This document shows, in pieces, positions 1 to 64,000 of a stretch of 64,000 nucleotides of DNA (position 1 is the first letter of the stretch; every line of letters starts with the position of its first letter). The stretch comes from Malacoraja senta (Eukaryota): NCBI GenBank assembly GCA_038087875.1, contig CM075988.1, forward strand, positions 6,574,001 to 6,638,000, given 5' to 3'. The notes under the pieces are model-generated. The model saw only the letters and a list, made by a program, of their open reading frames with translations, was not told where the DNA came from and made no database searches. Made by a program: the position numbers and the translations under genes.

Positions 1-1449
1 AATACTCTCTTCTTGCTTCAATTTCCTATTTTCTAGTTGAAGAATACTTAAAGTCATATATTTAGACAAAGTCAACACATATTTATGAAAGAGAAATTAT
101 GTTGAACAATTTTGTTTTTATTTTGTGGATTGTGGATGAGAAGGAATTAGTCAATGTTTTCCATAATTTTTTATAAATAGTTGATAAGGTGCCATAAGTA
201 AATGCTGAAAATTAGGACCTCATGAGATTGGGTGGTAACAGCATGATGGAGGATTGGTTATTGGAAAGAAAACGGGTTATTTTTAGATGTGCAGGCCTTG
301 CATTTTTTAACCTCAGCTATTCGCAGTTTAATATCAAAGGTTTAAACAAGATCCAGACTAGAGAAAAATAGTTGTTCTTGGGCACACAAAGGGATATGTA
401 GACAGGTTAACTGAATAAACAAGGATGCAAAAAATATATCTAATGGAGAGAAGGCAGACAGGTAAGGTATAAAAATAGAATATTTTTTGGAAAGATCAAT
501 GTCTGGGAAATATTGGAATTCAAAGGAATGCCTTCCTTAGAAGTAGCAGGAAATGTTACTGTAGGGACAGATTGTGTTGACTGTACCTTGTGTGTTATTC
601 CCAGAAATTTCATAGTCATAGTAGATTTGATTGTACAGACTATCTCCAAAAAGGGTTCCGAAGCTGATAGAGTGATTTTTCATCCTATTTAGGAACTATG
701 AATCTTTGTGAAATTCTCTACACCCATGTCCAGTCATTTGATATATTCAAAACAGATCAGTAGGTTTTTGAATATGAAGGGAATCAAGAGGTATGGAGAG
801 AGCGCTGGTTGATGGAGATGAGGTAGATGTTCAATCATGTTAATTCACAGTGCTGCCTCTAAAAGGCTGGATGGATGATTCACTTCTATTTATTATGTTC
901 TTAGATGATGCAGCTTTAAGCTGTCATTGAACAGCCCGAATGGTGTCATCGGATGGATATGATCTATTATGTTCTGTTGACTATATAATGGTTTAGAGGG
1001 ATGTTTATCCACAAGGAATTTAATCCTATACCTTGATCTTCACACTGAATGAAAAAAGTTGAATGTGTAACCCCAACAACCTCAGAATTTTAAAGTATTG
1101 CAGACATGTTCTCTCTATATTCAAGTGTATGTTAATTTAGTGATCCCTTTGAAGAGGAAGGAGACGTGTGGGGCTTGCCTGCTTTATAGCAGTAGAGTTG
1201 TCGCAGCCTGGAATATTAACTCTGTTTGCGTAAAGTTTCAATGTAAATCATTTAAATGTGGTGCCTTGCAAATAAACCACTAATGTTTATTCGCTCTCGG
1301 CATCTTGATGCATCAGTGATGGACCATGAGGGTGGTAGTTTTCCTTCTTAAATAATTCATAGCTCCTCTGTAGCAGGTTCCAGTTGAGTTTATTGGACTA
1401 AAATTGATTGTCATGATGTTCTCCAGTGAATGATTCCAGTTCCAACGAT

Positions 1450-2480
1450 TCCAATATTGCACACACCAAATTTAGTCAGGCCCTTTGGCCCAACTTGTCC
1501 ATGATGACCAAGAAGTCCCTTTGAGCTAGTCCCATTTAGCCCGTATCTCTCTAAAGCTTTCCTATCCAAGTGTCTTTTAAATGTTATTGTACCTCCCACA
1601 ACTACCTCCTCTGGCAGCTCCTTTATATACTCATCATCCTCCGAGTGAAAATATTGTCCCACAGATTCCTATTAAGTCTTTCCCCTATAACTTTAAACAG
1701 ATGCCCACTAATTCTTAATCCCCCCCCCCCTCCCCAACCCTATGAAAATGACTGCATTCATCCTATTTATTCTCCTTGTGATGCTATAAAATCACCCCTC
1801 CGCCTCTTGCACTCCAAGGAATAAAGTCCTAGTCTGCCCCTTCTCTCCCTATGACTCGGGTCCTGGAGTCTTTGTAAATAGAAACATAGAAAATAGGTGC
1901 AGGAGGAGGCCATTCGGCCCATTGAGCCAGCACCGCCACCCATTGTGATCATGGCTGATCGTCCCCAATCAATAACCCGTGCCTGCCTTCTCCCCATATC
2001 CCTTGACTCCACTAGCCCCAAGAGCTCTATCCAACTCTCTCTTAAATCCATCCAGTGATTTGGCCTCCACTGCCCTCTGTGGCAGGGAATTCCATAACTT
2101 CACAACTCTCTGGGTGAAAAGGTTTTTTTCTCACCTCAGTCTTAAATGACCTTCCCATTATTCTAAGACTGTGGCCCCTGGTTCTGGACTCGCCCAACAT
2201 TGGGAACATTTTTCCTGTATCTAGCTTGTCCAGTCCTTTTATAATTTTATCCTGTTTCTATAAGATGCCCTCTCATCCTTCTAAACTCCAGTGAATACAA
2301 GCCTAATCTTTTCAATCTTTCCTCATTAGACAGTCCCGCCATCCCAGGGATCAATCTCGTGATCCTATGCTGCACTGCCTCAATCACAAGGATGTCCTTC
2401 CTCAAATTAGGAGACCAAAACTGTACACAATACTCCAGATGTGGTCTCACCAGAGTCCTGTACAACTGCAGAAGAAATCT
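1450..2480 (-). mobile_element. Two adjacent CR1 LINE 3' fragments
   Basis: Minus-strand LVRPHLEYCVQFWSP...LGLYSLEFRRMRG; (tagaaaca)n tail at ~1880; older copy at 1450-1870. Confidence 0.85.
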
Positions 2481-4059
2481 CTGCACTCTTTCCAGATTAA
2501 TGGCACAGATGATTGAGAGCAGTTTAGAGGATGGAAACGTAGACAAAAGAACCTAGACAGGGAGAGTTGGGAACCGCAGAGCAGGAGGCCAGCTCAGCAG
2601 GTCAGGCTGTGCATGTCCTGCAATTGCAGCGAAAGCAAAAAAGGGAAGGAAAAATGCATGCTGAACTCTCTTCCCCTCTTGCCTCATAAGGAGAGGAGAA
2701 AGAGTCCAGCGTGCCTTTTTCCTTTTAATGTAAATATAAGGTGAGATGGGACGTAAAAGACACTTGGACATGGATAGGAAAGGTTCAGACGGATATGGGC
2801 CAAGAGCAGGTTATAGAACTAGATGAGGCATCTTGGTTGGCATGGACGTGTTGGGCGAAGGGCCTGTTTTCGTGCTGTATGACTCAATGACTAATATCAC
2901 AGATAGATGACTGATTCAGACCGAGAAATCAAGTCACCTGAAATTATAGTATTCGGAATAGAGTCCTGAAGGTTACAACTAGCCAAGGTGGAAGGAGACT
3001 TGGTCTTCGTCAAGTTGGCATTGGACCTCACTGTGACACAACAGGAGGCCTCAGACTGATGGGTGAGAGTGGGAATAATACCAGCTATTCATTTCACGTC
3101 TTCACGAGGAGTTTATATGATTAAATGTATTTACAAAAGAGTACCAAATTCATGCCTGTGCAATTGAATCTTTAACAAGGTTGGTTAACATTACCTTTTG
3201 GTATTTGCATTGCGATGGTGCAACAATAAGGCTGCTGTTTCATAGATGCATGGACCGAGATCTATGTTTTCTCTATGACTGCCGAGTTTTCTTGAGTCGT
3301 CTGGTTTCCTCCAATATCCCGAGGACGTGCTGGTACATCAACTGCCTAACGTAGATAATCCCCTTAATATTGATACCTGGCAAAAAAAAATCAAAGGAAA
3401 GATGATGGTCATGAAAGAGAGTTGTAGAGTTGTAAGATGATCTATCGAATGTTGTGCATACAAAAGAAAATCTTGTGAGTTTAGAGGAACTGTTCAGGTA
3501 ATCAGTGTTAAGTAAAAGCCCAAAGATTTGTACATTTTTGCAACAAAAAGTGATGTACCTTGGCTAATGTTGATGACTATGGCCTACACTTAGTGAGTAG
3601 AAATGTAGAGGGCATTAATAATGCAAAATGGGCATTAATAATGCAAAAAAGCCCAAAAATGGAGGAATCCAGGTCATTCCTGGGGTGAGCGCGCTGTTGA
3701 GCATAATTTCTTGCAAAGTTTACATTGTTGTTTGCTCCTTTGTATCACATGAAAAAGAAGTGAAATGACTGGAGCATGGAGCAACAACGCACGTGGGAGA
3801 TGCAATGAAGGATTGTGTTCATTATAAAGAAGGGTCTCAACCCGAAACGTCACCCATTCCTTCTCTCCAGAGATGCTGCCTGTCCTGCTGAGTTACTCCA
3901 GCTTTTTGTGTCTGTGTTCATTATGATACTGCACGTGAGCTGAATAGGAATGTGACGCGTCAAGTTTGCCACCAATGTGGACAAGGCCAGATGATTGATT
4001 AGTTAGCATGTTACAACTTTATACCTGTACAGGATGAGCTCAATTATGGACCAAATAGT

Positions 4060-4605
4060 CATACCGCACGGATATAGGCCCTTCGGCCCAACTTGCCCAT
4101 GTCAAAAAGATGCCCCATCTAAGCTAGTCCCACTTGCCCAGGTTTGAGCCATATCCCTCTAAACCTTTCCTATGCATGTACCAGTCCAAATGCCTTTTAA
4201 ATGTTGTTATAGTATCTGCCTCAACTACATCCTCTGGCAACTTGTTCCATAAACCTATCACCATCTGTGTAAAAACATTGCCCCTATGGTCCGTATTAAA
4301 TCTTTCCCCTCTCACCTTAAGCTTATGTCCTCTGGTTCTTGATTCTCCTACTCCAAGTAAAATAATCTGTGCAGTCACCATATTTTCCCCCTCATGATCT
4401 TATACACCCCCATGACATCACCCCTCTGCCTCCTGCCTCCTCCCTCCTCCAAGGAATAAAGTCCTAGCCTGCCCAGCTTCTGCCTATAGCACAGACCCTC
4501 AAGTCCTGACAACATCCTTAAATCTTTCCTTTTTCCCAGCTTAACAACATCCTTCCAATAGCAGGGTGACAAACTGAACACAGTACTCCAAATGTGGCCT
4601 CATCA
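4060..4605 (-). mobile_element. CR1 LINE 3' fragment
   Basis: LGLYSLE...RTRGHKLKVRGERF...LWNKLPEDVVEA motifs. Confidence 0.8.
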
Positions 4606-5400
4606 AATGGAGAAAGAGATACTTGGATTACCACTTGAAATGGTAGGTTCCATATCAGAGATGCCTGCTAGGTTGGATTGTAGGATGCAAAGAAAGATAA
4701 TCTCATTGCATTACAACTGAGTATAGAATGTGTGTTGCTATAACTGCACGCAAACTCTGATGTCGGAAGTGTGAAAATGTGAACTATGCTTTAAATGTGG
4801 TCTATGGAACTTTCCAGTAATTATGTCTGAAATTACAGGCGAAAGCCGCAAAGGTTCGGTGTCAAAGCGTTAAACACTCATTGACGGGTGAACCGAACTT
4901 GGCTAATATAGATGAGGTATTAAAACCTCTCAGTTACTGTGTTGTTTCATCGTGGGAATAGAGGAGATATATAGAGTGGATTCATAATAACGACTACTTT
5001 TTGAGAGAGAAAATGTTTGCATAACTTTGTACTGAACACATGGAAATAGTGGCTATGAAAGCAGTCAGAATTTTTTTTATTTGTTGGCTTGGTTAGAAAC
5101 ATAGAAAAATAGGTGCAGGAGTAGGCCATTCGGCCTTTCGAACCATTCAATATGATCATGGCTGATCATCTAACATCCTACTTTTTCCCCATATCCCTAA
5201 GAGCTAAATCTAAATCTCTTGAAAACATTTGGACTGTGATCATTGGTAAGCAATTGTATTATTACTTAAACCTATCAGGTTGAGTTCCCAAGTGAACAAG
5301 TGATAGGTAGGAACCATAGTTGAGTTTTGCAGAACTATGAAATTTCTGGATGAAATCGATAACAACATGAAGTGTTCATTTTGTTAAAAGGCTTTCTGAT

Positions 5401-5653
5401 CTTCTTGCGTATGGCGTGCACAGACTAAAGTTGTAGGACAAACTCAGCGGGTGCGGCAGCATCTATGGAGCGAAGGAAATAGGCAATGTTTCGGGTCGAA
5501 ACCCTTCTTCAGACATTTTCCAGCATCTGCAGTTCCTTCTTAAAAAAAAGTTGTAGGACAACTTATTCTATTTGATCTTATTTGATTGTTCACGCCGGGT
5601 TGATTGCATTCATCGAAACAGGGCGGACTACGTGAAAGTTGCAGATTCCACCC
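5401..5653 (-). mobile_element. Short retroposon with 12-bp TSD, containing a nested Penelope-like insert (5442-5546)
   Basis: aggctttctgat at 5389-5400 and 5654-5665; inner repeat aaagttgtaggacaa at 5427-5441 and 5547-5561. Confidence 0.7.
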
Positions 5654-6865
5654 AGGCTTTCTGATAAAGTTGAATCAAGACTAGTTATTGCACCTCAAGA
5701 AACTGCAAATGCTGAAATCTTGACCAAAAATCAAAAGGCTGGAGGAACTCGATGGGTCAGGCAGCTTCTTGATGTCAGTCTCCTGTGATTGATTCAGAGA
5801 TCGAGCATGGGGAGAGAGGTGTCAGGGATAATCCAAGTGAAAGTGAAGGAAGTTGTTAATAAAGTTATTGGAATCAGTGACTTCTGCAAGGATGCAGGAG
5901 TCCTCCTTGATGGTGTTTACATAGAAACATAGAAAATAGGTGCAGGAGGAGGCCATTCGGCCCTTCGAGTCAGCACCGCCATTCATTGTGATCATGGCTG
6001 ATCGTCCCCACTCAATAACCCGTGCCTGCCTTCTCCCCATAACCCAGTGATTTGCTCCTAGATATTGACCCTTTGTTTATGAAGTTTTCAGAATCCAGTT
6101 CAGGCTTCCAGAAGTTCAAGCAAGCTTCCAGTACCTCCTTTCAAATCCAGAACCAAACATTCCAAAAGTTGATTCAATACCAAACCTGTAGAGTTTCAGA
6201 AAACTCCAAATATACAATTTTAATTGAATATGTATATTGGGGAATTACCTTTTTTTACAGTCTATCCATGTTTGCATTAATATTGTAACCAGTTAGAATC
6301 TAATTGTTTGCTTGCTACAGTGTGCCATTGATTTGATTGTTCCAGACTGTAACAAGGTTTCAATAGGTAAATAATTTTAATGTTCTGTGATGCAAATGAA
6401 GCACTTCCTTATTTTTGTAAATAAATTACAATTTTATTGCTCCCGATAATCTAGGCGCTGTCACTTCTAATCAAAGAACTTTTTCACCCGCGGTCATTTC
6501 CACTTCTCCTCTCTTCCTTTAACAGCAGATACAAAAGCTTGAAACCACATACCACCTGATTCAGGAACAGCTGCTTCCCCACTGTTATCAGACTCTCATG
6601 ATCTCAGGTCTAGTCCTAATCTTCCATTGTATCTCATTGCAGACATTGGACTTTTCCTCTGCAACTGTAATGCTTTTTTCTGCACACTCATATTTTTCTT
6701 TTTGCTCTACCCTATTATACTTCTGCATGGCTTGATTGGACTCGTGTGATGGTTTGATTTAAATGTTTAAGAAAGACCTGCAGATGCTGGAAAAATCAAA
6801 GGTAGAAAAAAACACTGGAGAAAATCAGAGGGGTGAGGCAGCATCCATGGAGCGAAGGAATAGGT

Positions 6866-6893
6866 GACGTTTCGGGTCGAGACCCTTCTTCAG
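6866..6893 (-). ncRNA. Minimal type I hammerhead ribozyme motif (intact core), antisense in a CDON intron
   Basis: Reverse complement reads gu-CUGAAGAAGGGUCUCGACCCGAAACGUC-ac. Confidence 0.6.
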
Positions 6894-8066
6894 ACTGATT
6901 AAAATGAATAACACCCAAACAAAAGCTTGTCACACTATCTCTGTGCACTTGACAATAATATACCAATGCTTGCTTTGAGGGCAGCAATCCGCTTACTTCC
7001 ATTCTTGTCCTTTCCTTGTTTTCATGTAACTTCTCTCTCTCATATGGCCATCAGCTTGCTTTTGATTCTGTTTTTGCTATTAACATGCACTATGGGGAAG
7101 TCTACACTTGCCCATTAATCTCCAGCACATGTGGGACTTGCACAGTCACTGAGGGAATGTTGAAACAAGACGCAGGAAACACCCGAGGATGGGTTTGAGT
7201 CTGATTCTCTGGAGCTGTGAGGCAGCTAGCTCACTGTTGCTTTCTCAAATGCCTCCTCATATACTTATGATGTACATACTTTTGATGCACTGTACTATTT
7301 GAAAAGCAGTGGCCAATTTGCACGCTGAATAATTCTCTTGCAATAGTCAGCTGCTTAACATGAACTCTGTAAATCAACATTATTGTGAAACAGGGTGCAT
7401 TGGGATAATATAAAATGGAGACTGACGTTGTTTTGCTTTCCAAAAATCTCTTGAAATGCTCATTACGGACGTCCTGATATCTAAAGAGTCATCAGCAATC
7501 TCAGTTCAGACTGCCTAGTCTTTATTGCAGATTAGTACTACAAACAACTTTTGTTTTATTGCATCCTTCGGCATAGTAAACAGGCAAAGGCTCCAAGCCA
7601 GCACCTCCGGGGTTAAATGATTGCAACTGGATGTTCAAGGATAAACACTTAAGAGATCAGCTGAGAGGTGCTGGCAGCCTCTTGGAATTGATAGCTTCTT
7701 TGTTATTGAGAGACTTGCCAGTTTCAACAAGTGCAGCCCATCCTCCCCTATCCTGCTGCTGCCTGTGGTATCCTAAATAAATAAACGAGAGCAAACATAG
7801 TCTGGCTTCAATTAAATAAGAAATGTTGATAGTTTTCCTTGGTTTTCTTGCAAGAGGCAGTGAGCAGAACATCTGGGGACCAGGGTGTATGTTTCCTCTG
7901 GCTCTGAATAACAATCTTACTACTTGGGACTATTGGAATTTAAATGTGCAGGGGGTGGTGGAAAGATAAAGAATGTTAAGTAGTCAGCATTCTTTCAATT
8001 GACAAAAGTGTCTATATTTTTTAGAATAATTACAATTTTTTTATTTTCTTTCCCCATTACTTTCAG

Positions 8067-8380
8067 TTGAAACAAAGGCCGGGGTTGATGACCTAGAGTC
8101 CACAATTGCAGCAAGAGGCTCCGATATTGTTCAGAGTGATGAAGGTGATGAAAGCGTAGACTATGGTTATAACCACGACATTGTGCCCCGGCAACAGCAG
8201 CCGACAAAGGAGATTATTGCCCCTAAGGCGACACAGAGGACGAACGTTGCCTCTCCACCCGATGCCCCCATCATTCTCAGCGCTCCATTTACCACTAACC
8301 CAGATAGTTACGATTTGATTTGGAGAGCGGGGAAAGATGGCGGCTCACCCATCAACGCCTACTTCGTCAAGTATCGCATG
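8067..8380 (+). CDS. CDON: CDON coding exon: Ig5-FN3(1) linker and N-half of first FN3 domain (first CDON exon recognised in the window)
   Basis: Pyrimidine tract + tttcag acceptor at 8066, donor ATG|gtatga. Encodes ETKAGVDD...[41 protein letters not shown], closely resembling vertebrate [14 protein letters not shown]...[21 protein letters not shown]. 314 nt, phase 1 to 0. Confidence 0.93.
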
Positions 8381-8752
8381 GTATGATGTTGTTGACACGT
8401 ATCTGTATCTGTAAGGAGAAAATACCTGAAGTTCAGACTCAGAAGTCCATGGTTGACTGTTGGGATGGATGTCTCTTTTGTGCAATGGTTGTAAAAGTTA
8501 AAATGTGCAATCCCTTCCCTGTATGTGTATATTTAATTAATGACATTGCTCAGACAAGCCTAAAATGGAGCGGGAAATGGAAAAATTCCCACACACATAT
8601 ATTGGGACATTTCCTGTTATTTTACACCTTACAAATCACACACTGTAGTATCAATGCCATTATATTCAGAAGGCTGCCAGCAGTCGCCGCACTCACCAGC
8701 TACTGTCTGAACCATTAGTAATCAGTAAAGTATTCGGCAAAACACCTCTACA

Positions 8753-9795
8753 TAGGTATGTTACAAAACTTACCTTCAGCAGCGCTGCAGTTCTGTCACT
8801 GCCCGTGTGCGCGACTTTGGCGCCTTTGAGAGGGGGCCGGGTTTAAAATGCCGTTTTCTCCAGCCTGTTGAAATCGATCTATGTCAGGCTGTTTAGCTGC
8901 TGCAGAGAAATCGCTCCGACATCTGTTTTATAAAGTTTTATAAAAATAGCGCTGGATAATTTAATAGCAGGAGTAAAATATAAATCGTCTTCTAAAGCCG
9001 TCAACACCGACAACGGAACGGATTTCACGTACGTGACAGCTAATGGAAAGCCGTTATTTTTACATATAAACGTGCTTCTAAGGATGCCTTTAATCAAGAT
9101 TTCACGTTGCGAAAAGGTGATTATGTAAATATACGAACCGGCAGTATTTTTCCTGCCGATATGGGGTTTAAATTCACCGCAAAAGCAACGTTCCAAATGA
9201 TAGGGTTCCACAAAAAACCACTCGCAAGATGATTAAAATGGCCATTAATTTACAGGAATTAAACACTAAATTCCTTCCATTTGGCCTAGATCTCTCATGA
9301 CAATGAGATTAAAAAATCATGTTATATTGTGAATTCTTGTGTGAATGTTATTTGGACACTTAGGCTATTTAAAAATGTTAAACTTTTCTTAAGAAATGGA
9401 TAGATGTTTAGATCTAGTAATTGAATTTTGTAATTAGCTACAATTAGGTAACTAACTAATTATATGCTTTAATTTCAGGTCATCCAAGTAAGATTGTTTC
9501 ATATTTGTTTCAGAATGCTTCAATCTATAATAACTGAAAATTTCATTCAGTTCTCTTAATTTTTAAGAAAGTTATGGGCTTTTGACTGTCCTTGATCACA
9601 GCTTTTGAGTTAAGTCAATGGAAAAGCAATAGGGAACAAGATGCTAATTTCCGAGTATGAAAATTGCCATACCTTTTTTAATACTGAAGATATGAAAGTG
9701 AATTAGGTGTCAAATCAAACTTCTTTTTATGCTTTATCTGATGGGATAAATTGCAGACTTGATTTTTAAAATCTCAAAATTTTGTGACATTTCTA
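8753..9795. mobile_element. Non-autonomous DNA transposon (hAT-like TAG...CTA termini)
   Basis: Imperfect 16-bp TIRs (taggtatgttacaaaa / ttttgtgacatttcta, 13/16); direct repeat ctctaca at 8746-8752 and 9796-9802; no transposase ORF. Confidence 0.7.
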
Positions 9796-10578
9796 CTCTA
9801 CATCAGCAGCAAGAACTTTTTTTTGGGGGGGGGGGGGTGAAACCTGAGAGCTAGGCCACGGTCGGGACATAGTGAGGGCCAGAGCTCAGCCATTGTCGAG
9901 GTTAGGGGGGGTGGGCAGACTCTAGCTGCTTGTGGGGGCAGGTGCCCACAGGAGGGGGAGAGAGCAGAGTTCATTTTAGGAGGCATGGGTTGAGGCAAGA
10001 GTAGTTCAGGGGAGAATTGGTGAGGCTTATGAACTGACAGAACAGAGAAGGGTATCTATGCCTCAACTTGTATGTGTGCATAATACTGAGAGGTGCCTAT
10101 ACATTAACCCATCAATGCGAGAGTATTAATGCTTATGCAGCAGTGCTAGATCTACAGTCGTCTTAGTAGGCCGTCCATTGATCAGATCTCTTTCCATAAG
10201 TTTTACAGTGGCTATCTATTGCTTTCAAATATCTCTCTGCAGCATTGACCTTCTTTCTTTCTGACCTTCTCCAGCTTTCTAGCTGTCACCCACCTTTATT
10301 TTCAATCCTCATATTTAAAATCTGGTTATTACTTCTAACTGTCATTATTAATGGCTTGCTCTAATCCAAGTAAAAAGAATATTGTATTAACAATTTTTCT
10401 GTTCTGCATGAAATCAGCAGACTTAGTTAGTTGCATTGCATTGATATCTCGACCTACATGAATCCTAGACACGTGTCTTTTTCAGTACAACAGGAGGGTA
10501 TAGTGCAGGAAAGTCGGGCAAAGTCAAGTGGAATTGAGGATCCTAATGTAAGCGCCTAATTTCTTATTTCCATTGCAG

Positions 10579-10753
10579 CTTGACAACAGCGGGAATATGT
10601 TGGGAAGTTGGCACACCATCCGGGTTCCTGGTAGTGAGAATGAACTGCAACTCGGCGAGCTTGAATCCTCTAGCTTGTATGAAGTGCTAATGGTTGCACG
10701 AAGTGCCACTGGTGAAGGTCAGCCAGCTATGCTGACATTCCGAACTGGCAAAG
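10579..10753 (+). CDS. CDON: CDON coding exon: C-half of FN3(1)
   Basis: ttgcag acceptor, AAAG|gtgggc donor. [58 protein letters not shown]; phase 0 to 1. Confidence 0.95.
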
Positions 10754-10794
10754 GTGGGCTTTAAAGTAAAAATTATACTAATGCACTGACTGAC

Positions 10795-11072
10795 AAGTTC
10801 ACAAGTTATAGGAGTAGAATTAGGCCATTCGGCCCATCGAGTCTACTCTGCCATTCAATCAGGGCTGATCTCTGCCTCCTAATCCCATTTTCCTGCCTTT
10901 CTCCCCATAACCCTTGGCATCCATTCTAATGAAGAATTTGTCTATCTCTGCCTTAAAAATGTCCACTGACTTGGACTCCTCTTGTGGCAATGAGTTCCAC
11001 GGGTTAATTACCCTCAGATTAAAGAAGTTCCTCCACACCTTTCTAAAAGAGCACCCTTTAATTCTGAGGCTA
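10795..11072 (-). mobile_element. CR1 LINE 3' fragment
   Basis: HSLRIKG...RNFF...WNSLPQ...IFKAEIDKF and the shared CR1 3' UTR. Confidence 0.75.
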
Positions 11073-13014
11073 TGAAAAGTTATTTTCACTTCAGTTACAT
11101 TTGTAGCAATTGATTTTGTATGGACATTCTTGTTAGAAAAGCGACGATAAATGTTTTACACAGCATGATTAAGGGTCACGCATATAAGATAAGTCTCAAG
11201 ATCATGTCCATAGATCTCATCTATATCAGTGACAGGAGAGGGACGTCAGTTTGTGGGAACTGCTCCAGTACTTCGAGCGTGCGGGCCAACCGGACCTTGC
11301 ATTTTGAATAATGCCCGCAAAAATGCCGGTGCCCGCATGTGTAATATATGCAAAAAGAATTTCACTCTGCAGTTGCATATGTAACAAATTAAACAATATT
11401 GAAGTTACTAAAATTGATTTCTGCAACTGATTTAAAAAGAATCATCCTGAATCCTCTGATTGCTATCATTGATTTTATTTTTTTAACCGGTTGCTTTATT
11501 GTTGAACGAGGATCGGATTGGGTTTCTTTTAGATGTCCATTACAGTCATATTCTCTGCCAGTTCTCACTGTTTGGACATGTGGAATGTAACCACATGAGT
11601 GCGATGCCAAAGGATGTTCTAGAGATGAAAAAGATAAGAAGCAGTATTTTTCCGACGGAAATCAAAACATTTTTTTCTGATAACTGCACAAAAATTCCAG
11701 CTGTCATGGTAGAAGAGCCTGTTATCAATCAGCTGCTGCCACAATTCTAAATTAATATCTGGCTAAATGTGAATCTGGGCAGACTGCGAATCATCGACTA
11801 GACCTAAAACAAAATGGGTGAACAGGAACAATTTGAAATGGTGACATGGATTTCAAGCTACAATCTCCTCTATTTGACGCTGCTTAATTCACTATAATAT
11901 ATCAATTTATTTTTTATCAATTAAATAGATTTGTTGCTAGTAAGCGAAACACTCTCATTCACACATTAAGTTTACTTTTGGCCTGAAAACATGGAACTGT
12001 GGTGTCCAATCTTTAAAACTCAGGGAGCTGTGCCTTATTTTCACATGTTTCTTAATGTGCTGCTTGATTCTGTTAGAATTAATGGTTGATGATTTGAAAT
12101 TTAATTTTTATCATTAAATCCTTTTTTTTTCAATTATTTAGCCTTCGTTGACTAGTATATCTATCAGAATACCAGTGAACTATTGAGACCACTATAAAAT
12201 GTTGGGCTGCAGGGTGTATTAATTTATTGAGTGTAAATTCAGAAGTATATTTCACTGCCAGGTTATGTCTGTGGCTTACAAAGATAAAGTTTGTTTAATA
12301 CCTCATTTTGCAGAGCATAGAAGAATGCTGTTGCATGTAGTCTGTAGATTTTAGCTTTTAGATGCATTTTCTTTGCAGTTTTGGTGTTGATTCACCACCT
12401 GATATTGTCTTAATGATGGCAAGATCTCAGATGCTGCTAATAAAAAAAAAAAAAGTCAGTATTTTGAATGCACAGTATTAACCCAATTTGTCTGGATACG
12501 ACACAGGACAATAAAGTAATATATCATGGAAACAGGCTCTTTGGCCCAACATGTCCATGCAATCCATTGATTACCTCCTAATCCTATTTCCATGGCTCCC
12601 ATATGTCCCATGGCATTTCATGTGCTCATCTAAATAGTTAAATGTGGTAAGAGCACAGCCTTTCTCTACTCCCTCAGGCAATTTTGGAAATGCATTTGGG
12701 GTATTATATTTTTTAATTAAAACAAAAAGGACAGTAGTACTTAAAATCGTAGTTCTAGGCTACATCAGTGACCACTCGTCTGTTTGTTGAATGAAGTTAA
12801 TGAAAAATAAGTGAAAAGTGAAAAGACCAAAGAGTTGATGTGCAAAACAATGCCGTTCTTTGTTTGAACTTTTATAGTTTTGAAGTAAACAATGCAAGCC
12901 AGTGTTAGTTTTGAGAGCATAGCACTGCGATGTTACATGCAGTGGTTGCGGACGGCTCTACTTTGCTGCTTATGTTCTTTGCTCTAATATTCAAATCTAT
13001 TTTCTCCCCCTCAG

Positions 13015-13149
13015 GGCGATCCTCGACATCGAAGGAAAACTCTCGGACACCCTCACAACCAGTGGGAGTCCCCAAACAAACAGCAATCGAGGATAAGAGC
13101 AACACTAATTTTGGTGTGGTAATCCACGATCCAGCACGACACAGCGGAG
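13015..13149 (+). CDS. CDON: CDON coding exon: FN3(1)-FN3(2) linker
   Basis: tttctccccctcag acceptor, GGAG|gtacta donor. RSSTSKENSRTPSQPVGVPKQTAIEDKSNTNFGVVIHDPARHSG; 135 nt, phase 1 to 1. Confidence 0.92.
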
Positions 13150-16100
13150 GTACTAACTCCTCCGCACTCCATGGTCTTGTGGTCACTTTTTTCTCTTGAC
13201 CCTGACTTTACTCAACTGAATCCTAAAACAATCCCCGCCTTTGAATTTTAGCTCAAACCGAACACTGCCAGTGCATTTGTAAGCCGTAGAGCCATAGCCA
13301 GCAGCGTAATGCCATTTTAATACTCAATCACCCTATTATAGAATCTTACACAAGCACAACCTGTGTAGATGCTTGTTTTGTACTTAATCCATTCAAACCC
13401 ATTGCTTGTCCTAATCAACCATAATGTTCCTTTCTGTTTTGTAACAATTAAACCAAAATCCTACTTTTCTCTTTATCTGTATATATAAATGTAAACATTG
13501 ATATAACCTTCTTCTAAATGGTGACATCTGTCCTTCTTTTAAAATATATAAACTTCGGTCCTATTCTATCCTCAGCCCAACTTAACTCTTCCTGCCTCAC
13601 TTTAATAAATAATAATCCTTTTCCCTTTCGCAATTTTTTCAGAAACTATTTTCACTCTACTCTTTCTCAATCCCTCCCATTAGAAACTGCTTACTCCAAG
13701 CCCTGATATAATATTAATCATGAAGGGAGCCATTCATGGACCTGCTGATTTTGTCAGTGTGCAGTAAATGGACAGATTTTTGGAGATATGGTGAAGGAAT
13801 GTGGGCGGGGATGCGTTATGAATGAGCTGAAGGGAATGGTATTGAAGCAGACAATGCTGAAAGGGACATCATGGGTACAGAAAGGTTCCTACAAGCTTGC
13901 ATTTATGAAGAGCTGAAAAGGCTGGCGGCTGCTGTGTCTTTAAGATGTACATTAGAGTTACCTAGTACCAATTTAATTCTATTCCAAACTTTATTTAATT
14001 ATTCAGTATTAGTTATCATTTTTTGAAATTGCTACAGATCTTGACAGTAAGAATAAGGGTGGGGTTATTCCGAATATTTGATTCTTTAATATCTCTGTTC
14101 AGTCGAGTTACTGAGTGGAGGCTAGCCAATTGCTATTTCGGGTTGTTGTCAACACTCTGAGCTCCTGACTGTAAAATATGTGTCCACAAATGCAGTGAAG
14201 ATTCCTTGAGTAATCACTGCCATTGCAGAACTGAACTGTCCTTAAAAATATTGTAATATATTTTCAAAAAAGATTCCAGAATTCAAATCCAGACCACTGA
14301 AATAATTAATTTGTGGTCTAGAGGGGGTGAAATGGTGGACATGTATCTCTATGGATGGGGCATGAGAGCATCAGTCACCAGTTGTTATGATTTCGGAGAT
14401 TTCGGAAGCAAGAATCAATTCAGTCAAACTTCCCAATTTGTAGATTGAAATTTAAGAAGTCAAGTTGGTTACTAAAGCACTAAAAATGTAAGTTCAGTAA
14501 AAAATTTGCTCATGACATCGATATCTAATACTAGTCCTCATACTCTGAGCCTTTATTACTACTTTGTAATTTGTCCAATAATATTGTTTTAAATTGTAGT
14601 GTCATTGCCAAATGACTAGGTCTAACACTGAAATCCATTCTGTCTTGATAATTTGTTTTTACTAACACTGTTCTTCTGTCTTCTTTGCTCTCTAAAGTTG
14701 CTCTGATTTCAGTAAGTATTATTTTGACAAAACTGATCTGTTCCTGTGTTCAAATTACTTGACACATCTGTGATGTTATTTTTACTATGCTTGCATCCTT
14801 TTGAATCAAAGTGCAAACATGCGATATGTTTCAAGTGGTCTTTTAATCACCTCAGAACCTGGTTTAAATTTCACTGATGATTGATGTAGGTGTCTTCTCT
14901 TCAGCGGCTCCAGGAAAGCGAATGAAATTAATTTGACCAGTGTCAGGCACTACCTACTGTGTACAAATATCAAATGGGAAGTCTAGATGAAAGGCCACTA
15001 GTGTGATTATTGTAGGAAATAATCGTGAATTAGGACCAGTATATTGGGGCAGTGTAAGGAACACTGTTATACCTAATTGCAATGCACCAGGTTTGATATG
15101 CTTCATGCTAGAACCGAATATTTGATATGTTAATTTGATCTTTTAACTTCATAATTAAACAAAATGCAAAATGTGCATTTCTTAAAACCTATTTATTCCA
15201 ATTCTTGTGATGCAAGGAACTGCAGGTGTAGATTTACAAAAAAAGACACAAAATGATGCAGTAACTCAGCCGGTCAGAGAGCATCTCCGTAGAGCAACCT
15301 ATCCATGTTCTCCAGAGATGCTGCCTGACCTGCTGAATTACTCCAGCACTTTGTGTCTGTTTTTATTCTGATTCTTGCCTGGTTCAGAGATGAGTTACAT
15401 GCCTGTCGTCAATAACCCCTCTTCTCCCCCCCCCCCCCCCCCCACATAAAGTTATTCTGTTTACTTACTTTACTGAGATCGTGTGGGGGGGGGGGGGGGG
15501 ACAGTTAGATCAGAAGCATCATAGAAAGTACCGGTATATTTTATGTACAAATTAACAGTATTTTCCTCACCTGACATTGTTGCTGTTTCAAAGCAAATTG
15601 TGTTTTTTTTACTGCTATATCTTCAGTAATGGATCTCTGAGACACTATTAGGCACTTAATGAGAATGCTTTGATAGGGGTTGTGTTAGCTGCCCTGCTGA
15701 TGTTGCCAGCTTTCCTTGGGCAATTATTTTCAGCATGCCCTCCCGCTCAAACAGTGATATCATCAAACGAACAATATAAATGTGGGGCCACTACTTTGGT
15801 ACAGTACTGATGTGGCACCAAAATATTCTCCTCAGCTATTTTAGCTGCAATCTCAGCTAACACATCAAGAAATTTGAACAGTGTATTTAGTAATGAATTA
15901 AGACTCTCCCTTGGCTAGTTAAGCAATAATTAAGTCTTGCTCGTGGAAGTAATGTATTACTATCAATCTGAGTTTTTAAAGGCCACTATTGTCTTTAATT
16001 GTTTTTTACTTCTGCATAATGGTAACATTGCTTGCCACTGTGTAATTCACAAAGTAGTGCCCTTGGACAAAAATTATAATTGGCTATTTGGTATTTTATA

Positions 16101-16454
16101 TAAACCTTTTATTCTTTCTTCTACGACTTGTGCTGCAAGTAACTTCATTTGATCTTGTTCTTGATAGTTTGGAAACAACAATTTATTATGGCACATAAAT
16201 GGAGGTGAATATCTTTAGTATTCATGAGGTTAGACAACAACAATAACAAAGCGGAGCTAGTCACTCTAGAAACAGGATGATATTCAAAAGGAAATATCAG
16301 TAATTATTCTACCAATTTCAGGTGTTATTCGTGACTAAAACAGACTTAAGATTTTCAACTGTAGTCTTAAATTTTACAAATTTTTATCAACTTGTCGTTA
16401 AATAATTTAAGCTCTCCAACACCTTGTTGACAACATCTGTTTCCCTCCATCTAG

Positions 16455-16661
16455 TACCTGAGGCACCAGACCGACCCACCATCTCAACTGCCTCAGAAAC
16501 ATCCGTGTATGTGACTTGGATCCCAAGAGCAAATGGGGGCTCCCCCATCACCTCCTTTAAGGTGGAGTACAAACGCATGGGAAGGAATAGTGACTGGCTG
16601 GTAGCAGCAGACAGCATCTCTCCGTCAAAACTCTCTGTAGAAGTGCGAAGTCTTGAGCCAG
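16455..16661 (+). CDS. CDON: CDON coding exon: FN3(2) N-part
   Basis: catctag acceptor, CCAG|gtaatg donor. [42 protein letters not shown]...[12 protein letters not shown]; 207 nt. Confidence 0.96.
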
Positions 16662-17825
16662 GTAATGGGCCAAATTAGTGAGGTACAAATTGCTATGAAA
16701 TGCTGGAAAGTTTGTGTGGGGAAGAAATATCTGAAGCTGCTATCTCTTGTGTTACTCTTTTGGTTTTTCTTGTGTATTTTGAGGATTTTGAATCCCTTTG
16801 GGATATAGTTCAATGGACATTAGATTCCTGTTATTTTAATGTTAAACCTAGACAATGGACATTGTCAGTGACAATGACAGTGAGCTCTTTGAATATGGTG
16901 TGTATTGTACCCAACTTAAATCCTGATTTCATGTAATTTTACATTCAGTCAAATCAATTTATAATAATTAGGAGTGGCATTTTTCTGAACAAAGTCCTGC
17001 TGGTAGAGGTAGCATTGGTTGTCCATCTCAGTTGGGATCACGAGCTTCCTTGAACCATTATAATCATATTTATAGCAGTTTGTCAGGCAAATCTGGAGAA
17101 TAATTAAACATCAACCACGTTGGTGTGCAGCAAGGGCTGCATTTAGGCTAGAAAAGGACACAAAATGGTGGAGTAACTCAGCAGGTAAAACAGCATCACC
17201 GGAGAACATGGATAGGCGACTCAGCCTGAAGAAGGGTCCCAACCTGAAATGTCATCTGTCCTTGTTCTCCAGAGATGCTGCTTGACCCGCCTAGTTACTC
17301 CAACATTTTGTGTCCTTTGGTGTAAACCAGCATGTGCAGTTCCATGTTTCTGCATTACGGCTAGCCCAAGTAAGGTTAGGGAGGATTCCCTGGGTAGAAG
17401 GATATGAGTGGGCCAATTGGATTTTTTTTTTTTTTGCCAATCAGGCAATTTTATGTCAATTCTACTGATACCAGTTTTTTTATTTCCAGTTCTCTAAAAC
17501 TGGATTCAAAATCATAAATTGCCATAATATGATTTATGCTCTCATTCTCTCTCATGAGTCCAGACTTCATAAGTACTGAACCAGTAATGTAATACTTCAG
17601 ATGGATGTTTTCCCGTCCAAATGTACCACTGGGCATCTGCCATTGCCCAGCCCTGTAATGGGGTTTCAGTTTGAGTAGTCTGAGATTTATTTTATTTCCA
17701 TTGCCCTTTTATAGAAAATCCTCATGTCCAGACAGAGGGGCTCAGCCTGTCAGTAAATTTGTCCCGTCTGCATAATGTCTGGACTAATTGTTGTTCCTTT
17801 TTTGTCGGATATTTCTGCGCCTCAG

Positions 17826-18007
17826 GTGCCACATATAAGTTCCGTGTGATTGCCATCAATGCCCATGGTGAGAGTCCAAGAAGCGCAGCGTCCCGGCCGT
17901 ACCAAGTGGCAGGTTTCAGCAACCGGTTTTCGGCACGTCCAATCGCAGGCCCTCACATTGCTTATACAGAGGCCATCACAGACACACAGATCATGCTGAA
18001 ATGGACG
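17826..18007 (+). CDS. CDON: CDON coding exon: end of FN3(2) and start of FN3(3)
   Basis: ctcag acceptor, ACG|gtaagc donor. [60 protein letters not shown]. Confidence 0.96.
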
Positions 18008-20669
18008 GTAAGCATTGCTGCCTCATTGTTGTTCTTCGGTCTGCTATTTTCTACCTTCCATTTTGCTCTCTCCCTCTCTGCACATGTTAATGAAGTGACA
18101 AAAATCACAGATGTAGGATGGGTGCCCCAGTTCTGCCTCGTAATCATAATAGCAAACCTGTTTCAAATCTGAAAATATTCCCAATGTATAACTCTCCTTT
18201 GCAGGATCTAAATAAATCAAGATTATTTAGCGCAGGATGTAAGTGGGATTAAAGTACTTCGCTGTATTTGAAGGTTGATAAAAAAATGCTGGAGAAACTC
18301 AGCGGGTGAGGCAGCATCTATGGAGCGAAGAAATAGGTGATGTTTTGGGTCGAGACCCTTCTTCAGACTATATTTGAAGTTAATGGTTTTGCAGAGATGA
18401 ATCCATTTTGTCTGTTTGCCTGTGTCACCTGCATTACTCTACTATTGAACTCCAGCAGGATACTGCAGAGAAATATGAAGGAATAAATGGCTCCGGATTT
18501 AGAAATTTAAAGCAACATTCTCCATTTTCCTGTATATCAGGAACTGAAAACACTCCGGCAATCTGGTATCAAAGACTCACTAATTAATGCCATACCAAAC
18601 ATGAAACGATGGACATCTTAACTTAAAAAAAATCATAATCTGTGTGGTGGCTTGAGTTAAAAGTAGATGTCATAAAAATAAATGCCTCTGTTGAAGTATG
18701 GTAACATTATGAATTCACTTTAAAAGATATTCAGATTGGTTAGGATCACTAGTCATGGGAGATCTTCAGAGAAATATTGACAACACGATAACTATAGCCT
18801 AACCACTGTGCTGGTATATTTAATTTGGAGGAAGATAAAGGCTAGAAAAATCTGGATTAATGATAGTCCGAGGGTCTCCATTGAGGTAGGAGGTAGCTGC
18901 GTTGTCTGATGATCCGGGCTATGTCCACAATTCTCTGCAATTTCCTGCGGTCTCGGATGTTAGTGTGGGAACAGGCCCTTTGGCCCACTTGGTCCACACT
19001 GGTTCTATATTAACCCACTTTCTCATCCACATCGGGGCAATTCACAGAGGCCAATTAACCTACAAACCCACACATCTTTGGGATGTGGGAGGAAACTCGC
19101 ACAAGTCATAGAGAGAACATGCAAATTCCACACTGACTGCACCCGAGGTCAGGATCAAACCTGGGTCTCTGGCGCTCAGCTCCACCAGCTTGTCACTCTC
19201 CCACTCATCGAGTCCCTACTCTTCGAAGTGAATGAGTCAATGAGATAACAGTTAATTAAGAAAACACATCTGCCTGAAAAATCCCCTGTCCAGCTCGCAA
19301 TACAGATATGAGCTTATTTGTTCTGAGTTTAACATAACAGCAAAAGATATCTTAGATGAGTCATCATCACAGTATTACAGCACAGAAGGAGACCATTTGA
19401 TCCATTGAGTTTACATTGGTTCCAAGCAGAGCCAATTCTTCCTGTGCTGCATAAAGAGAACACTTGCAGTCAGGATCAGAGCCAGGTTGCTGGAACTGTG
19501 AGGTGGCAACAAGGACTGCTATACCACTGTGTCAAACGAAGGAAGAGTAAAGTATATTTTCTGAAAATGCAAATTTAAAATAGGTAAGGGTCTTTAAGCA
19601 AAGGAATCGTTGGAATGTTTATCCTTGGTATTTGCTAGCAGGTCTCTTTCCTCCACCCCAATCCCCCCCGCTCACCATACCAATTACTTCTCAAGGTTTG
19701 CCTCATCTCAACCAGAGAGTGGTGAGTCTGTGGAATTCTCTGCCTCAGATGGCGGTGAAGGCGGGTTCTCTGGATGCTTTCAAGAGAGAGCTAGATAGGG
19801 CTCTTTAAAAATATGGGGATATGGGGAGAAGGCAGGATTGGGGATGATCAGCCATGATCACATTGAATGGTGATCGAAGGGCCTACTCCTGCACCTATTG
19901 TCTACTTTGAAAAAATGGTCACTTCACTAAGTTTTGTTTTGAATGAAAGCAAAATGGATTTTGTACCATTGCTTAAAATTAGAACTCAAAATGGGGAATT
20001 TGGTGATGCAAGAGAAAATCTAGAACTTTTGAAACTAAAATTATTTAGTTTGGAGGACATCTTCAAATTCCCATCCTTTTAGCAATTTTAATCGTGGCAG
20101 AATTTGCTTGCTGAGGGCGAGGTTAGAAGCTCTTTATCAGTCATAAAATGCATTATGCTATGTATTTTCTCTTCAGTCACCCAGACAACTCGTGAAATCC
20201 AAGCAAGTGCTCAATTACAATGAGCCCTTTCCTGCCAGCAAGCCAAATAGTTTAATCTCTCGTTAAATGAATGTTGTATCAGCTTTTCTTTTAGTTTAAA
20301 AGACAATTTTTATTATAAGCTATTTCTGAATTGTTTGATCCCTGAAGATTAGTAGGAGGCAAGGCATTGGACAAATATTTTACTCTTCTCTCATGTTTCC
20401 CTCCAAGGTGAATAGATGAGCTGAGAAGACCCAAGATTATATGCAGTGATATCTCAATACTATATAGAGATAAAATTGTATCCTGATTATTACAAAGGTT
20501 CTGTGAAGACTGACTCTGAGAAGCTAGTTCGAACACACATCTGTTCCCTGAAGCTCAGCTATTAAATACTCTTAACAAGCATTTGCTATTTAATCAATAA
20601 CGTCAGGGTTATTCACAACTGTAGACAATTGAATTTTAGTTAACAGAGTAATGGCTGCCCAGTTCCTTA

Positions 20670-20914
20670 AGGGCCTGTCCCACTTGGCGATTTTTTTCAG
20701 CGACTGTCGGCATCATTGACTGACGTATCAGGTCACCGAAAATTTCCCAGCGTGATGCGGCGGAGACGCGGCGTGATGGCGTATGACGCGCGTTTTTTTT
20801 CAAGTGTCGCAACTTTTTTTTGTCGCCGCTGGATTTTGAAATGTTCAAAATCTTTTAGCGACACTGATATGACGCTGGCAGTCGCCGAAGAAATCGCCAA
20901 ATGGGACAGGCCCT
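20670..20914. mobile_element. PIF/Harbinger-type MITE
   Basis: TIRs agggcctgtcccacttggcgattt / aaatcgccaaatgggacaggccct; TTA duplicated at 20667-69 and 20915-17. Confidence 0.85.
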
Positions 20915-21854
20915 TTAATTGTTCCTTAATTTTGCAGGTTAGTGAGTAAAGAAGCCTGGAGAGGGCACATTTGATCAGGATAAAATATTTTCATAGCCCC
21001 TTATTTTCTCTGGTTGTGAATCTTTCCTGTTACCCAACTGCAAAGTTCCTACAAGTTGTTCAGCAGTTGATATATTCTCAGCAACAAGGGTTACTTGCTG
21101 TATAATTACAGAGTTCCTGTTTAATCAGGCTTAGTTTTAAGCTTTTATTGTTTCTTTCAGTATAGATTTACTTGGTGATGTGATTGGTTTGGAAGATTAA
21201 CCATCTTTGGCAATAGGCTTTATGCAGGAAAAGCTGATACAGATCTTCCCGCTTTGAAGCACAGGGTTTTGAAAATTCCCCCTGGCAGCATTGTGGTGAA
21301 ACATACAGAACACTTATTTGATGCCATAATAATGGTCTGATTCCATGCTCAGCTGAGCTGCCTGTCTTGATTGCTTCAGGGTGAAAAGGCATAGTAACTA
21401 ATATTTAAAATGAAACATATTGAGAGAGAATCAGTCTCAGTTTTCTCTCATTTTCATCTGAAACCAAAAGTTCCATTCAACTGCAAATGCTTTGATGTTG
21501 TCTAATAAAGAGACATTTTGAATTTAAGTATAAAAGCTAAAGGAAGTAATACTTGCTCATTTTTAATTTGGTTTCTCCTTTTTCGCTCCTCCTGTGCAAT
21601 GCATCATTCTTCATCCAGATTGTATAGACTCAAGTATCTATCAGTGCAGTGCATTACCCATTATTATTTTTGGTAAATGTAAATGCTGCTTGACTGAAAG
21701 TATCACTCACTGTTTTGGGTATAAATATCATCATCATCAAATGTTTCCAGGTCAGGTGGAACATTTAGATGCAGTTTAAATCTTTTCCAGTGTGTTGCAG
21801 CAACAAGTAGCCATCACCACCTGAGATGATAGGAGACTTAAAAAATAAAAAAAA

Positions 21855-22210
21855 AAGACACAAAGTGTTGGAGCCGGTCAGGCCGCATCTCTGGAGAACA
21901 TAGATAGGTGCTGTTTCTGGTTGGAACCTTTCTTCAGACTGAATCTATGGGGTGGAGGGTGCGGGGGTGCAAAGAAGAATGGAGATGGGGCAAGACAAAG
22001 CCAGCCAAATAATAGGTGAGGGGGGTTTTGATAGGCAGGTGGATGGACAAAGGCCAGAGATGATTAGACAGAAGATATAAGACAAAAGATTGAAGAGTTG
22101 CGAATTGTGAAGCTAGAGGAAGAAATGTAGGTGGAAGTGGAGGGGAAAATAGAAATAGATGCAAGTCCAGGAGGGACACGGGAGAGAAAGGAGGTTACTT
22201 GGGAAACAGC
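21855..22210 (-). mobile_element. Penelope-like 3' UTR/terminal fragment
   Basis: gacacaaagtg..ggag..cagg..gcatctctggagaaca..cttcagactg terminus plus purine-rich UTR, as in the other copies. Confidence 0.6.
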
Positions 22211-22292
22211 AGGTTAATGCAAATCTACCTGCTCTGTGTAAGAGCTGCCTTATCACTGATGCAGCTAACCTTAGTGGAAAAGAGAGGAGGTG

Positions 22293-22600
22293 GTTGGCAC
22301 GGTGGTACAATGGGAGGGTTGCTGCCTTGCAGCACCGGAGACCCGGGTTCTATCGCAACCATGGGTACTGTCTGTACGGAGTTTGTGCATTCTCCCCGTG
22401 ACCGCGTGAGTTTTCTCCGAGATCTTCGGTTTCCTCCCACACTCCAAAGACGTACAGGTTTGCAGGTTAATTAGTTTGGTGTATGTGTTGAATTGTCCCT
22501 AATGTCGGGAGGACAGTGTTAATGAGCGGGGATCGCTGGTCGGTACGGATTCGGTGGGCCGAAGGACCTGTGTCCGTGCTGTATCTCTAAACTAGACTAA
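22293..22600 (+). mobile_element. tRNA-derived V-SINE (HE1-like)
   Basis: tRNA-like head, central ggagtttg..ttctccccgtgacc..ggtttcctcccacactccaaagacgtacagg domain, CR1-type tail gggccgaagg.cctgt..ccgtgctgtatctctaaact. Confidence 0.85.
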
Positions 22601-22805
22601 AGGAAACAAAGTCTCTCCATTTGCCCTAATGATCAACTTATGTGAAAAAACATGATGCATTACTATACGGACATGATCTGCAGAACAAATTTGCCCTGTC
22701 GTGGAACTGAATTTGCAGTAACACATGAAACATCAGACCATTGGGAAGAGGCATGTTGTTAGGCAGATGATTGCAAAGCAGGCTAACGGGCTGGAAACAG
22801 GCTGA

Positions 22806-23030
<225 letters not shown>

Positions 23031-24939
23031 TAGTGTACTTGCAGCTACACTTTTCACACTAAAGCATAGCAACCACCACAACAATTTCCTTTCCCTCATA
23101 ACTTTGCAGGAAGATTTTATCATGTATATAACGTGTGAGAATAACGGCTGGCTTGTCCTTGGCACATTCCCATAGTCAAAAACAACCTTTGAATGCAATG
23201 GAAAATTAAAATTAAATAAATCCACGACACAGTGCAAAAGTTAGGATTGTTAAAGCAGGCCAGATTGTCAGACCAGTGGGAGGTAAGTCTTCGTCCATGT
23301 TGCCATGGCAATGCTTCAGGTGGAATTTCCTGTCAAGGGCATTATTTGACAGTTAATTAAATTCTTAATAGCAGCCCCCTCCTTCCCCTGCTCCATTTTT
23401 TAAAATTAAAGTACCCCATAAATCAGATCTGCGTTCAAAGGAAAAGATTGCTGAGCGATTTCCAGAATGCGGGGAAGTGTTTTGGAAGGTTTTAGCAGCC
23501 TGAATATGGGCCAGGAAAAATAAAATAATTTGATCGCACTGCAGTGCTTGGATTGGTGCAGTGATCTGGGACTTGGCGTGACTGCGGCCAGGAGACAGCG
23601 GGAACTTTCTCAGTTATTTTCACTTCTCCTTTGGGGATCTTCTGAGGATTACAGTAACGAGAAAAGGAGCTTTGCTTTACAAGTAATGTTCTTGTGTGTT
23701 TCAAGTAAGGAGGAAGATTGATTCGGTCCAAACTTAGATGATAGTACCGGTTTCCAGACGAAAAAGTTCCCGAGCCAACTTTTTGGCAGCTATTTTGACA
23801 CAAATATGCTTTACGATCTCCCTCGGCAACAGGAGAGGCAAAGGATCTATTGGAGGGGGATGGGGCTGTAGTAAAGGGGCCACAATCTGGAAAAATGAAG
23901 CCAAGACTTTTGCAGCAACATTTTAAACATTACAGAGTGGATAATATAAACCATCCACAATCTTTTTCCAAGAGCGTACCTAACTGATCTTGAACTTATA
24001 TTTTCCATTTCCGTTATCTTTGTTGCGTATTTATTCCAAGGACTATTTATCGATTTAAGCTAAATACTCGCATAATATCTTTTTTACCGTGCTAATTTTT
24101 GTTGGATTTGTTCCCTTTAATATAATGCTGTATGTTTTAGTAATTTTATTTCAAAAAGTTGCCTTCTTTTGCTAATTACTCTATTTGCTATTTAATGACA
24201 CGGAGGATGACACATTATGTATGTAAAATCATAAATGGGGTACTTAGAAATATATTTTTCCCATTGGAGGGGAGGGTGGATGTCAAATGCAAAACGGCAT
24301 AGCTTTAAGGTGAGAGGGGGAAAGTTTAAAGGAGATCTACAAGACTATGTTTTTTTAAACAGTGATTGGTAGGCACCAGGAACACACTGCCAGGGGAGGT
24401 AATTGAAGCAGATGCAATAGCAATGTTAAAGAGGCATTTAGACACTTGAACAGGCATGGAATGGAGGAACATAGACATGTGCAGGCAGAAATGAAGTTTG
24501 AAATTGGCATTCTGGTCAGCTGAAAATGGGCCGAAGGGGATGTTCCTGTGCTGTATTGTTCAATATTCTTTGAGGTTTTCAAATTTGCCAATGATACAAA
24601 AATAAGTAGAAGGGCAAGTTATAGGATACTGTCGTTCTGCAACGGGATATGGATAGATGGAGAGACTGGCAAATAGAGCTTAATGTAGTGAATTGTGAGG
24701 GAATGCAGGGAACTCTTAACTGCCCGAGAAATAACCCAGTAGTTCAATGACAATTGACCTTGCAAGCAGTAGCTGCAACACATGAATATTTTTTAAATAA
24801 ATACATTCTAAAATAATTTCTAGATTTTGGTGAATTTTGAAGATAGTTTGAACATGGGTCAATAAAAATAATTTTGAACTATTTAATCTAACAAGTTTGT
24901 CCATTACTTTTCAAAGTTATCCATGCCTAATATATGTAG

Positions 24940-25251
<312 letters not shown>

Positions 25252-25801
25252 TAGTGCAAAAGGAAGGCTGTGGAGGCCAAGTCAGTGGATACATGTAAGA
25301 CAGAGATAGATAGATTCTTGATTAGTACAGGTGTCGGAGGTTATGGGGAGAAGGCAGGAGAATGGGGTTAGGAGGGAGATATAGATCAGCCATGATTGAA
25401 TGGCGGAGTAGACTTAATGGCTAATTCTTATGAAGGTGGGAAAGATTGTAGTCAAGATCCAGTGATCTTATGAAGATGGAAAAAGATTATAGTCAAGATC
25501 TAGTGACATTTCTTGAAGTCTACCTATCAGGAAAGAACAAGTGTAACTGCAACAATGCTTACTGTTGACTGATCTGCCTGAGCTCATAATCCAGATTGGT
25601 AACCTGAAGAATGTTTGCAGTGAGATATGGTAAAGTGGCTGCTGCCTGAAACAATATATCATTGCAAGACCACATGCCTGCAGGAATTAAAGTTGTCATA
25701 ATTTTAATTTATATGTAAGCATTGCATTTAGTTTTTGAAGCATGTTCTCAATTCTGGGATATTGAATCTCATCACCGATTGTTCTTTAAATTTACATTTA
25801 G

Positions 25802-26023
25802 CTCGACGACCTCCTGGTTCCTCTGTAACTGGGGATGAGTTGAGTACGCAGCCGAATCTTGTTGATCACCTGGGCGGTGGACATGGGGCATCCTCCTCAA
25901 GTACACGGAGCAGCGACATGTTATACCTGATCGTGGGCTCGGTGCTGGGAATCATGGTTCTCATCCTCATTATCTTCATTGCGATGTGCCTGTGGAAGAA
26001 TCGCCAACAGACAACCCTGCAGA
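25802..26023 (+). CDS. CDON: CDON coding exon: juxtamembrane stalk and transmembrane helix
   Basis: tttag acceptor, CAGA|gtaagt donor. ...[39 protein letters not shown]; this TM and flank sequence fits CDON better than BOC. Confidence 0.96.
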
Positions 26024-27122
26024 GTAAGTTGAGTCGTGTGCATCAATTCTCTGCCCACTTTTTTTTTTAAAGGGGCATACAACTACTTGTGAAGCTGTTA
26101 ATGATTCATTGTGCAACGTTTTGCTCCCAGACGTGAACTTTAGTATTAGCCAGTTGGGAACATAGATTCCAGCACTCAAATAATATCCCGAAGTTCAGAC
26201 TGCATGTTATCAGCTAAGAAATAGTCTTGTCAAAACTTGAAGGGCCAATGGCCATTTTTGTTGGAAACCACTGTAGTTGTCACTGGTCTTGAAACTGAGA
26301 AGAGAAATTAGCCAAGATTCTGCGTCCTTCAAGGGTTTGACTTGCCCCTGCTGCTATCTTGTGCCTTGTGGCTGCCAGATCTGGTTCCAGGCCTCCCAGT
26401 TTGGGGCCAACCAGGATTTCAGGTACCTTCATCCAATCCACCACTTCTCACAACAGTTCCGAAATATCCCCTCTCCATGTTTTTTTCAGGGATGCTGCCT
26501 GTCCCGCTGAGTTACTCCAGCAATTTGTCTTTTTATGAGATAAGTACAATACTCACTTCAAGAACAAATTTCACAAGTTCTTACACACCCAGGGAACTCC
26601 TTGTAGTTTTATAACAATTCTGTCCAGAAATCCTTAGCCATCTAGGAACTATGAAATTGCATATTGTACCCCAATTTTTATTTGAATCACCCATGTGTTG
26701 TTTTTGTATTATGATCCTTTAAGAAATTACCATTAAGTGAGAATTGAGCCAAGGTAAATAATTTTAGACAATACGTGTGCCTAAACCAAACTGCTACTTG
26801 TTCAAGTTTCTGTTTTGTTAGCTTTAATACTTTCTCTGTTTATGTTAACAAAGCACATACACTTTCTAAATTTCTACATTTGGAACAATATTAAGTGTTT
26901 TAATGATTGCAAGGAGACATCTGACAGCTGAGGAATATCAATAAGAAAGGGCCTTCTTGCCTCCGCCCCATCTCCACAATCCAGGCTGTGGAGCTGGGAC
27001 AGGCACTTTTTCATTGTCATCACCACTATGAACGTTTCGTAGGTGGTCAGTATAACTTGGTCTCGGCAGTGATGTTAACCGTTTAAATTCAAAATTTGTG
27101 ATAAAAATATTATGAGAGGATA

Positions 27123-27470
27123 CAGGTCCATCACTGTCCGGCACCCTTGGTTCCAGAGGCTTTCTGGATTATTCATTTTACTGGACCAACAGAGATCACG
27201 CCCTCGGAGATGTCCAACGATACAGGAGTCGTCTGCCTAGACCGCCGGGGAGCCAAGTCTGCCTCAGAAGTTGGCTGTGGGGGGCGGATCTGCCGGCTCC
27301 AGCCAGGCCGGAGTTTTAGAGCCCCGGCCACAGGGGGCATATTGTCGTGGAAATCCCGATGAGGTCAACACCAGCCGCCTTACCAGCCAGGGGGGGGTTT
27401 CAGGGGAGGGGGATATCAAATACGCTCTCGTAATTTTATCCAGACTAAAAGAGATGCCGGCCCACTAGTT
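27123..27470. mobile_element. Putative non-autonomous DNA transposon remnant
   Basis: GC/CpG-rich island starting TA-CAGG, with loosely complementary ccggca/tctgga and tccaga/tgccgg blocks; ends not resolved. Confidence 0.35.
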
Positions 27471-27582
27471 CTGGGGAAATCGGTGGTGGACCTGCATCTG
27501 GAATGTTCTTTTGGCAAAGAACAAGATGAAGGAATTAATTGAAATTGCATCCTTAACTAATTATGGTGATGTTTTTCCACAG

Positions 27583-27872
27583 AGTATGATCCTCCTAACT
27601 ACCTCTATCAAGGCCAGGAAGTAAATGGGCAACTGATGGAGTACACTACTCTACCCGGCACCAGCAGAATCAATGGAAGCATCCATGGCAGTTTCATTGG
27701 CAACGGGAGCCTAAGCAATGGTTGCCCACACTTGCACCACAAGGTTTCCAATGGAATGAATGGACTGATGAACGGGGGGATGAATGGAGGGACAACGCTT
27801 TACCCAGCCAGCCATACAAACTCGCTGTCAAGCACCCACATGGACTGTGACCAAGTTCGCCATGTTATGAAT
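27583..27872 (+). CDS. CDON: CDON coding exon: proximal cytoplasmic domain
   Basis: ttttccacag acceptor, AAT|gtaaga donor. [36 protein letters not shown]...[12 protein letters not shown]...HVMN. Confidence 0.95.
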
Positions 27873-28988
27873 GTAAGAGCCTGTCGTTTGTATTACAGTT
27901 GGCCCGGTTCTGGAAAATCATGCCAAGTGCCATATTTGAATCTAATGCTTTCTTTAAGGCTGAGGAGTTTTGACCGTTTCTTTCATGTTGCCCCATCAAA
28001 TACAGTCTCTACAGAACTCAAAATCACATCCAGTTCTCCATGAAGCAGCACCCTGTGTAAAGATGATCTCTATTTGAAATCACTAATTCCCCGGCATATT
28101 GGCACCAGTGACAGTCTTCAAAATCGTTCAACTCAAGTATTCCTTTGGCCCAAGCTCCCCAAGTTTATTTTTTTTCTAAGAAAAGCAAGGTTCAACAGTC
28201 ATAGCTGATCTTCATAATTCAATGTCCTTGAGAGAGTAGTATTGTGGACCAAGTATTAATAACCCTGAGATTTAGCTTCAAGTTCTGAGACTCTGAAGTG
28301 AATGATGACTGTTAACAATACCGATAAGAAACATAAAAACATAGAAAATAGGTGCAGGAGTAGGCCATTCGACCCCTCGAGCCAGCCATTCAATGATCAG
28401 CCCCCTCGATGATCAGCCATTCAATATGATCATGGCTGATCATCCAGAATCAGTACCCCATTCCTGCTTTCTCCCCAAATCCCTTGATTCCGTTACACCT
28501 AAGATCTAAATCTCACTCTCTCTTGAATACATCATGATGTGTAATTTCAATTTTCATCATGATGCGTAATTTCAATTTTTTTTTACACTAAAGACTTATC
28601 TAATTTTCCCCAGAAGCATCTGTAGACACTAAGTTGTTTTTCTCTTTGTCTTGGAGAGTGTGATTTGACATTTATATAAGTAACAATTATTATTTCTGTG
28701 TGCAGGAGTTGGACAATACTGCCAAAGCCATGCCTGCGGGCATTTCTGTTCTTGGTTTGAATAAATATTGTTTGTATTGTAATGGTGTAATTATAGGAAA
28801 ACAGCCAGGCAAATAGAAAAATGTTTTTAAAGCATGGAGCAGATTGGAAAAGGAGACGAGAAAGATCCTTGCATTTCGGTACTGATTTCATGAATGCCAA
28901 AATACATCCACTCACTTGCTTTAGAAGTGCACTCACAATTGTAATGTACATAATACAGCAACTGATTTGCTGTATGCCTAAAATGCCT

Positions 28989-29096
28989 AATTCTGGCCAA
29001 TCTTGCTCCCACCAGCAATGCCTAAAATCTACGGTAGTAATCTACTACTGCCAGCAATTTTAGGCATTGCTGATGGGAGCAAGATTGGCCAGAATT
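28989..29096. repeat. Near-perfect 40-bp inverted repeat (hairpin)
   Basis: 28989-29028 versus 29057-29096 match 39/40 as reverse complements. Confidence 0.9.
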
Positions 29097-29699
29097 CCTG
29101 TACGTCTTTGAAATAGTGGTGTGGGATCCTTTGTGTCCACATTGAAGAGCAGCTTGATTTAAGGTGCATTGGAACATGCCGCACACTGACTGTGCAGCAC
29201 TTTCTGTCCTCCACTTGTCCACGGGTGTCAGGGGCTAAGGGGAGAAGGCAGGAGAATGGGGTTAGGGAGAGATAGATCAGCCATGATTAAATGGTGGAGT
29301 AGACTTGATGGGCCGAATAGCCTAATTCTGTCCTATCGCTTATGAACTTGTATATTGGCTGCACTCATTTGTGCTGTGGAACTGCTGACTGAAGCAGGCT
29401 GAACTAAGACTGATAGGAATAGAGTACGTCAAATAGCTGGTAAGGAATGGTGACGAGTACAGATGAAAGATAAGGAGGAGAGTAAGAAAAATATGTGACA
29501 ATGAAAAGAGAAAATCTTGCCCTAGGAATTTGGGATCGGATCAGTTATATGACATATTTACGTTGAATTAATGAATAATCGTACTCATTTTCCTGAGGTG
29601 CATAAACTTAATATTTGTTTTTATATTATTTTAAATAGGTACAAAGCACATGTTGTTTGTGCTTTTAATGAAGTTTGATGGTAGTTTCGTTTTTTAATG

Positions 29700-30160
29700 T
29701 ATGCAGAAGAGGTTTACTAGGATGCTGACTGGATTGAAGAGTTTAAGGTGTGGTTGGACAAACATGGATTGTTTTCTCTGGAGAATCGGCAGCTGAGGGA
29801 AGACATAATAGAAGTTTATAAAATTATGAGAGGCATAGATAAGGAAGACTACCAGAATTTTTTTTCTAGGATAGAAATGTCAAACACAAGTGGGCATAAC
29901 TTTAGGGTGAGGGAAAAAATTGAAAGCACGTGTGGAAGATTTTTTATATTTAGAGTGGTGGGTGCCTGGAACACACCCCCAGGGGTGGTGTTGGAAACAG
30001 ATACAATGTGGCATTTAAGAGGCTTTTAGAAAGGTGCATAAATATGTAGGGAATGGAGGGATATGGATCACTTGCAGGCCAAAGAGGTTAGTTTAATTTG
30101 GCATCAGATTTGAAGCAGACATGGTGGGCCGAGGGGCCTGTTGGTCTGCCGTACTGTTCT
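29700..30160 (+). mobile_element. CR1 LINE 3' fragment
   Basis: GLFSLE..LREDIIEVYKIMRGID...RVVGAWNT. Further short CR1 tails at ~5095, 5918, 19690, 24270, 25265, 28325, 29220, 35970, 37283 and 57297. Confidence 0.75.
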
Positions 30161-31936
30161 GTCATCTGACCGTGGGAGTAGATTGAGTAAGGAGCTTCAG
30201 GGAAGTTTTTGTCAAGGCCTGGGATGGTGTCCTGGATTCTATCTCTTCTCTATGGTTAATTCTTAATTGGCACGTTGCCATCTTTAAGTGCATTTTTGCT
30301 TGAGTGCATTGTGCATTAACGGAGATGCAGGGCCCCTCACTTTAAGCAGATTTTTCTTGTGCTGTCTGCTCACATTACTATTTTCCGAGAAAAGTGAAAG
30401 GGTTTGGACATTGCAGATTAATCCTGTTCCTGCCCATCACAGTCCGTTTAACCTGAGCACAAATCTGCCAGACCGACTTACGGTAGGATGTGGAGAGTCG
30501 GCTCACAATTCAAGGTCAGGTTCAGGCTGCAGACTAGGTGAAAAAGAACAAGCTTGGTTTCTCAGCCCCACTCTCAGTTCCATCTTATGTATTTCCCTAA
30601 TTTTGTACAGTTATCTTGTGCAATTAAGAATCAAATATTTGCCTTCAAAGATTAATTATTTTGAAAATATGTGGTGACTGTGTTGGAGAGAGAAGGATCA
30701 TGTTACACACAATGGCAAATATAAGTGAGTGACTCATTCCAAGTTTCACCTCGTTTAAAAGTTAATGCAATTGCCTGGAGGTGACTGAATATGCACACAG
30801 GGACACCTTGGATTTCCATTGAGCTCTTAGCATAGTCGATGTGGGCTGAGCAAGGAGATGATTAAAAGATGTGACCAAAAGGAGGAAGTGAATTGACTGA
30901 AGAGCCAGTGAATCTTTGATTAGTTTGACTGTCTGATGTTACAGTGACTGAAAATAAAGCAATGTGCTGTAAATTAAGTCTGGAGTGACTGGGGTAAGGT
31001 TGAGAGTTTGCAGAGTTGCTGGGCACAATTAAGTCATGATGAGGTAGTCACAAAATGCTGGAGAAACTCAGCGGGTGAGGCAGCATTTATGGAGAGAAGG
31101 AATTGGCGACATTTTACCAGCATCTGCAGTTCTTTCTTAAACATGATGAGGTAGTGTTGGAAATGGGTAGAGGGCGCAACTTGAAACTTGGCTTTAGGTG
31201 AAAACATATAATGTTGCTGCTGAAAATGGAACTAGGTTACAAAGTGCTAGAGTGAAAATAGGATAGCTTCAAATTTTCCTCTGTAAAGTTGGAGAGAGTT
31301 TTATTTAATCAAGTATTAATATTGGACAAATGGCCATTGGAACCACTGGCATGGAAGGTGGTGCTGCAATGGTAGATTAAATGCTATTTGTAAAGTGCAA
31401 ACAACACCATGTTTTCTCAGTGTATTTGACGTGGGAGTGGGAAATGGGCAAGAGTATAACTGGGCATCTCCTGGCTAGAGAAAGGACCATATATCCAGTT
31501 CTGGACGTCCCATGGCACTGCCAGGTATTGTCTCACTGCAGGTCACGGTGAACGACGAATGTATTTGTGTCCATTAAAGTAAATGGTAATCACAGGCTCG
31601 GTGCTTGTGATTCACATCCTGTGGTGATATTGAATTGCTGATCATTATCGTGCCTGAACATTTAAAATCTTGGCTTTAAATGCAACCAGCTATATTTCGT
31701 AACAGGTGTGCATTACAGAGCTTTTGGATTCAAAGAATCTAATTACAGACCAAAAAGCATTGTTGAGGCAGAGGTTCAGAAAAATGTTTATTTTGCATTT
31801 CTTTTCAATAACAGGGAATGCAGTGTGCATTAAGGGACGAGGCAGTATGATAATGAACAGAGTGGAATAATCCACTTTAAAAAAATGTCAGTCTTTAAAA
31901 TATATAGGTCGCCCAGTCACAATGGCATGTGCGTTA

Positions 31937-32638
31937 TGGGCCTGTCCCACTTGGGCGACTTTTTAGGCAACTGCAGTTGACTATGCAGTCGCCACATGTT
32001 CATGGGTGGTGCCGGGGGAGTCAACATGTTGAAAAATTAGCGGCAACTAGAATGAAGCCGCCATGGAGAGTAGCGAGAATTCTCGTGCCGTAGGTGGGTC
32101 GCCAGGAGATCGAAGGTTCTCTTAGGTTCTCGTAGGTTGTAGCCGGTGCTCAGCAGTGAATTTCATTGGCTCATTGGGGGGGGAAAACGTAACCAGTAGT
32201 TTTCAGAACCAAGGATAACCGACCGGTAATGTTAGTGTCCGCCGAGCTGCACAGCCATGTATCTCCGGCTTCTTAAAAGTTGTCTCTACTCCTCCCCCCT
32301 CTCTCCCCCTCTATCCCCCTCTTCCCCCTCCCTCTTTTAAAGAACTTACCGTGCACTCTGCTTCTTAACTTCCTAATTACAGCGCCAACCTTCCTGTTCA
32401 TTGCGGTGTGTGTCTGTAACATATTGGCTTTGCACCGTGTGAATTTCACTCAGACAGCGCTCCCCCCCCCACCCCCTTTTCACTGTCCCCTGCCTGCATA
32501 ACGGGCTGGTGAAGGTAGCGATGCGTGTGTGTTCCACTCTGACAGTTGCCGTTCCAGTTGACGGTTTTTCAGGCGACTGTCGGCAACTTGACAGTCACCA
32601 GCAGTTGCCTGAAAAATCGCTTAAGTGGGACAGGCCCA
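31937..32638. mobile_element. PIF/Harbinger-type MITE (same TIR family, longer)
   Basis: TIRs tgggcctgtcccactt / aagtgggacaggccca; TTA duplicated at 31934-36 and 32639-41. Confidence 0.85.
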
Positions 32639-33741
32639 TTAGGTTACTGAGGAAAGTACCCCAGAGATCCTGGCCAGAATCTACCAATGTTTGCTAGATG
32701 TGGACCTGGTGCTGGAATTCTGGAGAATTCTGAAGATCTACAACTGTTGAGGGGAAAATTGGACTATTGTGTCTGAGGTCTTTTTGGTAGAACTGTGTCA
32801 AATTCTACATCCACTTTTCCCCAGACGTGAATGTTATCTCTGCTTCTGATACATATTAACTTGGATCTATACTCATTGGTGTTCAGAGGAGTGAGAGTTG
32901 CATATGATTCTGAAAGGCCTGAATAGGTGAATATTGCAAGGATTTTTCCTCTCAAAGAGGAGCCTCAAACTAGGCAGAAGTGGGGGAATGTATTACATGG
33001 ATCTCTGATAAAGACAGGACTAGTTGAGATGGCATTTACCGTCAGCATTTACAATATTTGGCTCTAATTGAGTATAAAAGCTAGGAAACTTCATAAAACA
33101 TGAATTAGGCATCAGATGAGTTCAAAAATAGACAAAGCATTGTAGTTCCTTGTTTCTACATCTTCGTAAGTTCAATATAAGTTCAGATCATTACAACATG
33201 TAGAGAAGAATGCTGATTGTAGAAAAGTGTGGATATATTTACTAGAATTGTATCAGAACTACAACTTGTGGGGAAACTGGAAAGGTTGTGATTTAAAGCA
33301 TAAAGATTGAAGAGTGTTTGACAAATGTGTTTAAAATCTAGATTGATTTTGATGAAATGGATAGGGAGAGTCTCTACAGTGACAAAAGAGTTAAGTAACC
33401 AGAGGTAAAAAATTATAGCTGTTCGTTGACAGGAGTATTTTTCTTTAAACTGAGTTGTTATGATCTGGAATACACTGCTTAAAAGAGTGATTGGAGCATT
33501 ATAAACATTTAAAAGGTGAATTGGATAAACATTTGAAAGGAAACCCCTTATACAGATATTACTGAGGTTGTGGAATGAATTAAACAATTCTACCATAAAG
33601 ACCTTGTAGACACGAGTCCAATTACTTTATTTTGTACTGTACAATTATATACAGTTTTACTAAGTTGCGAGTACTTGCCCATGTCAAATAATTTGTTTGG
33701 TGATGCTAATAACACTGAAACTTTGCACTTTATGTCAACAG

Positions 33742-33821
33742 GGAGGAGGCATGTACAACGCACTTCCTCAGACAGAATCATCAGAGTGCATCAACTGTCG
33801 CAACTGTAGGAATAACAACAG
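33742..33821 (+). CDS. CDON: CDON coding exon: Cys-rich cytoplasmic motif (absent from the ORF track)
   Basis: caacag acceptor, ACAG|gtcagt donor. [26 protein letters not shown](R), matching CDON GGGMYTAVPQ...[13 protein letters not shown]; 80 nt, phase 0 to 2. Confidence 0.94.
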
Positions 33822-36800
33822 GTCAGTCTGCACAGCGGGTCTGTACAATATTTAATGTTCATTCAGTGTTAACAAGTAGAGTGACTCCCTTTGGCTTGCT
33901 CTCTTTTCCCAGGCTCCCCTCTTCCCTGGCTCTTGTCCTGCAATCTGTCTGTCTGTCACTTCCTTAGTCCATGGGACATTTTGTGTCCCTGTCACATTGC
34001 CATATCCCTGACTAATCATCCATCTCAAAGGCAATTCAACAATCCATTCTATCACTTCATCATTTCAGGTACATGGATTTGTATTGGTGCTTTGTACATT
34101 TTGTATATTTTGGGTACAATTGTTGTTCAGTTGGTGATTGTGAGGACTAGGTCAGTTGGGTGGAAAATCAGCAATGCAAAGCTTTCACAAAAGTATGTTT
34201 GACAAAACTTAATTCCTGAAAAAACTGCAGATGCTGGGGATCTAAATTAAAACCACAATGCACTGGAGATACACAGCAGGTCAGGGGGACTGTTTCAGTG
34301 AAAAGTGACACCAAGTTGATGTTTCAGATCAATGATATTCCTTGAGAATATATCTTCCTTGTTTGTTCATCACCATTTCGAATGCTGTCATGATGACTGT
34401 TGCGCCCATCTTTTCATCTTTAAATACAAACTCATTACAGCTCAGAAATAGACTATTTATCTATTCCAGTGTTTACACTCCCACACAAGCTTTCTATTAA
34501 ACTAGTTTACCTTTAAATAAGTCAAGACCATTTGTCTTATTGTTTCCATGTAAATTTCTCATTCTCACCATTCTTTGAGAAATATTGTACTGAATTCCAT
34601 GTGGAATTGATCACATTATCTTCCATTAATTGCTCCACATTTTGGGTTACCGCATAGGTAATCACGGTTTATTTGCATCTTCTTTAAAACATTCAATAAT
34701 TTGAAAGAACTTTGGTTTTTCTTTATAAATAATTGCCTTTACTGGTTGACTTTTATTTGTCAGGCACTTATTTGTCAGGCCTCAAGATTGTACTGTTCCA
34801 CAAGTGAGACAAAGTTGGTGACAAGTGTTGGTGGAGGACAGGTCATGGTTAAACATTGCCTCTTGCCCACCGAGCTTGGTTTTATGAGGAGCACTTTTAT
34901 AAATGTCCCCTTTCTCTTCTTCAGCGGTTATTTTTGCTAATTGCGTATGTGTGCATCTACATGCAAGCACACAGAGTACAATGGTTTGCAATAGGATCCT
35001 GCTTCCCACACTGTCTCATCTTCTCCATGCATCCCCTAAACTACCCCCTCCCCTGACTCTGGCCTCTCAGCTTTGCCTTGAGGCTATTTGCTTGCTGGAG
35101 ATCCTAGCAGCTCTGCTGCATGCTGTTACTGCTCTTCGCACAGTGGCAGTATTGAAGGATTACTTTGTATATTTGCGTATGATACTAGTGGAAATGAGCT
35201 GTAAGCATTTGTGGCTTTCCCTTGCCACTGAGCTTTGATTGTTCATTCACTGGAGTTCTGTTGCCTTGTGTCTTGGCTACACCGAGAAGCCATCTGGGAT
35301 AAAGCACCATCTCTTTCTGTGGGTATTTCTAGACAAAGTGGCGAGTTAATGGATGGATCGGGGTTTAAAATACTCATCAGTTTGTTTCAACAGTGCTGAC
35401 CAAACTGCTCGACTCACCCAGAAAGTGAAACTGAAATTACTAACCGAATAACTAACAGTGTAGCCAGCTGGTCAACATTAAAATAAGGACAATCTATGAA
35501 AGGACCCCGACCTTACTGAGCTATTTTTTTCATTTCTTAATGTTATTCTTATTGTCTACATTCTTGACCATTCTCCTTTTTTTTCTCTTATATTTTCCTC
35601 CCCGATCTGTTGACGTTTTATTTTTCTTCCAGATTTTATCGTGGAGAAATTCTGAATTACAATCTGTAAGGTTAAGATGTGGTCTAAATGAGTCTGAGCC
35701 ATCCACTCTCAATGGTCATTTAATGGTGGTGTATCTGTAAAGATGTTGCATGCTGCCGTGTGTCCCTTCAGGAGCAGGGATTTTTTCGCTCTGCGTGTCC
35801 TCCGGGTTTGGTCACGATCAACAATGTCAGTGTATATTGTTTGTTCCTCACAGTGATGAGCTATTACCTTAGGTTGCTACAGTACTTCGGTGAAAATACT
35901 CTCACCATAAGATGTTCAAAAACATTGGCTTAGTGGCATTTAAATAAGGGCCAGATTAGTGTAAAGAGAAAGGCCTGGAGAGAGTGGATGTGGAGAGGAT
36001 GTTTAGAGAATCTAGGACCAAAGGCTGTAGCATCAGAATAAAAGGATGCACCTTAAGAAAGGAGATGAGGAGGAATGTCTTTATGGGTGGTAAATCTGGA
36101 ATTCATTGCCATAGATGGCTGTGGAGGCCAAGTCAATGGATATTTTTAAAGCAGAGATTGACAGATTCTTTATTAGAAAGGGGTTATGGGGAGATGGCAG
36201 GAAAATGGGGTTGAGAGGAAAAGATAGATCAGCCATGATTGAATGGTGGAGTAGACTTGTCGAGCCCAATGCCTAATTCTGTTCCTATATCTTAGGAACA
36301 GAAGCCAAATTACAGTGGAATGCAACAGGAAACTCGGGGTCATCCCATGAATGCAAAAGCTCCACAAAGTGGTCGCCCTATCTGCGTTCAACTAAGTAGA
36401 CAAGACCTCATTTTGAGCACCAAATATAGTGGAAGAATAGCAAGTGAATCACTGCTTAACCTGGAAAGACCTCAGATGGAGTCCCTGCTTGGTGGGAAGG
36501 AAGACATTAAAGAACTAATGAATGGGAAAGTGTCACAAGAAGGGGGGTGGTTAATCGAAGAGTAGACCAGGGAGTCACAAAGGGAATGGTGCCATCAAAA
36601 TATTAAGATTGGAAGGAAAGGGGAATGCCTCTTCCCTTAGAACTGGAAAGTGACAGATATTGAGAAAACAATGTTAACCTTTACTTCTCTTTTCACCAAT
36701 GCCACATGATCTGAGTGTCTCCGGCATTTTGTTTTTATTTCAGATTTTCAGCATCTGCATTTTTTTTCATTGGTGTTAAAGCAAGCAGGTTGGGCGGCAC

Positions 36801-37901
36801 TGCCAAAGAAGCCGCGATAAGCTGTTGCAATTAATCTTGTGGAATGTTAAAGTTGATGGATGAGATGCTAATCAAGTGACTATTTTGTCCTGAATTATGT
36901 GTACTATTACATTCAGACAGATGGATAATATCCCATCACACTTGTGACTTTTGCCTTGTCAACTATGGAAAATTTTGGAGAATTAGCCTCTTACGCTCAT
37001 CACATTTATGTACTTAATTCAGTAAAGTTTCTTTCCCACAATAGCCCACATGTGGATTTTATAGTTTGAAGGATAGTAATGCCCTGAATGGTAAGGTGTT
37101 TGGACTTCCTCTTGTCAGAGGTAGCCTTTGCCTGGTATTCCAAATCTGCCCAAACCTGAATATTGTTCTGATCCTGCTGCATGCTAGCAGTTGGTAGAAA
37201 CAAGGAACCGCAGATGTTGGTTTACAAAAAAAGACACACATTGCTGGAGTAACTCTGAGCCAGGCAGCCTATCTGGAGAACTGTCTGTGGAATTCTCTGC
37301 CACAGAAAGTAGTAGAGGCCAGTTCATTGGCTATATTTAAGAGGGAGAGTTAGATGTGGCCCTTGTGGCTAAACGGATCTGGGGGTATGGAGAGAAGGCA
37401 GGTAGGTACAGGATACTGAGTTGGATGATCAGCCATGATCATATTGAATGGCGGTGCAGGCTCGAAGGGCCGAATGGCCTACTCCTGCACCTATTTTCTA
37501 TGTTTCTATGTAACATGGATAGGTGACGTTTCAGTCAGATGAAGGCTCCCAGCCCAAAATGTGACATATCCATATTGTCCAGAGATGCGACCTGACCCAC
37601 TGAGTTACTCCAGCACTTTGCCTGCCTCCTTTTCTAATGAGTTATGAATTGTTTGATTCTCAATTTCTTCTACCTTTTTCTCTTCCCCTTTCCAAAGTTT
37701 TGTTTGTAGACTGTTCACTATGCTATTCTTCTGTTTTCCTTTCTCAATACACTTCCTCCTTCCACGTCCTCTTTGATTGTTGGAAAGCAGGCCCTATCTT
37801 GGCGTTATCTATCTCTGGTGCCGTGTGTGCTTCCCACAGGTAATTAATGGAAGGTGTTATATTCCACGTTTAATTCTCCCTTTTTTCTTTCTTTTCTGCA
37901 G

Positions 37902-38158
37902 ATGTTTCACTAAACCCAATGGCACTTTCCCCAGCAACAATCTGCCCATGATGCAGCTAACACCAACCTGCCACGAAGACAGCATGGAGATGGTGCCTCT
38001 AAATCACATCATTGCTCCGTTATGCCCTGGAATCATTGCCGCTGAAAACAACAGTGAGGAAGAGTATGATGGTACAAAAGAAAATGTTGAACCGGCCCCT
38101 TCCCAAGAGTCTTGCTGCAATGAGAATCAAGACAATGCAATTGAGGACAATGTGGAAG
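37902..38158 (+). CDS. CDON: CDON coding exon: distal cytoplasmic domain
   Basis: Long pyrimidine tract + ctgcag acceptor, GAAG|gtacat donor. CFTKPNGTF...DSMEMVPLNH...KENVEPAPSQESCCNE...NVE; phase 2 to 1. Confidence 0.9.
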
Positions 38159-39109
38159 GTACATTATTTGCTGTTTTCTTGGGGGGTTTTCCCCCCAGTT
38201 CTCTTGTTTCCACCAGACTGCTGCTCAGGAACTAATTTGCCCTCTATAAAGCCATCATGCCTTTCCTGAAGAGTGATGCTCAGAACCAGACACTATTCCA
38301 CGTAGTGTCCATCACAACTTTCTTACCCTTCTCTTTGATCATTTATTTATAATCCAGGAAGGACCTGACCTATGAACTATGCACCAAAAATTGGGTCTTT
38401 CCATTCTTGTGCCCTTTTTAGAATTGTGACCTCTAGTCCATGTATGGCTATTTTCATGCTTCCCACAAAAATGTAAACTTCATGTTTCTCAGTATTAACT
38501 TTCATCTATTATCTACGTGCCCATTTCACGAGCATGTCCATATCTCCTTATAGGTGGTGGAACCAAATTTGATAGCAACATTTAAGACGTATTTAGACGG
38601 GTATATGAATAGGCAAGGAATAGAGAGATGTAGGGCAGGTGCAGGAAAATGGATTACTTAAATTAGCATCATGGTCAACACAGACATAGTGGGCCAAACG
38701 GCCTGTTCCTATGCTTCTTGTTGTTTTCAAAGTTGTAAATCACCCTTTGGATTAACAAAATGTCAATTCCCACTGATTCCACCAATTGAGGCAAAATTCC
38801 CTGATATGGGATTGCAAATGTGAGGAGAGCTGATTCCACTAATTTACTGCTTAAGAGAAACTTGGCTCTCCTACTTGCCCTATCCTAGTCTCTCATTATT
38901 TTATATACTTTGATTAAATTTCCTTTCAACCTCTTGTTCCAAAGAAAACAGCCCAGCATATCTGATCCCTTTTCATAACTAAAATTTTCCACTCCTGGCA
39001 ACATTTTTGTAATTTTATTGTTCTAAAATGAACTCTACGCTGGTATTGTGGTGACTGAACAATCCGTGCTCAATCTGCACCAGTTAACCCTTGATACTTT
39101 TCCATACAG

Positions 39110-39267
39110 GCAATGAATATCCCAATTTGGAAAATGAGAACCAGACTCTGAGCTGTGATCCTCCTTCCAACACTAATCCAATGGACAATGCAACAGCCTG
39201 GAGTACAACAGGACTTACTGAAGGCAACACTTGCAAGGACACAACAGAAGAACTAAATACAACCTAG
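39110..39267 (+). CDS. CDON: Probable terminal CDON coding exon (to TAG stop)
   Basis: ttttccatacag acceptor; continues in phase 1 as GNEYPNLENENQTLSCDPPSNTNPMDNATAWSTTGLTEGNTCKDTTEELNTT*; followed by repeat-poor UTR-like sequence. Little recognisable similarity to mammalian CDON. Confidence 0.65.
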
Positions 39268-42200
39268 GGACCCATTCACTGTTGCCTGAAGCCTATAACT
39301 GCACCGAAGTCACTGAAAGGACCAAGGAGGGATCAGAAAATTATGCTATTTATTTTTTTTGTAGTAGTAAAATATTACTCCCTATGAATGTATTTGATTT
39401 TAAAGATGCCTTCGCCTTTTTTTAATTATTTATGCTACATGAGGAGAAATTCCTTTTCTGCAGAATGTGGAGTTTTATCCTTGTTTTGTATAAAGTTTTG
39501 TAATAATATAAAGACAGAGGAAGCTATAGAAATTGTTAATTAATATTGGATCATACCTATCTGGTGGTTTGACAAGCACTTGGAAGGAGGACATTTTGAG
39601 GTTCAATGGCCAGACTGTGAGATGCAGGAGCTGATCCATGCAATGACCCTTGGGGCGGGTGCTGCAAATAGTGGGAATGGGAACCTGTGGGTAATGCAGA
39701 GCGACAATAGTTGCTGATATGTAGATAATGGGACTGGTAAAAAGAAATGCTCAATCCTGTCAGACATGCTTATTAGACCAACTCCATTTACATGGATCAA
39801 CTTGATTCACATCAGCTTGAAAGCATCCTCTTCTCAGGTTTGCATTGTACTCATGAATCTATCGCCGTCATATAATAATCTGCTTGGTTTAAACAAATCA
39901 ACAAGTTAGGAAGAGATAAGGCCGCACCACAGGCCAAATTTCAGCATGTCCATTTTGTGCTACACCTGGTGTTTCCATCACTAACTGAAGACACATGGCC
40001 AACTCGGATGAAAAATCCACCTTTCACTGCTTGGTTTGTGCTGAGTATTTAGACTTGTCTTTCTAATAGAACAAGAAGCCCCATGTACAATAAAGTATTC
40101 AATGTCCATGAAAAGAGAGATGCAACTGCCAGCCAATAGCTTCACCGGTCTTTACTCATATAAAACAGAGACGTGCAGCAGATTCATCTGCACTACTAAT
40201 GTTGTTATAATAATGCTTTTTAACAAGGAGTGTGACGGTTTTAAATGTACAGCTGTATAACTAATGCACTTTTTGGATGCATTTACCCAGCTGATACAAT
40301 ATTGACTTAATTTTTAATTGAGGTGAATGAAGTTTCATTGGCACTGTTTGAATTTGGTTGACATTGCAGCTGTATGTATTACAGATCCAGTGTGCAGTTT
40401 CATGATCTCCTTTCATTCTTATTGTGCATTATATATTAGAGTGTAGATGATTATTAATGTATCCCGTCTTCAGGTACTCTTGCTCCTGAGTTGGTTGTAG
40501 CAGCTTTGAATCTGGGTGTCCCTGGGTCCAGAGGCTTCCAGAATCTGCACTTTCCCAATTCAGCCATAGGTGTTTATTAACTTTTTAGTGAGGTAACATG
40601 GAGAAAAACACAAACCTCTGGTTCTGGCAACTTAAGCTCAGTGTAGCCATTCAACTTCTGGGACCACTTGATGCTTTCAATGGGACCATAACTATGCTAA
40701 GTTTCTCTTTCCCCTGTTGGTTATGTCTCTTCTCTAATGGGTTTAACTTATAAGACCTAGACCTGTATATTCATGGGTATGGACACCTTCCTTATAGTCA
40801 CCCCAGTTATATGATTTCCTGACCACTCATCTACTGACCGCTCCTTATCATTACTGACCCACCATCACTACTCCAACCTCAAACTTTGAAACAAATTCCT
40901 TGCATAACCGCTATCTTTTTATTTGCATTTGGTTCGTCGTGCTAAAAATAGATTCCCCAAGTTGTATCCAAACTGCTGGCAGTTCATGAGAATCCACTGG
41001 CTGGTGAAACGACTCTTTTCCTGTTTGATTTTTTACTCTGGATTGGACAAGGACTGCAAGCGATTGGTTAGGAGCCAATGTCAGAATAAAACTAAAATAA
41101 AAATACTCAATGGCTCTATCAGAGTTTAAAAGAAACAAGTAAATCAATGTTTTCGGTGGGTTTCTGTTGGAAGTGTACAAATTTGTTTGGTTGGAAAAAA
41201 TGTAAATATCAAGGTTAAAATTTCTTCTTTCCAAAACATTGTCTGTTCAAGGAGTTTGCACTTTTCAACCTCCTCTGGCTAACCCACCGCAGCAAAGAGG
41301 GAAGCTAACATAGACCATCCTTTGTAATACCTCTACTGACACCCAAAGGATGATGTGGGCAAATATTTAATGTTTTATCAATCATATGACTTTAGAAAGG
41401 TTGTAGGTTGTTCCGTTTTTTTGAATCACGTTATAAAATGCCTGTTGCAGGGATGGGCTTTCAAATCTCCCTTAATCCCAGAGTTCGGAAGATCAACAGC
41501 CCAACATTTATTAGAACATATTATTAGAACATAAAACAGTACAGCACAAGAACAGGCCCTTCGGCCCATAATGTCTGTGTTGAGCATGACGCTAAGACTA
41601 TCACTTATCTACCTGTACATAACCCATATCTATCCATTCCCTGCATATCCAAATAGGTTTGTGTTAAATACCTCTCCATTAAATATCATAAAAAGGTTAA
41701 CAACTATCAAGATCTGTCATTCCAAGCGTGGAGCAGTTATTTATTCCAATTGCGCACTCCTGATTCAGAGTCTCACATTGGAAAATCAAAGGTCCCATGT
41801 TTTATTTTGTCATGATGAGCAATAAATGGGAGGGTACACTTAGCTGGTCTTCTAGACATTAGGGGGTAGGTGGTTAGCACATTGGATAGGTATGTCCAAT
41901 GCTGTTGTAAACCTCCACTCTGGACAAGAGATGATAGTCTGAGTCTGACTGCAATGTTAAAGTTAGTTTATGATTTTCTGCCAACAGGAAGCTGTGTAAA
42001 GACTATTCTGGAGCCACTCAGTTGTAAATATTACCCTCAAAACACAACACTACAGTCACAGATTGTCTCCAAATTCCCCAGTAATGATTCATTTAAAAAA
42101 ATCAAGTTTTATTGTACTCTTATCTTTCACCCTCTATTGAAAACAAATAGTGCTGTTTTTTAAATGCATGTTTTTGTATTATATAGAAAATGTGCTATAT

Positions 42201-42320
42201 TTTCATAAATGGTTGTAATATTCTTGTTGAAATTGTACATATTTTTCTAAATATGATAGCTCAGTGAAATGTTTGTAAGATACTGTTAATATTAAAGATG
42301 ATGCTGTTGCCTCCATTTGC
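39268..42320 (+). other. Probable CDON 3' UTR
   Basis: About 3 kb largely free of the repeats that saturate flanking DNA; AU-rich ends; several TGTAHATA motifs; ATTAAA at 42291-42296 after a U-rich region. Alternative AATAAA signals near 40089, 41085 and 41821. Confidence 0.55.
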
Positions 42321-42544
42321 TATGTGTCGTGGTGATGCAGCACCAGGAACATTATATGTTGATGATTTTCTCTTGTGTTGAGGGATCACTGAGTGTTGGT
42401 GCGGGGACTGAAGGTATCGGTAGGGTAAAATGAGGCAGACTTTTAAATCTGCATAAACCATATATCTTTGAAACAGTTGGTATTTGTTGGAAAAGGAGGT
42501 GTGTGGGGGAGAAAGGAGAACGGGGGGGGGGGGGGGGGGGGTGT

Positions 42545-42730
42545 TAGAGGTTACCTAAAACTGGAGAATTCAACATTTATATCATTGTGCTATAAGATAC
42601 CCAAGAGAAATATGTTGCTTTTCCTCCAGTTTGTGTGTGGCCTCACTGACCATGGAGGAGGTCCAGGACAGAAAGGTCAATATGGGAATGGGGAGCGGGG
42701 TTAAAATGGTTAGCAACCAGGATATCCGAT
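42545..42730 (-). mobile_element. Penelope-like GIY-YIG endonuclease fragment
   Basis: Minus strand across frames reads VANHFNPAPHSHIDLSVLDLLH / SEATHKLEEKQH; the same module leads into the 51409-51785 copy. An older copy lies at ~2930-3080. Confidence 0.65.
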
Positions 42731-42924
42731 AGATCTTGGTGGAGCATGGTCGATCGGTAGTTTCTCGGGTTCCTGAAAGAACCACACAGGAATAGCAGAT
42801 CATTCCCTTCACACTTTGCCTCTTTGAATTTGTAATCCAGGATTTGTATTGATCATTTTGAAGATCTCAGCAATGGCAGTGAGGAGCTACTTTGATCCCA
42901 AACCAATGCTAATGTAGTAATAGG

Positions 42925-43158
42925 ATGGCACAGTGGTGCAATGGTAGAGTTTGTATGTTCTCCCTGTGACCGTGTGGGTTTTCTCCGAGTGCTTGTTTTC
43001 CTCCCACACTCCAAGGCCGTGCATGTTTGTAGGTTACTTGGCATCTGTTGATTGTAAATTGTCCCTAGTGTGTAGGACAGTGCTAGTATACGGGATGGTC
43101 GGCGTAGAACCCGTGGATCACAGGCCCTGTTTCCACACTCTATCCCAAAGGTCTAAAA
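42925..43158 (+). mobile_element. V-SINE (internally deleted)
   Basis: Same central domain and tail as 22293-22600. Confidence 0.75.
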
Positions 43159-43569
43159 GTAAATATATAGACAGATTGCCAAACCTCTGTATATTACTTC
43201 AATGTAAGAAAGGGAGAAATAGAGATAGTTCTTGCTCACCTTCTACATGCAACTAAATGAATGACTTCAGAACAACTAGGTTCTGAATTTACCTATCTTT
43301 GCAACACTGCGTACTACACCACAGAATGTTGGTATGGGGCTTTAAGGGTTAAAATAAGAGGAATAGCTCCAGAAATTTCCCTTGTGATTGCCAGAGTACA
43401 GGAGATTTAATGGTTGAACTGATGAGGGGGCTTTGATTGAATAACGGACAGGAAATGGTTTATTTATATTTGCCTCGCACTAAAATACAACAAGATCACA
43501 AAATCCTGTTTATTACAAAAATGAAAATAGAACAGTTTCACTCAAAGGACAATAGAAACCAGGAAGAGT

Positions 43570-43853
43570 GTTTAGTTTGGAGATACAGTGCAGAAACAGG
43601 CTCCTTCGGCCCACCAAGTCCACACCGACCAGCGATCCCCACACGCCAACATTATCCTACACACTAGGGACAATTTACAATTTTTACCGAAGCCAATTAA
43701 ACTACAAACCTGTAGGTCTTTGGAGTGTGAGAGGAAACCGGAGCACCCGGGGAAAATCCATGCAGGCACATGGAGAACGTACAAATTCCGTACAGACAGC
43801 ACTCGTCAGGATCGAACCCGGGTCGCTGGCGCTGTAAGGCAGCAACTCTGCCC
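43570..43853 (-). mobile_element. V-SINE
   Basis: Reverse complement of the same family, with B-box gggttcgatcc. Confidence 0.85.
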
Positions 43854-44442
43854 GTTAAAAAAAAGTGCTCTGAAATGATGCTGAAACAGCATGTGTTTTC
43901 AAGACCAACTCTTCTGTTGGGTAAAGTTCAGTGCGGTACAGAAGAACATTTGTGTTAATGTAGCAGGTTCAGATTCTTGGGACATTTCAAGAATGATACA
44001 GCCTATTATTTTTGAAGACACTTGCAGGGAAGGTGACAATCTCACAAGTCACAATGGCTGTGGACAACGATGGGAGATGTGTCTGGCAGATCACCCATGG
44101 TCTAATTGAATGGTAAAGCTGTGGTCAGGCACTGTGTTGTATATTCTCTTATAGTCTAGTAGTAGCAAGGAATTGCACTGATTCAGAAGGAAAGCATTAT
44201 TTTATTTAACCTAAAACAGCACTCCAGCCAGACTTGAGATAATCCTTCAGTACAACGGTTTATATGTAGTGTGAAGGCAAAGCAGTCAGGGTGCCTAATT
44301 CACATCAAGATCCTCGGAACCACCTTTCGATCTGCACTTCCTGCCAGGAGTTGAGTGTTAGAATTTGAAGAGAGTTTTGAATAAGCACTATTGGAATAAG
44401 TTACAGACTGGAATCTATTTGTAGATGATTCCTTTAATCAGC

Positions 44443-44680
44443 AGTATGAACATTGACTTCTCCAATTTCAGGTAGTCCTTGCTTTCTCCTCCACTTCCCA
44501 GCTCTCCCTCAGCCCACTGTCTCTGCCTCTTCCTTTTTTCATCATTCCCCCCCCCCCCCCCCCCCCCCACCCTCACATCATTCTGAAGAAGGGTCTCGAC
44601 TGAAAACGTTGCCTATTTCCTTCGCTCCATAGATGCTGCCTCACCCGCTGAGTTTCTCCAGCATTTTGGTCTATCTTTAA
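44443..44680 (+). mobile_element. Penelope-like element 3' end
   Basis: SMNIDFSNFR* followed by C-rich UTR, degenerate hammerhead core at 44583-44610 and the family terminal sequence. Confidence 0.72.
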
Positions 44681-45772
44681 TCCTGGAATGTAATTGAAGA
44701 TGATTCCCTGACCCGCTGAGTTAATCCAGCACTTTGTGTCTATCTGCGATTCCTTTATCAACGGATGCAGAGTAATCCATTTTTTAAAGTTCCTGGAAGT
44801 TCTTTTAAAAATAGCCAAATCTGATAATTTTAATTTGAAAACTAAATTGTATGCATCATGTAGAGATAAATCCCTCAACTCATGTTGGATATTATACCAA
44901 CGAACTGTACCCTCTTCACCCACATGGATTAAGCTACCTCTCATTCATTCCTACACAATTTCAACAGTGCTAAATAACTCCAGTGTTCCCAGTTCATAAT
45001 ACTAATGGCCCAGTCTCTTTATTCATTGTCCTGAAATAACATTGTTGATCCACTCATTGAAAAATACATTCTATCAAATAAAATGTTAGTAAACTACTTG
45101 CAGCTGCACAATTTCCATGTTTTAGGCTATGTTTGGAGTTCAGTTACTAAATGAAGGCTGAGCAGGATCTGTAGCGATACTCTCACCCTTTATGCCGTTT
45201 ACACTCCAGACTAATGCAGAACAATTCTTGGCAAAGGACTTGCAATAGCTTTACTTCAACAGTACTTCACAATCATTGATAAAACGCTCTTAAGAGGATC
45301 TCCCTGGATGTTTATATGCAGTTTTTGCTGGATTAACTTGTACCAGAAAGTTGAAATAGGCCAGATTTCTTTGTGTAAAACATGCATAAAGCCAGTTCAA
45401 TGAATAATTCATGCCAGCAAGATTTCTGCTCAATTTTAACAAACAAAAAACTCATGGGTCTGTGGGTGGCTTGGTGCTGACTCGGGCCGCTCTGCCTTGA
45501 CCTCTGCGATTGATGGGATGGTAATCTCAAAGATTAGGCTTCCAAACAGGAAATATATTCAAGGCAATCCAAGAAAAAAAAGCACTCTTGGAATTACGTG
45601 ATGAGAGAGCACCTAGTCTAGAATCAATGATGAATGTAAAGATCATGTGTTTTAATCAGAGCTGTTGTCAATGCCTACATTAAAAAAACTAGGCAAAACG
45701 TTCCACCAGAACATTACCTACATTAGCTAGTTATTTCAGTACCTAATCCACACTAGGTTTTACCCAAAAGAT

Positions 45773-47500
45773 TAGAAACATAGACATAGAAACATAGAAA
45801 ATAGGTGCAGGAGTAGGCATTCGGCCCTTCGAGCCTGCGCCGCCATTCAATTTGATCATGGCTGATCATCCAACTCAGTATCCTGTACCTGCCTTCTCTC
45901 CATACCCCCTGATCCCTTTAGCCACAAGGGCCACATCTAACTCCCTCTTAAATATAGCCAATGAACTGGCCTCAACTACCTTCTGTGGCAGAGAGTTCCA
46001 GAGATTCACCACTCTCTGTGTGAAAAATGTTTTTCTCATCTCGGTCCTAAAGGATTTCCCCTTAATCCTTAAACTGTGACCCCTTGTCCTGGACTTCCCC
46101 AACATCGGGAACAATCTTCCTGCATCTAGCCTGACCAACCCCTTAAGAATTTTGTAAGTTTCTATAAGATCCCCCCTCAATCTTCTAAATTCTAGCGAGT
46201 ACAAGCCGAGTCTATCCAGTCTTTCTTCATATGAAAGTCCTGACATCCCAGGAATCAATCTGGTGAACCTTCTCTGTACTCCTTCTATGGCAAGAATGTC
46301 TTTCCTCAGATTTGGAGACCAAAACTGTACGCAATACTCCCAGGTGTGGTCTCACCAAGACCCTGTACAACTGCAGTAGAACCTCCCTGCTCCTATACTC
46401 AAATCCATTTGCTATGAATGCTAACATACCATTCGCTTTCTTCACTGCCTGCTGCACCTGCATGCCTACTTTCAATGACTGGTGTACCATGACACCCAGG
46501 TCTCGTTGCATCTCCCCTTTTCCTAATCGGCCACCATTTAGATAATAGTCTACTTTCCTGTTTTTGCCACCAAAGTGGATAACCTCACATTTATCCACAT
46601 TATACTGCATCTGCCATGCATTTGCCCACTCACCCAGCCTATCCAAGTCACCTTGCAGCCTCCTAGCATCCTCCTCACAGCTAACACTGCCCCCCAGCTT
46701 CGTGTCATCCGCAAACTTGGAGATGTTGCATTCAATTCCCTCGTCCAAATCATTAATATATATTGTAAATAGCTGGGGTCCCAGCACTGAGCTTGCGGTA
46801 CCCCACTAGTCACTGCCTGCCATTCTGAAAAGGGCCCGTTTACTCCTACTCTTTGCTTCCTGTTTGCCAGCCAGTTCTCTATCCACATCAATACTGAACC
46901 CCCAATACCGTGTGCTTTAAGTTTGTATACTAATCTCTTATGTGGGACCTTGTCGAAAGCCTTCTGAAAGTCCAGATATAACACATCCACTGGTTCTCCC
47001 TTATCCACTCTACTAGTTACATCCTTGAAAAATTCTATAAGATTCGTCAGACATGATTTACCTTTCGTAATCCATGCTGACTTTGTCCAATGATTTCACC
47101 ACTTTCCAAATGTGCTGCTATCCCATCTTTAATAACTGACTCTAGCAGTTTCCCCACTACCGATGTTAGACTAACTGGTCTGTAATTCCCCGTTTTCTCT
47201 CTCCCTCCCCGTTTTAAAAAGGGGGGTTACATTAGCTACCCTCCAATCCTCAGGAACTACTCCAGAATCTAAGGAGTTTTGAAAAATTATCACTAATGCA
47301 TCCACTATTTCTGGGGCTACTTCCTTAAGGACTCTGAGATGCAGCCTATCTGGCCCTGGGGATTTATCAGCCTTTAATCCATTCAATTTACCTAACACCA
47401 CTTCCCGGCTAACCTGGATTTCACTCAGTTCCTCTAACTCATTTGACCCGCGGTCCTCTGCTATTTCCGGCAGATTATTTATGTCTTCCTTAGTGAAGAT
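45773..47500 (-). mobile_element. 5'-truncated CR1-clade LINE (ORF2 reverse transcriptase, frameshifted)
   Basis: Minus-strand fragments KSPGPDRLH, YLDFQKAFDKVPH, SGVPQ, KFADDTKL, LGLYSLEFRRLRGDLIETYKI; octamer-like (TTCTATGT)n tail at ~45773-45800. Confidence 0.93.
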
Positions 47501-47526
47501 TGCTGATAATGTGTTTAATAAATAGC

Positions 47527-48024
47527 AGCGCGGTGGCACAGCAGTAGACTTACTGCCTTACCGTGCCAGAGACCCGGGTTCAATCCTGTTTGCAAGGAGT
47601 ATGTACGTTCTCCCTGTGGCTGTGTGGGTTTTCTCCTGGTGCTCTGGTTTCCACCTACTCAAAGACGTACAGGTTTGTTTGCTTTGTTACCTTCTCCCAA
47701 CTAACAATGAACTATTCTACATTTTCCTTGATCAACATTCCCTTTGTCCTGTTTTCACACCTCGCACTTCCTTATCTATACACTACCTTATCTATGTACC
47801 TCCCTCTCCCCTGACATCAGTCTGAAAAAGGGTCTCGACTCAAAACGTCACCCATTCCTTCTCTCCAGAGATGCTGCCTGTCCCGCTGAGTTACTCCAGC
47901 ATTTTGTGTCTATAGATTAATTGGCTTCGGTAAAGATTGTAAATTGTCCTGTGTGTAGATTGCTGGTCGGCGCGGACTCTGTGCGCTGAAGGGCCTGTTT
48001 CCGTGCCATAGCTCTAAACTAAAC
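47527..48024 (+). mobile_element. V-SINE interrupted by a Penelope-like fragment (~47679-47912)
   Basis: SINE sequence breaks at caggtttgt and resumes at agattaattggc; the insert carries a degenerate hammerhead at ~47822. Confidence 0.75.
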
Positions 48025-49804
48025 TCTTCATTTAATGTGCACGTCTCACGAAGATCTAAACAAAATGACTTATCTTCAAATCTTCAATTACTAATAATCA
48101 TTGACCTGTTTTTACAGTCCAGGGATATAAATTCAATTACATTTTGGTGCCTGGGAAAGAATTACCGAATAATTCAATAATCTGGATTTTAAATAAAAGA
48201 CTAATCTCAGTAGTGTAACAGGAAACTACCAAACAGTTGTCAAAACCCACTCTTGTCCATCAATATCTTTCCAGGAGGAATCTTGCCCATCCAACCTCCA
48301 TATGATTCCACACCCACCAAGACTGACTCTTAATTGCTCCTCCAAAGCCATATAACATCAAAGCATGTATAGAAAGGAACTGCAGATGTTGTTATGTGCT
48401 GTGTATGCAATAATTAATCAGTGTTGTCAATGCCTACACAAAAAAACACACAAAACTTTCCACCCAGAACATTAGCTACATTAACTGGTTAGTCCAGTTT
48501 ATATAAATAAAATCTATTATTATTATTATTACCTAATCCACAATAGGTACACATTTTATGTATACAAAGTGCTGGAGAAACTCAGTGGGTCAGGCAGCAT
48601 CACTGGAGAAAAAGGGTGAGTGATGTCTGGTTCCTTCCCACACTCCAGGTTTGTAGGCTAATAGGCTTGGTAAAAGTTGTAAATTGTCACTGTGGTGTGT
48701 AGAATAGTGTTAGTGTCGCTGGTCGGCACGGACTCAGTGGGCCGAAGGGCCTGTTTCTGCACTGTATCTCCAAATTAAACTAAACTAAATGCTTTCCTTC
48801 ATTTTACCTGGCTTTCGAATCTTTGATTTTTTTTACCATTCTATTTTTTTTTAATCACCTTCCATATTCCTGCAACAACACCTCGACAGCACTGAACTGC
48901 TGCTTGGCATAATTTTACCTTTTAATCTTACCCTCCGCTGATATTGTTTGCTATTGATTTAACTTTGTTGGCTCAATAACATGACGTCACCTAGGTACTG
49001 CCCAGATGAGGAGTTCTACATGATTTTACCAGGTTGTATGCAAATCAAAACATTTCACTGTACCTTGGTACACGTGACAATAAAGTATTGTATTATTGAA
49101 TCATCCAAGAGGTCTAATTTTGGAGATCCCCATTTCGTTTATTGGAAATATATTTTGTCTGATCCTCCTTGAATGTGTCCACGTGCCTCGTCTCAGCGGA
49201 ATTTTTACTATGGTCCACCTCTATTCTTCCAATAATTAATCAAAGTCTAACAGAATTATAATTACAATCTCTAAAACATTCTCTCCATCCCAGGCACAGG
49301 TATGTCTTCTAGAATGTTTAAGAAGGAACTGCGGATGCTGGAAAATCGAAGGTAGACTAAAGTGCTGGAGAAACTCAGCGGGTGCAGCAGCATCTATGGA
49401 GCGAAGGAAATAGGCAACGTTTTGGGCCAAAACCCTTCTTCAGACTGATGTAGGGTGGGGGTAGGGGGGGGGGTCAGGGAGAAGAAAGGAGAAAGGAAGA
49501 GGAGGAGCCCGAGGGCTGAGGGAGAATCACAGAGGGGGAGCAATTAGAGAGGAGGTTGTAAAACTGTCTTCAGAGGGAGGAGGAGAACTTTTTCTTCAAA
49601 GTAGGCATACCTTGAGGAGATTTCGCAGTGGAGTAGTCAGTGTTTAAGAAGGAACTGCAGATGCTGGAAAATCAGAGGTAGACAGAAGTGCTGGAGAAAC
49701 TCAGCGGGTGCAGCAGCATCTATGGAGTGAAGGAAATAGGCAATGTTTCGGGCCGAAACCCTTCTTCAGACTGATGTAGAAGATGGCTACAAAATGCTGG
49801 AGTA

Positions 49805-51406
49805 CAGTGGCTTGCAAAAGTATTCATACCCCTTGAACTTTTCCACATTTTGTCACGTTACAACCACAAACGTAAATGTATTTTATTGGGATTTTATGTG
49901 ATAGACCAACACAAAGTGGCGCATAATTGTGAAGTGGAAGGAAAATGATACATGGTTTTCAAATTTTTTTACAAATAAAAAACTGAAAAGTGTGGCGTGC
50001 AAAAGTATTCAGCCCCCTTTACTCTGATACCCCTAAATAAAATCCAGTGCAACCAATTGCCTTCAGAAGTCACCTAATTAGTAAATATAGTCCACTTGTG
50101 TGTAATCTAATCTCAGTATAAATACAGCTGTTCTGTGAAGGCCTCAGAGGTTTGTTAGAGAACATTAGGGAACAAACAGCATCATGAAGCCCAAGGAACA
50201 CACCAGACAGGTCAGGGATAAAGTTGTGGAGAAATTTAAAGCAGGGTTAGGTTATAAAAAAAATCCCAAGCTTTGAACATCTCACGGAGCACTGTTCAAT
50301 CCATCATCCGAAAATGGAAAGAGTATGGCACAACTGCAAACCTACCAAGACATGGCCGTCCACCTAAACTGACAGGCCGGGCAAGGAGAGCATTGATCAG
50401 AGAAGCAGCCAAGAGGCCCATGGTAACTCTGGAGGAGCTGCAGAGATCCACAGCTCAGGTGGGAGAATCTGTCCACAGGACAACTATTAGTCGTGCACTC
50501 CAGCATCTGCAGTGGCAAGAAGAAAGCCATTGTTGAAAAAAAGCTATAAGAAGTCCCGTTTGCAGTTTGCCACAAGCCATGTGGGGGACACAGCAAAAGT
50601 GGAGGAAGGTGCTCTGGTCAGATGAGACCAAAATTGAAGTTTTTGGCCTAAATACAAAACGCTATGTGTGGCGGAAAACTAACACTGCACATCACCCTGA
50701 ACACACCATCCCCACTGTGAAACATGGTGGTGGCAGCATCATGCTGTGGGGATGCTTTTCTTCAGCAGGGACAGGGAAGCTGGTCAGAGTTGATGGGAAG
50801 ATGGATGGAGCCAAATACAGGGCAATCTTGGAAGAAAACCTGTTAGAGTCTGCAAAAGACTTGAGACTGGGGCGGAGGTTCACCTTCCAGCAGGACAACG
50901 ACCCCTAAACATACAGCCAGAGCTACAATGGAATGGTTTAGATCAAAGCATATTCATGTGTTAGAATGGCCCAGTCAAAGTCCAGACCTAAATCCAATTG
51001 AGAATCTCTGGCAAGACTTGAAAATTGCTGTTCACAGACGCTCTCCATCCAATCTGACTGAGCTCGAGCTATTTTGCAAAGAAGAATGGGCAAAAATTTC
51101 AGTCTCTAGATGTGCAAAGCTACTAGAGACATACCCCAAAAGACTTGCAGCTGTAATTGCAGCGGAAGGTGGTTCTACAAAGTATTGACTCAGGGGGGCT
51201 GAATACTTTTGCACGTGACACTTTTCAGTTTTTTATTTGTAAAAAAATTTGAAAACCATGTATCATTTTCCTTCCACTTCACAATTATGCACCACTTTGT
51301 GTTGGTCTATCACATAAAATCCCAATAAAATACATTTACGTTTGTGGTTGTAACGTGACAAAATGTAGAAAAGTTCAAGGGGTATGAAAACTTTTGCAAG
51401 CCACTG
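49805..51406 (+). mobile_element. Full-length Tc1-family (Passport-like) DNA transposon, inactivated
   Basis: TA target duplication (49803-04 and 51407-08); ~210 bp terminal inverted repeats beginning CAGTGGCTTGCAAAAG with an internal repeat of the caaaagtattca motif (IR/DR type); transposase inside. Confidence 0.95.
50184..51188 (+). pseudogene. Tc1 DDE transposase pseudogene (several frameshifts)
   Basis: MKPKEHTRQVRDKVVEKF...GRPPKL...WSDETK...FQQDNDP...[11 protein letters not shown]...GGSTKY*, spread over ORF-track fragments 50273-50536, 50567-50908 and 50928-51188. Confidence 0.93.
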
Positions 51407-51408
51407 TA

Positions 51409-51785
51409 ACTCAGCGGGTCAGGCAGCATCTCTGGCGAAAAGAAATAGGTGACATTTCGGGTCGAGACCCTTCTTCAGACTGAGTGAGGGTCAGGGGGAA
51501 GGGAACTAGAGATATGAAAAGGTACAAAGAACATATGAATGAAAGGCATGCAAAAGGACAACTCAAAGCCAGCCAGCTGATCAAGGAAAAGGTGGAGCCC
51601 ACAATGGTCCATTGTTGGCTGTGGAGAAGGTGATAACGAATGGATACAAACAGTGAAATTCAGCAGGACGACAGTGAAACTAGGGTGGGGGAGGGACGGA
51701 GAGAGAGGGAATGCAAGGGTTACTTGAAGTTACAAAAATCAATATTCATACCGCTGGGTTGTAAGCTGCCCAAGCGAAATATGAA
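51409..51785 (-). mobile_element. Penelope-like element 3' end (GIY-YIG C-terminus, 3' UTR, hammerhead motif)
   Basis: Minus strand reads IFRLGSLQPSGMNIDFCNFK* (typical PLE endonuclease end), then UTR, then CUGAAGAAGGGUCUCGACCCGAAAUGUC at 51478-51451. Terminus is interrupted by the Tc1. Confidence 0.8.
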
Positions 51786-51899
51786 CTAAAACTCCACAGT
51801 AGCACTCCTATGAACTGATTCTAGACAATAGGTGCAGGAGTAGGCCATTCGGCCCTTCGAACCAGCACCGCCATTCACTGTGATCATGGTTAATAAGAT

Positions 51900-52123
51900 G
51901 TTTAAGAAGGAACTGCAGATGCTGGAAAATCGAAGGTAGACAAAAGTGCTGGAGAAACTCAGTGGGTGCAGCAGCATCTATGAAGCGAAGGAAATGGGCA
52001 ATGTTTCGGGCCGAAACCCTTCTTCAGACTGAAGGAAGGGTTTCGGCCCAAAACGTTGCCTATTTCCTTCGCTCCATAGATGCTGCTGCACCCGCTGAGT
52101 TTCTCCAGCACTTTTGTCTACCT
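51900..52123. mobile_element. Penelope-like terminal repeat in inverted (palindromic) configuration
   Basis: Two ~95-nt arms inverted around 52028; flanked by the 14-bp direct repeat atggttaataagat (51886-51899, 52124-52137). Confidence 0.8.
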
Positions 52124-52371
52124 ATGGTTAATAAGATTCTCTTTTAAGTTTTTAGGAAAGCATTTTTGAAATTCTGCACCTTCCGCACCTTTCAATATTG
52201 TGTCCAATTTCAGATTGGTGGAAACACCTACAATTACTGTCTCGTCAGAATGTTTCTGACATATTTGCACTTACCTTTCATACAAAGAGGATGCTGCAGT
52301 AAAACCCTATCTGCAATTAATTGTCAGGACAATCCGCTCGTAATTGCTGCTGATTGTGAGTAAAGTTGAAA

Positions 52372-52658
52372 CAGCGGCGCAGCGGTAGAGTTACAGCGCC
52401 AGAGACCCGGGTTCGATCCTGACTACGGGTGCTGTCAGTCTGGAGTTTGTATGTTCTCCCCATGTCCCACGTGGGTCTTCTCCGGGATCTCAGTTTTTCC
52501 TCCCACACTCCAAAGACGTACAGGTTTGTAGGTTCATTGACTTGGTAAAATTGTAAATTGTCCCTAATGTATTAGTGTGCAGGGAGGGATCGCTGGTCAG
52601 TGCAGACTCGGTGGGCCGAAGGGCCTGTTTGCACGCTGTATCTCTAAACTAAACTAAA
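52372..52658 (+). mobile_element. V-SINE
   Basis: A-box-like ggcgcagcgg, B-box gttcgatcc, central domain, (ctaaa)n tail. Confidence 0.85.
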
Positions 52659-53339
52659 GTGAACTAAAAGGGGAACGCGGGAAGAAGTGTGATGTCTGTG
52701 GGAGGTGGGAGCAACATGAAATATCGCATCAGCTCAGCAAGAACACAACCTCATATTTATGTCCGTCCCTTCAGCAGACTGTGTTCTGCTTTCTGTCTCT
52801 CTCATTTTTTTCTCTGCCTCTATCCCACTGCAGTCACTCACAGCTTTATGTGTCTCTCTATCATTTAATTTCTCTGTTTCTGTTTAATTTCCCTGTTGTT
52901 TCTGTGTCTCTCGGTTTCATTTTCTCTGTCAGCCTGTATATTCCTGCCCAACCATATGTGTGCCTTTTGTTTCTTTTCAATTCTCTTGCTATCTCATTCT
53001 CTTTCATTTATCTGTGGCTCTTTCCCTTTGTCTGTCCTTGCCACCCACACCCACCCATCATTACATTTATTATTTTTACTGTTTCATTTACTCTTTTACA
53101 GCCCTTCTTTACCTTTATTACCTTATTCTGCCTTTCATTTATTCTTTCCTGCTATTCTTCACTTTCCTTCATTATATCGCTAGACCTTGCCATTTCAAAG
53201 AGCCTTTGTTGCTTTCTCCTCACACCCACTGCTTGTACCCCACCAAATGGTTCTTCCTGTTGCACTCTTTATATTTCTGATATTCTCCTTCCTTCTCTCA
53301 CTGTTAATCACTTTCTCTCTCATCCTTGATAACCTTTGT

Positions 53340-53955
53340 GTGTCTCTCCCTCTCCCTCTCCCACTCCCCCTCTCCCTCTCTCCCTCTCCCTCTCCCTCTC
53401 CTTCTCCATCTCCCGCTCTCCCACTCCCTCTCCCTCTCCCCCTCTTGTTCTCCCTCCCATTCCCCCTCTCCCATTCTCCCTCTCCCTCTTCCTCTTCCTC
53501 TCCCTCTCCCCCTCTCCCCCTCTCCCACTCCCTCTCCCTCTCCCGCTCCCCACCTCCCCCTCTCCCCCTCCCATCCCCACTCCCTCTCCCCCTCTTGTTC
53601 TCCCTCCCACTCCCCCTCTCCCATTCCCTCTCTCCCTCCCTCCCTCTCCCACTCTCCCTCTCCCTCTCCCTCTCCCTCTCCTTCTCCCTCTCCCCTCTCT
53701 GTCTCCCTCTCCCTCTCCCTCTCCCTCTCCCTCTCTCCCTCTCCCTCTCCCTCTCCTTCTCCCTCTCCCGCTCCCCCCCTCCCCCTCTCCCCCTCCCATC
53801 CCCACTCCCTCTCCCCCTCTTGTTCTCCCTCCCACTCCCCCTCTCCCTTCCCCTGTCCCCCTCTCTCCCTCTCCTATCCCCCCCTCTCTCCCCCTCTCTC
53901 CCCCTCTCCCTCTCTCCCTCCCTCTGTCTGTCTCTCCCCCTCTCTCTCCCCATCG
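53340..53955. repeat. Polypyrimidine/polypurine (CTCTCC)n-like low-complexity tract with higher-order repeats
   Basis: Almost purely C/T on the + strand; block ccccctcttgttctccctccca recurs at ~53437, 53587 and 53814. Confidence 0.9.
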
Positions 53956-54708
53956 CTTTTCCCATCCACTCTAGTACACGTAGTCTCACACACGTGGAGG
54001 GAACTTGCTTAACTGTTCCCTAACGCAGTGAAAACTAACATAAACATCACACCGAGCAGGGAGAGGCGTGAGAGCAATGGCCCAGGAAAGTGTCAGATGA
54101 GTTGTTTATTTGAAAAACTCAACATTTGAAGAAGAATTAAACACAGTTAGTTTATGAGTGGGGTAAGAAGAAAAAAAGATTTATGCCCGACAGTTCATTT
54201 AGCAGACGGTGCAGCTGACAGCTCGGGAGATGGGAAGCTGAACACACTCGTAAGAGCGAACGTGTCAGTGTTTTGTTAAGTCAATTCCACTTGGGATAAT
54301 TCAACATTATTAAACTGACGGTTTTTCACAAAGGCTTTTCTTGCAGTGACTGCCCTTGGCCTCCCTGAGCTCTACCCCACACCAACGTATTCATGCAGTC
54401 TGCCCGGCCTCTGTTCACTTCCACCATGTGGGATGGGTCCAAAATAAATTAATTCCTGTCTCACTTTGTCCTAGACTGATTAACTCTGCTAATGCACTGA
54501 ATCTCACTTTTAAAGAGCCCGGCAGCTCGGTTGGTCGGTTGTGGGGAGGTGAGGTGAGGGTAGATTTTTTTTCTTTGGGATGATTATTTAAAGATAAACT
54601 CTAAGACAGTCTGGGATGAGGGTTTCAGAGCTGGGAGTGTGTCAGACTTTAGTCACCCTGTGTTCTGAGTTCTGGAGGAAAGAACTGGAAATGCTGGTTT
54701 AAATCAGG

Positions 54709-54736
54709 CTGAAGAAGGGTCTCGACCCGAAACGTC
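54709..54736 (+). ncRNA. Minimal type I hammerhead ribozyme motif (intact core) in a Penelope-like repeat
   Basis: CUGAAGA-A-GGGUC(UC)GACCC-GAAA-C-G-UC: conserved core, stem II, loopless palindromic ACGU stem III and GUC cleavage triplet. Stem I is weak. Confidence 0.6.
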
Positions 54737-55829
54737 AACCTATTCCTTCTCTCCAGAGATGCTGCCTGTCCCGCTGAGTTACTCCAGCATCTTGTGTCTA
54801 TCTTCAGGAGGAGACCACAACAGGAGGTGACTTCAGCCAGAGCTAGGTGCGGGGGAGCCTAGTGTACACAGCTTCATCACAGCCCCAGAAACTAGACTCA
54901 CACTCACCCTCATATCCCTCTGACTCACAACACGGTGACACAGCCAGTGGAGCCACAGCTCACAGGTCCCGTGACACAGGTTCAATCCTGACCTCGGGCG
55001 TTGACTATGTGGAGTTTGCACGTTCTCCCTCTGGCTAACAGTTGAGGTGATTTGTCCTGGGTTTTTTTTAGTCTCTTACCCCTCACCCACCCCCCCTCCC
55101 CACCCACAATCAGTCTGAAGATGGGTCCAGACCCGAAACATCATCTATCCATGGTCTCCAGAGATTAGTTTAACCCGCTGAGTTACTCCAGCACTTTGCG
55201 TCTGTCTGTGACATAAATCAGCATCTGCAGTTCCTTTTTATTTCATAGACTGCGGGCTGGTAGATGAATTAGCTGCTATCGTGTTGGTGAGTGGTAGAGT
55301 CTCTCGGGGTGTTGATGGGAATGTGGGGGAGAATGAAATGGGGTTAGTAAGAATCCATGTGAGTGGCCACATGTGGGTCGGCATAGACTGGTGGGCCGAA
55401 AGGCCTGTTTCTCTTCTGCATGACCCTATGACTGTGTAAGGAGAGAAGTGATAATGATAATCACAGCATGCACTAAGCACTTCACAGCCAATCTTTACTA
55501 AAATTGCCATGACAATTTTACCAAAGCCAATTAACCTACAAACCTGGAGAAAACCCACACGGTCACAGGGAGAACGTGCAAACTCTGTCCAGAAAGCACC
55601 CATAGTCAGGGTCAAACCAGGGTCTCTGGCGATGGAAGGCAGAAACTCTATTGCTTTTGGATGGCTCAGGTCCATGTTTTAATATCGCTATGTCCCCACA
55701 CCGAGTCTCCTTGACAATGGAAGGGTATGTGATAGGAAGAGGATTGTCCTAGTTTTTTGTAGTTCCCAATCTATAACTCGCAGTTTTCATTTTCATTACT
55801 GCTTCTGGGAAGGTAACAGCCAGGAGTTC

Positions 55830-56310
55830 CTTCAGGGATATTCCTGCACTTGGAGCCTTAACTCCTCGACAACAACATGCTCAAATAGAGTGTCTAACAC
55901 ACCTCCACAAGTAATCACCTCTCCCACCATCGCAGGGATCAACAGGAAGCACTGCCTCATGAAGACAGTTAATATCATCAAAGACCCACACCACCCTGAC
56001 CACGCTCTCATCTCGCTGCTACATCCAGATGAAGGTACAGGAGCCTGAGAACCATTACCTCCAGCTTCAAGAACAGCTCCTTCCCATCTACCATCAGGAT
56101 TTAGAACCACACTGCACAATCCTAACCACAACCCAACCCCATCTCAGCACCCAGCCACTATGAACTTTGCACCCTTCGGCTTGATTTGATTTATCTGGTA
56201 TAACTGATGATATATTGCACATTTATTTGTTGTGCTGTTACGTTTAATGTGACTGCAAAGCTGCAGCAAGTAAGAATCTCATTGTTCCAGTCCCGGTACA
56301 AGTGACTCTG
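55830..56310 (+). mobile_element. LINE (L2/Rex1-like) 3' fragment
   Basis: IIKDPHHPDHALISLL...SFKNSSFP type ORF2 C-terminus; a similar older piece lies at ~6490-6760. Confidence 0.55.
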
Positions 56311-56404
56311 GACTCTCTTGAATCCAATGAAGGAGAATGGATGATATGGAGCATCTGTAAAGAAATCCCTGTGACTTTAGTCACATACATTACTTTAGTT
56401 TACT

Positions 56405-57912
56405 TTAATTTACATTAGAGATACAGCACGGAAACAGGCCATTTGGCCCATTGTCTCCACGCCAACCAGCGACCACCCGTACACTAACACAATCCCATAC
56501 ACTAGGGACAATTTTATAATTTTTACCAAAGCCAATTAACCTGCAAGCCAGTACATCTTTGGAGTGTGGGAGAAAATTGGAGCTCCCGGAGAAAACTGAC
56601 GGGGACACAGGGAGAACGTGCAAACTCCATACAGACAGTATCCGTAGTCAGGGTCGAATCTGGGTCTCTGGCGCTGTAAGGCAGCAACTCTACCGCAGCG
56701 CCACCGTGCCACCCATGTATATAAATATTCTTTTCCAGTTACTTAGAAATAAATTGCATTTGGATATAACTTTACACATTGACCCCAACACTAACGATGG
56801 GGTTGCTGCTATTATGTGAACAGGGTGGCACAGTGGCGCAGCGGTAGAGTGGCAGATTCGATCCTGACCTCAGCTGCTGTCTGTGTGGAGTTTGCACGTT
56901 TCCTCTAGGTGCTACAGTTTCCTCCCACATCCCGAAGGCATGCAAGCTTGTAGATAAATTGGCCTCTGTCAATTGCCCCTAGTGTGTAGGGAGTTGCTGC
57001 CGACGTGGGATAACATGGAACTGGCGTGAACAGGTGTGAAAATGGTCGGAGTGGACTCGGCGGTCCGAAGGGCTGGTTTCTGTGCCGTGTCTCCAAATTC
57101 TCACTCCACAAAACCAAATAAACCAACCCTCCATCTACATTATGGGAACATCTTCATTCCACAGACTGCAGAGATGCAGAGGTCCATCATCCCCTTCCCA
57201 GGACACAAGGAGATGATCAGCTCCACCAACAAGAGTTTTGTTCCAAAGATTAATTCCTGAACAATGTGAACTTGGGGAAAGATGCAGCTGAAACAGAGGG
57301 TGGTGAATCTGTGGAATTCACTGCCACTGAAGGCTGTGGAGACCAAGTCAGTGGATATTTTTAAGGCAGAGATTGATAGATTCTTGATTAGTATGGGTTT
57401 CAGGGGTTATGGGGAGAAGGCAGGAGAATGAGGTTGAGAGGGAAAGATAGATCAGCCATGATTGAATGGTGGAGTAGACGTGATGGGCCGAATTACCTAA
57501 TTCTACTCCTATCACTTATGAACTAATGAAATTATGAAATAGACCTTGTGGCGATACATCACACTGATTGATGCATTATATGCTTGGATATCTCTGGTCG
57601 TCATTGAGACACAGTGGACTGCTGTGTAATTGTCTGCAATGGAAGCTTAGTCTAGTTTAATTTAGTTTAATTTAGAGATACAGCGCGGAAACAGGCCCTT
57701 CGGCCCATTGAGTCCACACTGACCAGCGATCCCCATGCACTAACACTATCCTACACACACTAGGGGCAATTTACATTTATACCAAGCCAATTAACCTACA
57801 AACCTGTACGTCTTTGGAGTGTGGGAGGGAACTGAAGATCTGAGAAACTCCACACAGGCTACAGGAGGAACGTACAAACAAGCACCCGCAGTCAGGATCG
57901 AACCCAGATCTC
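56405..57912. mobile_element. Cluster of three V-SINEs (56405-56714 minus, 56822-57098 plus, 57650-57912 minus) and a CR1 tail
   Basis: Family motifs as above in alternating orientation. Confidence 0.75.
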
Positions 57913-58504
57913 TAGCGCGATTATTGGACTTAAGTTACTTAAACACTGGAGAAGATAAACTATTTCAGATATCTTGCTTTAGACATCTCCATGCTGGGCT
58001 TTTGAAGCAAAGAAACTTTCCCCAGGTTTTACTCAATCCACTAACGTAGAGTCTACACATTTTGTAAACCAACAAAGACAGACACAAAATGCTGGAGTAA
58101 CTCCGTCAATCAGGCAGCACCTTTGGAGAAAAGGAATAGGTGACCTTTCAGGACGAAACACTTCTTCAGACCAACCAACAAGCTGGATAATGTAATACAA
58201 CTGGCCTATCTGTGAATTTGACTGGTTTACAGTGAACTAAAAAAGCAATGGAAGAATAGACCTTTCAGGCCCAACTTGGTTGGTGATTCCATAGTTGATC
58301 TGCTGCACAACACTTTGATACACTTCCTCAACAACATGTATTCCATCTCAAAAACTCCAGTTTGACATCCAGCATCCACCTGAGAAAGAGAAATTCATTT
58401 TCCATAACCCACTGTATGACTCTAACTTCAGGAATAGTTTCCTTCCTGATCTGGATTTCTCAAACAGGAGAGATGGTGAAGAACCATTAGATCAATCAGC
58501 ATTT

Positions 58505-59378
58505 GGCAGCTCTGGGTCTGTACTCGCTGGAGTTTAGAAGGGTGGGGGGGGGGGATCTCATTGAAACTTACCCAATAGTGAAAGGCCTGGATGGAGTGGA
58601 TGTGAAGAGGATGTTTCCACTAGTGGGAGAGTCTAGGACCAGAGGGCATAGCCTCAGAATAAAAGGACGTACCTTTAGCAAGGAGATGAGGAGGAATTTC
58701 TTTAGTCCGAGGGTGTCGAATCTGTGGAGTCCATTGGGTATTTTTAAAGCAGAGTTCTTTATTAGTAAGGGTGTCAAAGGGTGTGAAGAGAAGGCAGGAG
58801 AAAGTGGTGAAGAAGGAAAGATAGATCAGCCATGACTGAATGGCGGAGAAGGCCCGATGGGCCGGATGGTTTAGTTCTGCTCCTATGACATGAACATGAA
58901 CCTCTTAACCTTCCAAATTCAAATTGACGAACGATGTCTGGATCGAGGGGTATGAGCTGCAGGGAAAGGTTGAACAGACTTGGGTTGTTTTCTCTGGAAC
59001 ACAGAGGTTGTGGGGATACCAGATGGAAGTGTATAAAATGACGAGGCATAGATAGTCATGCTGGCTGAACCTAGTTCCCAGGATGGAAATATAAAATGCC
59101 AAATGGAAATATTAAATATCATAGGTTAAAGGTGAGAAAGGCAATGTTTAAAGGAGATGTGCAGGGCAACCTTTCTACGTAGAGGGTGGTGGACGCCTGG
59201 AACATGGTCGAGGCAGACATGGCATTTAAGATACATTTGGATAGGTATATGGGTGTGTGGGGGATGGATGGATATGGATTATGTGCAGGTAGACAAGGGT
59301 CGGTCAGGGCACAATATTGAGCATAGACATTGTGGGTGGAAGGGCCTGTTCCCGTGCTGTACTGTTCTATGTTCTATG
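58505..59378 (+). mobile_element. Two tandem CR1 LINE 3' fragments
   Basis: LGLYSLEFRR..GDLIETY...ESRTRGHSLRIKG; second copy ends in (ttctatg)n. Confidence 0.75.
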
Positions 59379-60147
59379 TAGGGAGGAACTGCAGATGCTG
59401 GTTTAAACCAAAGATAGACACACAAAGCTGGAGTAACTCAGCGGGGCAGGCAGCATCTCTGGAGAGAAGGAATTGGTGACGTTTCGGGTCGAGACCCCTT
59501 TGTGTTCTATGTTCTATGTTGTGTGTTAAATACCCGTCATCATGTGCTTCACGTGTCACACTATCCCCACTGTACACTGGCGACTCCAAGATCAGACACT
59601 GTGGCCACTGAATCCTCACAGATCTAGTTTAGTCCAGTTTAGTTTATTGTCACTTGTACCGAGGTTCAGTGAAAAGCTTCTGTTGCGTGCTAACCAGTCA
59701 GCGGAAAGACAATGCATGATTACAATCGAGCCGCTCACAGTGTACAGATACATGATAAATGGGTACACAAAAATGCTGGAGAAACTCAGCGGGTGCAGCA
59801 GCATCTATGGAACGAAGGAAACAGGCAATGTTTCGGGCCGAAACCCTTCTTCAGACCCCCCATCTCATGATAAAGGGGTAACGTTTAGTGCGAGATAAAG
59901 TAAAAATCCGATCAAAGATAGTCCGAGGATCACCAATGAGGTAGATCGTACTAGGTAGGAGCTGCGGATGCTGGTTTACACCAAAGGTAGCCACAAAATA
60001 CTGGAGTAACTCAGCGGAGAGAAGGAATTGGTAACATTTTGGGTCAAGACCTTTCTTCAGACTGAATCTGAAGAAGTCTGAAGAAATCTGAATCTTCAGA
60101 GTCAGAAGAAGGGTCTCGATTCGAAACGTCACCCATTCCTTCTCTCC

Positions 60148-62086
60148 GCAACAAGCCCTGGGTCACCAGTGACACAAAGGCCCTTCTCAACCAGAAGGAG
60201 AGGGCCTTCAGGAATGGTGACAGGGGAGGAGGTGAAACGGGAGCAGAAAGCATGAAGGCGAGACTGAGACAGGGCAAGGTCGACTACAGGACGAAACTGG
60301 AGCGGAAAGTTCAACAGAACAACAAGAGGGATGTGTGGAGCGGGATGAAGAACATTACAGGCTATAAGAAGACCAGTGGCCTGGGGAGGGAAAACAATCA
60401 GGACTGGTCCTGTTTTTTTAATAGATTTGATGGTGGGGCCTCTGCCCACCCTCCCCCCTGCTCCCCAACAGTCTCTCCCCCTCTATCCCCTTGGTCCACT
60501 TCCTCTACCTTTTCCTTGTCGCGCCTGACCATCAAGGCTGAGCAGGTGAGGAAGGAGCTGAGCAGATTCTGCCCAGGCAAAGCTACGGGTCCTGAAGGTG
60601 CCAGCCCTAGGGTACACAAGGCATGTGCCAGCCAGTTGTGCGGAGTACTCCAGCATATCTTCAACCTGAGCCTGAGCCTGGAGAGGGTTCACGTGATGTG
60701 GAAGACATCCTGCCTGGTTCCTGTACCAAAGAGGACGCGTCCCAGCTGCTCCAATGACTTCAGATCGGTGGCGCTGACTTCACGCATCATGAAGTCCCTG
60801 GAGAGGCTGGTGCTTACTCACCTGTGACCCCTAGTTAAACCCTACCTGCACCTCCTGCAGTTCGCTTACTAAGCAAAGATGGGGGTTGAGGAAGCCATCA
60901 TCCATCTGCTCAATCATTCCTAAGCTCACCTGGATAAGCCGAGAAGCATTGTGAGAATCATGTTTTTTTTACTTCCCCAGTGCTTTTAACACCATCCGGC
61001 CTGCACTGCTAGGGAGCAAACTGATGAAGATGCGGGTGGATGCTCCACTGGTCTCCTGGATCGCCAACTACCTGACTGGACGACCACAATATGTCAGGCT
61101 GCAGAACTGTGTCTCGGACATGGTGAAGAGCAACACAGGGGCCCCACAGGGGATGGTCCTCTCTCCCTTCCAGTTCACCATCAACACCTCGAACTTCAGA
61201 TATAACTCCGCCTCCTGCCACCTGCAGAAGTTTTCGGATGACTCTGCAATAGTGGGCTGCATCAGTGAGGGGAGGGAAGCTGAATACAGATTACAAAGTC
61301 AACGACTTTGTTGAGTGGTGTGGGCTGAATCACCTGCAGCTCAACACCAACAAGACTAAGGAGTTAATGGTGAACTTTAGGAGGAGAGGAACACCCCTGT
61401 CCCCTGTCTCCATCAATGGTGTGGATGTACAGGGAGTACAAATACCTAGGAGTGTTCCTGGTCCAGGAATGGTGAGGCCCTGTACAAGGACGGACAGAGC
61501 CGCCTGTACTGTTTGAGATCCGCTCTTTCAACATCTGCAGTAAGATGCTGCAGATGTTCTACCAATCGGTGGTAGCCAGCACCATCTTCCTCGCTGCCGT
61601 GCGCTGGGGCAGCAGGGACGCCAATAGGATCAACAAACTGATCGGGAAGGCTGGCTCCGTCCTGGGGTCGGAGTTGGATTCACGGGAGGTGGTCTTGGAG
61701 GGTAGGATGCTCCTCAAACTGCGGAGCATCCTGGACAATACAGCTCACCCCCTCCATGACACACTGGTCAACATGAGGAGTACCTTCAGCAGCAAACTGG
61801 TTCCACCAAGATGCAGGACAGAACGCCACAGGAGATCCTTCTTCCCTGTGGCTATCAAACTGTACAACTCCTCCTCTCCCTTCAGTCGTGGGGTAGACTG
61901 AGACTGAGACTGACCCCCGTCCCCCCACCCCCCCCCCCCGCCCAACATCCTCAATCTTTGCACATCCCCAAAGCCTTACCACTCGTCACTTTATTTTCAT
62001 GTTTCATGCAGTTTGTGTTTTTTTTTTATCATCGTTGGCAAATTAATTTCCCTACTGGGACAAATAAAGTTCTATCGAATCGTATT
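60148..62086 (+). mobile_element. 5'-truncated Rex1/Babar-clade LINE, degenerate
   Basis: NKPWVT..., KATGPEG, NDFRSVALTS, TGAPQG, LQKFSDDSAIVGC, HPLH...RRSFFP motifs; 3' end aatttccc..ggga caaataaagt plus tatcg-like tail; 25-bp direct repeats at 60123-60147 and 62087-62111. Confidence 0.88.
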
Positions 62087-63111
62087 GAAACGTCACCCAT
62101 TCCTTCTCTCCAGAGATGCTACCTGTCCCGCTGAGTTACTCCAGCATTTTGTGTCTATCTTCGAGGCAGAGAGTGGTTCAGGACTGCTCAGGTTGCGGTG
62201 GGATGGTTGTGGTGACGGAGAGCCGGCCGGCAGCCTCATCAGGTCGGTGGCAAGAGTTGGCCCAGACCCGCGAGCCCTCGGCACTCCCTCCAGCCCACAC
62301 GGCAACAGGACGCACAAACCGCCCGTTGCTCTTTTGCAAACTCATTCTCTCCCTTCCCCCGCTCCCACCTCGCCCTCCCCTCCCCCCTGCAACCACAGAT
62401 ACACTGAGCCGAACACACTGAATAAAAAGCTGTAGGAATTTTGAAAACTCCAGTATGAACTCAATGGCCATTGTGCTCTGTTAGGAATGTCAGCGAGCAG
62501 TCAACTGTTAAATAGAGGGCCATTCAATGGCCTGGCCTATTTCCCTGAGAAGGCATTCATTTCCCAATGGCTGTGGACAATGGCCAGTATTGTGGCGTGC
62601 CATGGCCTAGGGTTTTTACTTGTCCTTCTCTCTAAGGAATTCCAATACGCTGTCAATTGCTGTTAACATCTCGGCCTCTGGCAATAAAATGCAGTTATTA
62701 GTTAATAAGCAGATCATTGTGGACAAACAAGGTCTCTCCAACGATCCTGGGCTGCTATTATTCCCCGCACTCGGCTTTGATTTCAGATTCTCCCCATGAT
62801 TATTTTGCTTTTAACTGATTTTCATTTCCCCAGCTGCAAAACCTTTCTGAGTTTCTGCACATTTTATGAACTCCCCAGAGGTGCGGAGAATGATCTGCCA
62901 CAGTGCATGGCGGATGAAAGAGGAACATAAAACCACACCCCCCCCCCCTTCCCTCCTACACCCCCCCCTCCCCCGCCTCCCACCCAGACAGAGTGTCCAG
63001 GCAGTGTGCCTGCCCCTGCTCTTCCTCTGTCGTACATCCCCTGAAGCTGCCGCCTCGCACAGGGTTACAGCTGTGCAAGCAGTCCACACACCAAGTCCAC
63101 ACTTTGGGCAG

Positions 63112-63310
63112 TCATGGTGGCACAGCTGGTAGAGCTGCTGGCTCACAACGCCAGAGACTTGGGTTCGATCCTGACCTCGGCCGCTGTCTGCGCGGAGCTT
63201 GCACGTTCTCCCCGTGACCGCGTGGGTTTCCTCTGGGTGCTCCGGTTTCCTCACACATCCCAAAGACGTGCGGGTTTGTAGGTCAATTGGCTTCTGTGAA
63301 ATTGTCTGTA
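63112..63310 (+). mobile_element. V-SINE 5' part
   Basis: tggcacagctggtagag, gggttcgatcc, central domain. Confidence 0.75.
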
Positions 63311-64000
63311 AAATGTGTTTACTTTATTTTGGTTCATTGTCATGTGTGGAAAGCTTTATTCTTGCGGACTATCCAGTCAGTGGAAAGACTGTTTATGACT
63401 ACAACCAAGTCGTCCACAGTGTACAGATATAGAATAAAGGGAATAACGTTTAGTGCAAGATAATGTCTAGTAAAGTCTGATTAAAGATAGTCCCAGGGTC
63501 TCCAATGGGGTAGATGGTAGGTTAGGACTGCTCTCTAGTTGGTGATAGGATGGTGCAGTTGCCTGATAAAAGCTGAGAAGAAATTGTCGCTGGGAGTGGA
63601 TGAGAAAGTGGGATAGCAGAGAACTAGTGTGAATGGGTGATCAATGGTCGACTTGGTGGGCCGAAGAGCCTGTTTCCAAACTGTATCCTTTAATCAATGA
63701 AGGCAGGGATGATCAGTGACACCGGGATAGAGTAGAACACAATCTGGAGAAGGTCGGAGGTGGACGGCAGCCCTTCACCCTGGCCCTTTGCTCAGTTTTG
63801 CATCTGTGCTGGTGGATCTGAGTGCTGGTATTATCCGATATTTGAACACATTGAGCAATGTTATTATATAACACCACACGATCACAGTACAGCAGGCAAA
63901 CAGCGTCGCTCTTCTGAAAAAGCCATTTTAAACTTTGTCTACTTTCTCTGAAGAAGGGTCTCGACCCCAAGTGTCACCCATTCCTTCTCTCCAGAGATGT

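What the first reader, a model, noticed from the sequence alone, without database searches (positions are those of the whole stretch)
3826..63999. Dispersed hammerhead-ribozyme-bearing Penelope-like retroelement family (about 20 copies in 64 kb)
Seen: a recurrent ~130-nt repeat contains CUGAAGA-A-[GGGUC UC GACCC or GGGU UUCG GCCC]-GAAA-CG-U(C/U). Cores are intact at 6866-6893(-) and 54709-54736(+) and near-intact at 51451-51478(-), 55115(+), 17226(+), 5486(-), 49742(-), 52000(-) and 59826(-). Degenerate or truncated cores occur near 3827, 18340, 21910, 37535, 44583, 47822, 49416, 52029, 58142, 59478, 60033, 60103 and 63948. Longer copies join the motif to a GIY-YIG C-terminus (IFRLGSLQPSGMNIDF). 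Many inserts have 9-15 bp TSDs (3814/3913, 5427/5547, 18265/18371, 31035/31142, 51886/52124). Known: Penelope-like elements carry minimal type I hammerheads whose palindromic ACGU stem III favours cleavage as dimers, and an extra A after A9 occurs in some natural hammerheads. Inference: one copy per ~3 kb would imply a very large genome-wide ribozyme-motif load, mobilised as SINE-like stubs.
Basis: partly seen in the sequence, partly recalled or inferred. Interest (0 to 1): 0.72.

Follow-up and report, generated by a model that had tools for sequence, protein, structure and literature searches.

The report
Penelope-element stubs with minimal hammerheads
The repeat is real and very abundant, and it is most likely the short end piece of a Penelope-like jumping gene carrying an already described minimal hammerhead-ribozyme motif; nearly all copies here are mutated and probably inert, so it is a large but ordinary example of a known kind.

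Summary
Observation confirmed. There are 32 repeat segments in 64 kb (0 in a reversed control); 22 span the hammerhead core; all five target-site duplications are real. The motif fits the published minimal hammerhead of Penelope-like elements (PLEs; Cervera and De la Pena 2014). The copies show PLE hallmarks: a ~30-nt tail on one end only, head-to-head inverted pairs, 9-16 bp duplications, and a GIY-YIG-like C-terminus upstream in 2 copies (motif recalled; database searches blank; no RT recovered).

Corrections: helix II is 4 bp plus a tetraloop, helix I only 2 bp, and helix II shows no two-sided covariation. Only 1 of 22 cores is fully intact, mostly through CpG decay. The stubs look like solo pseudo-LTRs, not a separate SINE.

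Most useful addition: 13 of 22 copies start 1-10 nt before the core, at an Initiator-like TCAGTCT, and keep the uncut core. This suggests copying of uncleaved RNA up to its start. A rough depth ratio suggests 10^5-10^6 copies in related genomes. Cleavage is untested. The scan noted the same kind before in three windows from other (shark) genomes. New member of a known kind.

The parts
6866..6895 (-). Only fully intact minimal hammerhead: 11 catalytic bases, 4-bp helix II, ACGU palindrome, 2-bp helix I; predicted cut after 6866
6755..6906 (-). Tailed solo-pLTR stub with 11-bp TSD (1 mismatch; 6755/6896)
54670..54812 (+). Stub with inverted tail at its 5' side and 10-bp TSD (1 mismatch); core 54709-54736 intact but helix I broken
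51406..51785 (-). Longest copy: GIY-YIG-like C-terminus (51782-51723), stop codon, 244-nt pyrimidine-rich spacer, TCAGTCT boundary, core 51478-51451 (AUGU instead of ACGU); split at a TA by a Tc1-like element
44427..44757 (+). Unit with 10-bp TSD: last codons of the ORF, 110-nt spacer, core at 44583 (G12>A), short filler, second partial pLTR
49312..49796 (-). Partial tandem, 326-nt period: core 49769, tail, ~115-nt extension beyond the tail (possible ORF start), spacer, core 49443 (G12>A), tail
51886..52137 (.). Head-to-head inverted pLTR pair joined at the TCAG-N-CTGA palindrome, tail on one arm only, 14-bp TSD
17137..17364 (.). Head-to-head pair, tail on one arm, 15-bp TSD (2 mismatches); core at 17226(+)
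15192..15377 (.). Head-to-head pair without cores, tail on one arm, 16-bp TSD (2 mismatches); the + arm begins exactly at the predicted cut site
37200..37623 (.). Head-to-head pair, tail on one arm, split by a CR1-like 3' fragment; decayed core at 37536(+); no TSD found
5427..5561 (-). Stub (core 5512-5485, ACAU) with inverted tail and 15-bp TSD
31035..31155 (-). Core-less stub with inverted tail and 14-bp TSD
3814..3924 (+). Tail-less stub starting inside the core, 12-bp TSD
18265..18379 (-). Tail-less stub starting 3-4 nt before the core (G12>A, ACAU), 9-bp TSD
58067..58181 (-). Tail-less stub, decayed helix II, 9-bp TSD
59751..59874 (-). Tail-less stub (core 59854, ACAU), 9-bp TSD
59955..60147 (.). 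Head-to-head pair (cores 60060(-), 60103(+)); second arm cut off by another retroelement
47680..47915 (+). Longer copy with pyrimidine-rich spacer; core 47822 (G8>A, G12>A)
55070..55240 (+). Longer tailed copy; core 55115 (ACAU)
21849..22010 (-). Longer decayed copy; core 21937
59385..59501 (-). Tailed stub starting inside the core
63947..63999 (+). Decayed stub cut by the window end

Best explanation
The repeat carries the known minimal type I hammerhead motif and is most likely the pseudo-LTR of an endonuclease-encoding Penelope-like retrotransposon, the short copies being solo pseudo-LTRs that were probably reverse-transcribed by the element's protein from uncleaved RNA and have since decayed, mainly at CpG sites. 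Shown: motif, three subfamilies, two classes of 3' end about 30 nt apart, tail on exactly one outer end of two-ended units, TSDs, 5' ends clustered just before the core, loss of G12 and the ACGU palindrome at CpGs. Inferred, by analogy with the anole element PAc: the protein nicks both strands of an AT-rich target 9-16 bp apart and primes reverse transcription at two internal sites (about +72 to +95 and +120 to +128 from C3). The two cDNAs run towards the RNA 5' end and join head-to-head at short homologies. Priming at the 5' pLTR ends at the RNA start and gives a stub; longer copies need priming at a downstream pLTR. The hammerhead of active masters would cut after GUC/GUU weakly, and only as a dimer or with protein help; it is not needed to make the stubs, and single genomic stubs are probably inert.
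For: Motif equals the published consensus CUGANGA-H-G..C-GAAA-N-palindrome-U-H; 2-bp helix I is listed there for several species. Reads and contigs from four runs restore C15.2 and G16.2 as majority letters (table 3, places 51454 and 52002). 7 of 7 two-ended units with both outer ends readable have one tailed and one tail-less end, the PLE signature. TSDs: 9 of 24 units against 2.7% by chance. Contig loose ends extend the ORF remnant upstream with an R-K-L-E-E-Q-H-L reading (581 and 614 records, table 7), giving a Glu...GxN spacing that I recall for GIY-YIG C-termini. The hammerhead part is 4.5-17 times deeper than the ORF end in three runs and 22 against 2 in the window. 13 of 22 core copies begin at -10 to -1 (p 1.7e-6 against a uniform start over 69 nt, 0.012 over 30 nt), while 1-2 of 32 segments begin at the cut site. 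CpG positions are mutated in 32 of 132 cells, other catalytic positions in 5 of 206 (p 4e-10). None of 18 non-CpG differences among subfamily majorities hits the 11 catalytic bases (p about 0.05). PAc needs protein for cleavage and inserts uncleaved RNA.
Against: No RT and no complete GIY-YIG domain were found: no genome held, blank Pfam, PDB and homologue searches, and two spurious hits in the large library. No two-sided covariation in helix II. The hammerhead fold is not favoured in silico: helix II probability about 0.1 and helix I under 0.001 in the intact copy, and a helix-II-swapped duplex (-21.1 kcal/mol) beats the double-hammerhead (-6.1). No Rfam hammerhead match at E up to 5. The ungapped 5'-end measure alone cannot separate stubs from long copies, and loose ends at 51483 show that many reads continue into a divergent C-rich spacer, so the depth drop there is not proof of a fixed start.
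Confidence: 0.8

Rival explanations
1. Same element, but the shared 5' boundary is a reverse-transcriptase stop or repair junction (C-rich spacer, TCAG-N-CTGA palindrome, microhomology with AT-rich targets), not a transcription start; stubs are ordinary 5'-truncated copies.
For: The boundary abuts a pyrimidine/C-rich tract (0.74-0.89 pyrimidine in the six long copies). Inverted pairs join at the palindrome. The 6866 TSD supplies ATCA identical to the element's -6 to -3. The Inr pattern YYANWYY (recalled) is a weak motif.
Against: Six copies pass the boundary and end at scattered upstream places. Boundaries also fall at -1 to -4 in units with no inverted partner. All six long copies keep YYANWYY exactly there. 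Inr-like motifs in pLTRs are described.
Confidence: 0.4
2. The boundary is the 3' splice site of a pLTR intron (pyrimidine tract, CAG|U), with a donor overlapping the ORF stop codon, as in Drosophila virilis Penelope where the intron ends at helix I.
For: Sequence shows AA|GTAA and AG|GTAG at the stop and a pyrimidine tract plus CAG before the core. Precedent.
Against: No joint 51479/51724 among the 15 joints shown for four runs (1,921 not shown), and RNA reads run on through the stop into the spacer. Splicing would give stubs a shared upstream exon, which they lack.
Confidence: 0.12
3. The stubs are an independent non-autonomous family (SINE or non-LTR retrozyme) that spreads through ribozyme-cut, possibly circular, RNA.
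For: About ten stubs per ORF end. One tandem pair with a 326-nt period, close to the 363-bp mean reported for retrozymes of one chondrichthyan. Retrozymes are reported to derive from pLTRs.
Against: Copies are dispersed, not arrays. Both cores of the pair are defective. Stubs start before the core, not at the cut site. No tRNA-like head in any copy. Each subfamily also has long copies.
Confidence: 0.1
4. The motif is a catalytically dead vestige (or chance look-alike) kept as part of a promoter or protein-binding site.
For: 2-bp helix I, no covariation, unfavourable fold, no read-end pile at the cut site in one poly(A) run. Published PLE hammerheads are weak, and 8 of 9 Xenopus retrozyme dimers did not cleave.
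Against: All 11 catalytic bases, the extra base after A9, G10.1-C11.1 and the palindrome are kept across three subfamilies, whose changes fall in loop II, at H17 (C/U) or give U-G wobbles. 0 descriptor hits in 60 shuffles.
Confidence: 0.25

Closest known systems
Minimal hammerheads (min-HHR) in pLTRs of metazoan Penelope-like elements (Cervera and De la Pena 2014, PMC4209133)
   Same: CUGANGA-H core, G10.1-C11.1, GAAA-C-G-U-H with palindromic ACGU, short helix I, mostly single dispersed motifs from truncated PLEs, some in opposite-strand pairs.
   Different: Helix II (4 bp) and helix I (2 bp) are at the short end of the published range. No cartilaginous fish in the supplement file searched. 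Apparent load far above the published 4,000 (coelacanth) and 9,000 (Xenopus), though those were strict-descriptor counts and only 2-4 of 22 copies here pass such a descriptor.
PAc, Poseidon element of Anolis carolinensis (Frangieh et al. 2024, PMC11167929)
   Same: Two 3' end classes about 30 nt apart (tail), AT-rich targets, uncleaved RNA as template, hammerhead at the pLTR.
   Different: PAc's ORF starts at stem II; here no ATG is there in 21 of 22 copies and the ORF start is unresolved. The C-terminal peptide looks more like the Neptune clade (recalled, untested). No protein recovered here.
Drosophila virilis Penelope and Adineta vaga Penelope pLTRs (PMC2377424, PMC3846280)
   Same: 2-bp helix I (D. 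virilis), head-to-head inverted pLTRs with palindromic junctions, optional 31-bp tail, 8-10 bp TSDs, Inr-like motif in the pLTR, solo pLTRs.
   Different: The D. virilis intron ending at helix I has only a sequence look-alike here, without spliced reads. Solo pLTRs are rare in those genomes and dominant here.
Metazoan non-LTR retrozymes (PMC7229834; bioRxiv 10.64898/2026.07.22.740005)
   Same: Type I hammerhead in a pLTR-derived non-coding repeat; one 326-nt tandem pair here.
   Different: Retrozymes are tandem arrays, mostly with canonical helices and circular RNAs; these are dispersed monomers and inverted pairs with a minimal motif.

Membership tests
PLE minimal type I hammerhead | CUGANGA and GAAA-N-N-U-H catalytic bases | tested here: met
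   Majority letter at all positions; 10 of 22 copies keep all 11
PLE minimal type I hammerhead | Unpaired base after A9 and G10.1-C11.1 pair | tested here: met
   A at 9.1 in 20 of 22; G-C in 17 of 22, G-U in 2
PLE minimal type I hammerhead | Palindromic 15.2-16.2 (ACGU), no loop III | tested here: met
   C-G in 9 of 22, U-G in 5, broken in 8; majority C and G in four runs
PLE minimal type I hammerhead | Short helix I (2-5 bp in the published alignment) | tested here: met
   2 bp only; none reaches 3 bp; 2-bp cases listed
PLE minimal type I hammerhead | Compensatory changes in helix II | tested here: not met
   0 of 4 pairs change on both sides, one-sided U-A/U-G only; 404 of 500 shuffles reach the score; sample is 22 copies of three close subfamilies
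PLE minimal type I hammerhead | Self-cleavage as dimer or with protein | not testable with these tools
   No read-end pile at the site in one poly(A) run of a related organism, which is insensitive
EN+ Penelope-like element | [quoted passage not shown] | tested here: met
   7 of 7 readable two-ended units
EN+ Penelope-like element | Head-to-head inverted and partial-tandem pLTRs | tested here: met
   5 inverted pairs, 2 partial tandems
EN+ Penelope-like element | Target-site duplications at AT-rich sites | tested here: met
   9 of 24 exact at 9 bp or more against 2.7%; 4 more with mismatches
EN+ Penelope-like element | C-terminal GIY-YIG endonuclease upstream of the 3' pLTR | tested here: inconclusive
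   20 codons in the window plus loose ends fit a recalled motif; Pfam, PDB and homologue searches blank or spurious
EN+ Penelope-like element | Telomerase-like RT in the same ORF | not testable with these tools
   No long copy in the window, no genome, no collection hit
Non-LTR retrozyme | Tandem array with a complete hammerhead in each unit | tested here: not met
   One 326-nt pair, both cores defective
Non-LTR retrozyme | Circular RNA | not testable with these tools
   Only a poly(A) run was laid
tRNA-derived SINE | tRNA-like pol III head | tested here: not met
   No tRNA match on any copy; the only weak tRNA hit (63111) belongs to another repeat
Rfam hammerhead families | Covariance-model match | tested here: not met
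   None among 25 matches at E up to 5

The most novel reading that the evidence does not exclude
The stubs are strong-stop-like products: priming at the element's 5' pLTR copies only the first 90-130 nt of an uncleaved transcript that starts about 3 nt before the hammerhead core. Some 10^5-10^6 genomic copies would then map the PLE transcription start, both priming sites and the staggered cut in vivo, show that the hammerhead sits at the cap (cutting off a ~31-nt leader rather than resolving tandems), and make this lineage the largest known reservoir of hammerhead motifs, silenced by methylation of the CpG at catalytic G12.
Probability: 0.3. Interest if true: 0.55.

Novelty: new member of a known kind. 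Interest (0 to 1): 0.27.

Why it matters
The motif and its PLE link were published in 2014, so the kind is not new. What remains of value is scale and anatomy. The role of PLE hammerheads is an open question. A family with very many short, TSD-bounded copies lets 5' ends, priming sites and cut stagger be read from one genome, and here the copies point to uncleaved RNA as the template, matching the in vitro PAc result in another vertebrate class. For annotation, most such motifs should not be counted as active ribozymes.

Tried and rejected
Whole genome: none held. Exact 29-nt core in metagenome and viral collections: 0 hits each. Rfam: no hammerhead match. ORF remnant: Pfam 0 families, PDB 0, word-index search none, large-library phmmer 2 hits, both repetitive proteins matching the non-element flank. 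The language-model atlas gave no result, so that comparison is open. Post-tail reading frame at 49719-49516(-): no homologue and no second copy in the window. Run search: no RNA holder listed on record; one raw RNA run added by study was laid. Intron hypothesis: no supporting joint shown. Strand bias of cores: 10 plus, 12 minus, p 0.83. Whole-stub folding is no better than shuffles (z 0.10 and 1.54). A long stem joining +47..55 to the tail forms in 4 of 7 tailed copies, with other folds in the remaining 3 and no covariation tested. The p value printed (0.014) was not used, because two CpG columns of the palindrome do vary; the corrected value is about 0.05. Lunse et al. 2017 was not held. Earlier-findings look-ups by sequence and place were empty.
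Full report
Setting. The window holds exons of a CDON-like gene on the + strand (best PDB match CDON, E 9.7e-21 and 4.7e-08) among many repeats: two RVT_1 remnants and a DDE_3 transposase. From recall these look like the CR1, HE1 SINE, Tc1 and Rex/Babar repeats of a cartilaginous fish; that assignment comes from no call. No whole genome is held.

Observation. All named cores are present. A profile from 7 window copies finds 32 segments, 0 in the reversed window, covering 4.7% of it. 22 span the core. A minimal descriptor matches 4 of the 22 and nothing in 60 shuffled windows; 2 of the 4 have a 2-bp helix I and none has 3 bp. Rfam gives no hammerhead at E up to 5. The five TSDs are exact (12, 15, 9, 14, 14 bp). 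9 of 24 units have 9 bp or more against 2.7% of random intervals, one of them in a microsatellite; four more appear with 1-2 mismatches.

The motif. It reads CUGAAGA-A-GGGU-(tetraloop)-RCCC-GAAA-CG-U-Y. This fits the >80% consensus in the supplement of Cervera and De la Pena 2014, which also lists 2-bp helix I cases. Helix II is 4 bp; helix I is GU/AC or GU/GC. Ten of 22 copies keep all 11 catalytic bases, 2 of these keep ACGU, and one (6866-6893, minus strand, antisense to the host gene) also keeps helix I. Decay is concentrated at CpGs: 32 of 132 cells against 5 of 206 at other catalytic positions (p 4e-10). G12 and the palindrome both sit in CpGs. Laid reads and contigs show C15.2 and G16.2 as majority letters in all four runs, so the masters had intact cores. 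Three subfamilies differ at 21 of 81 columns; 3 are CpG columns, and none of the other 18 hits a catalytic base (p about 0.05). Against function: no helix II pair changes on both sides and 404 of 500 shuffles reach the covariation score; the hammerhead fold is rare in the computed ensemble and a helix-II-swapped duplex is more stable than the double hammerhead.

The element. 3' ends fall in two classes, about +72 to +95 and about +120 to +128 from C3. In 7 of 7 two-ended units with both outer ends readable (5427, 15192, 17137, 31035, 37200, 51886, 54670) one end has the tail and the other lacks it; an eighth (59955-60147) is cut by another element and was not counted. An optional 30-40 bp tail on one end, head-to-head inverted pLTRs and short TSDs are the described PLE signature (passages), and the two ends match the two internal RT start sites of the anole element PAc. 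Two copies reach the end of an ORF, 244 and 110 nt before the core. Loose ends of 581 and 614 contigs continue it upstream as R-K-L-E-E-Q-H-L. The Glu...GxN pattern fits a GIY-YIG C-terminus as I recall it, nearer Neptune than Poseidon, but every database test was blank or spurious and no RT was recovered. Membership therefore rests on DNA anatomy and the motif.

The stubs. Six of 22 core copies continue into a pyrimidine-rich spacer. Thirteen begin at -10 to -1, 12 of them with a TSD, inverted partner, inverted tail or tandem junction marking the boundary; three begin inside the core or at a rearranged junction. The clustering is unlikely under uniform starts (p 1.7e-6 over 69 nt, 0.012 over 30 nt). 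Only 1-2 of 32 segments begin at the predicted cut. So the template usually still had its core. All six long copies have YYANWYY (recalled Initiator pattern) at the boundary, and Inr-like motifs are described in pLTRs. PAc needs sequence downstream of its priming site, which a 5' pLTR has and a 3' pLTR lacks; priming there would give a short cDNA ending at the RNA start. That step is inference. A polymerase stop or microhomology at the same place is a live rival: the ungapped end measure is crude, and many laid reads continue into divergent C-rich spacers. An intron ending at the same CAG, as in D. virilis, has no supporting joint among the 15 shown (1,921 not shown).

Abundance and RNA. The run search listed 23 holders in 12 studies, none on record as RNA. 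On 631 nt, which also include a CR1-like stub, 185,866 and 248,713 contigs were laid in two runs, and 29,476 of 7,335,232 raw RNA records in a third. The hammerhead part is 4.5-17 times deeper than the ORF end. Summed contig depth over the depth of single listed contigs gives 4x10^5 to 1.6x10^6; the tool states that this is no copy number, so it is an order of magnitude only, in line with one core per 2.9 kb here. RNA reads lie about equally on both strands at the core (3,061 and 3,331) and show no pile of ends at the cut site. This fits passive transcription in host RNA, but the library is poly(A), only about 6% was read, and it comes from a related organism.

Known context. Cervera and De la Pena report about 4,000 and 9,000 motifs in coelacanth and Xenopus, mostly single, with no monomer activity and low dimer activity. 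PAc's hammerhead cleaves only with protein and is dispensable for insertion in vitro. A 2026 preprint reports retrozymes in one chondrichthyan and derives them from pLTRs. Eight full-text searches listed no paper devoted to this family in cartilaginous fishes; Repbase and Dfam could not be searched. What I saw: PMC4209133, parts 1-2 of 4 and supplement file 2 (part 2 of 3 plus search passages; file 1 not searchable); PMC11167929, parts 1-2 of 4 and two figure supplements with little text (the sequence file could not be read, and would allow a direct protein comparison); 10.64898/2026.07.22.740005, parts 1-3 of 5, supplements not seen (they may hold the chondrichthyan family); passages only of 10.1101/2021.04.23.441226, PMC3846280, PMC2377424, PMC6155905, PMC6765202, PMC7229834; Lunse et al. 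2017 only as a citation. Three earlier notes of this scan describe the same kind in shark genomes; they are unchecked and were not used as support.

Verdict. A real, very abundant, mostly decayed family of PLE pseudo-LTR stubs with the known minimal hammerhead. New member of a known kind; interest 0.27. The end-mapping argument is the part worth a genome-wide test.

Noticed in passing
window 8030-38235 (+): Exons of a CDON-like gene (FN3 domains, transmembrane and cytoplasmic parts); the repeats up to about 38 kb are intronic. Last exons not located.
   Followed up: partly
window 49796-51415: Tc1-like DNA transposon with 229-nt inverted repeats (95%) and a frameshifted DDE_3 transposase, inserted at a TA inside a PLE copy.
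   Followed up: partly
window 49640-49525 (-): About 115 nt beyond the tail that stay in frame apart from two TGA codons; possibly the start of the PLE ORF. No homologue found and no second copy in the window.
   Followed up: partly
window 51723 and 51480 (-); 44472 and 44581 (+): Splice-donor-like sequence overlapping the ORF stop codon and acceptor-like CAG just before the core; no spliced joint seen.
   Followed up: partly
window 37280-37507 (+): CR1-like 3' fragment inserted inside an inverted PLE pair.
   Followed up: partly
window 60150-61900 (+): Broken RVT_1 retroelement (Rex/Babar-like by recall) that cuts off the 60103 copy.
   Followed up: no
window 45875-47557 (-): Broken CR1-like reverse transcriptase remnant.
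   Followed up: no
window 28984-29101: Near-perfect ~115-nt hairpin, hit only by unrelated miRNA models below their cut-offs; MITE-like.
   Followed up: no
window 44678-44706 (+): About 30 nt of non-element filler between two pLTR pieces inside one 10-bp TSD.
   Followed up: no
window 22330, 52394, 54963, 56839, 63146 (+) and others: A separate SINE family with a weak tRNA-like head, HE1-like by recall.
   Followed up: no
window 53300-53900: Long (CT/CCCTCT)n low-complexity tract.
   Followed up: no
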